Shown: in pieces, positions 1 through 64,000 of the stretch
How the letters are laid out: each line of letters begins with the position of its first letter
Numbering within the stretch: position 1 is the first letter of the stretch
Origin: an uncultured virus (IMG/VR IMGVR_UViG_3300032116_013561)
Taxonomy: Duplodnaviria > Heunggongvirae > Uroviricota > Caudoviricetes
Length of the DNA: 64,000 nucleotides
IMG/VR virus record: IMGVR_UViG_3300032116_013561
Direction: 5' to 3' (one strand)
Translations under genes and position numbers: made by a program
Notes under the pieces: generated by a model
Database searches by the model: none
Seen by the model: only the letters and a program-made list of their open reading frames with translations
Told to the model about the DNA's origin: nothing

Positions 1-158
1 GGCGGAACGGTATATAATCCATTTTGTGCAGAAAAGATTATTGAACCTACTTTTGAACTTACAAAAATAGTAACTTCATTTCCCTCACATTCTGTCCAAG
101 TTACATCTCCTGATGTTCCATTTGGTAAAGTTGCTCTATATAATGTTGATGATGGCAT
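1..158 (-). CDS. Partial hypothetical protein running off the left edge, probably tail-associated
   Basis: Manual translation from ATG at 158 gives MPSSTLYRATLPNGTSGDVTWTECEGNEVTIFVSSKVGS..., open to position 1; starts 6 nt after the previous stop. Confidence 0.6.
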   Translation of the reverse strand, partial: MPSSTLYRATLPNGTSGDVTWTECEGNEVTIFVSSKVGSIIFSAQNGLYTVP

Positions 159-164
159 TTATTA

Positions 165-632
165 TTAAATAGTTTGGTATGGTGAATTTCCTAATATATC
201 AGTTGGCCATTTGTTTTTCAAATCATTTGGAGTTGTAACATTTGAAAAATCAATATCAGTTACATCTCTTAACGCTTGTTTTTTTTCTACTACTTCTTGA
301 ATAGTTGTTTGGTTTCCACTTTCCAATGCTCTCATATACTCAATATCCAAATCAGAAAACATTTTGTTTCTTTTTCTTCGTATCAAACCTAACAAAATAT
401 CTTTTCCTTTTTCCATATCAAATGTAGGAATCGCGGTTATACCATTATCATCTTCAAAATTAAAATCATAACAAAAAGTAAATGAATGGTCAATGTCACT
501 ATCATCGTACATATAAAGATATTTTGAACCAGATGGTATTACTTTACTTATAACAAATTCAACAGTTTCTTCATTTAATGCTGTCCATCTAATTTCATTG
601 TTTAATTTACTTATTATAAATTTTGGCTTCAT
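165..632 (-). CDS. Tail fibre assembly chaperone-like protein
   Basis: C-terminal IRRKRNKMFSDLD...KKQALRDVT...KWP pattern typical of phage tail assembly chaperones; directly downstream of the large fibre gene. Confidence 0.65.
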   Translation of the reverse strand: MKPKFIISKLNNEIRWTALNEETVEFVISKVIPSGSKYLYMYDDSDIDHSFTFCYDFNFEDDNGITAIPTFDMEKGKDILLGLIRRKRNKMFSDLDIEYMRALESGNQTTIQEVVEKKQALRDVTDIDFSNVTTPNDLKNKWPTDILGNSPYQTI

Positions 633-642
633 ACTAAAAATT

Positions 643-3600
643 TTATCTTCCTATTACTACTATATCTACAAATTCATTTGTTTGAGAGACCGTATTACTA
701 CCAGCTCCTATGAATACAGTTTGCATTCCAACACCACCTTCATCTGGCTTTTCCATTCTAAATTCAAATCCAGTTGCACTATTAGCCGTTATCATAGGCA
801 TAAGCGCACTTTCAATTGTAGCATAATTTACAGACGATGGTGTAATAAATATAGAATAATCATTTGCATCAAATGCATTTTGAAAAGTTAATGCATATTG
901 ATTACCAGTTAGTCCGAGAGTTGATGAAATATTAAATCTTCTTGAAACCGTATAGTTAGCTGCACTTGATGGTGATGTACCATTATAAGTTACTCTACAA
1001 AATGCTTTTACCGCCGGTGGGTATCCGTATGCTTGACTGAAATTAGAAATTGCCCTATCTATCATCAAACTTCCTGTAATTTCTGTTGAGAAATTATATG
1101 AACCACTTATACCATCTCTTACTCTCAGATACTTATCGTCTGCTAAAACGGATTGGAATCCACCACCATTTACAACAGTACCTGCTGATATTGTTTTTAT
1201 TGTTATAGTTGCTGCAGAATCTAAACTAAAAGTAGAGTTTACTTCCGAATCAAATCCATATGGTGGATACTCCGATGGGTCTGATGTATCTTTACTATGT
1301 GCATATACAAATCCCCTTAAAGTTAGATAATAAGTTACACCTTGTTGTAAATCTGCAAGTAATGTAAATTTAGTATTTTCTATATAATCAGTTTGCGAAG
1401 TAGGGTAATAAGATGTCACATATTGAAATCCATTCCATTCGGTATAAGCTTGTACACTTCCTTGAGCGTAAGCTTGTGCATAATTAGAATTCGCAACATA
1501 TTCAGTATAAAATTGTGGTGCGTGGCCGGTTTTTGTTAAAACTAAACTCACATTCATATAACCATCAGCATCACCAGTAGCTTGTATATAATTACTAAAT
1601 CCACCAGGAAATGTCATTGTTATAATATGTTGCCCAGATGCAGCTGCTGTAAATGAACCATTTGATGATGGTGTTCTGTAGTAATCATATCCAATCGTTC
1701 CACCATAATATGAACTGTATGTTCCATCATTTGGTATGCCGTTTGTTTGTGTAGAAGCTGTAGTAAATGATGCAAGTGTTGCATTTGAATATGATACACC
1801 GGTTGGAGATGGTAAGGTTAATTGCGTATTTGCAAAAAATCTTAAACTTCCAGAATCATCAAATACTGCAATTGATTCCGATGGTTCTGATACTAATTGT
1901 ATATTTTGGTTAGCCGATATTATAGAACCTTCTCCAATTGTCCAACCACCAATTATACCATCATTCGAATTAATTGAACCTCTAATACTTAAATCCTCAC
2001 CATCCCAAATTAATGAACCAGACACACCAACTAAAGATACTTTTGGTTGAGAAGAATCATATCCAATAAAAATACCATTGTTATTAAATCCTTGAACTTG
2101 AGATTCAGTAACAAAGTTACCAGGACCAATACTAGAACTTATTTGTCCTATTGAAATATATGGATTTGCATTTGAACCACTTTCATTTGCGTTTAGAGTA
2201 ATCAATGCGTTTGCACCTTTTGCACCAATATTAATAGTTTTATCCACATATTGTTCTACTGCAAAAAGTACATCAGTTGCTACAGAAGTAAATTGTGCAC
2301 CAAATGTTTCCCAATCCGCTGGTGTTGTGTTTGGTTGTCCCCATGTAGCCGCATCATTTTTTGCTGCATTTTTTGTGATATAATATGTACTTCCAAATTT
2401 AACTATATCACGTCTACCTGCGATTAAGTCATAATAGTATTTTGTTGTAGAACTATATAATCCTCTATAAACAACACCAGGACCAGGCCCACCAGCAGTT
2501 CCATTTGTACCATTTGCTCCACTAGTTCCTCCCGTTCCCGATGAACCTCCACTTCCAGATGAGCCGCCACTTCCAGATGAACCGCCTGTACCAGATGTTC
2601 CAGCTGCGGCCGAAACAGCCCAAGTATTTGTTGCACTTGATGGAAATCCAGTATCAATATTTGTATTATTAGTTGATGTGTGTGTTACAGAATTTATATA
2701 AGTTGAACCACCATATGCAACTGTATCATCGGGATAATATATTGTTGCAGGTGCCCAAACACCTCTATAACTTCCTTCAGGTATACCAGGTTGTCTTTGT
2801 CTGATTGAACCAACTATTGTTAATTGGTCACCATCCCAATACATTCCTTTACCAGATGTACCCGTTGTTTTAATTGAGAAACGGCCTGTTGTACCATTAG
2901 CACCATCTTCATATACTCCTAAGAATATACCAGGTCTATTATATCCAATAACACCAGCCCCACCAATCGAAACCCCAGTTCCTTGTGTACCTTGTGTTCC
3001 GGTTTGTCCGATAGCAATATATGGGTCAGTTCTACCACCGGCTAATACAATATTTGCAAAAGCACCAGTTCCATCTTTTGTACCAACATTAAGAGTATTT
3101 TTTACATAAGATTCTTCAAATATTGCAATCTTAGCTGATACGAAAAATTCTTCTTGTCCCAAATACTGCCAATATGCAGTGTCTGTGTATGGAGATGTGC
3201 CATCAGGTTGTTGTGCGCCAGCTGGTGTTCCAGGTCCACTTCCCGTAATAGCTGCCCAATAGTGAGTTTCTTTATTTACAGTTGCTGGGTCTGGCCAAAT
3301 TACAGCATCCCTTCTTTGATTTGCAGTTTCTGCAATATAATCCAATGTAGAACTCCAAATTCCTCTCATCACTATACCAGGACCAGTATTACCTTCATAT
3401 ACTACTGATAGTGATAACGTTTTATAAAGAGTTTCTCTACCTTCACAATCAATTTGGAATATAACTTCCCCCGATGCAATTGTTTCTGGACTTGACCATC
3501 CGCTTATACCAGCAAAAGATGCAGGTGTACCAGAAACATACGAACCAGCTGTCAATCCTCCGGCTAAAGTTAAATGACCGGAATATGCAAGAATACTTAC

Positions 3601-6600
3601 TCTACATTGATTTGGATATCCTAATTGGCCATATGCATCAACTTGTCCACCACTAAATGTTGAAACGTTTGTTAATTCTAAATCACCTCTAAAAACTCTT
3701 ATAGTTGTTGTAGATAAATCAAATTCTAATTCACCAGAAACTCTATACATTATTCCAGCATTTTCACTAGATAAATTTGCAGTATATGGTGCTGGTGCTG
3801 TAAATTGTACCGCAATAGATTGAGATAAGAAATGAGTTGCTCTACCATTTTCAAAATCAATTTTGTATATTACTTCAGCAGGTGCGTTTGTTGCTGGCGC
3901 ATTCCAAAAAGTTAAATCATTTATAGAAGCAGGACTTCCTAATAATCTACTTTGAGAATTTATTGAAATGAAATTACTTTTTGAATAAATTGATGCTGAA
4001 TAATATCCCAAAACACCTATTGGTGTTACACCATCTATTTGATATGAAACAGGCAATCCCGTATATGATGATGTATGTATTAATGGTATTCCTGATTTTG
4101 ATGCTACTACTTGTGTCCCAGATCCACTAAAAACCGTATCCCACAATGAAGCTTGAATTGAAGTATTTGCATTTGAAAGAAACGATTGGTATGCATCTTG
4201 TCCAGCTTTTACACCAGTTATAGTAACTTCTGTAATTGCTTTTATTTCACTATTTGCATTACCATCTCTCATTTCAACTTTCCAAACAGCAGTTTGACCA
4301 GGCCCAGTTGCATCGCCAGATGGAATTTCAAATTGAGTATCTTGTGTTACACCACTGTATGCAATACCATCTTTGAAAAATTGATAATAAGCAGAACCAG
4401 TATTACCTATTGGAGTTGCATCTAAAAATATAGAACCTTCAGGAGATACTTGAACACCATCACCATTAAAGTTTACAGTTGTTGATGTTGCAGACAAAAC
4501 AACTGAACGAGCTTTAGCTGGTGCTACATTCTTAGTAAAATTTTGATTTCTAAAATAAATTGATGAAGTATATTGATGCCCACTTCCCAATGCATATGGA
4601 AATACTTGAATTTCATATAAAGCACTTGCTGATGTATAAGGATAATCAAATCTATTAAAATCTAAAGTGGCGTTATATAAAGATGATGATGAAAGTGAAC
4701 CTGTTCTTATTCTCCACTCACCCGCTGCGTTTCTTGTTTCTACTGAATTAATTCTCCAAGTTCCCGGTGCGGATGATTGTGTTGTAAATATTAAAAAGTC
4801 ATCACCTTCTCTAACATTAATTGTTGTATTTGCTGCTGCATAACTTGATGCTGATACAAATCCAACTTCATCCGCATTTATTGTTTGCGTTTGTGGAGTT
4901 ATTACAATTTGTATAGGTGGAGGTCCATCCAATACTTTTGTATAATTAACAACAACACTTGCTGTATATATTGAAGATGTATAATATGGATGTATTACCA
5001 ATGGATATGTTATACTACCACTTAAATTTGTAAGATTTGAAGATTGTGATACTATAAGTGATGCAGTATATTGTGTTCCAAAGGATGATGTAAAATGAAT
5101 ATTACCTGCTTTTACATTTTGTTCTACAATTGATGAACTTGCAATATAAAACTGCCCATGTGATTTGAATGGGTCAGATGCTGCGCTTGAACTAAATGCC
5201 AAATATCTAGAACCTTGTTTTAATTTAATATCAGTTATAGATGGTTTATAATCATTAACAATACCTCTTGAATTTGCTGCTAAAGTTATATTAGCTGGCG
5301 TTACTTCAAATATAATTGTTTCATCTCCAGGCTTACCTTCAGGTACAATTGTAAATAAATGGTCTACGTTTACTGAAGCGGATGTCCATGGTTCAGTATA
5401 AGTAAAGCTTGTTAATATTTGCTTACTCTGATTTAACGTATTTCCAATATAAGAACCTAATGGTAACGATGGAATAACATTTCCAGATTCATCATATGCA
5501 ACAACACTTATATCCGGATTACAACTATGAGTTATAAAATATAACCAATATTCGGGAGTCCAATCTTGATTTATTGACATAGATGGATAAACCTCAAATG
5601 AACAACTTATTGGTCCTTCCGTTGTACCCCTTCTATAAAATGAAGCCGTTGCTGATGTAAATGTTGGTATAAATTGTGTACTTGTTCTTGGATTAATAGT
5701 GAACGTATCGGCATCATATAAAACTACACCAGCATCTAAACCATCTAACAAATCAGTTAATGTTAAAACAGTCAATATAGAAGCCGATGGGTTTGTTGAA
5801 CCGGATGGTATTAAATAAAGTGTTCTTTGTGTATCAATTGAATCTCTATTAAAAATAGCGTTATAATTCAATTGCCCACTTCCAGTTAAACCAGGTTGTA
5901 ATCCTTTTACAAATCCACTAGAACTTGCTGCGGTAAGTGTAATATATGTAGAACCAGACTGAACGTGGATTTGTGGTGCTGAACGGCCGGCTGGTAGTCC
6001 ACTTTTAAGATTAATTTCATTTACACCATCAATACGAATAGCTTGAACTTCTAATGAACTAGATGCACTTGAATTTCTTATAACTGTTCCATTATAAGGT
6101 CTTAATTCATAATTAACTCCACCTTTACCATCTATTACTCTAGTAATAATTACAGAATCACTCACACCCTCACATTCAGCTGTATATTCAATAAACTGAA
6201 CAACTATTTCTTCTAAATTAGGGTCTCTTGAACCTGTAAAATTTTGTACAGTCAGATATGGTTGGTCAGTATTTATATCATTTAATAACCCCGGAAATTG
6301 CCACCAAGTAAATGGTGGAGTTGATAAAGAACTACTTAAAGGAGTTGTTGCCCAATAAGCAGTATTATACATTGAAGATGATAATTCGTTACTAAAGAAA
6401 TCAAATGAACGAGAAGTAAATGTTACCGAACCAGTCAAATAACTTTTTACAATATCAAATGTGATAACTGTTGGTGGTACTGGGTTTCCATTACCAGATC
6501 CAGAATCAAATTGAAAATATAAAGATGATGGTATAATTTCTAAACTTTTTTGAATAGGATTTAGATTACCACCATCAAATGTTTTACTAGCTTCAACAAT

Positions 6601-8205
6601 TACAGGAATATAATTGTTATTAATATCATAAAATTGAAATAAGAAATTAAAAGTTTCAGCTGGTAATGTTCTTGGTATTGGTTGAATAAAAGTTATTTCA
6701 TCAGGAGAAAATGCTGTTTCTTGAGATGCTCTTAAACTAACATTTGCAACATACCATCCATTACCTTGAACTTCAAAATAAAGTTTAGCATTATCTATTT
6801 CTTCTGCTTTGAAATTTGCACTTACTTGACTTTTTTGCAATATACTATTATCAGATGTTACATTTAATATATTTTGTTGAACACCTATTACTATTGGTGT
6901 ATTATTTACAGATGATTGTCTTGAACCACTTAAATAAACTTTTACATAATTTTGGGGAGATAAGTTTTGTGCTAATCTTAAATCAAAATTTAATGTGTAC
7001 TCAGTATCTTGTGTTAATTCTAAAGATTTTGAAGTAAAGAATTTATTTACCCCCGTACTATCTAATTTTATAGAACTATATAAATAATCTTGATTAAAAT
7101 TAGTTGTTATATTATTAGATGAAGTTACCCAATAGTTTTTATAAAGTACCTCATCAAAAGTTCCATAGTTTTCTAAATTTTTTATAGTGGATTCTAAATC
7201 CGTAAGGATTTCATTTGATTCCAATTGAATCTCTTGTATAAATTGATAATCTGCTAAATCTGATTGAGATTTTCTAAATATTTTAACTCTTGCAGCATCA
7301 CCAATAAATGTGGTTAATTCTGAAAGAGTTATTTTTGCGAAAGAACCAGTTAATGCGGTTTTTAAGTTATCAATTCCTTCTACATAATTAAATGTTACAG
7401 AATATGGTTGATTAAATACATCTTTAACAATTCCATTTTCAGAATATGGTGTATTAATTGTTATCTCTTTATTTGATATAACATCATCTACAACTGAAGA
7501 AAAATTTAGATTAGGTAAAGTTATAGTACTACCAGCTACAGAACCAGTCCAAGCACTGTTACTATTATTTATTTGTAAAAGATAATTTGTAGGTAATGTA
7601 AAATTTGTAATTCTTTCACCAGCTCCTGGCGTTTGTGCAATACCATCAACAATTCCTGTTTGGGTTATTGTACTTACTATATTGGAGAATATTGGTTTAA
7701 CAACTTCAGTTATTGTTACTTTTGGTCTTTTATAGAATCTAACTTTATCTTCATTAACCAATAATTTGTTTACATTAAATTCCCTTTCCCATCTAACATT
7801 ATAAACATTTTTCCATTCTTCTGGGATATCTTTTACAATATTTCCATTTTCCAAATATTGTTTTAATTCTCCTAATATTGTAATTTTTGCAGTACCAATA
7901 GGAGTATCATCATAAACATATACGGCTATTACTTTAGAATTACCTTCATAGTATTCAGGAATACCATTACCAGGTTCGTAATAAATTGGGTCTCCGTTTA
8001 CATCTAATATCTGAATTTTTATTTCGGTAGACTCTTTTAGATAAGGAGAACCTTCTATTAAGAATCCGTTTTTACCACCAGTAAATGAATCCTTAAATTC
8101 TGTTATTTTGAAGTATGTAGAATTTATATCAGTATCTACTACAAATGTTTCAAAAGATGATAGTGGTGCTGGTAAAACTTCTCCGTATTTTTTTAATATT
8201 GCCAT
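643..8205 (-). CDS. Large tail fibre / receptor-binding virion protein (2520 aa)
   Basis: S/T/G-rich beta-type sequence; repeated RGxWxxxxxY modules (RGIWSSTLDY, RGVWAPATIYYPDDTVAYGGSTY, RGLYSSTTKY) resembling CBM5/12-type modules; Gly-Ser linker; C-terminal AVKAFCRV...FNISS...YALTF motif common at fibre ends; followed by a chaperone gene. Confidence 0.75.
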   Translation of the reverse strand: MAILKKYGEVLPAPLSSFETFVVDTDINSTYFKITEFKDSFTGGKNGFLIEGSPYLKESTEIKIQILDVNGDPIYYEPGNGIPEYYEGNSKVIAVYVYDDTPIGTAKITILGELKQYLENGNIVKDIPEEWKNVYNVRWEREFNVNKLLVNEDKVRFYKRPKVTITEVVKPIFSNIVSTITQTGIVDGIAQTPGAGERITNFTLPTNYLLQINNSNSAWTGSVAGSTITLPNLNFSSVVDDVISNKEITINTPYSENGIVKDVFNQPYSVTFNYVEGIDNLKTALTGSFAKITLSELTTFIGDAARVKIFRKSQSDLADYQFIQEIQLESNEILTDLESTIKNLENYGTFDEVLYKNYWVTSSNNITTNFNQDYLYSSIKLDSTGVNKFFTSKSLELTQDTEYTLNFDLRLAQNLSPQNYVKVYLSGSRQSSVNNTPIVIGVQQNILNVTSDNSILQKSQVSANFKAEEIDNAKLYFEVQGNGWYVANVSLRASQETAFSPDEITFIQPIPRTLPAETFNFLFQFYDINNNYIPVIVEASKTFDGGNLNPIQKSLEIIPSSLYFQFDSGSGNGNPVPPTVITFDIVKSYLTGSVTFTSRSFDFFSNELSSSMYNTAYWATTPLSSSLSTPPFTWWQFPGLLNDINTDQPYLTVQNFTGSRDPNLEEIVVQFIEYTAECEGVSDSVIITRVIDGKGGVNYELRPYNGTVIRNSSASSSLEVQAIRIDGVNEINLKSGLPAGRSAPQIHVQSGSTYITLTAASSSGFVKGLQPGLTGSGQLNYNAIFNRDSIDTQRTLYLIPSGSTNPSASILTVLTLTDLLDGLDAGVVLYDADTFTINPRTSTQFIPTFTSATASFYRRGTTEGPISCSFEVYPSMSINQDWTPEYWLYFITHSCNPDISVVAYDESGNVIPSLPLGSYIGNTLNQSKQILTSFTYTEPWTSASVNVDHLFTIVPEGKPGDETIIFEVTPANITLAANSRGIVNDYKPSITDIKLKQGSRYLAFSSSAASDPFKSHGQFYIASSSIVEQNVKAGNIHFTSSFGTQYTASLIVSQSSNLTNLSGSITYPLVIHPYYTSSIYTASVVVNYTKVLDGPPPIQIVITPQTQTINADEVGFVSASSYAAANTTINVREGDDFLIFTTQSSAPGTWRINSVETRNAAGEWRIRTGSLSSSSLYNATLDFNRFDYPYTSASALYEIQVFPYALGSGHQYTSSIYFRNQNFTKNVAPAKARSVVLSATSTTVNFNGDGVQVSPEGSIFLDATPIGNTGSAYYQFFKDGIAYSGVTQDTQFEIPSGDATGPGQTAVWKVEMRDGNANSEIKAITEVTITGVKAGQDAYQSFLSNANTSIQASLWDTVFSGSGTQVVASKSGIPLIHTSSYTGLPVSYQIDGVTPIGVLGYYSASIYSKSNFISINSQSRLLGSPASINDLTFWNAPATNAPAEVIYKIDFENGRATHFLSQSIAVQFTAPAPYTANLSSENAGIMYRVSGELEFDLSTTTIRVFRGDLELTNVSTFSGGQVDAYGQLGYPNQCRVSILAYSGHLTLAGGLTAGSYVSGTPASFAGISGWSSPETIASGEVIFQIDCEGRETLYKTLSLSVVYEGNTGPGIVMRGIWSSTLDYIAETANQRRDAVIWPDPATVNKETHYWAAITGSGPGTPAGAQQPDGTSPYTDTAYWQYLGQEEFFVSAKIAIFEESYVKNTLNVGTKDGTGAFANIVLAGGRTDPYIAIGQTGTQGTQGTGVSIGGAGVIGYNRPGIFLGVYEDGANGTTGRFSIKTTGTSGKGMYWDGDQLTIVGSIRQRQPGIPEGSYRGVWAPATIYYPDDTVAYGGSTYINSVTHTSTNNTNIDTGFPSSATNTWAVSAAAGTSGTGGSSGSGGSSGSGGSSGTGGTSGANGTNGTAGGPGPGVVYRGLYSSTTKYYYDLIAGRRDIVKFGSTYYITKNAAKNDAATWGQPNTTPADWETFGAQFTSVATDVLFAVEQYVDKTINIGAKGANALITLNANESGSNANPYISIGQISSSIGPGNFVTESQVQGFNNNGIFIGYDSSQPKVSLVGVSGSLIWDGEDLSIRGSINSNDGIIGGWTIGEGSIISANQNIQLVSEPSESIAVFDDSGSLRFFANTQLTLPSPTGVSYSNATLASFTTASTQTNGIPNDGTYSSYYGGTIGYDYYRTPSSNGSFTAAASGQHIITMTFPGGFSNYIQATGDADGYMNVSLVLTKTGHAPQFYTEYVANSNYAQAYAQGSVQAYTEWNGFQYVTSYYPTSQTDYIENTKFTLLADLQQGVTYYLTLRGFVYAHSKDTSDPSEYPPYGFDSEVNSTFSLDSAATITIKTISAGTVVNGGGFQSVLADDKYLRVRDGISGSYNFSTEITGSLMIDRAISNFSQAYGYPPAVKAFCRVTYNGTSPSSAANYTVSRRFNISSTLGLTGNQYALTFQNAFDANDYSIFITPSSVNYATIESALMPMITANSATGFEFRMEKPDEGGVGMQTVFIGAGSNTVSQTNEFVDIVVIGR
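2505..2610 (-). repeat. Gly/Ser/Thr low-complexity repeat (about 18-nt period) inside the fibre gene
   Basis: Encodes GTSGTGGSSGSGGSSGSGGSSGTGGTSGANGTNGTAG; ccacttccagatga recurs on the + strand. Confidence 0.8.
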
Positions 8206-8293
8206 TAATTTCTATGATTATATAAAATAAATATTGGGATAATTTTTTATCTCAATAATTATATATAGAATTCTAAAGAAAAATAAAGAAGTA

Positions 8294-8470
8294 ATGAAAA
8301 AATACGCAATGATTCAAATTGATGCAGAAATACATCAACTTTTGAAGGAGTTTTGTAAAGAGAAAGGATACAAAATAAATGGGTTAGTTGAAACCCTTAT
8401 AAAAGAAAAGGTAGAAGCTTCTAAGAAACCTCTACCCAAAAATATATTACCAGTTAATTCTAAAAGTTAA
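8294..8470 (+). CDS. Small ribbon-helix-helix-like DNA-binding protein (58 aa, missing from ORF track)
   Basis: MKKYAMIQIDAEIHQLLKEFCKEKGYKINGLVETLIKEKVEASKKPLPKNILPVNSKS: beta strand plus two helices as in CopG/Arc; fills the intergenic gap, divergent from the fibre gene. Confidence 0.75.
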   Translation: MKKYAMIQIDAEIHQLLKEFCKEKGYKINGLVETLIKEKVEASKKPLPKNILPVNSKS

Positions 8471-11400
8471 TTTTTGAGAATCCGTTTTCTTTTTTAATTT
8501 CAATTAGTCCATCTACAATATCTCTCATTTGTTCTAAGTGGGAAATTACCCAAATGAAATCGAATTGAGTTTTAAGATACTGCATCATCATAAATAAGGA
8601 TGATAGGTTATCCGCATCCAATGTACCAAACCCTTCATCTATTACTAAGAAGTTAGGTCTAGGAAGTCCGCATATGTTAATTAGAGCCACTCTAATTGCT
8701 AGTCCTGATATGAACTTCTCCATGCCACTACACATCTCTAAATTCCATTCTTGGTCTTCGTAAACGATTTTGGCGTTAATGTTCTTTCCATCAGTATCCA
8801 TTGAAAGAGAGAAGTCCACAACCTGTGCTAGGATATTGTTTACTTCGTTTTCAATCACAGGCATTGCTTTGGAAATTAATTCATATGGAACACCATCTTT
8901 CTTAACAGCATCTAAGTAGTAAGTGTAAAGAATGTTTTTATGTTCTAATTCCTTAACCTCATCCATCTTAGCTTTAGTTGCTTTAATGTATGATTCGATA
9001 GAACCAATTGTACCAGTTACTGAAAGAATTTGTTTGTTGGTATCTTTGATTTGTTTTTCAATTTCTTTTTTATCACCTTCCAACTTTTTAATTTGTTCGT
9101 TTAACTCACCATTCTTTTTAATGGTTGCTTCATTTTCAAAGTATCTGGTCTTATCGGCTTGTACACCTTCCAATTGAGTTTGTAGTAATTGAGATTGTGT
9201 TTCCAACCCATTTAATTCAGCTTCAGCCTTTTCTTTAACTACAACACCTCTAGTGTATTTGTTTCTCAATTCAATCAATTTAGCCCAAACATCTTCTACT
9301 TCTGAAAATGGTTCAGTTGCTTTGATTAAAGCATGATGTGCGATATTAAGAGTTTCTAATTGAGATTCTTGGGTTTTAACAACTTCTTTGGTTTGAATAG
9401 CATCCTTTACGAATACGTTGTTCATGCAAAACTGACAATTAGGGTCATACTCATGCTGCTCCAAATGTTTTAGTTTTTCCAAATTTGCTTCGTATTGGGC
9501 TTCCAACTTATCTATTTGAGTTTGTACATCTGCTAATTTACCCTTTGCCAAATCCCATTCCTTCTTAGCCTCATCTATCGGCATTCCGTTTACTTCGGCA
9601 TGTTCATTAATAGATTGAGAAACCTCTCCTAATAACCCTATATATTCGTTTATTTTAGTTATTTTAGTTTCCTTATCACTTTCATTGGTTTGGATTTTGC
9701 GTTCAATAGTGCTCTCCGCATTCTCTAATGCAACTAAATCCAACTTACTATCTATTGGGGTGATGGATTTACTTAATTCGGTAATTTGGTTTTGAATCCC
9801 ATCCTTACTTTCATTCTGCTCCCTTTGGGTTTTATTAAGGTCTTTCAGAGTTTCCTTTTGGGATTTCAAGTCGGTTTCTTTTTGGGCTAGTTCAGTCGTA
9901 AAATCAGTACGTTTGAAATTTCTGATTAGTACAGCCACTTCCTTAATTTCCTCACTTGCAGCCTCATACAGCTTATCAAATATATCCAATCCCATAAACT
10001 GAGCCAACAAGTCCTTTCTCTCCGATTGTGATTTATCAATGAATAGAGCATTGTTACCTTGTAAGGATAGGGCAGTCATTACGAAATCCTCATAACGGCC
10101 TACATAACCTTCTATGACTTGATTGGTATCCCTTCTCTCCGTTCCGTTTAGGGATTCTTTTCCACTATCTCCCTCTTTCCAAAATTGTACATCTACCTTT
10201 ACGTTCTTTCCCTTATTAATAGTACGGGCTTCTCTCCTTATTGAGTATGATACACCTTCTACTTCAAAATCTAATTGGCAATGGAAGTCACTCTTTCTAT
10301 TGTTCATAATGTGTGATGCCTTAAAGGCTCTACTACACTTATCGAACAAGCAGAAAGATATTGCATCAAATAGAGATGATTTACCAGCTGCGTTTGGTGC
10401 GAATAATCCCATCAGTCCGTTTACTTTGTCAAAATTGATTACGTTGTCCTCACCATAACTGAACATATTAGAGAATTCAAATCTTACCGGCTTCCATTGT
10501 ACGTTTCTTGTCAATTCATCCAATACTATTCTACTATTAATATCTTTGTTTAGGGATTGTACTCCTGCTACATCTTCCGCAGTTGCAAATGGCATCATCC
10601 TTTGAATGTAATCCGTAATTAGAGAGTTTTGATAATTTACATCGGTAATATCTTCAAGCTCTAATTGATTATCTCTATCACCAGTCTTTTTCTTTTGGAA
10701 ACTATCAGTTCTTATGGTTGTAAAATCTTCTACACCATACTTTACTTTGATTTCCGTGATTGCTCTTTTAGTATCTGCCGCATCCGTATCAGAAAATCTT
10801 ACCCTAAGCCTTGGATGAACAGGTAAATCAGTAACGTCAGGAACAACTCCTGCGATAATATCCATAGTGTAATAACCATAATCGTTTTTAATATCAACTT
10901 CTTCATATGTTAATGTTTCTAAGTCCCAAACTAAGAATCCGTGCTTATCAAGGGTTTCACCAAAGTTTTGTTGTACTAAAGAACCTGCGTACACACACTT
11001 ACAACCTTTTGGTGAAATCAATTCTTGTCTTTTATGAATATCACCCAAAAGTGCCAAATCAAACCCATCAAATAAATCGGTTGTGAAATGTCTACTACTA
11101 ACTACATACCCTATATCAGTTTGTGAATGGTCAACGGGTCCGTGAAATAGTGCAACTTTTAATCGGGCTGATTGCAAGCTGAAATCATCAGCCATTATCC
11201 AATTATCTTTGTTATCAAAAATACTAAATACCGAAAATGCCACACCATCTACCCAATGAACCGAAGTATCCTTTAAGTATGTAAAGTTAGGTAGGTTAAG
11301 AGCTTCCACAATTGGAGAAAGAACATCCAATCGGTCTTGATTGTTCATATTACAATCGTGATTACCAGCAATAAGAATCGTTGGACATGTATTTGAACAT

Positions 11401-11612
11401 TCGGTAAATAACCAACTAATTTCCTTTACTAATTCAGGTGACATTTCTAATTTAGCATGAGCAATATCACCTGCCAAATAAATCATTGAGTCTTCCGTAC
11501 CTCTTTTACGGATTTCCTCAAACATTTTTTCAAATACTTGTCTGAACTCTTTGTGCCTCTTTACGTTACGAATGTGTATATCCGCAATATGATAAATTCT
11601 TTTTAACTTCAT
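8460..11612 (-). CDS. sbcCD: Fused Mre11/SbcD nuclease and Rad50/SbcC ATPase (gp47-gp46-like)
   Basis: Phosphoesterase motifs HIADIH, GDIAH, GNHD, GDIH; Walker A APNAAGKSS; coiled coil with CQFC zinc hook; signature CSGMEK; Walker B VIDEGFGTLD; ISH. Start set at 11612 (ATGA overlap with primase stop). Confidence 0.92.
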   Translation of the reverse strand: MKLKRIYHIADIHIRNVKRHKEFRQVFEKMFEEIRKRGTEDSMIYLAGDIAHAKLEMSPELVKEISWLFTECSNTCPTILIAGNHDCNMNNQDRLDVLSPIVEALNLPNFTYLKDTSVHWVDGVAFSVFSIFDNKDNWIMADDFSLQSARLKVALFHGPVDHSQTDIGYVVSSRHFTTDLFDGFDLALLGDIHKRQELISPKGCKCVYAGSLVQQNFGETLDKHGFLVWDLETLTYEEVDIKNDYGYYTMDIIAGVVPDVTDLPVHPRLRVRFSDTDAADTKRAITEIKVKYGVEDFTTIRTDSFQKKKTGDRDNQLELEDITDVNYQNSLITDYIQRMMPFATAEDVAGVQSLNKDINSRIVLDELTRNVQWKPVRFEFSNMFSYGEDNVINFDKVNGLMGLFAPNAAGKSSLFDAISFCLFDKCSRAFKASHIMNNRKSDFHCQLDFEVEGVSYSIRREARTINKGKNVKVDVQFWKEGDSGKESLNGTERRDTNQVIEGYVGRYEDFVMTALSLQGNNALFIDKSQSERKDLLAQFMGLDIFDKLYEAASEEIKEVAVLIRNFKRTDFTTELAQKETDLKSQKETLKDLNKTQREQNESKDGIQNQITELSKSITPIDSKLDLVALENAESTIERKIQTNESDKETKITKINEYIGLLGEVSQSINEHAEVNGMPIDEAKKEWDLAKGKLADVQTQIDKLEAQYEANLEKLKHLEQHEYDPNCQFCMNNVFVKDAIQTKEVVKTQESQLETLNIAHHALIKATEPFSEVEDVWAKLIELRNKYTRGVVVKEKAEAELNGLETQSQLLQTQLEGVQADKTRYFENEATIKKNGELNEQIKKLEGDKKEIEKQIKDTNKQILSVTGTIGSIESYIKATKAKMDEVKELEHKNILYTYYLDAVKKDGVPYELISKAMPVIENEVNNILAQVVDFSLSMDTDGKNINAKIVYEDQEWNLEMCSGMEKFISGLAIRVALINICGLPRPNFLVIDEGFGTLDADNLSSLFMMMQYLKTQFDFIWVISHLEQMRDIVDGLIEIKKENGFSKINF

Positions 11613-12544
11613 ATATTGTTCAACTTTGCCATCATCAAATCTTCCCAACTTGTCTCTTTGGCGGATTTTAGTATTTCATTTACTTTTTGGAATCCCATAT
11701 CACCAGCATCTTTATCAGTTGGTATGATATTCCTAACTTTAATTCCATTCTTAATAAACCATTCGGTATGTTTAGTGGAATCATCTACGGCATCAGAATC
11801 TAACATAATAGTTACATCCTTAACACCCTTTTCCATAATTTTATTTTTGAGTTTGCTGAGTAAAAATTTACCCAATAACGGAACTACATTTCTTTTGACT
11901 GAGAAAGAGTCAAATACTCCTTCAACTAATGTGATTGGTTCATTCCAATTAATCATATTCTCAAATACAATCACATCCCTACTAATTGGTGGATTCTTAT
12001 ACTTCATTTTCTCATCCTCATAAAATGAACGAGCTACAAAGTAATTCAAGTCACCATTATCATCGTAGGAAGGAATAATAACCCGCCCACCATAAAGCCC
12101 ATCTTCACAATACCCAATGTTATACTTTACAATATCCGCTTGAGTGATTCCTCTTTTGGTAAGATAGTGAAGGGCTTGGGTATAAGCGGGGTTAATACCT
12201 TTTGGTTTGAAATATAATTGTTTGAATTCTTTTGGTAGTTGTAACTTTGCTACAAATTCCTCTTTTGGGTCATATTCGGGCTCATCACCATATACATCCT
12301 TTACAACGGATATATCTCTAAGGTCCACATTAAGTTTGCGGAGAAGGGATGATATACTTCTACCCTTAGAATCACACACCCAGCAATGCCATCTTTGGGT
12401 ATCTAAGTTTACCTGTAATTTCTTTTTGTGGTGGTTACAAAACGGGCAATAGTGTGCCTGTTCATTACCCTTTAAGGATGAACCCACACCTAATGCGGAG
12501 TCTAATATTGTAATTATTTTTAATTTGTTCTTACCCGATAGCAT
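11609..12544 (-). CDS. dnaG: DNA primase (zinc finger plus TOPRIM)
   Basis: CPFCNHHKKKL...WHCWVC zinc finger; YFVARSF, KYKNP, LVEGVFD and LDSDA motifs. Confidence 0.88.
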   Translation of the reverse strand: MLSGKNKLKIITILDSALGVGSSLKGNEQAHYCPFCNHHKKKLQVNLDTQRWHCWVCDSKGRSISSLLRKLNVDLRDISVVKDVYGDEPEYDPKEEFVAKLQLPKEFKQLYFKPKGINPAYTQALHYLTKRGITQADIVKYNIGYCEDGLYGGRVIIPSYDDNGDLNYFVARSFYEDEKMKYKNPPISRDVIVFENMINWNEPITLVEGVFDSFSVKRNVVPLLGKFLLSKLKNKIMEKGVKDVTIMLDSDAVDDSTKHTEWFIKNGIKVRNIIPTDKDAGDMGFQKVNEILKSAKETSWEDLMMAKLNNI

Positions 12545-12572
12545 ATTTTGGAGTATATCTACAAAAACTATG

Positions 12573-12604
12573 TAAATATACTACTTTTTTGGGATATAAC
12601 CAAA
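12573..12604 (-). promoter_or_regulatory. Bacteroidota housekeeping-sigma-type promoter upstream of primase
   Basis: Minus strand TTTG-N20-TATATTTA, one mismatch to the -33 TTTG / -7 TAnnTTTG consensus. Confidence 0.7.
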
Positions 12605-12805
12605 TTAATATCCAGAATTCTTAATATCAATAAGGAAGTCAGCTAAAAACTGAAGTTTATTGGCAATAGTTTCTCTAGGTTGGTTTTGAAGAACCATGTT
12701 TTTAAGGTCTAATAAAGATGCAGCTGCTATTGAATGTGCATCATCTTTTGAGTTTAAGTAAGAATCGGAAATTCCGTATTTCTTGCAGATTTCTTGAATG
12801 TTCAT
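12605..12805 (-). CDS. Hypothetical protein (66 aa)
   Basis: Co-directional ORF that fills the gap. Confidence 0.6.
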   Translation of the reverse strand: MNIQEICKKYGISDSYLNSKDDAHSIAAASLLDLKNMVLQNQPRETIANKLQFLADFLIDIKNSGY

Positions 12806-12817
12806 AACGTTTGTTTA

Positions 12818-13225
12818 TTAATATATATCCTTTCGGAAGAATTTTCCCATTAAATTTTCATTAATAGATTGTGGGTCAGCCAATACATCTAATTTGAACT
12901 GCCACCAAACTTCCCAATATGTAAGTGATTTTTTACTAAAGCAGAATTGAATTATTTCTCTTTCAAAATCCCCAGCTCTACCTTCTTTTACCTCTTTTTT
13001 AATCCATTCGTTTGATGAATAGTATGTTTCCCAATCGGAAGCTTTACGAACTACTCTTTTACGAACCTTTCCCTTTAAGGGTTTCAAACGGCGAGTTTGA
13101 GAAAGTGATTTTTTACCAATGTAGAATTTACCGGTGGGTATGTGAATTATCTTATAGACAAACCCAATAGCACCCTCTGGAGTGTTTTCCTCTGTAACCT
13201 TTATTCCATTAAAATTCCAAGACAC
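12818..13225 (-). CDS. GIY-YIG family nuclease-like protein
   Basis: GFVYKIIHIPTGKFYIGKK motif, WETYYSS, FEREII. Confidence 0.75.
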   Translation of the reverse strand: MSWNFNGIKVTEENTPEGAIGFVYKIIHIPTGKFYIGKKSLSQTRRLKPLKGKVRKRVVRKASDWETYYSSNEWIKKEVKEGRAGDFEREIIQFCFSKKSLTYWEVWWQFKLDVLADPQSINENLMGKFFRKDIY

Positions 13226-13447
13226 TTATTTAGTTTTTATTGAATCTGAATACTTTTTTGTAGTATCGTATCCACCAGCTCCTGCACCTAAAGGACCTTT
13301 TCTTGGCTTATCTAAATTTTTTGCAACTAAATCTTTTGATTTTTCAAATGGTTCTTCCAAACCAATTGGAGTTTTGTCAATACCTTTAGTATTAGCTGCA
13401 CCTGTTTTTGGTACTTTTTGTTTGTATAAATCTATTAAGCTAGCCAT
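13226..13447 (-). CDS. Hypothetical basic protein (73 aa)
   Basis: ORF preceded by the ATATTTAT motif at 13468-13475. Confidence 0.6.
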   Translation of the reverse strand: MASLIDLYKQKVPKTGAANTKGIDKTPIGLEEPFEKSKDLVAKNLDKPRKGPLGAGAGGYDTTKKYSDSIKTK

Positions 13448-13479
13448 TTTTATTTTTTTTACTACCTATAAATATAACC

Positions 13480-14436
13480 TTATGTATCAAAACGAACAAT
13501 AAAATTTACTGGGTAATCCGGCAGTGATTTTATTGGTTGTGGTAATTTTGCAACTGCAACCATATTTAATTCATCATCATATAAACCAATTGTAGTAACA
13601 TATGGTGCTAAATAAGAACCAGTAGGGTCTATTGATGAACTATATTCATAATCATCAAAACTACCAAATTTTTGATTTATAGAACCGCTTGTATATCCAG
13701 ATATTTTTGAATATATTGGGTAGTTGCTATTTCTAACATATCTAACACCCGGTTTAATTATTTTTTTAGTATATGTTTCTGTTAGACTTTTATCAGTTGT
13801 TTTATTTACAACAGCATATGATATTTCAGCACCATCCTCATAATAAGAACTTGGATTGGTTGAGTAATTAAATTCATTTTCTAAAACAGACAAAAATATT
13901 TCGTTTTCATATATAGTTTTTGTAGAACGAAAATCTATACTAAAATTGGAAAGAGTAGAACCACTTACAACATTTCTAGTTATTACCACAAGCCCTCTAT
14001 CATAAAAAACATTACCATGTACATTACTTCCACTATCTATTAAATTAGAATATCCATCATCTGTATATAAATCACCATTATCATCTACAACAACGCTACC
14101 TGGCTTTATACCTTCGCCATACATATTTTGTGGAATTGATATAACAGCCATATTTTCTTCTAAAACTCTTTCATCAGTTGATGCATATGATTTCCTTCTA
14201 CCAACTTCAAATAAAACAGAAGCTGTAGCTGGATTGTTATAGAATTGAGCTTTTACAGAACGAAATAAACTTACTTTTGAAAAGTTGTGAGACTTTTCCT
14301 CTATTTCAGAATCATAATCTCCAAAACTACCACTTTTAGCAAATATTGGATTTATGTCTTGCTCATCTAATGTCCATTCTTTATATACCTTAAAAGGTCT
14401 TACAACAATATCTGATTTTGGAATCTCTTTGAACAT
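13480..14436 (-). CDS. Baseplate/tail structural protein
   Basis: C-terminal PYVTTIGLYDDELNMVAVAKLPQPIK motif, paralogous to the C-terminus of the next gene; lies in the baseplate cluster. Confidence 0.6.
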   Translation of the reverse strand: MFKEIPKSDIVVRPFKVYKEWTLDEQDINPIFAKSGSFGDYDSEIEEKSHNFSKVSLFRSVKAQFYNNPATASVLFEVGRRKSYASTDERVLEENMAVISIPQNMYGEGIKPGSVVVDDNGDLYTDDGYSNLIDSGSNVHGNVFYDRGLVVITRNVVSGSTLSNFSIDFRSTKTIYENEIFLSVLENEFNYSTNPSSYYEDGAEISYAVVNKTTDKSLTETYTKKIIKPGVRYVRNSNYPIYSKISGYTSGSINQKFGSFDDYEYSSSIDPTGSYLAPYVTTIGLYDDELNMVAVAKLPQPIKSLPDYPVNFIVRFDT

Positions 14437-14470
14437 TATTTTTTTCCGTTTAGTATAAATATCTTATAAT

Positions 14471-14497
14471 AAAAAAACCCCCTTTCGGGGGTCTTTT
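14471..14497 (-). terminator. Intrinsic terminator
   Basis: Minus strand ACCCCC-GAAA-GGGGGT followed by a T run, just after the 14519-15730 gene. Confidence 0.85.
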
Positions 14498-14518
14498 ATA
14501 ATCATAATCTATTTTTTA

Positions 14519-15730
14519 TTAGAATGATAATTTAACTTTGATTAATACTTCTTTATCAAATGATTTAACAATTGGTTGAGAAGTTTTAGCTACTGCAATC
14601 AATTCGTTTGAATCATTTAACAAACCTACAGTTGTAATGAAAGTTTGTGGGTCACTTTCAAAAGTTGGTTCTGTGAATGAACCATCAGTATTAACATATG
14701 TAGGGTTATTTGAATAGTTGAATTCTCTATTTGTTGCTCTTACAAAGAAATGCTGAGTTGAAATATTTTCAGTTCTACGTGCTTCAAAATCGTTAGAAGC
14801 ACTTATTGCTGAGAATAATCTTCTGTGGTTGTATTGTTCAGAAGTAGTACTTAAACTTCCACTTAAATTTACTAAACTTCCATTTACTCTTACATTACCT
14901 ACAGTTCTACCAACTGCTTTAGGATTTAGAACAACTATACCTCTATCAGGATAGAATAATCCATATCCTTCACCAGTTCCAGCATCATAAGTTGTATTAA
15001 CAGTTGCTTCATTTTGTGTTCCTAAATTAAGAGAACCACTTACAATATTGAAAACTCTACCAGCTTTTCCATAAGTGTCTCCAAACTTTTTACCACTATC
15101 ATCAATAAATGAAAACAATCCATTAGAACCAGACAATCTTAATTGCCAGTTACCAGCATCCATTTGCTCTCTATATCTAGCTCTAGAAACATTAATTACA
15201 TAAATCTCATCAGAACCAGTTGATAAACCAGCTGAGTTTACAAATGAGAATGTTGTATCGGTTGGGTCTAACAACATAGATTTGTACTGAGCGTAAGTTC
15301 CTTTTGTTGCCAATAAAGAACTATCATCAGTTGCTAAATCTACAGAACCATATCCATTTACGTTTCCGTAAGCAACTGCAAATTGTACTTCAGCTGAACT
15401 ATCTGTTAGTGGGTGTGCATTATATACGTTCAAATAATATTGTCCACTATTTTGTGCAGCTTGAGTTGAAGAAGTAAAGAAAGAAGTTAAAGAACCACTA
15501 TCTCCACTCCACAATCCAGTTGTTACAACTTCAGTTTTTGCGTTTACTTTATCAAAATCTCCAAATCTTTTATAAATTCCAGTTGTAACTCCAGCTGTAT
15601 TAGTTGAAATCTGCTGTCCTGCAGGTAATACAGAATTAAGAAGAGCTACGATTTGGTTTGTATCTATTTGCCCAGAATTAGCTAGTGCTGATATTTGGGC
15701 GGTTACGTTAGGGTCATTTATTAGTGCCAT
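14519..15730 (-). CDS. Baseplate/tail structural protein
   Basis: C-terminal TFITTVGLLNDSNELIAVAKTSQPIVK motif; GLFYPDRGIVVL resembles GNVFYDRGLVVI of its neighbour. Confidence 0.6.
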   Translation of the reverse strand: MALINDPNVTAQISALANSGQIDTNQIVALLNSVLPAGQQISTNTAGVTTGIYKRFGDFDKVNAKTEVVTTGLWSGDSGSLTSFFTSSTQAAQNSGQYYLNVYNAHPLTDSSAEVQFAVAYGNVNGYGSVDLATDDSSLLATKGTYAQYKSMLLDPTDTTFSFVNSAGLSTGSDEIYVINVSRARYREQMDAGNWQLRLSGSNGLFSFIDDSGKKFGDTYGKAGRVFNIVSGSLNLGTQNEATVNTTYDAGTGEGYGLFYPDRGIVVLNPKAVGRTVGNVRVNGSLVNLSGSLSTTSEQYNHRRLFSAISASNDFEARRTENISTQHFFVRATNREFNYSNNPTYVNTDGSFTEPTFESDPQTFITTVGLLNDSNELIAVAKTSQPIVKSFDKEVLIKVKLSF

Positions 15731-15745
15731 TTCTTATCTCCTCCT

Positions 15746-16369
15746 TTATGCTTTATATGTTACGGTTACAGGAATAGTTTGAGAGCCTCCAGTTTCATTT
15801 CCATAAACAGTGATAGTTGTTTTAACATCACTTGTTAAGTTTGGATTTGGAGTAAATCTAAATTCTAATCCACTTACAACTTGTGCGGTTGTTGTAATTT
15901 CTTCTCCCAAGAATACAGGCACCGAACCGGCTGCTGTTGCTCCTCTAGTAACAGTTAGTGTACCAGCTCTTTGGTCTGCTAATACTACAGTGTACCCTGC
16001 GTTTGAATTTCCAGCAGGAGAAGTTGTTGGAGTCATACCAACACCACCTTCGGTTTGGAATACACCAATTGCACCTATACCCAATGATACAACAGGAATC
16101 TGAGTTGTTCCTTTTGGAAGCGTCACTAATTTGTATCTCAATACTTGAGTTTCATCAGGTGATGCTTCAGTAATAGGAATTGCTCTAATTGCTGAATCAT
16201 AATAAGCCGAACCTTTTGGGTGTGCTGGTTCGTAAAGTGTGTAATCAATCTCATCATCTCCCAAAGCGAATTTGGTGATACTAAGAGATTGACCGGATGC
16301 TAACTTTTGTCTACCCTTTTTGGTTAGGATAGCATCTACAGTTATTTCTGTATTATCTAAATATGCCAT
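15746..16369 (-). CDS. Baseplate/tail structural protein
   Basis: N-terminal AILTKKGRQKLASG...ITKFALGDDEIDY resembles the start of tail-collar/baseplate fibre-attachment domains. Confidence 0.55.
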   Translation of the reverse strand: MAYLDNTEITVDAILTKKGRQKLASGQSLSITKFALGDDEIDYTLYEPAHPKGSAYYDSAIRAIPITEASPDETQVLRYKLVTLPKGTTQIPVVSLGIGAIGVFQTEGGVGMTPTTSPAGNSNAGYTVVLADQRAGTLTVTRGATAAGSVPVFLGEEITTTAQVVSGLEFRFTPNPNLTSDVKTTITVYGNETGGSQTIPVTVTYKA

Positions 16370-16429
16370 TTGATATTGTTTTTAATGCTTTATTTCTAAA
16401 ATAAATATAACCAATTATTATTTTCAATT

Positions 16430-19400
16430 TTAATCAACTTCAAGTATTGGTTCACCACTACCTCTACCAGTCTTAGCCACTCTAAGAATGTTAGGATTAG
16501 TTGTAAATGTTTCTACCGCAGGTAACCCATCGGGTGTTGTTGCTGATGTTTGTTGAGAACCCTTAAAGTAAGAACGTTGCAATCCCTCACCTAAATTATT
16601 TGTAAATCTATAATGTGAAGGTAGGTATCCATTAAGTACGTTTGATTCAATAATATCACCACCGGTTGAAACAGATATAGTAAGTGGAACAATTGAAACT
16701 TTATATTCAAAACCAGTATTTGATACATCTTCATAAATAACTTGGTCACCAGGCTGTGCACCATTTACAGGGTACCCAGCTACTTGGGTAGGTACTTTAT
16801 ATGTAAACTGATTTTTTGTTATGTAAACATTTTGTATACTTGATGTTGTGTTACCAAATACTTCATCAAAGTATGTGATTTTTGTTTTTCCACCAACACC
16901 AAATAATCCGAATCCAATATTTGATAGAGAATTTCTATCCATACCAATTTGTTGAAAATCAAATGAATCATAAAAACCGGTTAATGTTTCACCAGTTGGA
17001 GCTTGTATTTCAACATTATACATTGGTACTGAAGCTTCCAAAAATTCTTCTGTATTATATTCAATTGTAGAATCATAGAATGGTGTTTCGGTTTCTAATA
17101 AAGTTGCATCTTTTACATTTATTTCAGAATCCCAATTACTTAATTCAAAATCCAATTTAGTTTCATCCGAAACCATTAATAACGCATCTTTAGATTCGTA
17201 TGAAAATTCAATTTCATTGTTATTATCTATGTTAATTGATGTTTCATAATCATTTCTTTCGGAAACCGGCTTATCCCATCTTACTTTACTTCTTTCTAAA
17301 AAGTGTGGTTCAATCAACAAACCTTTAGATATTTTAGCTCTTGCTGGCGCAAGGTCTGCTAAAACATCAAATAAAGATTTATCAATATATCTTACTAATT
17401 GAATATATTCGTAGATATTTCTATCCAATCTTTCAAAATAATATTCTCTTAGTTCTTCCAATGATTTATAATTTTCTTTATATTCATCAGATGGGTCACC
17501 AATATAGTTATCAATATTAAAATCTCCAAATGTTTTTAAGATATCCATATTCAACTCCTTAATTGGAGAGAAAAATAAACCTAAACGAGAAGAATCTATT
17601 GGAGCTCTATCAAATGATTTTTTAGTTGCCCTTACTTTATAGGAAAGGTCACTAACCAATTCAACATCTTCAAATCTAATTTTGTTACCATAAGTAAATC
17701 CTAAAGATGGAACATTAGCTGTTACAGTTCTGTCATATGGTTCATATTGGAATGGATATGATGATGCTGAATAAAAGTTTTGTGCATATGCATATGTTTC
17801 ACCATATTCTGTGTTGATAGCAACATTTTTAATATTAACATCAGATGTCCTATCTTTTGGATATTCAAAATCTAAACGATATAATAAATCTGAAGTTGAT
17901 GCTGTGTATGAGTTACCATTAATTGCATCAGGGAATTTTGAGTGATTATCAAATTTACTTCTTTCTAAAGGAACTTTCCATAATCTGAATTCATCAATAG
18001 TTCCTGAATATCCATCACCACCAATTAAAATATTTGAACCAGTTTCCCATTGGTTATCATTATAAAGAATTGACATGCTGACAGATGTGGTAATTCTTTT
18101 TCCATCGGTTGTATTTAACCAAACTTCAAATAAAGAACCAGTACCTGCATAGTTGTATCTATTAATTGCTACATTTGAGTAGTATTCTGTAGATATTGGA
18201 AAATCTAAACTTCCAGTTTTCAAATCAGGTCCATACGCATAAGTTATAGTTGATACAATATATGGTGTATTTGGTCCAGATGTTGCAAAGTATGGTTGTA
18301 ATGCATCGTTTCCACCAAAATTAAATTCTAATTTACCAAAAGAACCAGTTGTTTGCACCAAATCAAGAGTCCATTCACTACCACTAATAAGTGTAGCTTT
18401 AGAAACTATTTCGGATGGTTTGAATCTAAATTCTATTGTTGTTGGATACTCTGATGTTGTTGGTGTTACATGCCAAGGAACTCTTATGCTTGAAGTTTGG
18501 TTTAATAATATAGCTGCCGTTCTATCATCAAATGTAAATTCTGTTGTTGCGTTCTCAGCAGGATTTTGCGGGCCGCCAAACTCCATTATTGTCAACATAG
18601 ATTGTGGTACGCCATAACAAGCCATAATAGCTTTCATAGCTCTAGCAGTACCTTTGTGTTTCAGTAAGTATGGTAGGTTGTTTAATATTCTTCTCCAAAC
18701 TTCTTCATTAGCTTTATAAAGTGGCATTGAATATTTTTGAGAGCCATCTTTATTTTTTCCTAAAGCATATTCCCATAAAAATTGAGAATCAAATGCTCTC
18801 CTACCTTCCCAACCAAATGATTCAAGCATATGATAAACCATTTGATTCATCATTCCTTTAGTTGGACTGTGTTGTAAATCTCTATTTTTATTTAATCCAT
18901 TTATTGCTGTCCAAATGTTATCAAAATGATAACCAATCATATCTAAGAAGGTAATAAAATCTTTATTTTCATAATCTTCAGTTAGATATTGTGGAATATT
19001 ATTTACTAAATAATTTGGATTTTCCTTATCATACGTTTGAGCTTCTGCAATTATTAAATCATACCAAAGTTGTACATCATTTGTAGTTGATGCTTTTGGT
19101 ACGCCCGCTGTTTTTGGATAAGATAAAGAAGAACTTGTATCGGTGTATAACCAATTTTCAAATCCATCAAAGTTTCTTTTTATCTCATTTATAGAATCTA
19201 AATTTTTTGTAAATTCACTTATTACCGATACGGATGAAGTCCAATTTGAATTACTAACATTAGAATTAGCTAATACATCATATCTGTCTTGATAATTTTC
19301 AATAAGTTGAACTTTATAAATAAAGTTGTTAATTCTTTCTTCGGCTGAACTAAAGTTTGTAAAATTTTCAAACATATATTCAGAACCGCTTATATAATCT

Positions 19401-21631
19401 ACATTTATTTTTGTTGTATCAATACCTATTTTTGAAATGTAATTATTAAGTAATTGAGTTGATGTTGCAGAACCAGAAGCTAGTAAATCATCAAATACTT
19501 TATATCCGATTCCATTATCAGCTTCTAAACTAAAATTAGGACCTTTTAATGGTGTACAATATTCTTTAAGTTCAGGAATTAAAGTAACTGTTTCAATGAT
19601 TGGATTTGATTGTGGTTTAGTAATCCATACTAATTGATTTTCCTGAACGCTTGTTGGTAGCGATTCGTATAATTTTACAATTACAGTTTCTTCACTACCA
19701 GTCCATGTTGTAATTACTTTATTATCACCACTTCCAAAATGCAAAAGATGAGTTAAATACTTAGATGAATCATCATCAGGATTTATACTATCAATTTGTT
19801 TTTTGAATCCTTCCGCTATTCTATTAAGTGCAACTACTCTTGGTATAGTTAGTTGGTTTTTTATAAATTTAATAGAAATAATTTCTTCTTTGCCAATTAC
19901 AACCTCTTTACCACTAATATTATAAGGAACTAATTTTAGTTGAAAAGAAATAAATTCATCATCTTCTGAATAATTTCCGTTTAATTGTTCTAATATCTTT
20001 TGAACATTCAGAGTATATGTACTTGTAGCTCCTATTTGAACATAAGATTGTCCTGAATATATTCTAACATAATCTGCGCTTACCGATTCCCAAGATATTT
20101 GAAAATTTACATTAGTTCCAACATAATCAGGTCCTCTTAATTCAGAAGGATATTTAATATTTCTAATATCAGGAACTCCAACAAATACATCATCTACAAC
20201 CCTATAATTTACGTTTATAGGTTCTCCATCACCTTCAGAATTTGATGGTACTAAAACAATTCTATAAACACCTATTGTAGTAATTGCTCTAGCAGGTATT
20301 GTTATTCCTATTGGTGCTCTCCTAACAAATATAGATTCCGATGGAGAAATGTTATATTGTTCTAAATCAGAAAATTCAAATTTTTGTTCATTTACATAAA
20401 CAGTAATTTTTTCAAGACCTTGTCCAACATTTATTACTCCTATTGGAATATCTGCTTTGGTATTAATATTATAAATTCTATCTACATCAGAATTTGCTAA
20501 TTCAATTTTAGGAATTGGTTTTGTTAATAAAGTAACATCAGCGGTTGTTATTATTAAATTATAATTTCTATCTAAAATAAGTTGTCCGCTAACACTTTCT
20601 TCTACCCTTCTAAATCCAGCTACTTCTGAAGAAACTTCGCTTATTAAAGTTTCTCTACCTTCAGCGCTTGTTTCAATTCTAGTAATTCTATACTTTTCTA
20701 AATCAGATGATGCGATTGAAAAAGTTTCTCCAGAAGTTCCTGTTAATGTATTTAATCCTTGTTTTAATGTAATACTTGTTTGAGAATTTTGTATTACATT
20801 TACTTTATCATCCGAATCTACTGTTATAGTAATTGTATAAGTATCTTCTATTGGTTGAATATCTCTAGGAGGTTTTGTTACTAAATTAAAATTAAGATTA
20901 ATTATTTGTTCATTGGCATCATAAATAAAATCTTGCCTTACATCAAAATTATAATATGTAATTCTATATTTGTAAGGTTTTACGTTTCCGTATGTAAAAG
21001 TTGAATATTGAAATTGTACACCGCCAACAAATTGCTGTCTTCCAATATTTTGTGCATTAAAAGAATTAAAACTTTCTGGTTGCCCTGTTATTGGATTAAA
21101 ATTAGTATTAAAATTTTGATATCCATATAAACTACTTGCCGGGTCTACGTTTATATTTTGTACAATTGGTACAAAGTCTTGATTATTGATAACATCAATT
21201 ACATATTTATCGCCAGATACATACCCCTCTTTTTGAATTGTAATTTCTTTTCGTCCACCATCTGAAACCAAAACATCGCTTAATAAAAATGATGTTTGTT
21301 GTGGAGTTGTTTTATATGTATTTTCACCATTAATAAAAATAGCGGCTCCATTTTCATTTGATGTAATATTAAATAATTTACTATCATCTGAATTTATACC
21401 ACCCAAAATATTAGGAACAACCGGTGGTAATACATTAGCCGGTGGTTGTGTTCCTACCGGAGTAGATGCACCCCCACCGCCACCACCATAATTTATAAGC
21501 AATCCGCTATTAGGGTCATTAATACCACTAGAAATGCCAATTAAATTTTGTTGCATCCAAGTTGTATCAACATATCCACCCATATTTTGTGGTGTTGTAA
21601 AAATTCCTATATCTCCTGAGTATGCCGGCAT
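16430..21631 (-). CDS. Large baseplate wedge-type protein (1733 aa) with PEGA-like and LamG-like regions
   Basis: FLDMIGYHFDNIW and RRILNNLPYLLKHKGTARAMKAIMACYG wedge-like motifs; NITSNENGAAIFING...TTP PEGA-like; GYSGTIDEFRLW LamG-like. Confidence 0.65.
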   Translation of the reverse strand: MPAYSGDIGIFTTPQNMGGYVDTTWMQQNLIGISSGINDPNSGLLINYGGGGGGASTPVGTQPPANVLPPVVPNILGGINSDDSKLFNITSNENGAAIFINGENTYKTTPQQTSFLLSDVLVSDGGRKEITIQKEGYVSGDKYVIDVINNQDFVPIVQNINVDPASSLYGYQNFNTNFNPITGQPESFNSFNAQNIGRQQFVGGVQFQYSTFTYGNVKPYKYRITYYNFDVRQDFIYDANEQIINLNFNLVTKPPRDIQPIEDTYTITITVDSDDKVNVIQNSQTSITLKQGLNTLTGTSGETFSIASSDLEKYRITRIETSAEGRETLISEVSSEVAGFRRVEESVSGQLILDRNYNLIITTADVTLLTKPIPKIELANSDVDRIYNINTKADIPIGVINVGQGLEKITVYVNEQKFEFSDLEQYNISPSESIFVRRAPIGITIPARAITTIGVYRIVLVPSNSEGDGEPINVNYRVVDDVFVGVPDIRNIKYPSELRGPDYVGTNVNFQISWESVSADYVRIYSGQSYVQIGATSTYTLNVQKILEQLNGNYSEDDEFISFQLKLVPYNISGKEVVIGKEEIISIKFIKNQLTIPRVVALNRIAEGFKKQIDSINPDDDSSKYLTHLLHFGSGDNKVITTWTGSEETVIVKLYESLPTSVQENQLVWITKPQSNPIIETVTLIPELKEYCTPLKGPNFSLEADNGIGYKVFDDLLASGSATSTQLLNNYISKIGIDTTKINVDYISGSEYMFENFTNFSSAEERINNFIYKVQLIENYQDRYDVLANSNVSNSNWTSSVSVISEFTKNLDSINEIKRNFDGFENWLYTDTSSSLSYPKTAGVPKASTTNDVQLWYDLIIAEAQTYDKENPNYLVNNIPQYLTEDYENKDFITFLDMIGYHFDNIWTAINGLNKNRDLQHSPTKGMMNQMVYHMLESFGWEGRRAFDSQFLWEYALGKNKDGSQKYSMPLYKANEEVWRRILNNLPYLLKHKGTARAMKAIMACYGVPQSMLTIMEFGGPQNPAENATTEFTFDDRTAAILLNQTSSIRVPWHVTPTTSEYPTTIEFRFKPSEIVSKATLISGSEWTLDLVQTTGSFGKLEFNFGGNDALQPYFATSGPNTPYIVSTITYAYGPDLKTGSLDFPISTEYYSNVAINRYNYAGTGSLFEVWLNTTDGKRITTSVSMSILYNDNQWETGSNILIGGDGYSGTIDEFRLWKVPLERSKFDNHSKFPDAINGNSYTASTSDLLYRLDFEYPKDRTSDVNIKNVAINTEYGETYAYAQNFYSASSYPFQYEPYDRTVTANVPSLGFTYGNKIRFEDVELVSDLSYKVRATKKSFDRAPIDSSRLGLFFSPIKELNMDILKTFGDFNIDNYIGDPSDEYKENYKSLEELREYYFERLDRNIYEYIQLVRYIDKSLFDVLADLAPARAKISKGLLIEPHFLERSKVRWDKPVSERNDYETSINIDNNNEIEFSYESKDALLMVSDETKLDFELSNWDSEINVKDATLLETETPFYDSTIEYNTEEFLEASVPMYNVEIQAPTGETLTGFYDSFDFQQIGMDRNSLSNIGFGLFGVGGKTKITYFDEVFGNTTSSIQNVYITKNQFTYKVPTQVAGYPVNGAQPGDQVIYEDVSNTGFEYKVSIVPLTISVSTGGDIIESNVLNGYLPSHYRFTNNLGEGLQRSYFKGSQQTSATTPDGLPAVETFTTNPNILRVAKTGRGSGEPILEVD

Positions 21632-21635
21632 TTTT

Positions 21636-22949
21636 TTATTTTATATTATTTCTTGTTTTTCTACTACCCAATATACGTTCTTTACCTAACCCCGTACCCA
21701 AATCACCATATCCAAATTGTCCTTCTGTACCATCAAATGTAACGCCGCCTCCGCCACCACCGCCCGTTGATACCACATCTTTAACTATTGTATCACTTGA
21801 TTTTGGTGGTAATACATCACCATCTGGAGTGACGAATATTGGTGGTGGTGGTGGTAATTCTATTATACCAAATATTGGTTTATCTACTGGGTCTATAACA
21901 ATTGGTGGTAATTCTATTTTCTTTTTTTCAATTAAAACTAATTCTTTATCAGTTATTACTGCTTTTTGTCTTGTTGCTGTTCTTATCACAGGATTTTTTG
22001 TATCAACAGATATATCAGACTCCGTTCTTTGTAAAACTTGTCCTACAATATCTAAACTTTCATCTGTTACTAATTGTTCTTCATTTGCCAATCTAACAAC
22101 AGGAGTTGATAAATAATAATCAATTGCTTTTATGACTAAATTAAAACAAAGTCCTTTAATTGTACTTTTTGATAATTCAATAAGAGGTTTAGTACCTTTT
22201 GGTTTTCCATAATTTAAGTCCTTAACATCTGATATTCTATTTGTAAATTCATATAATGCCGATTCTACAAATTTTTTGTGTACATTTGTACAAAATAAAT
22301 CAAAATTTTGAATATTAAATTCTGATTTTAATTTATTATACCAATCTTCTGAATATTTTTCTTTTATAAAAGATGATATTAGTGATGGATTAATTTCTTC
22401 TATTAAATTTATAGCATATGCAATTGTATCTTCTCTAAATTCGCCATCTCTCATAAAAACACCATATCTTTCAAACAAATCAGTACCCAAAGTTTCAGGT
22501 CTTCTTAATGGTAATAATCTTACTTCTGTTCTTGATGGTGATATTTCTGAAATCCAAAGTTTATCATATTTTTTATTACTTCCAACTCTGTGATTTAATA
22601 AAGTAATTTGTACTTTGAATATTCCATTATCATACCCACCCTCTTTGATAATTCTTTCAATATCTATAAAATATTCTTTTGGAAAATTATACATTTGAAA
22701 TATAGTACCATCTGCAATCAAAAAATAATCTCTTATATTTTCTGTTGTCATTGGTATATACCTTGCTAAACCAAAAGTAGATTGCGGTAATTGATTATCA
22801 TTTACATCGTAAACTAAAACTTCGATAGCATCATTATCACTAAATCCAAAGAAAGTTTGCAAATCTCCTCTTTCAAAGATTTCTCTATCTCTGCTTTCTA
22901 TTCTATACCCTTTAGTTTCTATAATATCTTTGAATGATTGTATTGCCAT
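21636..22949 (-). CDS. Putative virion structural protein
   Basis: Within the baseplate operon; WISEISPSRTEVRL; Pro/Gly-rich tail. Confidence 0.5.
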   Translation of the reverse strand: MAIQSFKDIIETKGYRIESRDREIFERGDLQTFFGFSDNDAIEVLVYDVNDNQLPQSTFGLARYIPMTTENIRDYFLIADGTIFQMYNFPKEYFIDIERIIKEGGYDNGIFKVQITLLNHRVGSNKKYDKLWISEISPSRTEVRLLPLRRPETLGTDLFERYGVFMRDGEFREDTIAYAINLIEEINPSLISSFIKEKYSEDWYNKLKSEFNIQNFDLFCTNVHKKFVESALYEFTNRISDVKDLNYGKPKGTKPLIELSKSTIKGLCFNLVIKAIDYYLSTPVVRLANEEQLVTDESLDIVGQVLQRTESDISVDTKNPVIRTATRQKAVITDKELVLIEKKKIELPPIVIDPVDKPIFGIIELPPPPPIFVTPDGDVLPPKSSDTIVKDVVSTGGGGGGGVTFDGTEGQFGYGDLGTGLGKERILGSRKTRNNIK

Positions 22950-22955
22950 AATTTA

Positions 22956-23969
22956 TTATCCCCATTTATCACCTCTCATCTTTTGAATCGAAGTTGTGAA
23001 AGTTATACTACCTTTTGGTGATTTTATTATAAGTGTGCCTGTATATTCTTTATCTCCAACAAGCCCCACACCTGCTTTTGGTGCGAAACTATCAACTTCT
23101 CTAGTTATCATATCAACTTTAATTACCTTTTCCTCACCACCAGCTAAATCTAAGTTTGGTATGTTTGCAAATCCTTTAGCATTATTTCCTTCAAATTTGA
23201 ATGATATAGTAGCTTTATCTTTAGTAAAGTTTTTAATTTGAATATCAGGTCCATTTATAAAAGAACCCCTTCCATCATCTTTAGCTCTACCTCTGAATGT
23301 TATCTCATTATACTTTTCATCACCTTTAGTAAGTACTTTAGCTGCTATATCATCTGTTACCTTTGCACCTTCTGCTTGTTTAGCTTGCTTACCAAATAAT
23401 TGGTCTCTAAGAACATCATTTTGCTCTTTTAACGATTGATTTCTTGCAAATAAAGAAACTCTTTGAATAGCTTCTGCAGTTCCTTTTTGAATTGCATTTT
23501 GTAATTCTACAATTGTTGATTGAATTTTAGATGTTGTTTGTGTTGTTTGATTTTGTGCAGATGCAGCTAATAAAGATTGATTATCAACATCTACTCTTAA
23601 ACTTTGACTTATAATTTCTAATTCTTTTACCTTTGCGCTTAAATCTAAAATAGTTCCGTTCAATACTGTTATTTCTACATTCAAATCAATAATAGATTGT
23701 GTAGCTATATTATAAATTGAACGAAGGACCATATCTGGTAATTCAGGAGGTCTTATAGGTATTAATTCAACAATATTTGTATCAATTGATTTTATTAATT
23801 CTGCTGTATCGTATTTTGGTTTTACAAGTTTAGCAGAAGTTACGCCATCTTTTTTATCATTTTCTTCAAAGTAATGAATGCCCGCAGCCGTCTTTGGTTT
23901 GATTCCTAAAGAACCACTTACCAAAATTTTTCCAACTAATTCTTCGTTTTTTAATCCGGCTTTTATCAT
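22956..23969 (-). CDS. Coiled-coil virion protein with C-terminal Ig-like domain
   Basis: Heptad-rich middle and beta-rich C-terminus (EYTGTLIIKS); baseplate operon. Confidence 0.45.
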   Translation of the reverse strand: MIKAGLKNEELVGKILVSGSLGIKPKTAAGIHYFEENDKKDGVTSAKLVKPKYDTAELIKSIDTNIVELIPIRPPELPDMVLRSIYNIATQSIIDLNVEITVLNGTILDLSAKVKELEIISQSLRVDVDNQSLLAASAQNQTTQTTSKIQSTIVELQNAIQKGTAEAIQRVSLFARNQSLKEQNDVLRDQLFGKQAKQAEGAKVTDDIAAKVLTKGDEKYNEITFRGRAKDDGRGSFINGPDIQIKNFTKDKATISFKFEGNNAKGFANIPNLDLAGGEEKVIKVDMITREVDSFAPKAGVGLVGDKEYTGTLIIKSPKGSITFTTSIQKMRGDKWG

Positions 23970-23970
23970 A

Positions 23971-25056
23971 TTAGTTAGTAATACTAAAAGTTATATCATT
24001 ATCAAAATACTCTGTGTAACCATTTATTTCTATCTTAAATTCAATTTTATAAATTCTGTTTGACTCCCAGTTTTTGAAATCCAATTTTACAAAGTTACCA
24101 TTACTATCACAACTAACTTTAGAATATTCACCAAATGGAATTATAATATCATTTGAATTTAAGTCTCTAATTTGATAATAAGTAGTTTTTGGTAAGTATT
24201 TAGTTACCCCATATGCAAATTCATTAGTAAATGTCTTTACAGGGTATAAATCTCTTGCAAAAATTCTTAATTTAGGTTGAGTATTTAGTCCATATTCTTT
24301 TTTCAAATTACTAATTCCTATTTTTACACTTTCGGCAGAAACGCTTGATAAAGAACCTGTTTCAAATGTTTGGTCATCCCAACCAATTCTAATTTTAGGT
24401 TGGTGAATTGTATTTGTTTCTTTACTAAAAAGTTTTACAATACCATAATCTTTTGTATCATTTTCTGCTTGAGCAGAGTATCTTAAAATTAAACCATCGT
24501 TTGGTATAGAACCACTTACCCAAGACTGAACCATTGGTTTTATATTCATAGCTATATCAGCTGTAGAATAAGAGAAAGTTTGATTTGATGAATAATTTGT
24601 GTACCATGTACCACCAATACCCAAATAAGAACCAGTTGAACCTGCTGCAAAATTTGGAATTATACCATCTGTTGTTGTATCTCCTAACCATCTACTTTTA
24701 CTATCACCTTCCCTATATTTCCAAGTTACACCGCCTGTTGAAATATCATCAAAACGAGTTCCTATACCCATTTGCCAACTTCCTGATATTGGATTTGCAT
24801 AAATTGTATATTCTAAAGGAATTTCTTCACTTTCGGTTTCTCTCATTACAAGAGTCACTTCATCTAATTTAGTATTAGAATTTGAAATAGATTGAGATAA
24901 ATAAGTTGTATCAAATTTTATTAATACTCTTGAAGTATCTTTAACACTACCATAATATACTTTACTTATTTCTAATATTTCATCCAAACCAGTATTTTGG
25001 TCAGGTTGTTGTAAATAAATTGTTGCATCTTTTGATGCTGTTAAAAATTGATACAT
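23971..25056 (-). CDS. Virion protein with DNRLRE-like domain
   Basis: ASKDATIY...NTGLDEILEI...RVLIKFD...VQSWVSGSIPNDGLILR...PKIRI pattern. Confidence 0.5.
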   Translation of the reverse strand: MYQFLTASKDATIYLQQPDQNTGLDEILEISKVYYGSVKDTSRVLIKFDTTYLSQSISNSNTKLDEVTLVMRETESEEIPLEYTIYANPISGSWQMGIGTRFDDISTGGVTWKYREGDSKSRWLGDTTTDGIIPNFAAGSTGSYLGIGGTWYTNYSSNQTFSYSTADIAMNIKPMVQSWVSGSIPNDGLILRYSAQAENDTKDYGIVKLFSKETNTIHQPKIRIGWDDQTFETGSLSSVSAESVKIGISNLKKEYGLNTQPKLRIFARDLYPVKTFTNEFAYGVTKYLPKTTYYQIRDLNSNDIIIPFGEYSKVSCDSNGNFVKLDFKNWESNRIYKIEFKIEINGYTEYFDNDITFSITN

Positions 25057-25057
25057 A

Positions 25058-27094
25058 TTATCTTACCCTCCCTTTAATATCCGCATCAGGATATTTTAAT
25101 TCAAAAATTGATGGGTCTAAAGATGGATATATAATTTTACCTTTAGTTGCCGCTTGAATATTATATGAATTTGATGAATAACCTTCATTACATTTATTAA
25201 TTATTTCTAACATTGGTACTGAAGATACTCCCTCTACATTTGAAATTAATAATTCAACTTCACTTAAATTTATTGTTTGGTTGAATGTCCAATTTTCTAT
25301 ATTAAAATATGATTTTAATTCATTTATACAATTTGTTAAAACTTCACTTTTGTTATAGTTTTTATATACTAAAATTTCAAAATTAATTCCAATATTAATA
25401 ATAAATCCATCAATCATATTAACACCATCAGTTAAAATTCTATATTCATTCAAATATGTTTTTAAGTTTTCTTTAACACCTCTATTAATTTGTGTTAGTT
25501 TTCCATTATTATCATATCCTAACAAATATAAATTTATAGCAAATGGATTATTTTTTTCATTTTCATTTGATGTTTTACCAATTAAATAATTTCTTATTTC
25601 GTTTTGTATTGCTTCTTTACTTAATTCTTCAGAATCGGGCTTTGAAACAAAAGACATAACCAAATCGGTAAATTCTTGCAATGCGTTTGGTGATGCTAAA
25701 ATTGATGATGGTGAATTATTATCTAATGTTCCATCAGCTGTAGCAAATGCTTTTGCAATAGAACCAAATTTTGCAGGCATAGATAAAGCTCTTATTTGAT
25801 AATCTTTTGCAGTTACTGCTCTGTTTTGTGCTCCAAAATTTGCTAATGCATTTTGTCTTATTTCTTCAACAGTCTCACCACCTCTACCACCAACAGCAGC
25901 CATATCATTATCAACTGCTACAGAATTTACTATGTTGTTATATATAGCAGTTTCAGTAGCATTAAATGATGTTGTATCTGATTCAAATTCTGTAGCTCCT
26001 AAACGAATTAAAGTGTTTTTTGGTACATTTGATTCAACACCGCCACCAACTAAATATTTTACAGTTATAGTTGTATTTGATGGAGATGTACCATATGTTT
26101 TTGTTTTTAGGAAATTAGTTGGGTCAAATGATTCTTCTAATCTATTAATTGAGTTAGGTAATCCCAATCCAACATTTTTAAGGTTTGGTATTAATATTTC
26201 ATCATATGCACTAGGGTCACCTGCACCAAATTGGATTGTAGTTGTACTATTGGAATTTATTTTAGTTACAAATCTTTTTGGAGTTTTTATATTTTTTAAT
26301 ATGTAAGGTACTGTTGATTTGAATTGGTATAAATCAGGATCATTTATTTCATTATTAGGCTGTTGTGTGAAAACCATCTCTTGTGCCAAATATGGAACTT
26401 CATACCATTTGTTACCATCACTATCTCTTACATCAACAATTTCAATTACATTTGTTTCAGGTAAATCAATAGTTTGAAATGGTTGATATGTACCAAATGT
26501 AAAAGTATTTTCAACAACCGTTGCTGATATTGCCTGAACATATTTTTTTATTAAATAATAAGTAGGTTCTCCAGTATTTCCATCAGTTTGATAAACTATT
26601 ACTTCTCTATCAGTTTCATCATTAAAATCAACAACATCAGTAGTTCTAAATATAACGTCTGTAATCAATGTATTTACTTGCATGCCCTCTTTTATTTTTA
26701 ACAAATACTTTGGGTCTGGTTTATTATTAGTACCAATTCCTATTGATGGTACTAACTGATAAACTGATAACGTTACAACCGCCGGTCCTGTAACTTTGGG
26801 TTTATATCCAAGATATTGTGATAATGCTAAAACATTTTTTGCATCTTCTGCATAAACCATCATTGATTCTTTAAGCGAATCATCAATATAATATGAAAGA
26901 ACATCTCCTAAATAAGATGCCATTTCAATAAACATCATACCAGGAGAAGCTTCGTTAAAATCAGAATACGTTTTTGGAAAATAAATTTTAGCAAATTCAA
27001 TTAAACTACCTCTAAAACTATCAAAGTCTTTATTGAGATATTTTATATCTTTTCCTTTATTCTTAAAAATTTTATTTGTTGTTTGAAGTGCCAT
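25058..27094 (-). CDS. Baseplate wedge subunit (T4 gp6 / baseplate J-like)
   Basis: KDFDSFRGSLIEFAK...YSDFNEASPGMMFIEMASYLGDVLSYYID; GGRGGETVEEIRQNALANFGAQNRAVTAKDY. Confidence 0.9.
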   Translation of the reverse strand: MALQTTNKIFKNKGKDIKYLNKDFDSFRGSLIEFAKIYFPKTYSDFNEASPGMMFIEMASYLGDVLSYYIDDSLKESMMVYAEDAKNVLALSQYLGYKPKVTGPAVVTLSVYQLVPSIGIGTNNKPDPKYLLKIKEGMQVNTLITDVIFRTTDVVDFNDETDREVIVYQTDGNTGEPTYYLIKKYVQAISATVVENTFTFGTYQPFQTIDLPETNVIEIVDVRDSDGNKWYEVPYLAQEMVFTQQPNNEINDPDLYQFKSTVPYILKNIKTPKRFVTKINSNSTTTIQFGAGDPSAYDEILIPNLKNVGLGLPNSINRLEESFDPTNFLKTKTYGTSPSNTTITVKYLVGGGVESNVPKNTLIRLGATEFESDTTSFNATETAIYNNIVNSVAVDNDMAAVGGRGGETVEEIRQNALANFGAQNRAVTAKDYQIRALSMPAKFGSIAKAFATADGTLDNNSPSSILASPNALQEFTDLVMSFVSKPDSEELSKEAIQNEIRNYLIGKTSNENEKNNPFAINLYLLGYDNNGKLTQINRGVKENLKTYLNEYRILTDGVNMIDGFIINIGINFEILVYKNYNKSEVLTNCINELKSYFNIENWTFNQTINLSEVELLISNVEGVSSVPMLEIINKCNEGYSSNSYNIQAATKGKIIYPSLDPSIFELKYPDADIKGRVR

Positions 27095-27110
27095 TTTTTA
27101 TTTTTATATT

Positions 27111-27533
27111 TTATACTGTAAATGTTACGGTCTCAAGTTCAGGATTATCTACTAAAGAAAATGTAAGAGATACATTTACTGTATTTGTATCTTTTAGTGT
27201 ATCATTTATATCTACAATTAAATCTTCAATAACAACATATGGTAGCCATTTAGTAATAGTTCTTTCTATTTCATTTTCAATTCTTGATTGAGTATCATCA
27301 TCTATTGGTTCAAATAAAAAATTTTCTAAACCAATACCAAACTCAGGTTGCATTACTCTTTCTCCTCTTTTGGTTAATAATAAATTTAATATATTTGAAC
27401 TAATTTGTTGTCTTGTTTGAAAAGATTGATTGAATGCTACGTTTGTAATTTGTATAGGCAAAGTGATACCTATCGCATAATCATTATACGTTTCGGTATC
27501 TTTAACTAACTTTTGACCTAATATTATAGCCAT
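27111..27533 (-). CDS. Baseplate wedge / sheath initiator (T4 gp25-like)
   Basis: NILNLLLTKRGERVMQPEFGIGLENFLFEP...ITKWLPYV. Confidence 0.92.
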   Translation of the reverse strand: MAIILGQKLVKDTETYNDYAIGITLPIQITNVAFNQSFQTRQQISSNILNLLLTKRGERVMQPEFGIGLENFLFEPIDDDTQSRIENEIERTITKWLPYVVIEDLIVDINDTLKDTNTVNVSLTFSLVDNPELETVTFTV

Positions 27534-28006
27534 TATTTCTTAAATCTTTTAACAAGTTCAGAATAATCTCTATTCAAAGCTTTATCTAATGTTTCATTAC
27601 CAGTTTGTACGCCCAATCCGCTTGGTTGAGGTCCTCTAGCTAAATCCCCATAACCCATTTTTTCTGCAATTGCAGTTCTACCAGCAATTGAACCCATATC
27701 AGACGTTCCAAAACTTACAGTTCTATATCCATTATCATTTGAAACAGCTTGTCTAGTTTCATTAAGGATTTGATTAATCATTGGATTTTTACTATATGTT
27801 TGCTGTTTAATTGTTTTAGGCTCATCTTCACCTAAAATAGCTTTAGCCATACTCAAACCTGTATTTTCTGGTTTTACAACCTTTCCCTCAGCCATAAGTT
27901 TCTTCATTTCGGCTTTAACCCCCTCTTTAATTAGGGCTGGTAATTGTTGTTTTACCTCTTCTTGAACTAGGATTTGGATAGCTTTCAAAAGTTTATCAGT
28001 ATTCAT
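27533..28006 (-). CDS. Hypothetical protein
   Basis: TAATG-coupled to the gp25-like gene; ATATTTAT motif at 28027-28034. Confidence 0.6.
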   Translation of the reverse strand: MNTDKLLKAIQILVQEEVKQQLPALIKEGVKAEMKKLMAEGKVVKPENTGLSMAKAILGEDEPKTIKQQTYSKNPMINQILNETRQAVSNDNGYRTVSFGTSDMGSIAGRTAIAEKMGYGDLARGPQPSGLGVQTGNETLDKALNRDYSELVKRFKK

Positions 28007-28066
28007 AGTTGTTTATTGTTATGTTTATAAATATTTAGATACATTATTTTTAAGGATTATTCTATT

Positions 28067-29137
28067 TTACTTACCTTCTGGTGTATAAGTAACATAATTA
28101 CCCCAATATTCCCAATGCCAATTTTCATCAGTACCACTACCATCACATAATCTATATGGATTATACCAACCATATTTTGGACCGTTATTAGATAACCACC
28201 TATATAATTTAGATGTTTCTCTAGCTGCTCTATTAATTGCACCATTTCCACTTCCACCAACTTCTCTATATAATTCTCCAAAATCTATTGCTCCACCCCA
28301 ACCATGAGGAGATGAACCAGCTTTTGCAATTGTACTACCACTTCCTAAACTTTGTTGATGTGCTAAATCTCTATAAGCTGATGTAATAGTCCAACCAATT
28401 TTATCCCTAATAGCCTGTTCTTTCATTTTGAAATATTGGCTAGCTGCTTCCGGATGTAATAAGTACCAACCACCAGATCCTTTGTATGTATATCTTGATT
28501 TTGCACCTTTTTCTATCCCAACCATTGCTTCCATAGGAATAAAAGCATTTTTATATTTTTGTCTAAAATCAGGTCCTCCGGGATATGCAGTTGCTCCAAC
28601 TTTTCCATAAATTTTAGGAGCTGGTCCTAATGGTGGTGTATTTCCAAAATTTGTATCATTATGTCCTGCTGTTTCTTTTACAACATATTGTTTTGGTTTG
28701 AACCTTGGTCTTGGTGTTGTTTGTTTAGTTGGAAAATCGCCAGGATTTTCAGAAATATTATAATCTGTATTTACATATGTAAACGTTACTTCTACTTCTT
28801 CATTTATTATTTGAGATTCCGCTGGTTCTTGTGCACCGGGTAAAGTTATTTCATCATTTCTTTCTTCATGTTCTTGTAATTCTTTTCCCTCAACAGGTGG
28901 AGTATCATCCGTTTCTGGTGTGTCTTGGTCTTCTGCTGTTCCTGCTTCTTGACTAGGTAATGGGCCTTCCACTCTATACCCTGTCCAATTTACAACTCCC
29001 GGTGCCGGTGGTGGTCCTGGTGGGTAAATTGCAGTTACATTTATTATACCACTTACACTTGTAAGATGTGATTGTGCATAATTTATGAAATCATCAACTA
29101 TTAGTCTTGTATTTTTTGTAGGGTCTATTATTGACAT
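28067..29137 (-). CDS. Virion-associated M15 (VanY-like) peptidoglycan peptidase
   Basis: ITSAYRD...AKAGSSPHGWGGAIDF...WLSNNGPKYGW...ENWHWEY (SxHxxGxAxD and ExWH zinc motifs). Confidence 0.85.
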   Translation of the reverse strand: MSIIDPTKNTRLIVDDFINYAQSHLTSVSGIINVTAIYPPGPPPAPGVVNWTGYRVEGPLPSQEAGTAEDQDTPETDDTPPVEGKELQEHEERNDEITLPGAQEPAESQIINEEVEVTFTYVNTDYNISENPGDFPTKQTTPRPRFKPKQYVVKETAGHNDTNFGNTPPLGPAPKIYGKVGATAYPGGPDFRQKYKNAFIPMEAMVGIEKGAKSRYTYKGSGGWYLLHPEAASQYFKMKEQAIRDKIGWTITSAYRDLAHQQSLGSGSTIAKAGSSPHGWGGAIDFGELYREVGGSGNGAINRAARETSKLYRWLSNNGPKYGWYNPYRLCDGSGTDENWHWEYWGNYVTYTPEGK

Positions 29138-29142
29138 AATTT

Positions 29143-30402
29143 TTATTTTGCAGGTACTGTTCCTGGTGGTAATACATACCCAGCAACTCTTCCTAAATTT
29201 GGAGTTCTAACAAAACAACCCATACCATTATGATAAACTTTACCATCCAATTTCCCTGATGTATTGCCTTCGATAGTTGTAACAACACCATTTACAACAG
29301 AAGCTACAATACCAATATGACAATAAGGTCTTTTTCCATTATAAATAATAGCTGCTCCAACAGCTGGTGTTGCTGACCATAAACCTTTCTTCTTTGCCCA
29401 AACAGGCCAATTAGGAACATATGGTATCCAAAAATCTAAGTCTTTTGGATTTACACCTGCTTCTTTCCACCACGTACCCACAGCACATGCACACCACCAA
29501 TAACCACTACCTTTTTTTGCTATTTCAGCTGCATTATTTAGACCGTTCAATTTTATCATATAATCAATTCTTCCAAATTCACCAAATGGTAATGCTCCAT
29601 TTCCTGTTGGTGATTTTTTACCACCACAATCGGCAAACGCACCAGCTGTATTTTTTGACTCAGCGATTCCAATATCAGTTTTTGCAACCTGTACTATTCT
29701 AGCTCCCAATTCTCCTGTTGTGAAATCTGTTGATAAATTTGTGTAGTTATCATCAGTCATATTTTGAATATTACCTTGACCTTTTGGAGCATATTCTTTT
29801 GGCTTAAATCTTGGTCTTGGTTTTGTTATTTTTTCAGCAGATTGCTCTATTGATAAATTATAATCACTGGCTAATTCTTCTTGCAGTTTTGCTACATAAT
29901 CTGTTGCTGTTTCATCATCCGATTGTATTGCTTCTGCTAGTTCTTGTGTTTTTACTTCTCTTTGTTCTTGAGTTAATTTGAAATCTTCTGGGGTTGGCGG
30001 TGGAGGGTCTGCATGAACTATTGGTTGCCAAGATCCTGCATTTGTTACTATGTTACTAATTACAGCTATATTTTGAGTTGCACCTTTTGCTGGTATTTTG
30101 GGTATTGGGTATTGATTTAATTCAGCCCCTGCCCAATAAGCTAACACACCCTGTCCCATTTCACCAACTAAATCATATGGAGCTTTTGAATTAACTCCTT
30201 TTTCTAAAGCTGCTCTGAAAAATTGTTTCATAGCTTGAACATTTCCTCTTTTTATTGAAACATTATTAATAACATCTCCACCTCTTTTTATAGCAGCATC
30301 ATATTCCGTTGCATACAATTCTGCAATTGTATCAATATCGGGAATCCCATCAGGATTATCAGCAACATTTAATATATTTCTTCTAAACGTTTCCCAAGAC
30401 AT
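29143..30402 (-). CDS. Virion-associated CHAP-domain peptidoglycan hydrolase
   Basis: WWCACAVGTWW, PAVGAAIIY, HIGIV and TTIEGNTS CHAP motifs. Confidence 0.85.
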   Translation of the reverse strand: MSWETFRRNILNVADNPDGIPDIDTIAELYATEYDAAIKRGGDVINNVSIKRGNVQAMKQFFRAALEKGVNSKAPYDLVGEMGQGVLAYWAGAELNQYPIPKIPAKGATQNIAVISNIVTNAGSWQPIVHADPPPPTPEDFKLTQEQREVKTQELAEAIQSDDETATDYVAKLQEELASDYNLSIEQSAEKITKPRPRFKPKEYAPKGQGNIQNMTDDNYTNLSTDFTTGELGARIVQVAKTDIGIAESKNTAGAFADCGGKKSPTGNGALPFGEFGRIDYMIKLNGLNNAAEIAKKGSGYWWCACAVGTWWKEAGVNPKDLDFWIPYVPNWPVWAKKKGLWSATPAVGAAIIYNGKRPYCHIGIVASVVNGVVTTIEGNTSGKLDGKVYHNGMGCFVRTPNLGRVAGYVLPPGTVPAK

Positions 30403-30405
30403 AAA

Positions 30406-31644
30406 TTAAGCAGTTGAATTAAGTTCACTTAAAATAGTTTTTAATTTTGATTTTATATTATTAAAAGTTGGTAAATTTTCAGGTCCAATTTTAGAAGGAC
30501 CGGAAGGTGTTAAATAATTTTGTTTAGCTATTGCATCAATCAATTCAGTTAATAAATCAACCAATTTATTTCCTTTTACTATTGGTTCTAATTGTACGTT
30601 TCCTAAATTAATTTTTCCGTTTTTTGTATTTAAGTTTATATTTCTATCATTGGTTGTTACATTAATATCCGCACCAACATTAACTTCTATACCAAGTGCA
30701 TTATCTATTGATAACGCACCATCTGAAATAAATCCATAGTTCTTTTTTGAAAAAAACATCATTTCAGCATTCTTTGAAGATAATATGATTCTACCAGAAT
30801 TCATTATAATTTGGTCTCCAATTAATTTTTCGGGATAGTTTTTGAAAGATGTTGGGTTTGTATTAAAATCAGAATTACCTTTACTATCAACTGTTCCTGG
30901 TAAAAATTGAGATTGGTATTTATCAGAAGTAATCGCTATTGTACTACCATCTTTATTAATATCTTCGATTGTTGTTACAGTTATAAGATTTTGTCTTGAA
31001 TTTGAATTTTCTGAATTTCTTATAATGATTGATGGTGAAAATTCATTTCTATCATTATTATAAGCTGAAAACCTTATAGATTGTCCAAATCTAGATTCTA
31101 TAATACTATCACCTTCAAACAATTTTAATTTATGAATTCCTTTTTGTGGACTAAAATAATCACCAAATCCATCAAATTTATTTTGACTTGAATTAGTTGA
31201 TTTTGGAAGACCTGTATTTTCTACAATTTTATAATCAGTAGATGAGTTTTGTTCCTGAACTGCTGGATAAGTTTTTTTAATATATTCAGGATCTGAATTA
31301 ATGTTTGGTGTTTGTTCTGCTCCAATTCTTCTATATAACGTATTACCACCACCTGTACTAATGATTTCTACTACCTCATTTCTAACAGGTAAACTTTTAA
31401 TTACCTTTTCAGATGGGAATGCTAAAGGTAAATTTTTTTCATTATTTTGAGTAAGACCGGTATATCTGAATTCAATAGCTCCAACTAATTGTGTTTTTTC
31501 TTCAATATTTTCTGAGTTTTTTATTCTAGGATGATTTTCATCTAATATTACAGAATAAACTACACCTGTGCCTGGCGTGCTTCTTGCTTTTTCATTACCT
31601 TGCGCAACAATATTTGTTGATATTGTAGAATTTTGTATTGCCAT
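30406..31644 (-). CDS. Baseplate central spike / hub (gp5/gpV-like)
   Basis: N-terminal OB-like LPVRNEVVEI; FEGDSIIESRFGQSIRFS; beta-helix-like repeats; EPIVKGNKLVDLL...TPSGPS C-terminus. Confidence 0.7.
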   Translation of the reverse strand: MAIQNSTISTNIVAQGNEKARSTPGTGVVYSVILDENHPRIKNSENIEEKTQLVGAIEFRYTGLTQNNEKNLPLAFPSEKVIKSLPVRNEVVEIISTGGGNTLYRRIGAEQTPNINSDPEYIKKTYPAVQEQNSSTDYKIVENTGLPKSTNSSQNKFDGFGDYFSPQKGIHKLKLFEGDSIIESRFGQSIRFSAYNNDRNEFSPSIIIRNSENSNSRQNLITVTTIEDINKDGSTIAITSDKYQSQFLPGTVDSKGNSDFNTNPTSFKNYPEKLIGDQIIMNSGRIILSSKNAEMMFFSKKNYGFISDGALSIDNALGIEVNVGADINVTTNDRNINLNTKNGKINLGNVQLEPIVKGNKLVDLLTELIDAIAKQNYLTPSGPSKIGPENLPTFNNIKSKLKTILSELNSTA

Positions 31645-31645
31645 A

Positions 31646-32038
31646 TTACTTTACCGCTTTTTTAAGTTCTTCCAATTCAAATTCTAAATCATCTACTCTT
31701 TCTACTTCTTGTTTAGTTTCTTCTAATTCTCTAAGAAGTTGATTTTTTTCAAACTCAGTAAGGAATCCTTCTTGTCCCTCACTTTTCTTTTCAGCCGCTA
31801 CAATCTTTTGTGCAATTGATGCAAGTTTCACTAATTGGTCATCATTTTTTACCGATGAATCAATTAATCCTTGAAGTACAGGTCCTACCGTAGCAACATC
31901 GCCTGCATGTTTTACCATTTTCTTCAATTCTTCTATAAGAGAAGATATTTTTTGTTTTTTAGATACTTGGTTGTTGTAAATATCTTCAAATAGGGAACTT
32001 AGATTTTTACCCTTAAATAACTCGAAATCTGTTGACAT
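31646..32038 (-). CDS. Hypothetical helical protein
   Basis: ORF with ATATTTAT motif at 32062-32069. Confidence 0.6.
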   Translation of the reverse strand: MSTDFELFKGKNLSSLFEDIYNNQVSKKQKISSLIEELKKMVKHAGDVATVGPVLQGLIDSSVKNDDQLVKLASIAQKIVAAEKKSEGQEGFLTEFEKNQLLRELEETKQEVERVDDLEFELEELKKAVK

Positions 32039-32090
32039 ACTAATTCTTTTAATGTATGTCTATAAATATGTATATCAGGAAAAGTTGGGA

Positions 32091-32903
32091 TTAAACTGAG
32101 ATTATCTCAATTTTAATCTTAGGTTGGTATCCTTTTGGTAATTGATTGTTTATACCTTTGAATTCTTTTACCTTATCTTTGAAATAAGTAATTTGTAATA
32201 TACGGTCGGTAAGATTCATTACCGTTTGAGATGATGTAGACATTTCTTTTGTATCTCTTTTCATATTCAATTGAGGTCTATTTGGAAAGAACTCTTTTCT
32301 CATAGCCTGTGCAATTTCTGTCCAATCTTCAACTTTATCAACTGATTTTTCAGCTGATATTTTTCTCATCTTTGAACTTAGGTATTTCTCACCATGTGTA
32401 TATCCCGCATCGGTAAACATATGTCCGTGATTTGTACGAACAACGGGTGATTCGGTATTTTGTAATTTAATATCAGGTTTATGTTTAGATGTAGTTTCTA
32501 CACTAATCATATGTTTTGGTGAAGATATGAATGTGTGACCTTTGAGAGATAATCCACTTTTACCTTTGTATGTAATTGTTGCTTTAAGAGCATCTTTTAG
32601 TGTAGGTTGTTTGATGATATTTCTCATCTTATCACCGTCAGGACCAGGCTTACCACCTTTCTTTACAATCTTATGCTCAGCCTCATCATGTCCAACCAAT
32701 AGTGCTGAATTAACTACTCCAATTCCTTTTTCGTTTAATCCTTCACTCCAGTCAGTTACTAAATCATGTAGGTATGCAACTTCCACACCATCTATAATAG
32801 TGTGAACAATTTCTAAAGATGGATTGTAAGCTCTATCTCTATTTTTAGCTAAGATAAACTTATCTCCAACTTCTTTGGATACAATAATACATTCGTTTAT
32901 CAT
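32091..32903 (-). CDS. N-terminal nucleophile (Ntn) hydrolase, C45/NRDE-like
   Basis: C-IIV...ILAKNRDR, SEGLNEKGIGVVNSAL, VVRTNH and TSSQ motifs of Cys-nucleophile Ntn hydrolases. Confidence 0.7.
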   Translation of the reverse strand: MINECIIVSKEVGDKFILAKNRDRAYNPSLEIVHTIIDGVEVAYLHDLVTDWSEGLNEKGIGVVNSALLVGHDEAEHKIVKKGGKPGPDGDKMRNIIKQPTLKDALKATITYKGKSGLSLKGHTFISSPKHMISVETTSKHKPDIKLQNTESPVVRTNHGHMFTDAGYTHGEKYLSSKMRKISAEKSVDKVEDWTEIAQAMRKEFFPNRPQLNMKRDTKEMSTSSQTVMNLTDRILQITYFKDKVKEFKGINNQLPKGYQPKIKIEIISV

Positions 32904-33478
32904 ATGGTTGGTAATCCTTGTTGTTGTGCAAATTTATTTATAAACTTTTTTGTAGTACCATCACTCAACACACCAGTCCATTCTTTAACAGCTTCTCTAG
33001 TTATATTATTTTTCCATTGTTTATAGCTTATTGTTAATCCGTTTTTTAATGGAATATCTTTACTATTTTCGTTTTTATCAGGGTGTATTTCTTTGAATGT
33101 TTTTTCTAATTCTTCTTGTGCTATTTTAGAACTTAACCATTTACTAACTAATGATTTTTCATATTGAAACTTATCCCAATCTAAACTTTTTTGTTTCATA
33201 TATTGTTTGGTATCTTTTAATTTTTCAAATTCCGCCTCAAACTCTTTTATTTTTTTATCATTTTTAAGTGTAAAGTAAACGTATTTATTAAAATTAGTAT
33301 TATTACCAATTCTGTCTAACCATTTTATATGTGGTTCTTGTGTATAATTTTTATATTCGGATTTATTTCTGATACCTCTTATGACCTGACTAATTACAAA
33401 TATAGCCACATTTACAAATAGCCATGTTACAGCTTCTTGTACAAAACTTTCTTTTATTAATGATTTTAACTTTATCAT
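32900..33478 (-). CDS. Putative internal head protein with MIKLKSLIKE leader
   Basis: Start moved to 33478, just after the upstream stop, which gives the shared leader; one hydrophobic segment. Confidence 0.6.
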   Translation of the reverse strand: MIKLKSLIKESFVQEAVTWLFVNVAIFVISQVIRGIRNKSEYKNYTQEPHIKWLDRIGNNTNFNKYVYFTLKNDKKIKEFEAEFEKLKDTKQYMKQKSLDWDKFQYEKSLVSKWLSSKIAQEELEKTFKEIHPDKNENSKDIPLKNGLTISYKQWKNNITREAVKEWTGVLSDGTTKKFINKFAQQQGLPTI

Positions 33479-33479
33479 A

Positions 33480-33782
33480 TTATTTACAGGTCTTCCAACC
33501 ACCACCTTTTGATTTGTAATTTTTTGCAGCCCATCCATTTGCATATGCTGATGGATATACATCAAACTTTCTTTTAGCTGCCGCTTTTGATGCTGACCAC
33601 TTTTCTGGGTCAGTTGGACAATTCTTTTCTAAAAATAATTCTAAAGCTTCTTCTACCAACTCGTTTTTCTTTCTACCCTGACAATGTGCTTTTTGTGAGA
33701 ATCCTTTTGGGTTGTTACAATCAATAGAGCGCTTATACTTCTGGCTCCATTTTTCATTAATTATATCGGTTAGCTTTATCAT
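33480..33782 (-). CDS. Putative internal head protein (MIKLTDIINE leader), basic
   Basis: Shared leader; modules KWSQKYKRSIDCNNPKGFSQKAHCQGRKK and KFDVYPSAYANGWAAKNYKSKGGGWK. Confidence 0.65.
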   Translation of the reverse strand: MIKLTDIINEKWSQKYKRSIDCNNPKGFSQKAHCQGRKKNELVEEALELFLEKNCPTDPEKWSASKAAAKRKFDVYPSAYANGWAAKNYKSKGGGWKTCK

Positions 33783-33785
33783 AGT

Positions 33786-34403
33786 TTAACTTTTTGCTAT
33801 TATATCATTACCAGTCCAATCACCATTTCTTACTTCAATTCTATCATTGTATTGAAATGCTGACCATTTGCCTGGTAGTTTTCCTATATTCTTCTTAATA
33901 TAAGATAAATATATTCTACCTCTTTTTGAATCAACATCACTTTCAAGTCCTTTGAAATCTGCTTTTGGATAAATGTGAATTCCATTTACCTTAATATCAT
34001 CATCAACACCTTTCACAAAATCTTTTATAGTTTCAATTACAGTAGCCATTAAACTATACATTTCTCCAAAACCGGTTTCATATTCATCCCTTGCTCTCTT
34101 TACATTAAATCCAATTGAAACTTCCATTTCGTATTTATCTTTTGGTGGGTCTTTTCTTTTTTGACCAGGTAATACCAAAATCATAGGGTTCTTTTTTCTT
34201 AAAATACAAGCAAATTTTACCAAATAACGAGACTTATCACCAATTACTTCATACACAAAATCTTTTTGCTTTGTATATTTGTCAATTGTTGATGCCGTTT
34301 TTAGTGATTTGAAAAATGAACTGAAATTACCTTTTCTATTGTATGAAAATGGTTTTGCTGAACCTTCTCCAACCTCTGATAATATCTTTTTTAGTGAAAT
34401 CAT
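33786..34403 (-). CDS. Putative internal head protein (MISLKKILSE leader)
   Basis: Shared leader; TAATG coupling. Confidence 0.6.
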   Translation of the reverse strand: MISLKKILSEVGEGSAKPFSYNRKGNFSSFFKSLKTASTIDKYTKQKDFVYEVIGDKSRYLVKFACILRKKNPMILVLPGQKRKDPPKDKYEMEVSIGFNVKRARDEYETGFGEMYSLMATVIETIKDFVKGVDDDIKVNGIHIYPKADFKGLESDVDSKRGRIYLSYIKKNIGKLPGKWSAFQYNDRIEVRNGDWTGNDIIAKS

Positions 34404-34717
34404 TATGCACCTGTCTTAACAAATGTTGGTTTTTGACCTTTTGATTTTTCACCGCCTTTCTTAGCATCTCCTGCTTTTGATTGTGCAGCTCTTTTTCTTT
34501 TTACAAATGCCGCTCTACCATCAGGTCCTAACTTAGCTGCTTTTTCTTTTGATAGGCAAGCTGCGTATGGGTCTCCTGCTTTTGAATCACCACACTTACC
34601 AACCTTCTTACCTTGTGCATTGTATCTATCCCAACCACCACCAGTTGTAGAACCAGTCTTGCCCTTACCAAACCACTTACGAAGGTCTTCTCCTAATATG
34701 TCTTTAAGTAATATCAT
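34403..34717 (-). CDS. Putative internal head protein (MILLKDILGE leader), very basic
   Basis: Shared leader followed by DLRKWFG; Lys-rich. Confidence 0.65.
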   Translation of the reverse strand: MILLKDILGEDLRKWFGKGKTGSTTGGGWDRYNAQGKKVGKCGDSKAGDPYAACLSKEKAAKLGPDGRAAFVKRKRAAQSKAGDAKKGGEKSKGQKPTFVKTGA

Positions 34718-35064
34718 TAGTTGATGTAAGCGTTTAGTTCATATTCGTTTTGCCCACCATACATACTTCTAACTAAAGAACCATCAGAATCTCTTTTGAA
34801 AGTACCCATATTATAAACTTGAATATGTAGCATTTTCTTTTGTGGTTTTCCATCTTTAGTTAATTCAATTGAAAATCTATTTGTCTTACCAGCAGATGGT
34901 TTTCTAGGGCCCATTCCTATTTTTCTAAAAGAATCTTCATCATCAACTTCATATCCTTTTTTCTCCGCATATGCTTTAGCTGTAGCTATTGCTGCTGAGT
35001 ATGTTTTATGATATACTTGATAATCTGATTTTGCTTCTGTTATTAAATCTTTTAACTTTATCAT
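34717..35064 (-). CDS. Putative internal head protein (MIKLKDLITE leader)
   Basis: Shared leader; TAATG coupling. Confidence 0.6.
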   Translation of the reverse strand: MIKLKDLITEAKSDYQVYHKTYSAAIATAKAYAEKKGYEVDDEDSFRKIGMGPRKPSAGKTNRFSIELTKDGKPQKKMLHIQVYNMGTFKRDSDGSLVRSMYGGQNEYELNAYIN

Positions 35065-35065
35065 A

Positions 35066-35338
35066 TTAAAATGCTATTGTTACTAAATCACCATCAGCTT
35101 CTATCCAACGAACTTTAAGTGCTAATAACTTTTTTAGTGTATTAGCATCAAATCTATATCCGCTACCAAAGTTACCACTTGCTTCTATATCAACAATCAT
35201 TCCGTGAATACCATCAAATATTTGAGAGTGCTTTCCACCTATGATTTTTTCAAATGCTTGAACCTGCTTTTGATGAACTGGTTTCAATTCTTTATACATC
35301 ACTTCCGATGCTTCGTTAATTTGTGTTAGCTTTATCAT
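35066..35338 (-). CDS. Putative internal head protein (MIKLTQINE leader)
   Basis: Shared leader, one residue shorter. Confidence 0.6.
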   Translation of the reverse strand: MIKLTQINEASEVMYKELKPVHQKQVQAFEKIIGGKHSQIFDGIHGMIVDIEASGNFGSGYRFDANTLKKLLALKVRWIEADGDLVTIAF

Positions 35339-35994
35339 TATTTTTTAACTTTAATTTTCCAATAAGTACCAAATCCAACATAAGGTGAGAATGAACCATT
35401 AGTTCCATCAGTAGTTCTATTGTTTACACCTAAACCAAATTGATAAATTTTATCTTTTTTAGTTTTTAAGATTAAACCAGCTCCAACTGCAGATACATAA
35501 TCTTCTTTGTTAAACCCAGCATTCAAACCATAATAAAGTTGTGCTTTTGCAGGTTCTTTAACAATAAGTTCTTCTTTGATGATTCTTTCTTTTACTTTAG
35601 CATCCCAAGTTCTACCTAATATTCTATTCTTTGTGATAGTATCCGTTAATGCAATAGTTCCCAATCCACCATCTAAAGTTAGGGTATCTTTGTAAACAAT
35701 CTTTGCTAAGTAATCTTTAAGGATTGCTGCACTATCTACATTTATCATTTCTTTAAGTACTAAAGTATCTACATCAATTACTTCATGTACAATATCTTTT
35801 CCTTTCTTAGTAACTACTTTTACTTTCTCTACTTCAACAGTATCTATCGTATGTTTTATAACTTCGTATTTTTTACCATCAATTCTGATAGTTCTTCCGC
35901 CTGGCATAACTCCACCTGGGTTAAACCATTGTAATAAAATCCAAATTACCAATGCGGCAATGGCAATGTTTTTGAAATTAACAAATTTTTTCAT
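35338..35994 (-). CDS. Membrane-anchored envelope protein with C-terminal amphipathic beta strands
   Basis: N-terminal TM (IAIAALVIWILLQWF); five D-S/T-hydrophobic sequons; C-terminal strands LYYGLNAGF, VGAGLIL, YQFGLGV, PYVGFGTYWKI. Confidence 0.6.
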   Translation of the reverse strand: MKKFVNFKNIAIAALVIWILLQWFNPGGVMPGGRTIRIDGKKYEVIKHTIDTVEVEKVKVVTKKGKDIVHEVIDVDTLVLKEMINVDSAAILKDYLAKIVYKDTLTLDGGLGTIALTDTITKNRILGRTWDAKVKERIIKEELIVKEPAKAQLYYGLNAGFNKEDYVSAVGAGLILKTKKDKIYQFGLGVNNRTTDGTNGSFSPYVGFGTYWKIKVKK

Positions 35995-36020
35995 AAGGTA
36001 TTATTTTTGTGTATAAATAT

Positions 36021-37436
36021 TTACAAAACCAATTTAGAACCAATTTGGAAGTTGTTCATAATAGTAAACTTAGGTTCTAAAGATAATACAGCCCTATAAG
36101 CTGCTGAAAATGCGAATCTTTTACTAAGTCTGAAATCATATCCACTTCCCACAACAAAACCAGGTATTCTTGTCACCAATGTTCCCTTTGTTGATGGATT
36201 GTAACTAATTGGTGAATTCATATAGAATATTTGTGGTGAAATTGTGGTTTTACGATTGATTTGGTAAGGTTTAGTCCAAAATCCCACAAATGATGTCAAC
36301 AAATTCAAATTATATTTTTGAGTCATTGGATTTTTAATTTGTAATGCAATAACACCAACATTGTATCCATAAGTTCCCCATTTAGGATGTGGTTTTACAT
36401 AGGTATATCCTAACATTTGCATCCAAGTTCCTTTCAGATACGCTGCGGTTACTGAATATGAATGAATACCATTTAATTTACCTTCTTCAAAATCCATCTT
36501 TGTCATACCACCACTAACTGCGTATTGGTCTAACGTACTCCAAATAAGTGCGGTAGCAGAATAAGATTTATCACCCATAAGAGATGATTTAGATATACCA
36601 ACACTTGCCAATGCTGCATATTTTCCTTCCATATCTTGAGTTCCTGCTAAATCTGCTGAAACTAACATAGGATTTACTGCATTCTTTCCTTTCTTTTTAT
36701 CATCCTTCTTTTCCTCTTTTTTCTCCTCTTTCTTTTCTTCCTTTTTTTCTTCGGATTTAGATTCTTCTTTCTTTTCTTCCGATTTACTTTCACTCTTTTG
36801 CTCTTCCTGCTTCTGCTCAGATTTTTGTTCACTCTTTTGTTCTGATGAAGATGATGAACTACTACTCTCCGATTTAGTTTCAGAAGATGAAGATGATGAG
36901 CTGCTTGAGCTGGATGAAGATGAACCAGAACTACTGCTAGAACTTCCAGAAGTAGTGCTTCCTGATGATGAAGATGTAGGTGGTGGTGTAGAACTAGCCG
37001 ATGAAGATGCTGCCGCTGATGCGGAACTGCTTGCTGCTGAACTTGCTGATGATGAAGCGGCTGAACTAGCAGCAGATGATGCAGCTGAACTTGCTGCCGA
37101 TGCCGCTGCTGATGCTGCTTGGGATGTTGCCTGATTTACAGTTTGGTTTACAGTTTGTTGCACCACCTGATTAGTAGGACAACCCATTGTAGAATATTGT
37201 GCGTAAACGGTTGTCAACCAAGCCTGTGTAACACCACTCATTACTTCAGTTGCAGTAAATGTTCTGACCTGATTATAGAATGATACCACATAGTTACCAT
37301 TCACCATTTGTGTTGTAACTAGCTTTAATTCACCAGTACACTTGTCCACATAGGATTGGGTATAAGTTTGCCCGCTCACATTTTGTGTGAACAGGCAACT
37401 TAATACCAATAAAAAAATACTTAGATATTTTACCAT
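36021..37436 (-). CDS. Secreted protein with Ser/Ala and Lys/Glu linker and C-terminal outer-membrane beta-barrel
   Basis: Signal peptide VSG|QTY; long low-complexity linker; about 215 aa of alternating strands ending NNFQIGSKLVL. Confidence 0.65.
   Translation of the reverse strand: MVKYLSIFLLVLSCLFTQNVSGQTYTQSYVDKCTGELKLVTTQMVNGNYVVSFYNQVRTFTATEVMSGVTQAWLTTVYAQYSTMGCPTNQVVQQTVNQTVNQATSQAASAAASAASSAASSAASSAASSSASSAASSSASAAASSSASSTPPPTSSSSGSTTSGSSSSSSGSSSSSSSSSSSSSSETKSESSSSSSSSEQKSEQKSEQKQEEQKSESKSEEKKEESKSEEKKEEKKEEKKEEKKDDKKKGKNAVNPMLVSADLAGTQDMEGKYAALASVGISKSSLMGDKSYSATALIWSTLDQYAVSGGMTKMDFEEGKLNGIHSYSVTAAYLKGTWMQMLGYTYVKPHPKWGTYGYNVGVIALQIKNPMTQKYNLNLLTSFVGFWTKPYQINRKTTISPQIFYMNSPISYNPSTKGTLVTRIPGFVVGSGYDFRLSKRFAFSAAYRAVLSLEPKFTIMNNFQIGSKLVL
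36700..37160 (-). repeat. Low-complexity coding repeats (QTVN, SSAAS, poly-Ser, EEKK)
   Basis: Visible in the translation; codons are varied, so it is not a perfect DNA tandem repeat. Confidence 0.8.
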
Positions 37437-37437
37437 T

Positions 37438-38259
37438 TTAGAAATTAAGTCCTAAACCAAATTGGACATAATCTCTAATAGGGTCAGTGTCAAACTTGAT
37501 TGTAAAGTTTTTAATGTCATACATAACACCGACCTTCGCTGTAACAAAATTTGAATTGTACTTAGGGAAAGTTATTTCACCCAAAGCATCTTTACCTCTC
37601 CATCTTACTATCTCTCTACCAGCACCTATCATTGTATGGAAGCCGGTTCTTTTGTATCGGATACCACCACCAACATAAAACGTTCTTTCTTTTTTAAGGT
37701 CTGAAATTAGTGGGAAATCTACTCTACCAATTGTACCATAAGGAAAGAAAGTAGAACGGTCAGTTGCATAAGTTGAAACAAAATCCATTATGAAATATCC
37801 TTTGTTACCAACTGCGAAATAACCACCGATTTGTTCGTTTGTTGTTTTGTGTAAACCAAAATTTATGATAGGTTTTTTACCTCTTATAGTATCTTTCCTA
37901 CCATCATTGTAAACATATACTCTTGCAGGTTGACGGTATCCCCAATCATTCCAATACCACATAGGAGTATAGAAGTTCCAACCGAAACCAGGTGCTCCCC
38001 ACATATCCCATCTATTCCAACCCCATCCCCAATTGTTCCAACCCCAAGGATTGTTGTTGATGATGATGTTTGAGCCAGGCTTTGTTTGTGGTCTATTAAA
38101 CTCTCTAGGTGATTGGTTTCTCCACATACTCATATCACTTCTCTGTCCTTGAACAGATGGAGTTGATACTCTAGGTTGTGGTGGATTAGTTCTCCAAGAG
38201 GAGACTTGAGATAATGCAACTAATGGTAGTAACATTATTAAGAATAATAGTTTTTTCAT
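37438..38259 (-). CDS. Outer-membrane beta-barrel protein with W/G/N-rich N-terminal region
   Basis: Signal peptide ALS|QVS; NNNPWGWNNWGWGWNRWDMWG tract; terminal strand YVQFGLGLNF ending in Phe. Confidence 0.7.
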   Translation of the reverse strand: MKKLLFLIMLLPLVALSQVSSWRTNPPQPRVSTPSVQGQRSDMSMWRNQSPREFNRPQTKPGSNIIINNNPWGWNNWGWGWNRWDMWGAPGFGWNFYTPMWYWNDWGYRQPARVYVYNDGRKDTIRGKKPIINFGLHKTTNEQIGGYFAVGNKGYFIMDFVSTYATDRSTFFPYGTIGRVDFPLISDLKKERTFYVGGGIRYKRTGFHTMIGAGREIVRWRGKDALGEITFPKYNSNFVTAKVGVMYDIKNFTIKFDTDPIRDYVQFGLGLNF

Positions 38260-38278
38260 AGGTCCTCCTTTTTGTACC

Positions 38279-38314
38279 TATAAATATAAAAAAAGGGAGT
38301 TTAGTACTCCCTTT
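38279..38314 (-). terminator. Terminator fused to late-type promoter, copy 1
   Basis: Minus strand AAAGGGAGT-ACTAA-ACTCCC-T7-ATATTTATA. Confidence 0.8.
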
Positions 38315-38318
38315 CGTT

Positions 38319-39515
38319 TTAATTACCTTTTGTTGGAAATCTAGTCCATCCATTAACCCATATTGGTTTATCTAATTCAGGTATTACCACATCTATTTCC
38401 TTATTACCTTTACCTAATGCTAAAGTTTTAAGTTGTTCATTTGTTAAAATTGTGGTTGCTCTACTGATAAAGTTTAGGGTAGGATTAAATGTTCCTACTG
38501 AATTGTTTTCAAATACAGAAACACCATCTTTTACGAATTGTGCTGTTTCATTACTTTCTAAACTCAATCCACCTTTCATCCATCCCCAAATTACACTATT
38601 CTTCATTGTGAATTGAGTCCCTCTCCTAAATCTTAAACCTAAGTTATGGTTTGCTAATGCAGTTGAGGTATTAGGTCCAACTAAAATCATATTGAATAGT
38701 TTTGGATGTGTATATGGAGTTGCGGTTGAACCTGTTCCATCGTTATCACACTCAATACCATTTCCAGCATCTCCGTTATCTACAAATTGTGGGTCTCTCT
38801 TTGCCACACCATTTGTAATAGTTCCAGTATATCCAAAATCAAAGTCAAAATCATCATCTGCGGTTGCGAATGCATATAAGTTTTTAGCATTTACAGTTCC
38901 ACCAAAAAATTCAAATGCATCATCGTTAGCGTAAATAGTTTGAACATTCTCAATGATTGTTCCACTACCAACACCACCCAATGTTAGTGCGTTAATTTCG
39001 GAGTTTGGCATTGCTGCGATTCCAGCGTATTCAATTCTTACATATTTTAGAACACCACTATTATCAGCAGGTAGTGTACCACCATAAGGTCTACCAATAC
39101 CACCTTCAATAGTTGGTTCTGATGTTCTATTAGTTGGAGCTATACCCAATATTACAATACCACCCCAATCACCAGGTGCTTTCTCACCATCTGGTTTTCC
39201 TGATGTAAATACGATTGGCTTTTGTGCAGTTCCTTCCGCAATTATTTGTGCACCTCTTTCGATACACAATGCACCCTTTTCAGCAACATCAGATACAATC
39301 TTTGTACCCGGTTGAATTCTTAATTGTGAACCATTTGTGATATAAACATATCCTTTTAATATCCACACTTTATCTGCGGTTAGTGTGATAGTTTCTTTGT
39401 ATGTTCCACTTAATGTTGTTGAAAGGGGAACATTTACAGGCGGTTCATATCCACCTAAATTTTTTTCGCAACTGAATAATCCTAAGATTAAAATAAGTCC
39501 TAATAATTTTCTCAT
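38319..39515 (-). CDS. Beta-helix lipoprotein, partner of the TonB-dependent receptor
   Basis: Lipobox LFS|C; IQPGT, AEGTAQKPIVFTS, PGDWGGIVILG, DNSGVLKYVRIEYAG, DDAFEFFGG, DDDFDFDFGY; ATGA-coupled to the receptor gene. Confidence 0.75.
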   Translation of the reverse strand: MRKLLGLILILGLFSCEKNLGGYEPPVNVPLSTTLSGTYKETITLTADKVWILKGYVYITNGSQLRIQPGTKIVSDVAEKGALCIERGAQIIAEGTAQKPIVFTSGKPDGEKAPGDWGGIVILGIAPTNRTSEPTIEGGIGRPYGGTLPADNSGVLKYVRIEYAGIAAMPNSEINALTLGGVGSGTIIENVQTIYANDDAFEFFGGTVNAKNLYAFATADDDFDFDFGYTGTITNGVAKRDPQFVDNGDAGNGIECDNDGTGSTATPYTHPKLFNMILVGPNTSTALANHNLGLRFRRGTQFTMKNSVIWGWMKGGLSLESNETAQFVKDGVSVFENNSVGTFNPTLNFISRATTILTNEQLKTLALGKGNKEIDVVIPELDKPIWVNGWTRFPTKGN

Positions 39516-41764
39516 AGTGTTAAATTTAATGTTAATGAAATTGTTTGTTCGTTGTTTGTTTTTATCAAATTTCGTTTTGTTTGTAACTTTTGATAATAAA
39601 CCGATGGTTGTGCAAGTATATCTGCTACCGCAAATTTAAGTTCTCCTTTTTTTAATTTATGTAGAAACACAATATCTATTACATCTCTAGCGTTTTCAAA
39701 AATATCAGAGTAACCTTGGAAACCAACTGCTGATATTCTATCTCCAACTCTATTATATGAAATATTTAATGTTTCATTTTTCTTATGTATGTTTATACCA
39801 GAATTAATAACATAGTTTGATTGTCCTTGCAATTGTCTTCTAATTCCATTTGCATTTACTTGCGAATTCATTACCGAAGTGTTTGTATAAAAATCAAACC
39901 AACCATTTATCTTTTTTCTGATTTCCAATTCTACACCATATATTGTTGCTTGTTTTGGATTTGTGTAAGTTAAAAGAAGATTGGAAGGAACTGAACCATC
40001 CGCTACTATTTGTTCAATTGGATTTACAAAGTTTTTACCAAACGCAGAAATGAATATACTTTCTTTATTTGATGGATAGTATTCCCATTTAAGGTCTACA
40101 TTATAGATGTCAGATTTTTTAAGATTTGAATTACCCAATAATTGTGCGTTTCTTACAAAATCATAATAAGCAAAATTAGCCACTTCTCTAAATTCAGGTC
40201 TTGCTAATGTTTTACTCATTGAAAATCTATACTTACTTTTTTCTTCGTTGTATGAAAGATTTAATGAAGGTAACAAATCCAAATACTCTCTATCTACATT
40301 TATTTGTATTCCGCTAAAATCAGATGTATTAACTCTAAAGATATTATATTCAGTTCTCAATCCACTATTCAATTTCCATTTACCCCACTCACCATCATAC
40401 ATTACATAACCATTACCTAAATCAAAATCTGCGGTGTATCTATCGGTGTTGTTTGTTATTTCATCCAACATATCAACTGCGGTATATCTAAAAACTCTTG
40501 CGTTAAATCCTCTAATCTTTTTTAGATAACCACCACCAACTTTTATCTTACCAAAATCTTTGTTAATGTTACCATTCATTCCGTTCTCATCCATAATTGA
40601 CCAGAAACGATATGTGTCTCTCCATGCGGTTGCATATGGTTCGTTTACACCCAATGATTTTGTAATTGGATTAACTCTATAATCAGGTTGTTCTCTAAAA
40701 ATAAAATTATATCCTACATTAAAATCCCATGTCTTAATCTTACCGTCTAATTGTGAATTAAGAACAAAGTTGCGGATATGATTAGAAGAATTACTTAATA
40801 CATTCTGAACATTATCATAGTTCTCACCAACTCTATTCATATACGAGTCATCAGTTTGATAACTTACTAATGTTTTCCAACTATATCGGTTTTCACCCAA
40901 ATAAGTTAAGTTAAGTAATCCATTTGCTTGAAATCTTTTTGAGTAAAGTGTATCTTTGTAATCGTATGCCAATTCAGTTGAAGATTGATAATCAGTTCTT
41001 TCAATATAGTTTAGATTGAATGAGTTTCGTATTGTAGAACTAAGTAAAGCATTAAACTTACCCTTCTTATATCCAAATGAAAGTGCTCCATTTGTATTAA
41101 GTGGAGATGTAAACCCTTCGGTTGTTGGTGAACCTATTAACTTTGTAAATGCTCTCCTTTCAATGTTTGGGCTTATTCGGAAACGATAAGTGGATGGGAA
41201 TGTGGAAGGAAATTCAGTAGCTTGAACTAACTTAAAATCTTTAAGAGATGAAACCGAACCCCAACCACTTCCCAATGAGATATTGAAAAAATTGTTGGAA
41301 ACTTCTTTTGTAGAAACTTGCACCAATCCACCACTCCAATCACCAGGTAGATTTGCTGAAGCTGATTTAGCTATGATTATATTATCAATTAGGGATGTAG
41401 GAATTATATCAAATGAAAATGCTCTCCTATCTGGTTCGGTTGATGGCAGTAGAGTTTTATTTAACATAGCAGAATTGTAACGGTCTGCTAATCCTCTTAC
41501 CAATACAAACTTATCGTTTTGAATAGTAACACCGCTTACTCTTTTAAGTGCATCACCAACGGTTCTATCGGGTGTTTTTTTAATAAACTCAACTGATAAT
41601 CCATCGGATACTACATTTGAATTACGAATACTTCTTACAATGGATGCTTCGGTTATCCTTTGACCGGCAGATTTTACAGTCACTTCTGAAAGGACTTTGT
41701 TAAATAATGTATCTTGCGAAAATGTTGATAAAGGTAGTAACAGAAATAAAAGAAACGCTCTCAT
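39512..41764 (-). CDS. TonB-dependent outer-membrane receptor (750 aa)
   Basis: Signal peptide TFS|Q; TonB-box-like LSEVTVK; plug PDRTVGDALKRVSGVTI...VRGLADRYN...FDIIPTSLIDNIII; barrel motifs GLRTEY, LLPSLNLSY, TLARPEFRE, GNSNLK, NVDLKWEYYP, GVELEIRK. Confidence 0.92.
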   Translation of the reverse strand: MRAFLLFLLLPLSTFSQDTLFNKVLSEVTVKSAGQRITEASIVRSIRNSNVVSDGLSVEFIKKTPDRTVGDALKRVSGVTIQNDKFVLVRGLADRYNSAMLNKTLLPSTEPDRRAFSFDIIPTSLIDNIIIAKSASANLPGDWSGGLVQVSTKEVSNNFFNISLGSGWGSVSSLKDFKLVQATEFPSTFPSTYRFRISPNIERRAFTKLIGSPTTEGFTSPLNTNGALSFGYKKGKFNALLSSTIRNSFNLNYIERTDYQSSTELAYDYKDTLYSKRFQANGLLNLTYLGENRYSWKTLVSYQTDDSYMNRVGENYDNVQNVLSNSSNHIRNFVLNSQLDGKIKTWDFNVGYNFIFREQPDYRVNPITKSLGVNEPYATAWRDTYRFWSIMDENGMNGNINKDFGKIKVGGGYLKKIRGFNARVFRYTAVDMLDEITNNTDRYTADFDLGNGYVMYDGEWGKWKLNSGLRTEYNIFRVNTSDFSGIQINVDREYLDLLPSLNLSYNEEKSKYRFSMSKTLARPEFREVANFAYYDFVRNAQLLGNSNLKKSDIYNVDLKWEYYPSNKESIFISAFGKNFVNPIEQIVADGSVPSNLLLTYTNPKQATIYGVELEIRKKINGWFDFYTNTSVMNSQVNANGIRRQLQGQSNYVINSGINIHKKNETLNISYNRVGDRISAVGFQGYSDIFENARDVIDIVFLHKLKKGELKFAVADILAQPSVYYQKLQTKRNLIKTNNEQTISLTLNLTL

Positions 41765-41837
41765 AAAGTTATTTTAGGTTAGTTCCCCAATAACTATGAA
41801 AGCGTTTCTCTAAATTGGTTATTTTAATATTAAGAAA

Positions 41838-42329
41838 TTATGAAGAAATTCCACATAATGTTAGGAACTCCTTTGCATTGTGTATTACATCTTCTGATTT
41901 GAACTTTCTTAACATAGCATCTGCTATTTCCTTTCTATTGTTCATATCATCTACCATACGAATAATTTCAGCAACACCCACAACCATATCTCTATCGTTT
42001 TCGTGTCCCTGTCCTACTTCTATTTCTTTGATATTCTCTTTCTGATTCCAAAAATCCATACCACCCTTAACTACTTTTTGTATTGTTTTAAGAGCTGGGT
42101 TGTTTGGTTTTAATACTTTTTTACTTAATGTTTCTAACTCATTAAATTTTTTAATATAAAAATCTGATTTTTGTGGAGTATATGTGTATTGTGTTCCTGA
42201 AGGAATTAAATCCAATATTATTTGTTTTAACTTTTTATCATTAACTTCATAGTATAGATTCTTAAGGTCAGATACTAAATATCTGATATGAGAGTAGTTT
42301 TCTTTTAGTATATTACTTAACTTTATCAT
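41838..42329 (-). CDS. Putative internal head protein (MIKLSNILKE leader)
   Basis: Shared leader; second internal NIKE motif. Confidence 0.55.
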   Translation of the reverse strand: MIKLSNILKENYSHIRYLVSDLKNLYYEVNDKKLKQIILDLIPSGTQYTYTPQKSDFYIKKFNELETLSKKVLKPNNPALKTIQKVVKGGMDFWNQKENIKEIEVGQGHENDRDMVVGVAEIIRMVDDMNNRKEIADAMLRKFKSEDVIHNAKEFLTLCGISS

Positions 42330-42435
42330 TCTCTAATCTTTTTAATACTTCTAAATTTTGTTTAATTAACTTCATTTTTTTCAAACCGCTTCTCCTACTT
42401 CTCATAGGTACTGGTTTTGGTTTTGCTTTTGCCAT
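42313..42435 (-). CDS. Small basic protein (40 aa, missing from ORF track)
   Basis: MAKAKPKPVPMRSRRSGLKKMKLIKQNLEVLKRLENDKVK; starts 3 nt after the upstream stop and fills the gap. Confidence 0.5.
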   Translation of the reverse strand: MAKAKPKPVPMRSRRSGLKKMKLIKQNLEVLKRLENDKVK

Positions 42436-42438
42436 ATC

Positions 42439-42681
42439 TTAACGTTTTACAGTGTTTCCAAATTCTTGTGAGAAATCGGTATCTTGCGATAAATTTAAGA
42501 CCTGAACTCTACACTTTTTACATCCATGCTTTTGTGTTAATATATCTATTACTTTTTTAGCTTCACCACTTGATTTAGCTTTTGTGTATAAAATTTCCTC
42601 ATCTCTTTTACCAGGAGGAATACCCCAAACAATATATTCGGTTTTGGTTGATTCTGATAATATAGTTTTTAAGCTAATCAT
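42439..42681 (-). CDS. Putative internal head protein (MISLKTILSE leader)
   Basis: Shared leader; TAATG-coupled to the CsgG-like gene. Confidence 0.55.
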   Translation of the reverse strand: MISLKTILSESTKTEYIVWGIPPGKRDEEILYTKAKSSGEAKKVIDILTQKHGCKKCRVQVLNLSQDTDFSQEFGNTVKR

Positions 42682-43409
42682 TATTTTTCAAATACACCCT
42701 TTTTAATCATCTTGTCCAAAATGTTTGCACAAGCTATATCCAATGCTTTCTTAGTTGAAATACTAATTGTAGATTGGTTGAATTTAATTGGGTCCACAGT
42801 TGCATCAGAAAGTAAAGTAAGTTCTCTATTTGTTTTAGCTTCACCCAAACCAGATGCTGCGATGATTGAACCATTCTCAGCATTTGTAAATCTAACCTGT
42901 AAACCTAAACGAGTTACTAAGTTATCTTTGATACCATCTTTTAAGTTAATAGTTTCATCTTCTGATACTGAATAATCATATACTTCAATCTCTACAAAGT
43001 AATGTGCCAATTTAATCTTTCCTCTACCTTCAATTTTGTTTTCGGAAATACCAGCGTTTGATGCTTTGAATTGTTGCACCATTCTATTTTTAATTTCAGT
43101 CTTATCTTCGGTAAATTCAAAACGATTAAGGTTATCCAAATATTCTAATACGATATTTGCAACACCCAATCCTACTCTCTTTTCTTTTAATTCAGGGTAC
43201 ATTTCGTACACTTCTTCACCAATACCACATTTAAGGATTTGGATATTTTTCTTTGGACCTTCATAATCCAAATATGCAGATATATCTTTTTTCTTTTCAA
43301 AATCTGCTTTGAAATCTTCAGTTTTAGTTTTTCCTATTGTTTGAGCATGTAGGACACCCACACCACTCGTAATCAACAATATACTTAATAATACGAATAA
43401 TTTTTTCAT
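42681..43409 (-). CDS. CsgG/HfaB-family envelope protein
   Basis: Signal peptide LHA|Q; GLGVANIVLEYLDNLNRFEFTE, GKIKLAHYFVEIEVYDYS, RLGLQVRFTNAENGSIIAAS. Confidence 0.75.
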   Translation of the reverse strand: MKKLFVLLSILLITSGVGVLHAQTIGKTKTEDFKADFEKKKDISAYLDYEGPKKNIQILKCGIGEEVYEMYPELKEKRVGLGVANIVLEYLDNLNRFEFTEDKTEIKNRMVQQFKASNAGISENKIEGRGKIKLAHYFVEIEVYDYSVSEDETINLKDGIKDNLVTRLGLQVRFTNAENGSIIAASGLGEAKTNRELTLLSDATVDPIKFNQSTISISTKKALDIACANILDKMIKKGVFEK

Positions 43410-43424
43410 ACATAGATAATTTCT

Positions 43425-43462
43425 TATAAATATAAAAAAAGGGAGAAACGATGTTCTCCCTT
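43425..43462 (-). repeat. Terminator plus late-promoter cassette, copy 2 (direct repeat with 44882-44918)
   Basis: + strand TATAAATAT-A7-GGGAGAAACGATGTTCTCCCTT. Confidence 0.85.
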
Positions 43463-43469
43463 AATTTAT

Positions 43470-43946
43470 TTACTTTACATTTGGGTCTTCAAGATTTTTG
43501 ATATATTCATCAATCAATCTACTTACAGCTTCGGGCTTTTCATCAGCCTTAAACTTAACCTTTATTTTAGCCATACCAGCTTCAGTTGGATTGTAACCTG
43601 AATCAACTTCAATACCTTTGATATTGTGTTCGTATCCTTTTTTCTTAAATAAACCTAATAGAGATTTTTTAAGACTGGATACTTCTTTTTCTTCGTCACC
43701 AAATATAAGTCTACAAGTAAACTCAATATCTAGCTCATCCAATCCAATAGATGAATGGTCCGCCAAAATATAAAGAGGTACAACCAAATCCTTACCACCT
43801 ATATTAAAGGTAGTGGTTTTGGGTGTACCATCTTCATTGAAATAGTTTCGGATAGCATTAATATGCTGTCTTTCACTTATACCTTGAGAAACCATGGCGG
43901 CCTCTAAGAGACCGCCAACAAGTTCCTCTACATTTAATCTTGCCAT
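43470..43946 (-). CDS. DUF2589-like protein (short form)
   Basis: LNVEELVGGLLEAA...YFNEDGTPK...VPLYILADHSSIGLDELDIEF...PEAVSRLID. Confidence 0.75.
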   Translation of the reverse strand: MARLNVEELVGGLLEAAMVSQGISERQHINAIRNYFNEDGTPKTTTFNIGGKDLVVPLYILADHSSIGLDELDIEFTCRLIFGDEEKEVSSLKKSLLGLFKKKGYEHNIKGIEVDSGYNPTEAGMAKIKVKFKADEKPEAVSRLIDEYIKNLEDPNVK

Positions 43947-43974
43947 AATATAACCTTTATTTTATTTTTATCTA

Positions 43975-44589
43975 TTACTTCTTACCACCACCAGTTGCTG
44001 GGTCTTCAGTAAGTGGAATTAAAGATGGTTCTAACATTTGAGTTAGGTAATCTGATAATTTCAACATACCTTCAGTTGCTGGTAATTGTTCAGCGTGTAC
44101 TTTTACATTGTATTTAGCTGAGTTGTCAGTGCTTCTAGTGTTCTCTTTGTTTGTAGCTACTTTACCAGAAATTTTTGCATTCCAGCTCATACCCCAAAAT
44201 CTACCACCAGCTGATACTTCAACACTGCTTTCAGTTTTTACATCACTTTTTTCTGTCTCTGAAGTTTTTACTTCCATAGCAAATTCAATATCTGCTGAAG
44301 TAATTGCTAATGAAGGAAGTGGTACTAATGGTAACATAGGAACTTTACTATAAATTTTTTGTAGTTTTTGTTCACCTGTTGCACCATCGGTTACAACTCT
44401 GTTCATTTCAACATCTAAAGCACGTGCTTTAGTTTTTTTAGTTTTCTCGTCCGTTACGAATGCTACTTCAGAAATATATTTCCAAGTTACTTCGTTTAAT
44501 TTTGCTTGACCTTTTGCCATACCAACAATAGGTGAAACAATCAAATCTTCAATAGGAAGACCTGCGAATTGGTCTGCGATACCTGCCAT
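43975..44589 (-). CDS. DUF2589-like protein (long form)
   Basis: QFAGLPIEDLIVSPIVGMAKGQAKL...VPMLPLVPLPSLAITSADIEFAMEVK...TRSTDNSAKYNVKVHAEQ...EGM. Confidence 0.8.
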   Translation of the reverse strand: MAGIADQFAGLPIEDLIVSPIVGMAKGQAKLNEVTWKYISEVAFVTDEKTKKTKARALDVEMNRVVTDGATGEQKLQKIYSKVPMLPLVPLPSLAITSADIEFAMEVKTSETEKSDVKTESSVEVSAGGRFWGMSWNAKISGKVATNKENTRSTDNSAKYNVKVHAEQLPATEGMLKLSDYLTQMLEPSLIPLTEDPATGGGKK

Positions 44590-44663
44590 AAATTTAAGTT
44601 TTTATAATTAATTTTTGTAACTTGTTTGAACATAAATATCCCAAAAAGTATAAAACACCCCAA

Positions 44664-44867
44664 TTATCCAAATTTTACTACTCCTTGGTACTCTTTTTTG
44701 ATTTTTTCTATTTCAACAAGTGCTTCCTTATATTTTTCCTTTATTTCATCATTAACTGTAAAATCCAAAACTGTCTCACAATGTGGACAGGCTGAAACTG
44801 GATGTTTGAATATAAATTCTAAAGTTAATCCCAAAGGTTGTTTGCAAGCGGGACAAGGTAGTGCCAT
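44664..44867 (-). CDS. Small zinc-ribbon protein
   Basis: CPAC...CPHC followed by a helical tail; own ATATTTAT motif. Confidence 0.7.
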   Translation of the reverse strand: MALPCPACKQPLGLTLEFIFKHPVSACPHCETVLDFTVNDEIKEKYKEALVEIEKIKKEYQGVVKFG

Positions 44868-44881
44868 AACATTTTATTTAG

Positions 44882-44918
44882 TATAAATATAAAAAAGGGA
44901 GAAACTATGTTCTCCCTT
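44882..44918 (-). repeat. Terminator plus late-promoter cassette, copy 3 (direct repeat with 43425-43462)
   Basis: + strand TATAAATAT-A6-GGGAGAAACTATGTTCTCCCTT. Confidence 0.85.
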
Positions 44919-44922
44919 TATA

Positions 44923-45183
44923 TTATCCTAATTCTTCTTCTTCAACTTTCTTTCCCTTCTTAGCGTTGATGAATTTATCAACTGAAGCGATACCGAATGC
45001 TCCCAATGTGATTACCATAAATCCATCAAATACAAATTCGTGGATTGGCATTTCTTTACCCATTACACCAGTGATAATATCAACTGAAAGAGTAATAACC
45101 ATCATTATGAATGCACCGAAACCTACTACTGATTTTTCATTGATGTGATTGTCATCGCTGAATAGTTCTTTTAACCATCCCAT
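44923..45183 (-). CDS. Small two-TM holin-like membrane protein
   Basis: Two hydrophobic segments and a charged C-terminal tail. Confidence 0.5.
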   Translation of the reverse strand: MGWLKELFSDDNHINEKSVVGFGAFIMMVITLSVDIITGVMGKEMPIHEFVFDGFMVITLGAFGIASVDKFINAKKGKKVEEEELG

Positions 45184-45232
45184 AGTTTACTTATTTAGTT
45201 TATTAATGTAACCTATGCGTAACTGATTTATA

Positions 45233-45904
45233 TTACCCTGCTTGTTCAGCATCTTCGTCTTTTATCTTTCCACATTTCAAACATTCTTCATCACCATCAC
45301 CATCTTTATCACCCCAAATGTGTTCACACTGTCTATGTGCGAAATAAACATCAATCTTACCATCACCATCAAAGTCAATACCATCCATTACACCATCACC
45401 ATCTTCATCAACTTCTACACCAGTTCTACCTGCTTTTGGAGTTGGAGCGGTTACAGCGTCTGTAATTTGTGATTCAACTTTTTCTTCTTTTGGTTTGTTA
45501 GCTTCTATTAGATTGATTTCATGTGCATGATTTGCAGCTTGGACAAATGCATCTGGAATAAGTGGAGTTGTAGGTTTGTTACTTTCCTTCATATCGTTTG
45601 TATGTGAAAGTGAAGTTCCATCTTCCTCATCCATTTTCTGAACTAACATCTTATCTTTATCGGTATCACTAAACCAGTAATCTATGATTTTACCATAACT
45701 ACCAATGAAAGCACCTAATAATAATAAAAGAAGTTCTTTCCATTCACCTGCAATTTCGGATTTCATAAATATAGCCCCGAACATTCCTGCCATTATAAAC
45801 ATAAACCCACCTAATACCAATGCGGTAATCCACCATCTTCTTTTCATCATTGAATTAAGAAGGTCCTTAAAGCCGCTTGGTGGTTGTTGATTATTCTCTG
45901 CCAT
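45233..45904 (-). CDS. Two-TM holin-like protein with DxDGDG calcium-binding loops and a Cys/His motif
   Basis: TMs WWITALVLGG and LLLLLGAFIGSYGKIIDYWFS; DEDGDG, DFDGDG, DKDGDG; CEH...CLKC. Start refined to MAENNQQ. Confidence 0.55.
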   Translation of the reverse strand: MAENNQQPPSGFKDLLNSMMKRRWWITALVLGGFMFIMAGMFGAIFMKSEIAGEWKELLLLLLGAFIGSYGKIIDYWFSDTDKDKMLVQKMDEEDGTSLSHTNDMKESNKPTTPLIPDAFVQAANHAHEINLIEANKPKEEKVESQITDAVTAPTPKAGRTGVEVDEDGDGVMDGIDFDGDGKIDVYFAHRQCEHIWGDKDGDGDEECLKCGKIKDEDAEQAG

Positions 45905-45995
45905 TTTCTTTTCGTATTCTTTCGTTATTTGCATGATTCATAGCCCATAATAAGAAGGCTATGAAAAATAATGTAACCCCAATTTTATATCCCAT
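45891..45995 (-). CDS. Micro membrane protein (34 aa, missing from ORF track)
   Basis: MGYKIGVTLFFIAFLLWAMNHANNERIRKENGRE; starts 3 nt after the upstream stop. Confidence 0.45.
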   Translation of the reverse strand: MGYKIGVTLFFIAFLLWAMNHANNERIRKENGRE

Positions 45996-45998
45996 ATA

Positions 45999-46316
45999 TT
46001 ACCACTCAGCTGGTTTCTCTTTGAACTCATCACCATCTTTCTTTTTAGGTGCTGGAGCTGCAGCTGGTTTTTCTACAACTTTTTCTCTTTCAATGATTTT
46101 AGTTGTTCCACCTGCTGATTGAGATTGCTGGTTAGAATTTGTGATGTTGATTACGGGTGCTGCTGCAGGTGCAGGAGCTGCTTCATCTCCACCGCCTGTG
46201 ATTTTTGTTACACCCCAAGTACCTAAGCCCATAACCGCTGTTGTTGCAACACCGATTATTGTTTTCTTCAAACCAGACCAAGTACCATCATTTGTGCTTT
46301 CTACTTCTTCTGACAT
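45999..46316 (-). CDS. Single-TM protein with Ala/Pro-rich tail
   Basis: IIGVATTAVMGLGTWGV hydrophobic segment; AAPAP repeats. Confidence 0.6.
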   Translation of the reverse strand: MSEEVESTNDGTWSGLKKTIIGVATTAVMGLGTWGVTKITGGGDEAAPAPAAAPVINITNSNQQSQSAGGTTKIIEREKVVEKPAAAPAPKKKDGDEFKEKPAEW

Positions 46317-46343
46317 TTTGTTTTTATTTTATTGTTACAAATT

Positions 46344-46718
46344 TTATAACTTATTAAAATCGGTAATACCTAACATTTTACCATTTGCATCGTATAGAGC
46401 TATTCTATATGCTGATGCTGGAAATGCATTAGTATAAACCTTTAATATATTATCACCGGTGTTTGCGTACATTGTTTCTTTAGATACTACTCTATTTGCA
46501 ATATCAAAGATTTTAATTGTTACGTTTTGTCCAGCTTCTAACTTTACGTTAATAGCCACTTCTGAAGTTACGAATACTGATTGTAGTTTCAAACCAGAAG
46601 CCGCTGCCATTTTTAGTTCCTCATTTGGATTTACAACTGGTGGTTGTGGATAAATATCTAATTTTCTACAGCCAACAATTAATAGTGCTCCAAACAATAC
46701 TAATAATAATTTTTTCAT
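46344..46718 (-). CDS. Lipoprotein made of a T9SS type A CTD-like domain
   Basis: Lipobox IVG|CRKLD; VTIKIFDIANRVVSKE...GDNILKVYTNAFPASAYRIALYDANG. Confidence 0.65.
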   Translation of the reverse strand: MKKLLLVLFGALLIVGCRKLDIYPQPPVVNPNEELKMAAASGLKLQSVFVTSEVAINVKLEAGQNVTIKIFDIANRVVSKETMYANTGDNILKVYTNAFPASAYRIALYDANGKMLGITDFNKL

Positions 46719-46731
46719 TTTTTGTTTGTTT

Positions 46732-47079
46732 TTAATTAATTATCAGTAACGTTTTACCTACTTCAACACTATTCTGGTCCTCTAAGGTCAGATATAAATA
46801 TTTAATAGGTAGTGATTTAGTATAAAGTTTTAGTGTATTTAATCCAGTTTTTCCAATTATTCTTTCTCGGGCCACAACTTGCTGGCCAACTGAATCAAAT
46901 AAAGTAAGTGTATAGACCCCTTCGGTCTTTAGATTGAACTTGATTTGTTCACCATTTCCAATAGATGTTTCTTTAACAGAGAATATATCAGATGGAGCAG
47001 GTGGTGGGGTTGGGACTACATCTAATTTTCTACATCCCCATATTGAAATTAAAAATAATATCGTTAAAAGGTATCTCAT
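46732..47079 (-). CDS. Paralogous lipoprotein made of a T9SS CTD-like domain
   Basis: Lipobox IWG|CRKLD; YTLTLFDSVGQQVVARE...GLNTLKLYTKSLPIKYLYLTLED...KTLLIIN. Confidence 0.6.
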   Translation of the reverse strand: MRYLLTILFLISIWGCRKLDVVPTPPPAPSDIFSVKETSIGNGEQIKFNLKTEGVYTLTLFDSVGQQVVARERIIGKTGLNTLKLYTKSLPIKYLYLTLEDQNSVEVGKTLLIIN

Positions 47080-49658
47080 TATTGTATTCTTATTTTAATA
47101 GTTTTACCATCTTTATTTACCGCTTCGTTTCCAGCAATAGAAACCAAACCTAAAGAGTTATCCAATTGTTGTTTTAATTTGAACGTAAGTTGATATTCGG
47201 TAGTACCATCTAATAATTCACCACCAGTATTAAGAGAACCTAAATTAATAAATGTTCCTCTATCATTTGCGAAGTTTATAGGTGAGCCTGTTGTTTTGTA
47301 TTTTGTTGAAGATAACGTAATTAAAGAGTTATCATAATTTATTTGGAATTGAGTACCAACAATAGAATTTATATTTGGATTGAATTTAATAGTTGCAATT
47401 AAACTATCTCCAACTATTTGCGAGATAATATATGCAGTTGGTTCACCATTTACACTCATACTTCTTTCACCAAAGTTTGCTGACATTGTTGTTATACCAT
47501 TTGAAGGTGGAGTTGCTGAGTGTGATAAGTTTACATCACCTTTCCAAGTTACTGCTAAATTGTATGTGTAATTTATTTTACCATCCAATAAACTGAATCC
47601 ATACTCTTTACCTAAATAAGATGGAAAATCTTTCCAATTAGATTTACCAATAGTTGCATAAGTTGAATCTAAAACTATTTTCATTGTATTATCCAATGTG
47701 TAGTTATCCACTAAGTTTTTAGCACCTGTTAAGTTTTGTAATAATCTAAAACAATCCGCTTCATTGAATACACCATTATCATCAATATCCGCATTTTTGA
47801 ATTGCATACCATAAGTGAATTGCGTTCCACTACCACCACCAAATATACCACCAGCTTCTGCCAATTCCTTAAATGCTAAATAAACATCCGATACAGTAAC
47901 TATACTATTGTAAAGTGTTTTAAGTTGTACTGAATCATAATTTTGAAATTGGAATTTATGTTGTTTGTAAGTACCATTTTGTGCAAAAGAAATATTAGAC
48001 ATAAAAGCCCAATTATTATTTCCAGCATTTCTTATTGATGAATTAAATGCCGAAGTTCCATCGGTAACTTTTGTAAGTGTTGATGGAACAACATAATGTG
48101 CCCAATATGCAGATGTTTGTTGATATGTTACAGGCCCATCATAACAATCCAATATTTTAACTTTAGATATTGTTGATGGTTGTGTACTTCCAAATCTAGT
48201 TAAATCAATATAAAGAGTTGTAACACCATTTGAAATATTAACATAAGAAAATTCTGCTTGTCCAGTTGTTATGGTTGCTTTGTAGGATGATGGTTCGTTT
48301 ACAAATTGATAACTCAATCCCCATGCTCCCCAACTATCTGATGTTACACCATTTTGTGTTGATGCTGGATAATCATTTAATCCCTCAACTATTTTAATGT
48401 AAACATCTTTTGTTTGTCCGGCAGTTATTACCCCAGCATGCACAGCTGCTTTTGGAATATATGAATCGTTTGTGTATATGTTTGTTCCCCAAATTGTACC
48501 ACCTGTATTACCTGTTATGGTCATTTTGTATATCTTACCTATATCGGTTTCACTATATGCAGTCATATCATTTGCGGTTGCTATTGATATTGCAGATGAA
48601 AATAGTTTTGCAGTATCTAATTGTTCAGAAAGAGTTACTCTACCTAAACCATTTAATGTTTTATATGTATTTCCCGTCCATGCCGATGTGGAGTTGTTTC
48701 TTTTGAATATCGTTCCTAAAAATTTAGTTTCATCAATATTACCACCAAAGTTAAAATTAAATTGACCTACCAAATTTAAGTTAGGTCCATTTGTATTAAT
48801 AACACTATTATTGTAGAATTCAGTAAAAGTTTGGTCATCAGGATTTGTCCATGTTCCATACTCAATTACATACGGATTATTATAGTTAGAATTCAAATCG
48901 TTCCATTGAGAACCACCCCATTTAGTTACCGCATAATCTTCGTTTCCACCCCAGTTATTTGGTTCACCACCTGCCCAATTGTTATAAACACCTTGCTGAT
49001 TTGTTGTACCTATTCTTACGATAGTACCTTTTTCAGGTCCATCATCTATTCTCCAAGTTCCTTCGGTTATTGAATCCGTTAATGCAAACCATATGTTAGA
49101 TTGTGGTACATTATTAAAAATAAATAAATCCTCATCTGAAGAAGTTATAGTTACCAAATACCCTCTTTGCCCTTTGAATGTTGTTGCAGCTGCGTTTATT
49201 TTAGATTGTGAATAAAACACACCGGTTGATATTGGTCTATAAAAGTGTCCATTTGTTGGAAGATAAAAATATCCAGTTGGGTTTACAGTTGCAGATACCG
49301 ATATTTGAACATTACCTGCGGTACCTGTTGTGTTTACTTTTAGAGATGCTAATGCGTTGTTAATGTTAGCTTGAGTACCCGTAAAAGTTAAACGAGTTTT
49401 ATTACCGGTCAAAGTATATCCAATGGATGCGGTAAGACCCGTTGTAGTTGTTATGTAAAACGTAGTTCCAGTTGGAGCAACAGGTAAACCAATAGCACAT
49501 AGTAAAACATCAGTAGAATTAAATCCACTTAAACTAAAACCGCTTGCATTTTGTGCAGATGTGTTTACCGTAAACTCTTTAGGGTCTGGTGCATTTACCT
49601 GCTGACCAAACCCTAAAGATACAATTAAAGATAATAATAGTGTTAATAATATTCTCAT
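47079..49658 (-). CDS. Secreted adhesin-like protein: Ig/cadherin-like, C-type lectin, LCCL, dockerin-like and cohesin-like domains
   Basis: Signal GFG|Q; FTGTQANINNALASL; NGHFY...GYLVTITS...NNWAGGEPNN...WND; IWGTNIYTNDSYIPKAAVHAGVI; VTVSDV...ADIDDNGVFNEAD; GDVNLSHS; GTQFQINYDNSLI. Confidence 0.75.
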   Translation of the reverse strand: MRILLTLLLSLIVSLGFGQQVNAPDPKEFTVNTSAQNASGFSLSGFNSTDVLLCAIGLPVAPTGTTFYITTTTGLTASIGYTLTGNKTRLTFTGTQANINNALASLKVNTTGTAGNVQISVSATVNPTGYFYLPTNGHFYRPISTGVFYSQSKINAAATTFKGQRGYLVTITSSDEDLFIFNNVPQSNIWFALTDSITEGTWRIDDGPEKGTIVRIGTTNQQGVYNNWAGGEPNNWGGNEDYAVTKWGGSQWNDLNSNYNNPYVIEYGTWTNPDDQTFTEFYNNSVINTNGPNLNLVGQFNFNFGGNIDETKFLGTIFKRNNSTSAWTGNTYKTLNGLGRVTLSEQLDTAKLFSSAISIATANDMTAYSETDIGKIYKMTITGNTGGTIWGTNIYTNDSYIPKAAVHAGVITAGQTKDVYIKIVEGLNDYPASTQNGVTSDSWGAWGLSYQFVNEPSSYKATITTGQAEFSYVNISNGVTTLYIDLTRFGSTQPSTISKVKILDCYDGPVTYQQTSAYWAHYVVPSTLTKVTDGTSAFNSSIRNAGNNNWAFMSNISFAQNGTYKQHKFQFQNYDSVQLKTLYNSIVTVSDVYLAFKELAEAGGIFGGGSGTQFTYGMQFKNADIDDNGVFNEADCFRLLQNLTGAKNLVDNYTLDNTMKIVLDSTYATIGKSNWKDFPSYLGKEYGFSLLDGKINYTYNLAVTWKGDVNLSHSATPPSNGITTMSANFGERSMSVNGEPTAYIISQIVGDSLIATIKFNPNINSIVGTQFQINYDNSLITLSSTKYKTTGSPINFANDRGTFINLGSLNTGGELLDGTTEYQLTFKLKQQLDNSLGLVSIAGNEAVNKDGKTIKIRIQ

Positions 49659-51316
49659 TATTCAATTACAAGTTCTACTTTCTTTCCATTAGCATCTACC
49701 GCATCGGCTAACACAAAGAAGAATAAACCTGCAGTGTTGCTTAATGGAACTTTTGGATTAAATATTAATTTATATGGAGTACCAGTTTTGATTCTAGCTG
49801 TCTTTTGTTGGTCAATAGAACCAAATGTCAATCTACCATTATCCTTTGTTGAGAAGTTTGTGATAGTTGAACCAGAATCAAATATGATATTTTCCAAATC
49901 TAATTTTGTTGAATCGTAGTTCATAATAACTTGCAAACCTGCTAAACCTTCTTTAGTTAAGTTTGTGGTAAGAACTACTTTACCATTTTGTATTGTAGAT
50001 GCTACACCCAATTTAACTTCTTCTAATACAGACTCATTATAAGAGTTACTCATATTAGATGTCATAGCCATAGTTTTAATTTCACCAATTGTTAAATCGT
50101 TTGATTTATTAGTAAAGATACCAGCTGCTATTCTTGATGCGATTGTATCAGGATGAGATGAATGTGACCAATCTAAGTCACCACCCCATGCGAATACAGC
50201 ATCTACAGTTTGTGTAGGTTGTGTCACATAAACTCTATATTTTGAAGTACCATCTAACCAACTTTGATTTAATAAACCACTATGCCATCTCCAAGAAGTT
50301 GCGGTAGAAGTTGGAATGAAAGCGTTTGCTGATACATCAACTCCCATTACATGCGCAAATGAATAGTATGCATCTGCTTCAGTAAATACGGCATCGTTCT
50401 TAGTAATATTACCAACTTTCTTTTCTAAGTTTGGTCTTGTGAAGTAAGTAGTGTTACCACTTAAATCAGTTTGTGAAATACCTAAGAATGATTTATATGC
50501 ATCAGATACAGTCACCACATTATTCATCCAAGTCTTAGATGATGCATTTGCTACAAATACGCCTAAACTATCACCAACTCTGATACCTGATGTAAATATT
50601 GCTTCACCACTACCATCTAATGCTCTTTGTGCAATAGGTTGTTGTGACCAATCTATATCACCAGTACCATCGGTTTTTAATCTCATTAATTGAACGTTAT
50701 GGTCACCAATGTTATATCCAGAAGGGAATAGAACTCTTACTTTGAAATAAGAAGTATTACCAGTTACACCAGTTATTGTTGTTGGACCAGCTGTTGTTCT
50801 AATGAATGGAATATTTGCTCCACTAGCACTATCAGTTGCGTAAGATAGGTTTAACTTAAAAATACCAGCATAAGTGTTTTGGTCTTTAAGAATATACTTT
50901 TGAGTTGCCACTACACCATTTACGCTTTGGTCTACTCTTTGAACTGCAATCTGTCCAACATTCCAATCGTTGTTTACAGCATATCCCCAAGGTGTAGAGC
51001 CATATTGTGCATATAAAGATGTATCTGCGATGTTTGCAGCTGCAGTAAACTTATAGTTGTTCCAACTTGTGTAATAAGTTTGTGATTGATTACCCTGTGA
51101 GAAGGTTGTGGAAACATAAGTTAAAGCCTTATTATTGTAGTCATATCTTAACCAAAAATAACGTGGCTTAGTTGTTCCCTTATCTACCGTATAAGTTACA
51201 GTGATTGTATCCCCTACTCTATAAGGTCCTGCTGAAACTGATTGGTTGACAATTATTTGAGCTTTTGCTGCAAAGCTTATTAAAACTGCCGCTACTAAGG
51301 TTAATATTCTTTTCAT
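49658..51316 (-). CDS. Secreted protein: cohesin-like, dockerin-like, cohesin-like
   Basis: Signal MKRILTL...AKA|Q (start refined to 51316); LRYDYNNKALTYVST; VTVSDA...GNITKNDAVFTEAD; GGDLDWSHS; GLAGLQVIMNYDSTKLDL. Confidence 0.7.
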   Translation of the reverse strand: MKRILTLVAAVLISFAAKAQIIVNQSVSAGPYRVGDTITVTYTVDKGTTKPRYFWLRYDYNNKALTYVSTTFSQGNQSQTYYTSWNNYKFTAAANIADTSLYAQYGSTPWGYAVNNDWNVGQIAVQRVDQSVNGVVATQKYILKDQNTYAGIFKLNLSYATDSASGANIPFIRTTAGPTTITGVTGNTSYFKVRVLFPSGYNIGDHNVQLMRLKTDGTGDIDWSQQPIAQRALDGSGEAIFTSGIRVGDSLGVFVANASSKTWMNNVVTVSDAYKSFLGISQTDLSGNTTYFTRPNLEKKVGNITKNDAVFTEADAYYSFAHVMGVDVSANAFIPTSTATSWRWHSGLLNQSWLDGTSKYRVYVTQPTQTVDAVFAWGGDLDWSHSSHPDTIASRIAAGIFTNKSNDLTIGEIKTMAMTSNMSNSYNESVLEEVKLGVASTIQNGKVVLTTNLTKEGLAGLQVIMNYDSTKLDLENIIFDSGSTITNFSTKDNGRLTFGSIDQQKTARIKTGTPYKLIFNPKVPLSNTAGLFFFVLADAVDANGKKVELVIE

Positions 51317-51317
51317 A

Positions 51318-51974
51318 TTATTTTGCTTTTCCACCGAATAGCTTAGTAATCAACTTATCCGATGCTTTTTTAAGTGCGTTAGATAATGAAGTTTGATTGA
51401 ATTTACCACCCTGGTCTACAATAAGTGTGGACATTGATATTTCAGATGAAGATTCTTCAACTACAACTTCTTTTTCTTTTTTGCCATCTTTGTAAAGTAT
51501 TCCCTGTAAACGAACAACCACTTCTTCTTCTCCTTTATGGAATACTGAAATGTTTGTCTTTGTAGATAGAACATCCAAATACACAATATTAACTTTTAAT
51601 TTATATTGTGCATTTTCATTTAGGTCATATCCTTTTTCTTGAAGGAATTCCTCTAAGATATTTTTAACACCAAATGCCAAATTTCTATTGCCGGCTAGCT
51701 TACCAATTTTAACTTGGTTGTCTACACCTTCAACCCAAATGTGGTCTTCGGCTTGGTAATTAATGTTCGCAGGATTATCGGAAAACCTGCCATCAAAACG
51801 AATTGTTAGTTCGTGTGTAATTTTGTCAATTAGTTGTTCATTACCTGAGAAGGTTAAGAACACCATAAAAACTTGGAACAGGAATGCTAAACCTATGAAG
51901 GTAAGCACACCAGTAAGAAACGCTTTGAACAAAAACTCTTTTAAGTTCAAAACCTGAGATTTAATGTATTGCAT
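51318..51974 (-). CDS. Membrane-anchored CsgG/TolB-N-like fold protein
   Basis: N-terminal TM; GVKNILEEFL and KFNQTSLSNALKKA parallel GVANIVLEYL and KFNQSTISISTKKA in the CsgG-like protein. Confidence 0.5.
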   Translation of the reverse strand: MQYIKSQVLNLKEFLFKAFLTGVLTFIGLAFLFQVFMVFLTFSGNEQLIDKITHELTIRFDGRFSDNPANINYQAEDHIWVEGVDNQVKIGKLAGNRNLAFGVKNILEEFLQEKGYDLNENAQYKLKVNIVYLDVLSTKTNISVFHKGEEEVVVRLQGILYKDGKKEKEVVVEESSSEISMSTLIVDQGGKFNQTSLSNALKKASDKLITKLFGGKAK

Positions 51975-52072
51975 GAGTATATCAGCTTATTATGTTAGTA
52001 TAACAAGTTAGATAACACTTGCGGAAACCAATAAACGGAACAAATAGGAAATAACGTACTAAAGCAAAACAA

Positions 52073-52118
52073 TTAGATACTAAAATGGGTATCTAAGCAT
52101 AAATATTAGATACCCATT
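52073..52118 (-). promoter_or_regulatory. 13-bp inverted repeat enclosing the late-type promoter, with an alternative pairing arm
   Basis: + strand AATGGGTATCTAA-GCATAAATA-TTAGATACCCATT; another TTAGATAC copy at 52073-52080. Confidence 0.7.
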
Positions 52119-52145
52119 AATTACTAACTTTTTTAAGTAAAATTA

Positions 52146-52511
52146 CTATAAATTTTTCAACTTATAGAGTGTAGAATATATTAATTTTTCAACATTATCA
52201 ACTTCGTTCTGAATCCAGCTAGCTGATAATTCTTCTGATTTTCTATTAGTTTGTACAAATTTTAACAGGTCTTCAAAATAAGCGATGATGTTCTCAATAG
52301 ATGCATCATTGTCAATTCCTTTTACTGCTTTGAATTCAATCAAACCAGCCATTCCTTGATAACCCTCTACCAAACCATCTATCATCCCTACAATACCATC
52401 GTAGTACCCTTCTAAAGCAAGATGCGGAGCTAATCCATTAGGAGATACCCTTAAATGGAATACGTGAGCCTGTGTACGGCTGTGTAATAACATTGAAGCT
52501 AAATCTGTCAT
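52146..52511 (-). CDS. Dps/ferritin-like protein
   Basis: QAHVFHL...HLALEGYYDGIVGMIDGLVEGYQG...IQNEVD...YKLKNL. Confidence 0.75.
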   Translation of the reverse strand: MTDLASMLLHSRTQAHVFHLRVSPNGLAPHLALEGYYDGIVGMIDGLVEGYQGMAGLIEFKAVKGIDNDASIENIIAYFEDLLKFVQTNRKSEELSASWIQNEVDNVEKLIYSTLYKLKNL

Positions 52512-52529
52512 AATATAATCCTTTATAGA

Positions 52530-53252
52530 TTATAAATATTCTTCTTCCCAAAAATCGTTATTTGGAGATTTAATCATTCCGTGGTCTAAGTAATCGTTTA
52601 ACATCTTTACCTGATGTTTTTTCATTTCGTTTACCACTTTTGTAATGTAGTGAGTCTTACAATCTGTCATTTCTCGGATTAGTAAATATAGGTGTTTCTT
52701 ATTAAAATTTTCTATATACCTACTTCTACGGAATAATTCTAAAACAGCATCTGCAATTTGAATATCTCTTTTCTTTGTAAAAACTCTTGTCAAATTTTGG
52801 TCCCAATATTTTAACATTAATTCTTTGAATTCTACAAACTCATTTCCTTGTTCTACTTCTCTAAAATCATCTTCTGGATTCCAGCTTTCGGGCATTTCAG
52901 AAAGTAGTGCTGTTTTTTTGAAACGTTTGTAGTTGCTATTATTTTTTAGAATCAAATGGTTTTTAGCAACAATAGAAAAATAAGAGAATGCTTTACCCTT
53001 ACCTTCTTGGAACATATGTATTTTTTCAATTAGTGTAGATACCACTTCCATTTGTACATCTTCCTTACTTACATCAAAATAAGAAAATTTGAAAGTATTA
53101 AGAATATTTTCTGCTAATTTCTCAAATGGATATTTTATACTTTCTTCGTAAATTTTATTTCTGATTTTTATATCGGTTGTTTTATTATATTCAATAATTG
53201 CTTTTTCAGTATCTATTGTAAAATAAACTCTGTCTTTCTTTTTTCTTGGCAT
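52530..53252 (-). CDS. Phage sigma-factor-like protein (T4 gp55-like late sigma)
   Basis: KLAENILNTFKFSYF...EDVQMEVVSTLIEKIHMFQEGKGKAFSYFSIVAKNHL resembles sigma region 2 of gp55-type factors. Confidence 0.65.
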   Translation of the reverse strand: MPRKKKDRVYFTIDTEKAIIEYNKTTDIKIRNKIYEESIKYPFEKLAENILNTFKFSYFDVSKEDVQMEVVSTLIEKIHMFQEGKGKAFSYFSIVAKNHLILKNNSNYKRFKKTALLSEMPESWNPEDDFREVEQGNEFVEFKELMLKYWDQNLTRVFTKKRDIQIADAVLELFRRSRYIENFNKKHLYLLIREMTDCKTHYITKVVNEMKKHQVKMLNDYLDHGMIKSPNNDFWEEEYL

Positions 53253-53254
53253 GA

Positions 53255-53542
53255 TTAGATTTCATTTTTGTAAGTTTCAATTGTGTTCTTTAATTCAGAG
53301 AACACAGCTCCAACTTCGTCATCTGATTCAAATGAACCTCTAATATCAATATCTCTCATCATTTGCAACATAGTTTCTAATTTTTCTTGAGTTTGTAATT
53401 GTTTATCTTCATAAACATTAATTACATCTTTTAATTGTTCATTTTGTTTTACAAAATTAATACCTCTGATAAGAAGTAATATATTGAATATTATTGAAGC
53501 TGGTAATAATATTATTAATAAAAAACCTATTAAATAATCCAT
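53255..53542 (-). CDS. Membrane-anchored coiled-coil protein
   Basis: N-terminal TM; GSFESDDEVG. Confidence 0.6.
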   Translation of the reverse strand: MDYLIGFLLIILLPASIIFNILLLIRGINFVKQNEQLKDVINVYEDKQLQTQEKLETMLQMMRDIDIRGSFESDDEVGAVFSELKNTIETYKNEI

Positions 53543-53560
53543 AAATTTTTAGTTATTATA

Positions 53561-53592
53561 CAAATATACAACAATTTTTTGATAATTCCAAA
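53561..53592 (-). promoter_or_regulatory. Bacteroidota housekeeping-sigma-type promoter for the unit containing the sigma-like gene
   Basis: Minus strand TTTG-N20-TATATTTG, perfect consensus. Confidence 0.8.
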
Positions 53593-53593
53593 T

Positions 53594-53820
53594 TTAAGCC
53601 TCAGCAATTGGATTACCAAAAAGGTTAAATGGAATATCCATTTCTGTATGTTCTTTTTGTGCTTTTTTTGCTAAATTGTGAAGTTTTTTAATTCTTCTTT
53701 GTACTTTCTTTTCTAACTTACCATAATCAATTACTTCCAATTCATTCAATTCTTCAATAAGAGAATCCAAAGTAATTTTAAGTGCAAGTATATTTTCTTG
53801 CTGATGTGTTAGTATTTCTG
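53594..53820 (-). CDS. Hypothetical protein (ORF track 53594-53848; true start uncertain, possibly MEAKTIAE near 53839)
   Basis: Co-directional helical ORF. Confidence 0.5.
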
Positions 53821-53840
53821 CTATTGTTTTTGCTTCCATA

Positions 53841-54107
53841 TTATACATAGGAGCCTGAATATAAGGCTTGTAGGTTTTGTGTTAATTCGTAATCTAATTC
53901 TCTTTTATATTCGTGCCCAAAAGCCTTCTTAATAGATATATTTGTATAACCCATTGCCCCTGCCATTCTCATACATATTCTTTTATACTCCCAAATATCC
54001 AAATCATCAGGAACAGTAAACTCAATTTTAGAAGCTTCTCTATTTTCTTCGTTGGTAGTGATAAATATAAATCTTGCCATTTTTTTAGAGTTTAGATTAA
54101 TTGCCAA
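53841..54107 (-). CDS. Hypothetical protein
   Basis: Co-directional ORF; likely starts at MARFIF. Confidence 0.55.
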   Translation of the reverse strand: MAINLNSKKMARFIFITTNEENREASKIEFTVPDDLDIWEYKRICMRMAGAMGYTNISIKKAFGHEYKRELDYELTQNLQALYSGSYV

Positions 54108-54667
54108 CCCTTTTCGAGATAGGAATCAATCTTTTTACTCTTAACAAATTCCATCTCACCATTTGGTCCCTGCAACATAACTCTTTCGTTGCGTCCAGGT
54201 TCTTTATCCTTTACAATAGTTTCTGAATAAGATCTTGATGGGTGTGTAATATCAATACCATCAATTGCATCTATTGCTCTTTGTACTAAAACACACTCTA
54301 ACAACCCAACATCACCAAAAAACTCATCAGCGTTTTTCCAATCAGTTTTTTCTGCTTTGAATTCAACTTTTCCTAAATTATCAGTTTGTAAAACAATCCA
54401 AGGATAACGAATTGTTTTTCTAACTTTATTCTTTTTAATACTATCTTTTTCAAAGTAAACCAATGGTTTATCAGAAACTTGTAATATTTTAGGATTAATC
54501 AAATTTAATTCATCTTCTTTATTACCCAAACGAATTGTAATAATTCTTTTATCTATACCAACATCGGCACCATTAAATACAAATCCATCTAGGTTAGATA
54601 TTAAAGATTTGTATTCATTATAATCATCTGTGCTTATAATAGATTCTTTAATTTTTTGTACTTTCAT
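54092..54667 (-). CDS. Peptide deformylase-fold protein, catalytically degenerate
   Basis: Scaffold VGIDKRII, LINPKIL, KTIRYPWIV retained; the three PDF motifs read GFVFNGAD, EKDSI and QRAIDAIDG. Confidence 0.65.
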   Translation of the reverse strand: MKVQKIKESIISTDDYNEYKSLISNLDGFVFNGADVGIDKRIITIRLGNKEDELNLINPKILQVSDKPLVYFEKDSIKKNKVRKTIRYPWIVLQTDNLGKVEFKAEKTDWKNADEFFGDVGLLECVLVQRAIDAIDGIDITHPSRSYSETIVKDKEPGRNERVMLQGPNGEMEFVKSKKIDSYLEKGWQLI

Positions 54668-54836
54668 TTTGTTTATTTTTATATTCTTTTATTTTTTCGT
54701 TTATGAAATCTATTGAACGGTCATCTTCAGAATTAAATCCCATATAACCTATATAGTATTTTATGTTTTCAGGATTTTCTTCCAATTCTTTTTTTAGTTC
54801 TTCTAAATTTCTCAAATATTTTGTTATCTTTGTCAT
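54648..54836 (-). CDS. Hypothetical protein (62 aa)
   Basis: TAATG-coupled co-directional ORF. Confidence 0.55.
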   Translation of the reverse strand: MTKITKYLRNLEELKKELEENPENIKYYIGYMGFNSEDDRSIDFINEKIKEYKNKQNESTKN

Positions 54837-55225
54837 TATTCTAAATCACTTGGTTGGTTTCGGTAAATTCTATAACTATCTTCATCAAAGTGTTGTGTAC
54901 TAACTTCAAAGATAGTTGCTCCATCAGTTAATGCGGTTAGTTGATGTGGTAATCCTTTTTTAATTTCAATCACATCACCTTTTTGGATTTGTGTGTAAAG
55001 TCTTTCACCATTTTCAGTATCTAGCCAATCAAACTGAAATGCTCCTTCTTGTACATACCACGTTTCATCTTTAATCATATGATAGTGCATTGAAAATTTA
55101 TCACCACTATTATTGAACACTAATAACTTTCCACAATAATCTTTATCATTATGTATCCACAATTCATATCCCCATTTTTTTTCTACTCTTTTTGGGTGTT
55201 GTATTTTTACATCAAAATTTGCCAT
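54836..55225 (-). CDS. Cupin (mannose-6-phosphate isomerase-like)
   Basis: VEKKWGYELWI, YCGKLL, SMHYHMIKDETWYV, PHQL, FEVSTQHFDEDSYR. Confidence 0.85.
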   Translation of the reverse strand: MANFDVKIQHPKRVEKKWGYELWIHNDKDYCGKLLVFNNSGDKFSMHYHMIKDETWYVQEGAFQFDWLDTENGERLYTQIQKGDVIEIKKGLPHQLTALTDGATIFEVSTQHFDEDSYRIYRNQPSDLE

Positions 55226-55227
55226 AA

Positions 55228-56049
55228 TTAATTACTTAAAGGTGCTTTAATTGTTGGGTGGTGTTGATAACCTTCTAATATAAAATCATCAGGTGTAGCA
55301 CAACATATACCATCTATTTTCACTTCGGTTTTTAGTGTTGGTAGTTCATATGGAGTTCGGCTTAGTTGTTCTTTAGCCTGCTCAATATGATTAGAGTATA
55401 AATGTACATCCCCTAAATTACCAATCAATTCATCAGGTATCATACCACATTCATTTGCTAATATATGAAGTAATAACCCATAAGAAGCAATATTAAAAGG
55501 TAATCCTAAGAATGTATCCACTGAACGTTGATTCCACATTAAGGAAAGATACTTACCTTCTCTAACGTAACATTGAAATCCATAATGACAAGGTGGTAAA
55601 ACCATTTGGTCTAATTCACCTACATTCCAAGCAGATACCATCAATCTTCTACTATCTGGATTTTCTTTTATGGTTCTCACTAAATCATCTATTTGGTCAA
55701 TTCTTCCATTCTTACCATCCCACTTTCTCCATTGTTTACCATAGATAGGTCCTAACTCACCATCAGTTCTTCCACTCTTAGCATAATCACCATCCCATAT
55801 ATGATTGTTATATTTGTGTAAGAAAGCAATATTAGTTTGGCCTGTTAAGAACCAAAGTAGTTCTGAACATACTTGCTTCCATGCTAATTTCTTCGTTGTT
55901 AATGCTGGAAACCCATTCTGCATATTGTGACGTATTTGCCATCCAAAAATAGATTTAGTACCTGTACCGGTTCTATCAGTTTTATCAACACCAAATCTGA
56001 TAATGTGTTCTAATAATTCTTTATATTGTCTATCTATTTCGTTAGCCAT
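55228..56049 (-). CDS. thyA: Thymidylate synthase
   Basis: DRTGTGT, ELLWFL, LGPIYGKQWR, PDSRRLMVSAWN, LPPCH, QRSVDTFLGLPFNIASY, GDVHLYSNH. Confidence 0.97.
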   Translation of the reverse strand: MANEIDRQYKELLEHIIRFGVDKTDRTGTGTKSIFGWQIRHNMQNGFPALTTKKLAWKQVCSELLWFLTGQTNIAFLHKYNNHIWDGDYAKSGRTDGELGPIYGKQWRKWDGKNGRIDQIDDLVRTIKENPDSRRLMVSAWNVGELDQMVLPPCHYGFQCYVREGKYLSLMWNQRSVDTFLGLPFNIASYGLLLHILANECGMIPDELIGNLGDVHLYSNHIEQAKEQLSRTPYELPTLKTEVKIDGICCATPDDFILEGYQHHPTIKAPLSN

Positions 56050-56051
56050 AA

Positions 56052-56294
56052 TTAGTTTATTATATCATCCAATCTTATATTATGTTCTTCCATTATATCC
56101 CAAAACTGCTCATATACCGCATCTAACAAATCTTCTTTAGATTCGTATTTGTCCAATTTCCATTCAAATCCTTTTTTAGTATTATGTGCAAATTGAAATA
56201 ATGCAATAGCCATATCAGTTGCTTTAACTGCACGTTTATGTGCCAATATATCATCTGGTTCATTAAGGTCAAACTCTAGTATTCCTTTTGCCAT
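56052..56294 (-). CDS. Hypothetical protein
   Basis: MAKGILEFDLNEPDD...; co-directional. Confidence 0.6.
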   Translation of the reverse strand: MAKGILEFDLNEPDDILAHKRAVKATDMAIALFQFAHNTKKGFEWKLDKYESKEDLLDAVYEQFWDIMEEHNIRLDDIIN

Positions 56295-56583
56295 CTTCTT
56301 TTGTTTTGAAAAATATAAATAATTTAGATTCTAAGTTATCCATTTGAGTCATTGCTATCCATTTACCTAATACACTACCTCCAATATAAAATGGTAGTAC
56401 CCACATATCTCCTTTTAACAAACTATCCAATGAAAAATAAACTGAAGCAAGTGATACCAAATTAATCCAAACTGAATTAATAAGTAACCTATTTAGTTGA
56501 TTCTCATAAGTAAATTTAATCTCCAATACCTTAAAGATATTGAACATTATTTGAAAGGTTAATATTGCTATGTAATTCATCAT
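56269..56583 (-). CDS. Small three-TM membrane protein
   Basis: Three hydrophobic segments including FYIGGSVLGKWIAM. Confidence 0.6.
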   Translation of the reverse strand: MMNYIAILTFQIMFNIFKVLEIKFTYENQLNRLLINSVWINLVSLASVYFSLDSLLKGDMWVLPFYIGGSVLGKWIAMTQMDNLESKLFIFFKTKEDGKRNTRV

Positions 56584-57455
56584 TTAATAAAAGGTAATAT
56601 TGCTAATTCTTTTGCTTTTGCCTCAACCATAATATCAATATCTAATCCGTATGTTTCGGGTAATTGTTTTATGTAATCAGCGTGAGCCTGTGGTTTTGTT
56701 CCTTCTTTTGGTTCTGAGTAATGAACTTCTTGCGTAATTCCATCAGGCCAAGTTGTTGCGGCTAATTTAAGTGCTTCTTCTTCGGTTAATCCGCCTGTAC
56801 AAAATGTGTGATGGTGATAATCAAACACAATTGGAATTTTAATCTTATTATGAATATACATCAAATCTAATACGGAATACATTGTAGCCTTGTCATCATT
56901 CTCAACCGTCAATCGGCTACGAACTGATTTAGATAAACGTTTGAAGTTGTTACAAAATCTATCCATTGCTGATTTCTTATCTCCGTAAACTCCGTTACAA
57001 TGAATATTAATATTATTGAATGGTGTTTTAGATAATCCCATCATATCAAATATCTTACCATGCAATTCCAAATCTGCTATTGCGTTCTTAACAACTTCTT
57101 CATTTGGTGAAGTTAATACAACGAATGGACCAGGATGCGAATTAATACGCATGTTATGGAACTTAGCAAAATCACCTGCTTTCTTTAACTCACTCTTAAT
57201 CTCTTTGTAATCTTTTAGTTGGGTTAAATCAATATGGTCACCCCAAGGTACGATAGCGGAAGATAATCTGAATAGTTTAATCCCATTCATTCTATTCCAC
57301 TCTAATATTTTGATTATATCTTTTGCATTTGCTAATGCTAATTCAGATACATAATCCAATCCTTTAGTTTGAAAAGTCCTCTTAACCATAGCTCGGTTAG
57401 TAGTAACTTTTTTACCCATACTCATATTGATACAAGCATATCCTAAATTCATCAT
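56580..57455 (-). CDS. uvsE: UV damage endonuclease
   Basis: LGYACIN, LFRLSS, SHPGPFVVLTSP, NIHCNGVYGDK, RLTVENDD, IVFDYHHH, VHYSE, AHADY, DIMVEAKAKELA. Start refined to lie downstream of the promoter. Confidence 0.95.
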   Translation of the reverse strand: MMNLGYACINMSMGKKVTTNRAMVKRTFQTKGLDYVSELALANAKDIIKILEWNRMNGIKLFRLSSAIVPWGDHIDLTQLKDYKEIKSELKKAGDFAKFHNMRINSHPGPFVVLTSPNEEVVKNAIADLELHGKIFDMMGLSKTPFNNINIHCNGVYGDKKSAMDRFCNNFKRLSKSVRSRLTVENDDKATMYSVLDLMYIHNKIKIPIVFDYHHHTFCTGGLTEEEALKLAATTWPDGITQEVHYSEPKEGTKPQAHADYIKQLPETYGLDIDIMVEAKAKELAILPFIK

Positions 57456-57477
57456 TTTAGTATTATTTGTTGTAATA

Positions 57478-57509
57478 CAAATATACAAAAAATGTTTGGA
57501 TTTACCAAA
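57478..57509 (-). promoter_or_regulatory. Bacteroidota housekeeping-sigma-type promoter for the uvsE-thyA unit
   Basis: Minus strand TTTG-N20-TATATTTG. Confidence 0.8.
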
Positions 57510-57511
57510 TA

Positions 57512-58855
57512 TTAATATGATTTACTTGAAAAATCGGTTGGATATTGTGAAGGTTTGATATGTTTTATCCAATAATTAACCGCATTTTGGTCATTTATCC
57601 AACTCTTACGGTCATTCCAATCAAAAGTTGCTCTAGCATAATAAGGTAGTGCATTTCGTATTTCCATTGCTCTATTAGGATGTGCAGTTACTTCATTTAT
57701 TATACCATCTCCATCTGTATCAATTCCATCAACAGATCCATCCCCATCAATATCAATATATCTTGGAGAATAATCAGGTTCAAGTTTTAACAAATCAGCA
57801 TCAGTTATTTCTTCACTAATTATCTCATTCGTTTCCACATTTGTTGTAGTGGAATTAATTTCGTTTTTTTTTACTTCTTCGTTGTATTGAGAAGCCGCTT
57901 CTTTTAATTCTTCGTTTGGAGCCGGTGGATTTTCTATATTATCAAAAAATGTTTTTTTATCATTTTCTGATAATTCCATTGGTTCATCATACAATCCCAA
58001 TTCTTGGTCATTCTTCATCATCTCAACTAAAGCTTCTTTTTGCTTTTCTTTATCACCATATACTTCATAATCTTTACTCTCAATTTTTTCCATTATCTTT
58101 TCTTCTCTACGTTTCATAATCAAACCATTAAACGCAATAATCAATGCTACTGCCAATGGGTCAAATACTAATACGATAATAAGGATAAAGAATTTAACAA
58201 CATCATTAAGTGGAACACCAAACGCATCTGCTACGAAACGGAATCCACCAACTTCTCTTTCTAATTCAATATTATTATTTTTAATTGAATTTATTGAATC
58301 TAAAGAAACATTATTTTGTTTTGTTAGTTCATCAATACGTTTGGATATAGAACTAATCTCTTTATCAGCATTACGAATCATTTGTGATACTCTTGCTGTT
58401 GATTTATCTTTATCAATTTGTTTAGATAAATTTGCCTCTTGTGAGTTACGAATGTTTTGTTGATTGTTTAATTGATTAGTATATCTTTCAATTTCCTTAT
58501 CGTTCTTTTCAATTTGAGTTTGATATACTGCAATATCTCTTTCCACTTTTTGTAAGGAAAGATTTTGTTGTTGGAAGGCATTAGAAAGGTAACCAAAGAT
58601 ACCAGCCGATGTAATAAGCATTAAAGTTGCTACTGCTATCGTTAGATACCATTTATTAAATCCTTTAAGTGTATCCCATTCTTGCTTTAGATAAGTTGCG
58701 GCAACTAATTTTGCAGCCTCTAAAGAACCTGCCATTACCATTACTGATATAGATGCTCCTGCAAATAGAACACCCAATCCCGTTACGGAGAAGTAAGCTG
58801 CACAACCAGCAACAATAACTGCTGATAATCCAACCAATATTTTTAACCAATTCAT
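57512..58855 (-). CDS. Multi-TM coiled-coil membrane protein with DxDGDG loops
   Basis: AAYFSVTGL, LEAAKLVAATYL, LMLITSAGIFGYLS, long coiled coil, IVLVFDPLAVALIIA, DIDGDGSVDGIDTDGDG. Confidence 0.7.
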   Translation of the reverse strand: MNWLKILVGLSAVIVAGCAAYFSVTGLGVLFAGASISVMVMAGSLEAAKLVAATYLKQEWDTLKGFNKWYLTIAVATLMLITSAGIFGYLSNAFQQQNLSLQKVERDIAVYQTQIEKNDKEIERYTNQLNNQQNIRNSQEANLSKQIDKDKSTARVSQMIRNADKEISSISKRIDELTKQNNVSLDSINSIKNNNIELEREVGGFRFVADAFGVPLNDVVKFFILIIVLVFDPLAVALIIAFNGLIMKRREEKIMEKIESKDYEVYGDKEKQKEALVEMMKNDQELGLYDEPMELSENDKKTFFDNIENPPAPNEELKEAASQYNEEVKKNEINSTTTNVETNEIISEEITDADLLKLEPDYSPRYIDIDGDGSVDGIDTDGDGIINEVTAHPNRAMEIRNALPYYARATFDWNDRKSWINDQNAVNYWIKHIKPSQYPTDFSSKSY

Positions 58856-58859
58856 TTTC

Positions 58860-59039
58860 TTATGATAAGTCTACTATATTTTGTGTCAACTCAACTAATC
58901 TTTCAATTTCTACTGTTAATTTTGTAGCCTCAGCAGGATTAGCTGGTCTTTCGCCTTTTAACATTTCAGAAATAACTTTTGCTCTCTTAGCAATTGCTTC
59001 TAAGTTTTCTTGAGCTCTCATTTTGTATTCAGGTTTCAT
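58860..59039 (-). CDS. Hypothetical protein (59 aa, missing from ORF track)
   Basis: MKPEYKMRAQENLEAIAKRAKVISEMLKGERPANPAEATKLTVEIERLVELTQNIVDLS; ATATTTAT motif at 59061-59068. Confidence 0.7.
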   Translation of the reverse strand: MKPEYKMRAQENLEAIAKRAKVISEMLKGERPANPAEATKLTVEIERLVELTQNIVDLS

Positions 59040-59079
59040 AAAACTATTATTTGTTTCTATATAAATATTGATTAAAAAT

Positions 59080-59109
59080 AAAAAGGGTGGATTTTGATAC
59101 CCACCCTTT
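59080..59109 (-). terminator. Intrinsic terminator after Hsp20
   Basis: AAAGGGTGG / CCACCCTTT stem with a T run on the minus strand. Confidence 0.75.
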
Positions 59110-59125
59110 CGTTATTTTGATAGGA

Positions 59126-59605
59126 TTAACCTATTGAAATTGTTCTTTTCTTAGGTTGTTCCTTTTCTCTTTTTGGTACTGTTAGTTCTAACACACCATC
59201 TTCGAACTTAGCTTTTAGCTTATCCAAATTGAAGATTTTTGTATCGGCTGTGAATGTTCTTTGGAATGAAGAACGTTTCACTTCTCTACGAAGGTATGTA
59301 CCACCTTCTTTTTCTTCAACTTTGGTATTTTTTTCACCCTTCAATGTAATGATTGAATCTTCTACATCAATGGTTATTTGGTCTTTACTTAGACCAGGAA
59401 TTTCCGCAATAATCTCAATACGGTCAGCGAAATCAACAATATCACATTTTGGATATGCCGAAGCTGCGAAAGGTGTGATACCTACTTCTTTTGATAATTC
59501 AGGAAAATTTTCAGAAAATACTCTATCTAAAAGAGTATCGAATGGCGAGAAAAACTCGTCCCTGTTAAATGGGGTAGGGAATCCCCTTTGAATTTGATTT
59601 TTCAT
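59126..59605 (-). CDS. hsp20: Small heat-shock protein (Hsp20/alpha-crystallin)
   Basis: YPKCDI...AEIPGLSKDQITI...LKGEK...YLRRE...SFQRTF...AKFEDGVLELTVPK. Confidence 0.95.
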   Translation of the reverse strand: MKNQIQRGFPTPFNRDEFFSPFDTLLDRVFSENFPELSKEVGITPFAASAYPKCDIVDFADRIEIIAEIPGLSKDQITIDVEDSIITLKGEKNTKVEEKEGGTYLRREVKRSSFQRTFTADTKIFNLDKLKAKFEDGVLELTVPKREKEQPKKRTISIG

Positions 59606-59683
59606 TTTTTTACCTTTTTTAAGCGTTAAATCTAAATCCTCTTTTGAGCGATTTAGGGTTTGATATACCGGCCGGGTACTATC
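59606..59683 (-). promoter_or_regulatory. Structured 5' UTR of Hsp20, candidate ROSE-like RNA thermometer
   Basis: Three consecutive hairpins; the middle one is CUAAAUCGCUC-AAAA-GAGGAUUUAG (UCGCU opposite AGGA). Confidence 0.55.
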
Positions 59684-59704
59684 GTTATATAAATATAGCG
59701 TAAA

Positions 59705-60370
59705 TTAAAATTTCACGCCATTTCTATATTCACTATTTTCAATTCGGCAACTCATATGGTCTGCCCAATGTAATAAGTAAGGTAATTCAGTCTTTAACTG
59801 AAAGTTCTCATCGTATGATACAAAATACTTTTTGTTTGATTCATTATATAATCCATCTGCTAACATAATACCTAACATTTCTTTTTGAGTAAAAGATATA
59901 CCATAATGTTGCAATGTCCACAATGCTCTATGTGTTACATCCATATAATGAATATCAGGGTTTTGTTTGAATAAAGAACCTTGATTTTTACGATGCCAAT
60001 CGCTCTCCTGCTCAACATAATAAGGTTTACCCAAATCACCCAACTTACCTAAGTCGTGATGTAATGCTGCAAACAATAATTCTTCTACTTCAAAATCAAT
60101 GATACCACCATTCTCTTTGTATTGCTTCATCATTCCAATTGAATTCTTACATACATTCATAACATGGTCAATGTAACCACCAGTGTATGCTGAATGGAAA
60201 TGCGCTTTACCACTTGCAGGTGCCATCAACAACTCCATTCCTAATTGGTCTTCGGAGTACATATACAATAATTTCTCTAATCTCTCAGGTTGATTAGCGA
60301 ATGCTTTCTTTACGAAGGATATGAACTTATCGTAATTTTCCTTCAATTGTTTTTCAGTATAATTTCTCAT
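59705..60370 (-). CDS. HD-domain phosphohydrolase
   Basis: APAS...FHSAYTGGYIDHVMNV...ALHHDLGKLG...LHWADH. Confidence 0.85.
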   Translation of the reverse strand: MRNYTEKQLKENYDKFISFVKKAFANQPERLEKLLYMYSEDQLGMELLMAPASGKAHFHSAYTGGYIDHVMNVCKNSIGMMKQYKENGGIIDFEVEELLFAALHHDLGKLGDLGKPYYVEQESDWHRKNQGSLFKQNPDIHYMDVTHRALWTLQHYGISFTQKEMLGIMLADGLYNESNKKYFVSYDENFQLKTELPYLLHWADHMSCRIENSEYRNGVKF

Positions 60371-60375
60371 AATTA

Positions 60376-60407
60376 CAAATATACAAATTTATTCTTGATT
60401 TTCCAAA
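60376..60407 (-). promoter_or_regulatory. Bacteroidota housekeeping-sigma-type promoter for the HD gene
   Basis: Minus strand TTTG-N20-TATATTTG ending 5 nt before the ATG. Confidence 0.75.
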
Positions 60408-60754
60408 TTTTCTTCAATATCCTCACCGCATAGGGCTGAATATAATACATCCAATTCTTCTTCACTACTACAAAATCCCAATCCATCCATATCACCAATC
60501 TCTATAAAAAATTGACCTTGCTTTATACCAATCTCTTTTAGGAGTAATTGCTCATCAGTTGAGTTTGATACCAACATAGGTGCGAATTCATCATCTCTAT
60601 ATTTTGGAATCGGAAGTGTATAATAGTAATGTCCACTTTGTTCGTTTCCATCTTCATCCATACCATCATCTGCATTTACTTTTCTCCAACCTTGTCTTTC
60701 AAAGGTTTTTTCAGTTATAGGAGTCATAGGTAATTTAACTTCTTTCTTTCTCAT
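60389..60754 (-). CDS. Hypothetical acidic protein
   Basis: TAATG-coupled co-directional ORF. Confidence 0.6.
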   Translation of the reverse strand: MRKKEVKLPMTPITEKTFERQGWRKVNADDGMDEDGNEQSGHYYYTLPIPKYRDDEFAPMLVSNSTDEQLLLKEIGIKQGQFFIEIGDMDGLGFCSSEEELDVLYSALCGEDIEENLENQE

Positions 60755-61302
60755 TATTCAATGACTATTTTTGTAAATAAAGTTTTATTTGAATTCCAAT
60801 TGTATGCCTTAACAACCATAGTATCACCAATCATTTCTCTTATAGGAGATATTATAGTATTAATTTCACCATTAGTACCACTGTAGCTTGATTTATTTAT
60901 TGTTGGTACTAACTCATCTTTACTAGCAATCATTGGTGGTAATTGTACTATTGTATATTGGCCTGTAAAATAATTTACATAAGCTTGTGTAATAGTTGCC
61001 GTAGTATCACCACGCCTCAACCACCAATACATATTACTTTCCCAAGCTACTAATTCAGCCGGTATTGGCTCTCTACCATTCACTTTTATTCTACCAACAA
61101 CTCTATGTGATTGCGGAGTACCATTTACAACAATTTTAAGATGATACAATCCATTGGTATCTTTTGGTAAGGAACGTAATCCATCTCTTGTTAGTACCGA
61201 ATCAATTGTGAATGTGTACTCTTTAATTGGCTCATAGTAATCTCTTTTCTCACAAGATACTAATACAAATAATAAAGCGATAGGGGTTAATAACTTTTTC
61301 AT
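60754..61302 (-). CDS. Lipoprotein of unknown function
   Basis: MKKLLTPIALLFVLVS|CEKRD lipobox. Confidence 0.7.
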   Translation of the reverse strand: MKKLLTPIALLFVLVSCEKRDYYEPIKEYTFTIDSVLTRDGLRSLPKDTNGLYHLKIVVNGTPQSHRVVGRIKVNGREPIPAELVAWESNMYWWLRRGDTTATITQAYVNYFTGQYTIVQLPPMIASKDELVPTINKSSYSGTNGEINTIISPIREMIGDTMVVKAYNWNSNKTLFTKIVIE

Positions 61303-61784
61303 TATAGGAGTTTTTTAAGTATAGAATCCCAAGTTGGGTATTCGTTAAATTCTTTTGTTTCGTAAGACCATCCGAATCTTAATAGTTCACCTTTGAATTC
61401 ACCAGCACCATTTGCGGTTCTATCATCAATAAGATAATCACCAATTAATAATCCTTTAAGGTGAGTGATTGCCATTTTCTTATGGAACAATCTACCAAAG
61501 TGTTCTTCAATCCAAAATCTTTTATCCATAGCCGCCATCGGATTACCCCAAGGTGCTGCGGTAGCGATATACAAATTATACTTTCCACTTTCTGCTAATT
61601 TCTTAATTGCTTCAACAGCTCCTTCAATTGGTTTAGGGTTTCTGAAAATACCCGGTATGTGGTCATACCTTCCTTTATAAGCTGTTTTTAGAAATTCATT
61701 CTTTGATATAGTTTCTTCAACGTGCCCATTGAAATCAACAAGCACACCATCCATATCAATCCATACTATTTTTTTATCATTCAT
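61302..61784 (-). CDS. 5'(3')-deoxyribonucleotidase (HAD family)
   Basis: IDMDGVLVDF, PIEGAVEA, IATAAPW, DKRFWIEEHFG, GDYLIDDR. Confidence 0.9.
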   Translation of the reverse strand: MNDKKIVWIDMDGVLVDFNGHVEETISKNEFLKTAYKGRYDHIPGIFRNPKPIEGAVEAIKKLAESGKYNLYIATAAPWGNPMAAMDKRFWIEEHFGRLFHKKMAITHLKGLLIGDYLIDDRTANGAGEFKGELLRFGWSYETKEFNEYPTWDSILKKLL

Positions 61785-61786
61785 AA

Positions 61787-62116
61787 TTAATGTGTTGAAT
61801 TAAGTTCGTAATTATATTCTTTAAGATATTCAACTTCTTTTTGGTGAGCTAGAGCTTTACCTCTAACAACTTCAACAATATAAAGTTCGTAAACATCTTT
61901 GTTAAATTTTTTCATATCTCTATAAAGAGCCCAATCTTTATCTTCCATTTTAGCTCTTGAACAATGTTTGTTAAAACGATTAACAACTGAATAATTTGTT
62001 CTTCTACCAATACAGGCCGTAATACCCAAATAACTTTTACCATTGAAGGTATTGAAAATTTCGTAAATAATGTGGTTACGGTCAGACCTTTTCTTTCTAT
62101 TAAGCATATCTATCAC
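61787..62116 (-). CDS. GIY-YIG-like protein
   Basis: HIIYEIFNTFNGKSYLGIT...RFNKH...AHQKEVEYL...LN. Confidence 0.65.
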   Translation of the reverse strand: MIDMLNRKKRSDRNHIIYEIFNTFNGKSYLGITACIGRRTNYSVVNRFNKHCSRAKMEDKDWALYRDMKKFNKDVYELYIVEVVRGKALAHQKEVEYLKEYNYELNSTH

Positions 62117-62129
62117 TTTTATTACATAA

Positions 62130-62161
62130 TAAAGATACGAAAAATATCTGATATTACCAAA
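62130..62161 (-). promoter_or_regulatory. Bacteroidota housekeeping-sigma-type promoter
   Basis: Minus strand TTTG-N20-TATCTTTA. Confidence 0.65.
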
Positions 62162-62162
62162 T

Positions 62163-62237
62163 AAAAAAAGGGGTATAACCTATTGAAAATCAACAAGTTA
62201 TACCCTTTTTATAAGTAATTGAAAATCAATGAGTTAT
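62163..62237. repeat. Terminator-like stem built from two 27-nt imperfect palindromes
   Basis: ATAACCTATTGAAAATCAACAAGTTAT (62175-62201) and ATAAGTAATTGAAAATCAATGAGTTAT (62211-62237); the first is closed by GGGT/ACCC and A/T runs. Confidence 0.7.
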
Positions 62238-63074
62238 AAATCCTTCATTTTCAATCGTTTCTTCTTCATCTGGAAAGGGCTTAAAGTTAAAGTCCAATTC
62301 ATAGGGGTTATTTTCACCTAATAAAATTTGTTCTTCTAATTCATATCTTTCAAGCACTCTTTTAACAATACCAGAACGAATACAATCATCCTTAGTAAAT
62401 TCTATTTGATAAACACCTTTTAGTTTACCCAATCGTTTCCATACATCAAAGAATCCACTTTTTGTATAAGCTGGTGAGCCGTTAGTTCGGTACTTATCAC
62501 ATTGAGAAAGGTCACCTTCTATGATTAATTTAGTATCATCTGAAATACGAGTGATTAAAGTTTTTAATTGATGTGGTGATGCGTTTTGTGCTTCATCTAA
62601 AATTACATAACTCTTTTCAAAGTTTATACCTCTAAGGAAGTTTAATACTCTGAATTCAATTTTACCTTGTTCTATTAACTTTTTAGTTTCAACCGGTCCT
62701 ATAATTTTGTGCATTATAAAAAGAGATGATTCATTATGTACGGCAATCTTCTCCATCAAATCGCCAGGCAAATGTCCTAACTTATCTTCGTTACCAACAT
62801 CAACGGTTGGATTTATGATTATTAATTTTTCAATATGTGATAAACGATGTAATAATAACTCTAAACCTTTTTGAATTGATATGTATGTTTTTCCTGCTCC
62901 TGCTAAAGCATGTCCCATTATGATATTATGATTGGGGTGCTCAATTGCTTTGTAAAATCTTTTTTGATTAAATGTTTTGAATTTTATTTTCTTTATAACT
63001 TTTGGATAAGATAACTTATACTCTTTAACTACAACTTTTTCTACTTCTTCTTCGGAAACTCTTTTCTTAGCCAT
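62226..63074 (-). CDS. phoH: PhoH-like ATPase
   Basis: ALAGAGKT, LGHLPGDLMEK, FLRGINF, ILDEAQN, LITRI, GDLSQCD, DCIRSGIVK. Confidence 0.93.
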   Translation of the reverse strand: MAKKRVSEEEVEKVVVKEYKLSYPKVIKKIKFKTFNQKRFYKAIEHPNHNIIMGHALAGAGKTYISIQKGLELLLHRLSHIEKLIIINPTVDVGNEDKLGHLPGDLMEKIAVHNESSLFIMHKIIGPVETKKLIEQGKIEFRVLNFLRGINFEKSYVILDEAQNASPHQLKTLITRISDDTKLIIEGDLSQCDKYRTNGSPAYTKSGFFDVWKRLGKLKGVYQIEFTKDDCIRSGIVKRVLERYELEEQILLGENNPYELDFNFKPFPDEEETIENEGFITH

Positions 63075-63087
63075 ACCAATTGATTTT

Positions 63088-63438
63088 TTAGGTTTTTACT
63101 ATCATAACTTTTGCTTTCGGTTTCCCTCTGGCCGCTTTTAATTTGAAGATTTTTATTTGATTATGTATATCTCTACACATTTCATATTTTTCTAATTTAA
63201 TACAAAGATTAAGAAGCATTTCTAAAGCGGACATATAATCCTTCTGATATATCTTAGAAACTATATCAGATTCTTTGAAACGAAATAAAATAATGTGAGA
63301 TTTTTTAGATTTAATTGCTGATGTTAATCGCTGAAATGTTTGGTGAAGAATCTCATCCCCATAATCGCTGAGATACTTATTAATAGCAGTGTTGGAACTA
63401 TTAAGGTACTTCTGCCATGCAACATTTGGATTAACCAT
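63088..63438 (-). CDS. Hypothetical protein
   Basis: ATATTTAT motif at 63458-63465; LEKYEMC helical motif. Confidence 0.6.
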   Translation of the reverse strand: MVNPNVAWQKYLNSSNTAINKYLSDYGDEILHQTFQRLTSAIKSKKSHIILFRFKESDIVSKIYQKDYMSALEMLLNLCIKLEKYEMCRDIHNQIKIFKLKAARGKPKAKVMIVKT

Positions 63439-63480
63439 AGGCTACCTTTTATTACATATAAATATAACAAAACTTATCTA

Positions 63481-64000
63481 TTAATTCATACCTCTTGGAT
63501 TTCCAATATTTCCTATTTGTGTAGAGAATCCAAATCTTCTTGGACCGTTAGGATAGTTTGATTGTGCTTCAGTTGGTGTTGAGCCTATTGGATTTGTAGT
63601 TTGTGGTGTTTGTGTATTTAATGAAGATGAACCCGTTGCTGGTGTTGATGCTGGTTTTTTATTTTTCAAATCAACAATTTGTTTTTCTATATCAGCTTTT
63701 TTAACTTTTAATTCATCTATTTTTTCTTTTAATTTAGCCTTTGCTTCTTCTTTTCTTTTTTTACTTCCTATTAATGATAATAAACTAAGTGGGAAAAATA
63801 CTACCAAACCTAAAGTTCTCCATAAATTTGTATTTCCAAAATTTTTAGAGTTTAATTCAGTTTCAGCTTGTTTAATTAAACCATTAACTTCTTTTAATTC
63901 TTTTTCTAAATTTTTAAGTTCAGTTTCATAATTTTCTAAACTTCTAGCTGCTTCAACTTCACTTTTAGCTTTAGCTTTTCCTGTTGTTGGGTCTACTTCT
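63481..64000 (-). CDS. Partial coiled-coil protein with one hydrophobic segment, entering from the right edge
   Basis: The frame of the 63481-63807 ORF stays open to the edge (EVDPTTGKAKAKSEVEAARSLENYETELKNL...LWRTLGLVVFFP). Confidence 0.65.
   Translation of the reverse strand, partial: EVDPTTGKAKAKSEVEAARSLENYETELKNLEKELKEVNGLIKQAETELNSKNFGNTNLWRTLGLVVFFPLSLLSLIGSKKRKEEAKAKLKEKIDELKVKKADIEKQIVDLKNKKPASTPATGSSSLNTQTPQTTNPIGSTPTEAQSNYPNGPRRFGFSTQIGNIGNPRGMN

What the first reader, a model, noticed from the sequence alone, without database searches (positions are those of the whole stretch)
35338..51974. A lytic-type phage carries a 16.6 kb outer-membrane remodelling module under phage late-type control
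Seen: about 17 genes encode envelope-directed or associated proteins. These are a TonB-dependent receptor with lipoprotein, two further beta-barrels, two CsgG-like proteins, two T9SS-CTD-like lipoproteins, two cohesin/dockerin-like secreted proteins (one with C-type lectin and LCCL domains), small TM proteins and a DUF2589 pair. The block is woven into phage grammar: the ATATTTAT motif that precedes tail genes also precedes six of its transcription units, and the CsgG-like gene and the 35338 gene are TAATG-coupled to putative head-protein genes. Inference: the phage builds its own surface apparatus on the infected Bacteroidota cell, for adhesion/aggregation, nutrient capture or superinfection exclusion. 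I know of no characterised phage system with this composition, but I could not search.
Basis: partly seen in the sequence, partly recalled or inferred. Interest (0 to 1): 0.92.

Follow-up and report, generated by a model that had tools for sequence, protein, structure and literature searches.

The report
Phage-borne phosphate importer plus envelope genes
A large lake phage of Bacteroidota carries a patchwork of exported proteins whose conserved core is an outer-membrane importer and its surface lid copied from the hosts' phosphate-starvation genes, so it probably helps infected cells scavenge phosphorus.

Summary
Window 35338-51974 lies in a T4-like phage, and 13 of its 20 ORFs carry export or membrane signals against 3 of 50 outside. 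It is not one co-inherited machine.

The universal core is the TonB-dependent transporter (39512-41764) and its downstream beta-helix lipoprotein (38319-39515). They are paired in 55 of 55 testable phage loci and in 67 of 69 cellular Bacteroidota loci. The closest cellular copies (65-70% identity) are in Aquirufa, beside a PHO4 transporter, a phosphodiesterase-type gene and an OprP-type porin. The architecture matches the phosphate-starvation-induced Fjoh_0545/0546 pair of Flavobacterium johnsoniae (PMC8115612). A TTAAC-N6-TTAAC repeat precedes the cellular and many phage copies; the window's site is degenerate. The pair has no phage promoter motif. A complex model supports the lipoprotein capping the barrel (0.77; best control 0.00).

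A separate lectin/cohesin/CsgG-fold module recurs in about 15 of 50 loci and in cultured Flavobacterium phage immuto, which has no transporter.

Confirmed: one OmpX-type barrel, one CsgG-fold protein. Unproven: a second of each.

This scan reached both readings earlier on other genomes, and a 2026 preprint reports outer-membrane proteins in huge phages.

The parts
39512..41764 (-). TonB-dependent transporter, 750 aa: signal peptide, TonB-box-like LSEVTVKS, plug and 22-strand-type barrel. It lacks the N-terminal CarboxypepD_reg domain of the cellular copies.
   Evidence: Pfam Plug + OMP_b-brl_3. NCBIfam TonB-Xanth-Caul 164 bits, below its cut-off of 310. 65% identical over 727 aa to the 847-aa Aquirufa protein, which has the extra domain. 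72 viral loci at 65-100% identity. dN/dS 0.09-0.17 in 7 pairs.
38319..39515 (-). Surface 'lid' lipoprotein, 398 aa, pectate-lyase-like beta-helix; overlaps the transporter gene's end by 4 nt.
   Evidence: ESM Atlas 0.98 to Beta_helix_4 (PF28492) clusters of Bacteroidota. Lipobox kept in 42 of 42 distinct orthologs. 69-70% identical to Aquirufa. Complex model 0.77 against 0.00. dN/dS 0.10-0.31.
41818..41833 (-). Degenerate Pho-box-like direct repeat TTAAT-N6-ATAAC (2 mismatches to TTAAC-N6-TTAAC) in the 73-nt gap upstream of the transporter. The gap has no ATATTTAT motif.
   Evidence: Same position as the <=1-mismatch sites of relatives L023, L066 and L007. The repeat occurs in 12 of 45 viral and 28 of 63 cellular upstream regions against 0.01-0.02 per 150 nt of background, and also upstream of PHO4 in 5 of 5 Aquirufa loci.
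42681..43409 (-). Secreted CsgG-fold protein, 242 aa, Sec signal without a lipobox.
   Evidence: 53% identical to immuto gp017. Present in 16 of 50 full-upstream loci.
37438..38259 (-). Secreted protein, 273 aa: disordered Trp-rich N-terminal half and a C-terminal 8-stranded OmpX/Ail-type outer-membrane barrel ending in ...GLGLNF.
   Evidence: Present in 16 of 49 loci with at least 6 kb downstream.
36021..37436 (-). Secreted 471-aa protein: Ser-rich and Lys/Glu-rich linker plus a conserved 222-aa C-terminal domain; a barrel fold is not shown.
   Evidence: 9 of 15 distinct orthologs end in Phe. 417 unannotated relatives. DUF5777 in 1 of 10 members. N-terminal part 28% identical to immuto gp018.
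35338..35994 (-). N-terminally anchored or secreted 218-aa protein of unknown fold; TAATG-coupled to the next gene.
47079..49658 (-). Secreted 859-aa protein: C-type lectin (EPN...WND seen in the sequence), LCCL, and a C-terminal region of about 290 aa shared with the next protein.
   Evidence: Lectin part 35% identical to immuto gp013.
49658..51334 (-). Secreted 558-aa protein with a C-terminal cohesin-like domain.
   Evidence: Cohesin 24.8 bits against a cut-off of 24.1. C-terminal homology to the 859-aa protein, E 2e-11. No PDB sequence match.
46344..47079 (-). Two paralogous small lipoproteins (124 and 115 aa) with a beta-sandwich-like domain.
   Evidence: 33% identical, E 3e-16. DUF3244 and Por_Secre_tail hits are below their cut-offs.
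51318..51974 (-). Membrane-anchored 218-aa protein, YajG-like/CsgG-like status unresolved.
   Evidence: 30% identical to immuto gp019.
44923..46316 (-). Three small membrane proteins (86, 233 and 105 aa).
   Evidence: Hydropathy. The 105-aa protein matches immuto gp016.
43470..44589 (-). DUF2589 pair (158 and 204 aa); no export signal; function unknown.
   Evidence: Only 6 of 50 full-upstream loci. No PADLOC match.
44664..44867 (-). 67-aa zinc-ribbon-like protein, cytoplasmic.
   Evidence: Weak zinc-ribbon hits below the cut-offs.
41838..42681 (-). Three small non-exported ORFs (163, 40 and 80 aa); two start with MI[KS]L..IL.E, like T4 capsid-targeting sequences (a recalled comparison).
   Evidence: The 80-aa gene is absent in a natural variant (joint 42437>42680 in 3 runs).
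36012..36020 (-). ATATTTATA promoter-like motif 18 nt upstream of start 35994. Further copies at 38279-38287, 43425-43433 and 44882-44890; the 8-mer occurs at 44632-44639.

Best explanation
The block is a composite accessory island in a large T4-like freshwater phage of Bacteroidota. It is not one apparatus.

(1) Conserved core. The core is an outer-membrane TonB-dependent transporter and the beta-helix lipoprotein encoded after it. The two were taken as a unit from an Aquirufa-like (Cytophagales) host lineage, where the same pair belongs to the phosphate-starvation gene set. After Sec and Lol export in the infected cell, the lipoprotein is inferred to cap the extracellular face of the barrel. 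The pair would then use host TonB energy to import a phosphorus-containing substrate, whose identity is unknown. This would feed nucleotide synthesis for a large genome, much as cyanophage pstS does. In many relatives the pair keeps the host-type TTAAC direct repeat, probably a PhoB operator. Expression would therefore follow the host's phosphate sensing, not the phage motif. In this window the repeat is degenerate.

(2) Envelope module. A second, independent module holds two secreted lectin/cohesin proteins, two paralogous lipoproteins, small membrane proteins, a CsgG-fold protein and partners. It is inferred to dress the infected cell's envelope with sugar-binding scaffolds. Its purpose is unknown; adhesion or aggregation, or superinfection exclusion, are the candidates.

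(3) Other genes. An OmpX-type barrel, a DUF2589 pair and probable head-internal proteins lie between them as variable genes.

Shown: homology, synteny, selection, motif statistics, predicted folds and a predicted interface. Inferred: export, substrate, regulation and benefit to the phage.
For: Pairing: the lipoprotein follows the transporter in 55 of 55 viral loci with at least 1300 nt downstream and in 67 of 69 testable cellular loci.

Origin: all 42 distinct viral lipoproteins form one group (SH-aLRT 97) that is sister to 10 Aquirufa/Flectobacillaceae rows (joint branch 100). Identity to Aquirufa is 65-70%.

Phosphate link in cells: in Aquirufa L075 the order is cassette, Metalloenzyme/Phosphodiest gene, PHO4, Porin_O_P, with a glycosyltransferase and a Metallophos gene nearby. 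Among 138 downstream neighbours, PHO4 and/or Metalloenzyme genes occur in 9 loci, polyphosphate kinase in 2, pyrophosphatase in 2, Phosphoesterase in 1, and HisKA kinases in 8. For all 8 kinases the PnpS and PhoR models rank in the top four, all below their cut-offs.

Literature (passages read): Fjoh_0545 (PF07715 + PF13715 + PF14905) and the pectin-lyase-fold lipoprotein Fjoh_0546 lie in the phoBR cluster and are induced by phosphate depletion (PMC8115612). BT4056, 40% identical to Fjoh_0546, is proposed as a lid of its transporter (10.1101/2023.03.17.533168).

Operator: TTAAC-N6-TTAAC with at most 1 mismatch is in 28 of 63 cellular and 12 of 45 viral upstream regions, against 0.0195 and 0.0105 per 150 nt of background. 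It also sits upstream of PHO4 in 5 of 5 Aquirufa loci and resembles the cyanobacterial Pho box PyTTAAPyPy(T/A) quoted in PMC10976474.

Function kept in phages: dN/dS 0.09-0.31 in 7 pairs; signal peptide in 39 of 39 transporters; lipobox in 42 of 42 lipoproteins.

Binding: ipSAE 0.77 (runs 0.72, 0.77, 0.83) against 0.00 for the best of 3 controls. That mark was reached by 116 of 157 solved complexes and 2 of 215 mismatched pairs. The runs agree in at least 79% of contacts and the partner's pLDDT is at least 90. Contacts fall on segments of the barrel spaced about 55-60 residues apart.

Modularity; immuto gp013-gp019.
Against: No experiment exists for the phage genes. The substrate of the cellular pair is also unknown.

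The window's own upstream repeat has 2 mismatches, and only 12 of 45 viral regions pass at 1 mismatch. I defined the repeat after seeing the data. [quoted passage not shown]

The window's transporter lacks the N-terminal CarboxypepD_reg domain, as do 18 of 39 distinct phage copies. Whether such forms still work is unknown.

I did not compare the phage proteins with Fjoh_0545/0546 directly, because those sequences were not held.

Only the 80 cellular loci most like the phage protein were kept out of 446, so Flavobacteriales are missing from the tree and from the context counts. In many cellular loci the downstream neighbours have no phosphate link. None of 8 other phage neighbourhoods showed phosphate genes.

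Contigs from RNA libraries hold parts of the block, but they cannot show transcription.

The complex used my own alignments, so the calibration counts hold only roughly.

The envelope genes might lie elsewhere in genomes where they are absent from the +/-10 kb flanks.
Confidence: 0.7

Rival explanations
1. One integrated phage-built surface apparatus. All of about 17 products assemble into a single machine for adhesion, capture or exclusion, expressed together late in infection.
For: The genes are contiguous and co-directional, with export signals in 13 of 20 ORFs. A shared promoter-like motif heads 4-5 units. The closest relatives (for example L010, L066, L004) keep nearly the whole block.
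Against: Parts occur independently. The pair is in 55 of 55 testable loci, but the lectin/cohesin/CsgG-like genes lie within 10 kb upstream in 14-16 of 50, and the DUF2589 pair in 6 of 50. None of five envelope genes lie near the pair in 23 of 28 loci with both flanks. Immuto has the envelope genes without the transporter. The pair sits in other neighbourhoods elsewhere: baseplate, thyA, primase. The pair has no phage motif upstream. Non-envelope genes are interleaved.
Confidence: 0.1
2. The transporter pair serves superinfection exclusion or receptor masking, not nutrition. The phage copy replaces or blocks a host surface receptor used by competing phages.
For: The 2026 preprint on huge phages proposes this for phage outer-membrane proteins, citing Lom blocking LamB (10.64898/2026.10.24.761521; passages read). 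18 of 39 phage copies have lost the N-terminal domain. The neighbouring OmpX-type barrel is of the same structural class as Lom (that Lom belongs to this class is recalled).
Against: The plug, the TonB-box-like segment and the whole lid interface are conserved under purifying selection. A passive decoy would not need these. The host-type repeat upstream fits nutrient control.
Confidence: 0.12
3. The pair imports something other than phosphorus (iron, a vitamin, a glycan), and its link to phosphate genes is only by neighbourhood.
For: TonB-dependent transporters carry many substrates. The lipoprotein has a pectate-lyase-like fold, and PMC8115612 discusses glycan binding. Many cellular neighbours are unrelated to phosphate.
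Against: The F. johnsoniae counterpart by architecture is induced by phosphate depletion (PMC8115612, passages read); the same paper describes several P-responsive loci as tightly repressed under N and Fe limitation. The same repeat precedes PHO4. PhoR-like kinases, polyphosphate kinase and pyrophosphatase recur next to the cassette.
Confidence: 0.07
4. Assembly artefact: host DNA joined to a phage contig.
For: The pair is 65-70% identical to cellular genes.
Against: 72 viral loci from many samples carry it inside phage genes, on contigs up to 326 kb. G+C is even at 0.28-0.37 across the window. DNA contigs with zero mismatches bridge both borders. The viral copies form one clade apart from cells.
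Confidence: 0.01

Closest known systems
Fjoh_0545 (TonB-dependent transporter) and Fjoh_0546 (lipoprotein 'FII') in the phoBR cluster 'PUSIV' of Flavobacterium johnsoniae (PMC8115612); BT4055/BT4056 of Bacteroides thetaiotaomicron (10.1101/2023.03.17.533168)
   Same: Transporter with Plug + OMP_b-brl_3 domains, followed by a pectin-lyase-fold lipoprotein. Cellular relatives lie beside an OprP-type porin, PhoR-like kinases, a glycosyltransferase and phosphate transporters. The lipoprotein is proposed as a lid.
   Different: This pair is encoded by a phage. The window's copy lacks the CarbopepD_reg_2 domain. Direct sequence comparison with the Fjoh or BT proteins was not done. Induction by low phosphate is untested.
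Cyanophage pstS/phoA under control of the host PhoBR system (PMC10976474, passages read; the original P-SSM2 work is cited there and was not read)
   Same: A phage-carried copy of a host phosphate-starvation uptake gene with a putative Pho box upstream; the idea of hijacking the host regulator.
   Different: That gene encodes a periplasmic binding protein of an ABC system in cyanobacteria. Here it is an outer-membrane TonB-dependent transporter plus lid in Bacteroidota. PhoB binding is not shown here.
[quoted passage not shown]
   Same: Phage-encoded outer-membrane proteins with signal peptides. Some from aquatic phages neighbour phosphate-acquisition genes.
   Different: In the passages I read, the preprint does not describe this transporter-lid pair, its PHO-regulon origin or the repeat.
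csgG/csgF 'curli' cluster of pelagimyophages (PMC7029224, passages read)
   Same: A phage-encoded CsgG-type protein in a variable region; function unknown; aggregation ('sibling capture') proposed.
   Different: Here there is no Pfam CsgG match, no lipobox, and no CsgF or curlin partner. The partners are lectin/cohesin proteins, and the hosts are Bacteroidota.
Flavobacterium phage vB_FspM_immuto gp013-gp019 (NC_055915.1)
   Same: A contiguous set of a C-type lectin protein, a cohesin-domain protein, a small membrane protein, a CsgG-like protein (53% identical) and two further homologs.
   Different: Shorter proteins, no transporter pair, no DUF2589 pair. The genes are annotated mostly as hypothetical. 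My search listing for the phage's name showed no paper on these genes.
Lambda Lom and the Ail/OmpX 8-stranded barrels
   Same: A small 8-stranded outer-membrane barrel encoded by a phage (fold match).
   Different: No sequence-family match. It has an added 126-residue disordered Trp-rich N-terminal part. That Lom belongs to this family is recalled, and its exclusion role is taken from the preprint's text.

Membership tests
PHO-regulon transporter + 'FII' lid lipoprotein pair (PUSIV type) | Transporter with Plug and OMP_b-brl_3 domains | tested here: met
   E 1.6e-7 and 2.6e-24
PHO-regulon transporter + 'FII' lid lipoprotein pair (PUSIV type) | N-terminal CarbopepD_reg_2 domain (PF13715), as in Fjoh_0545 | tested here: not met
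   Absent from the window's 750-aa copy. Pfam finds it in the four longer phage copies scanned (L045, L028, L009, L038) and in Aquirufa. By length, 21 of 39 distinct phage copies are 824-845 aa and 18 are 747-752 aa.
PHO-regulon transporter + 'FII' lid lipoprotein pair (PUSIV type) | Pectin-lyase-fold lipoprotein encoded directly downstream | tested here: met
   4-nt overlap; lipobox; ESM Atlas 0.98 to Beta_helix_4 clusters. The fold was not checked with a model of its own.
PHO-regulon transporter + 'FII' lid lipoprotein pair (PUSIV type) | Cellular relatives linked to phosphate genes | tested here: met
   The link is clear in Aquirufa and several Chitinophagaceae/Sphingobacteriaceae loci, but not in all loci.
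PHO-regulon transporter + 'FII' lid lipoprotein pair (PUSIV type) | Sequence homology to Fjoh_0545/Fjoh_0546 themselves | not tested
The match rests on domain architecture and context as described in PMC8115612.
PHO-regulon transporter + 'FII' lid lipoprotein pair (PUSIV type) | Induction by phosphate depletion | not testable with these tools
   Only a candidate operator is seen.
PHO-regulon transporter + 'FII' lid lipoprotein pair (PUSIV type) | Lipoprotein binds the outer face of the barrel | tested here: met
   Model only: 0.77 against a best control of 0.00; the mark was reached by 116 of 157 solved and 2 of 215 mismatched pairs; contacts agree in at least 79%; partner pLDDT at least 90.
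CsgG curli channel (type VIII secretion) | CsgG fold | tested here: met
   Foldseek top hits CsgG 4uv2/4uv3, E 3.5e-5, probability 1.00, but TM only 0.33-0.41 on a model of pLDDT 63.
CsgG curli channel (type VIII secretion) | Match to Pfam CsgG (PF03783) | tested here: not met
   No family at E <= 0.01.
CsgG curli channel (type VIII secretion) | Lipoprotein signal (that CsgG is lipidated is recalled) | tested here: not met
   Signal peptide ends ...VLHAQT with no Cys. There is no conserved N-terminal Cys in 13 orthologs.
CsgG curli channel (type VIII secretion) | CsgF/CsgE/curlin partners nearby | tested here: not met
   No such Pfam, NCBIfam or PHROG hit among the 21 scanned proteins of the block and its upstream flank.
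Ail/OmpX/Lom 8-stranded barrels | 8-stranded membrane barrel fold | tested here: met
Ail/OmpX/Lom 8-stranded barrels | Sequence-family match | tested here: not met
   Pfam gives only a weak DUF2756 hit in the signal region.
T4-type late promoter | TATAAATA upstream of late genes on the gene strand (consensus recalled) | tested here: not met
   2 gene-strand occurrences in 64 kb. The enriched motif is ATATTTAT(A).
T9SS C-terminal sorting domain | Por_Secre_tail match above the cut-off, at the C-terminus of a secreted protein | tested here: inconclusive
   18.8 bits (cut-off 27) and 19.1 bits (cut-off 23) in one of the two lipoproteins.
Cohesin-dockerin | Cohesin and dockerin family matches | tested here: inconclusive
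   Cohesin 24.8 bits against 24.1 in the 558-aa protein only. No dockerin family matched. A DxDxNG-like segment was seen by eye only.

The most novel reading that the evidence does not exclude
The lectin/cohesin/CsgG-fold genes form a new phage-encoded surface-display system. A ring of the CsgG-fold protein, with the membrane-anchored partner and the small lipoproteins, would export or anchor self-associating cohesin scaffolds that carry a mannose-type lectin. Infected Bacteroidota cells would then stick to algae, particles or sibling cells. Meanwhile the Pho-controlled importer feeds the infection. Together they would be a two-part phage programme for starving, dilute lake water.
Probability: 0.15. 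Interest if true: 0.85.

Novelty: new variant of a known kind. Interest (0 to 1): 0.6.

Why it matters
Phage genes that boost phosphorus uptake are known from cyanophages (pstS, phoA). This finding would extend the principle to Bacteroidota, to the outer membrane and to a TonB-powered transporter with its lid. It implies that lake phages take part in scavenging phosphorus compounds.

The pair is common: 72 viral loci, and DNA in 16 runs from 10 studies. The cellular system itself has no known substrate, so the well-conserved phage copies offer a compact version to study.

The separate envelope module is unexplained, but it can now be tested in a cultured Flavobacterium phage.

Tried and rejected
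- Own assembly: not held. The nearest record, G001, is a 31.9-kb fragment.
- Megablast of the block against phage records: no match.
- PHROGs: almost nothing for the block.
- PADLOC: no match for 15 proteins.
- PDB by sequence: nothing for the lipoprotein, the CsgG-like protein, the 558-aa protein, or the profiles of the 35338 protein and the 471-aa C-terminal domain.
- hhalign: the 35338 protein and the 471-aa protein against the confirmed barrel gave no relation. The second 'CsgG-like' protein against the first gave probability 21% only.
- Homology search with the 471-aa C-terminal profile: 417 relatives at E <= 0.001; the 120 listed have no name beyond 'hypothetical protein' and no Pfam domain.
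- Other phage neighbourhoods of the pair (8 loci, 73 proteins): no phosphate genes.
- T4-type TATAAATA as the promoter: rejected.
- RNA evidence: contigs of two RNA libraries cover 28 and 25 of 30 bins. Contigs cannot show transcription, strand or level, and parts without cover mean nothing. A joint 35059>42299 in RNA contigs has only 28 letters on its shorter side and is not trusted.
- Papers: searches for phage-encoded TonB-dependent receptors, and for a phage phosphate link in Bacteroidota, found only the 2026 preprint. The name search for phage immuto listed papers on other topics.
- Not done: the sigma-like reading of 52530-53252 got only a weak SigF hit (E 1.4e-3) and nothing at a stricter threshold; I did not pursue it. 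There is no structure model of the lipoprotein or the transporter alone, because both fold jobs went to the CsgG-like protein and the barrel.

Full report
CONTEXT. All 70 main ORFs of the window lie on the minus strand, and G+C is even at 0.28-0.37. PHROG scans of the flanks find baseplate wedge subunits, a tail-fibre-like giant protein, an SbcCD-like nuclease, primase, thymidylate synthase, PhoH, Hsp20 and homing endonucleases. The window is therefore part of a large T4-like phage. The window's own assembly is not held.

THE OBSERVATION.
- Pfam confirms the TonB-dependent receptor (Plug, OMP_b-brl_3), the DUF2589 pair, and the C-type lectin and LCCL domains. The cohesin match is borderline. 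The Por_Secre_tail/DUF3244 and Lipoprotein_16 hits are below their cut-offs.
- A simple hydropathy and lipobox rule finds export or membrane signals in 13 of 20 block ORFs against 3 of 50 outside (p = 6e-7).
- The motif is real but is read on the gene strand. ATATTTAT occurs 22 times there and once on the other strand. ATATTTATA occurs 13 times, all on the gene strand, against 5.1 expected on both strands.
- The motif sits 15-31 nt before 12 start codons, often just after a hairpin and a T-run. Among the genes it precedes are the 2520-aa tail-fibre gene and a unit that leads into the baseplate genes. It also precedes the unit at 13447, which leads into the primase and SbcCD genes. It is thus a phage-wide promoter-like element and not a proven late one. 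T4's TATAAATA (consensus recalled) is rare on the gene strand.
- Both TAATG overlaps are present.

NOT A CHIMERA. The transporter gene has relatives at 65-100% identity in 72 viral loci, on contigs up to 326 kb. DNA runs of two studies cover all 30 bins, and zero-mismatch contigs bridge both borders.

NOT ONE MODULE. I ran tblastn of every window protein against the 73 loci.
- The lipoprotein follows the transporter in 55 of 55 loci with enough downstream DNA.
- The lectin, cohesin, small-lipoprotein and CsgG-like genes lie within 10 kb upstream in 14-16 of 50 loci.
- The DUF2589 pair does so in 6 of 50.
- The barrel genes lie downstream in 15-18 of 49.
- In 23 of 28 loci with both flanks, none of five envelope genes are near the pair.
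- Elsewhere the pair lies next to baseplate, thyA or primase genes.

WHAT THE PAIR IS.
- The lipoprotein matches pectate-lyase-like beta-helix clusters of Bacteroidota.
- A profile scan of one genome per species found 446 cellular relatives. The best, at 69-70%, are Aquirufa species.
- In 67 of 69 testable cellular loci a homolog of the transporter lies directly upstream on the same strand. No other block protein has a homolog within 8 kb of the cellular cassette.
- In Aquirufa the cassette is followed by a Metalloenzyme/phosphodiesterase gene, a PHO4 phosphate transporter and a phosphate-selective porin.
- Elsewhere it neighbours PhoR-like kinases, polyphosphate kinase, pyrophosphatase or a phosphoesterase. 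Many loci show no such neighbour.
- This matches the description in PMC8115612 of the F. johnsoniae phoBR cluster: a transporter with PF07715 + PF13715 + PF14905 (Fjoh_0545) and a pectin-lyase-fold lipoprotein 'FII' (Fjoh_0546). Both are strongly induced by phosphate depletion, and they sit beside OprP, PhoR, PhoB and a glycosyltransferase (passages read).
- A preprint proposes the B. thetaiotaomicron homolog BT4056 as a lid of its transporter and relates it to the secreted Caulobacter lipoprotein ElpS.

ORIGIN AND RETENTION. In a tree of 42 viral and 62 cellular lipoproteins, the viral rows form one group (SH-aLRT 97) that is sister to the Aquirufa/Flectobacillaceae rows (joint branch 100). 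This fits one old capture from that lineage. The cellular sample was limited to the 80 loci most like the phage protein. For seven divergent pairs, dN/dS is 0.09-0.17 for the transporter and 0.10-0.31 for the lipoprotein. Of 39 distinct full-length phage transporters, 21 are 824-845 aa, the length of the copies in which Pfam finds the N-terminal CarboxypepD_reg domain. The other 18, including the window's, are 747-752 aa and lack it: their signal peptide joins directly to QDTLF[NS]K and a TonB-box-like LSEVTV[KR]S (the TonB-box consensus is recalled).

REGULATION.
- The 73-nt gap upstream of the window's transporter has no ATATTTAT motif.
- Aquirufa upstream regions carry three to four [TC]TAAC repeats at an exact 11-bp period.
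- TTAAC-N6-TTAAC with at most one mismatch occurs in 28 of 63 distinct cellular and 12 of 45 distinct viral upstream regions, 41-140 nt before the start. Background is 0.02 and 0.01 per 150 nt.
- The same repeat lies directly upstream of PHO4 in 5 of 5 Aquirufa loci.
- It resembles the cyanobacterial Pho box PyTTAAPyPy(T/A) quoted in PMC10976474. That paper also warns that such predictions in phages are unreliable.
- The window's site (41818-41833) has two mismatches at the orthologous position.
- I defined the repeat after seeing the data. It is a candidate PhoB operator and is not shown to be one.

LID BINDING. I folded the barrel (residues 160-750) and the mature lipoprotein with their alignments. 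The score was 0.77 (runs 0.72, 0.77, 0.83) against 0.00 for the best of three controls. That mark was reached by 116 of 157 solved complexes and 2 of 215 mismatched pairs. The runs agree in at least 79% of contacts, and the partner's pLDDT is at least 90. Contacts recur about every 55-60 residues along the barrel, as successive extracellular loops would. The model supports binding but does not show it, and my own alignments make the calibration counts approximate.

THE OTHER GENES.
- 42681-43409 has a CsgG-like fold. It has no Pfam CsgG match, no lipobox and no CsgF or curlin partner, so I do not file it as a curli channel.
- 37438-38259 is an OmpX/Ail-type 8-stranded barrel behind a disordered Trp-rich region.
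- The two large secreted proteins share a C-terminal region of about 290 aa (E 2e-11).
- The lectin domain matches DC-SIGN-type domains and shows EPN...WND (the meaning of that signature is recalled).
- The two small lipoproteins are paralogs.
- Six window proteins have homologs in one 6-kb stretch, gp013-gp019, of cultured Flavobacterium phage immuto. Immuto has no transporter hit.
- Pelagimyophage csgG/csgF clusters are the nearest published case, and their function is also unknown (PMC7029224, passages read).
- The second 'CsgG-like' protein, the 471-aa protein's barrel and the 35338 protein remain unresolved.

PRIOR WORK. [quoted passage not shown] These include a TonB-dependent receptor in Lak phages, and phosphate-acquisition genes beside such proteins in aquatic phages. 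It favours superinfection exclusion as their role (passages read). My searches found no paper describing this transporter-lid pair in phages. I looked at the earlier notes of this scan only after forming my reading. They describe the same importer pair and the same envelope module on many other genomes. They are not independent evidence.

VERDICT. The island is real and common but composite. Its best-supported part is a host-derived phosphate-starvation importer with its lid. The envelope module is a separate, unexplained and testable system.

Noticed in passing
window starts 33782, 34403, 34717, 35064, 35338, 42329, 42681 (minus strand): Seven small proteins begin with MI[KSL]L..[IL].E, which resembles the capsid-targeting sequence and protease site of T4 internal proteins (a recalled comparison). 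They may be head-packaged proteins. Two of them interrupt the envelope genes.
   Followed up: partly
window upstream of starts 53542 and 60370: TATATTTG, matching the Bacteroidota sigma-A -7 box TAnnTTTG (recalled), precedes non-structural genes. This suggests host-type promoters alongside the ATATTTATA class.
   Followed up: no
window 52530-53252: A 240-aa protein just upstream of the block has only a weak SigF-like hit (E 1.4e-3). It may be a phage sigma-like factor for the ATATTTATA motif; this is untested.
   Followed up: partly
window 42437-42680: A natural variant lacking the 80-aa gene appears as the same joint, with the letters TTA in between, in one DNA run and two RNA-library runs. 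This matches the gene's presence in only 6 loci.
   Followed up: partly
L041:9974-11716: In a 183-kb phage contig the transporter gene is truncated to 580 aa while the lipoprotein gene is intact.
   Followed up: partly
L019:5628-8903 and L044:6534-9872: Some relatives carry a second large outer-membrane protein (OMP_b-brl_4 + CarboxypepD_reg, about 1100 aa) just upstream of the pair. The same family follows the cellular cassette in Pelobium locus L103.
   Followed up: no
L019:15582-16127: A Tad3 anti-Thoeris homolog (E 2e-36) lies 3 kb downstream of the pair in a 221-kb relative.
   Followed up: no
window 52085-52115: The ATATTTAT copy 124 nt upstream of start 51974 lies in the loop of a GGGTATCTAA/TTAGATACCC hairpin. 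It looks more like a terminator than a promoter.
   Followed up: no
window 57512-58855 and 60754-61302: Two further lipoprotein-type signals lie outside the block. The first protein has a weak Rz-like spanin hit and an internal membrane segment.
   Followed up: no
LR745206.1:77559-79697: A 635-kb uncultured megaphage record encodes a TonB-dependent receptor 27% identical to the window's. It is a separate case of a phage-borne receptor.
   Followed up: no
L075:4802-5257: In Aquirufa a small DUF3244-like protein (E 4e-4) lies just upstream of the cellular cassette. The phage's two small lipoproteins give a weak hit to the same family.
   Followed up: no
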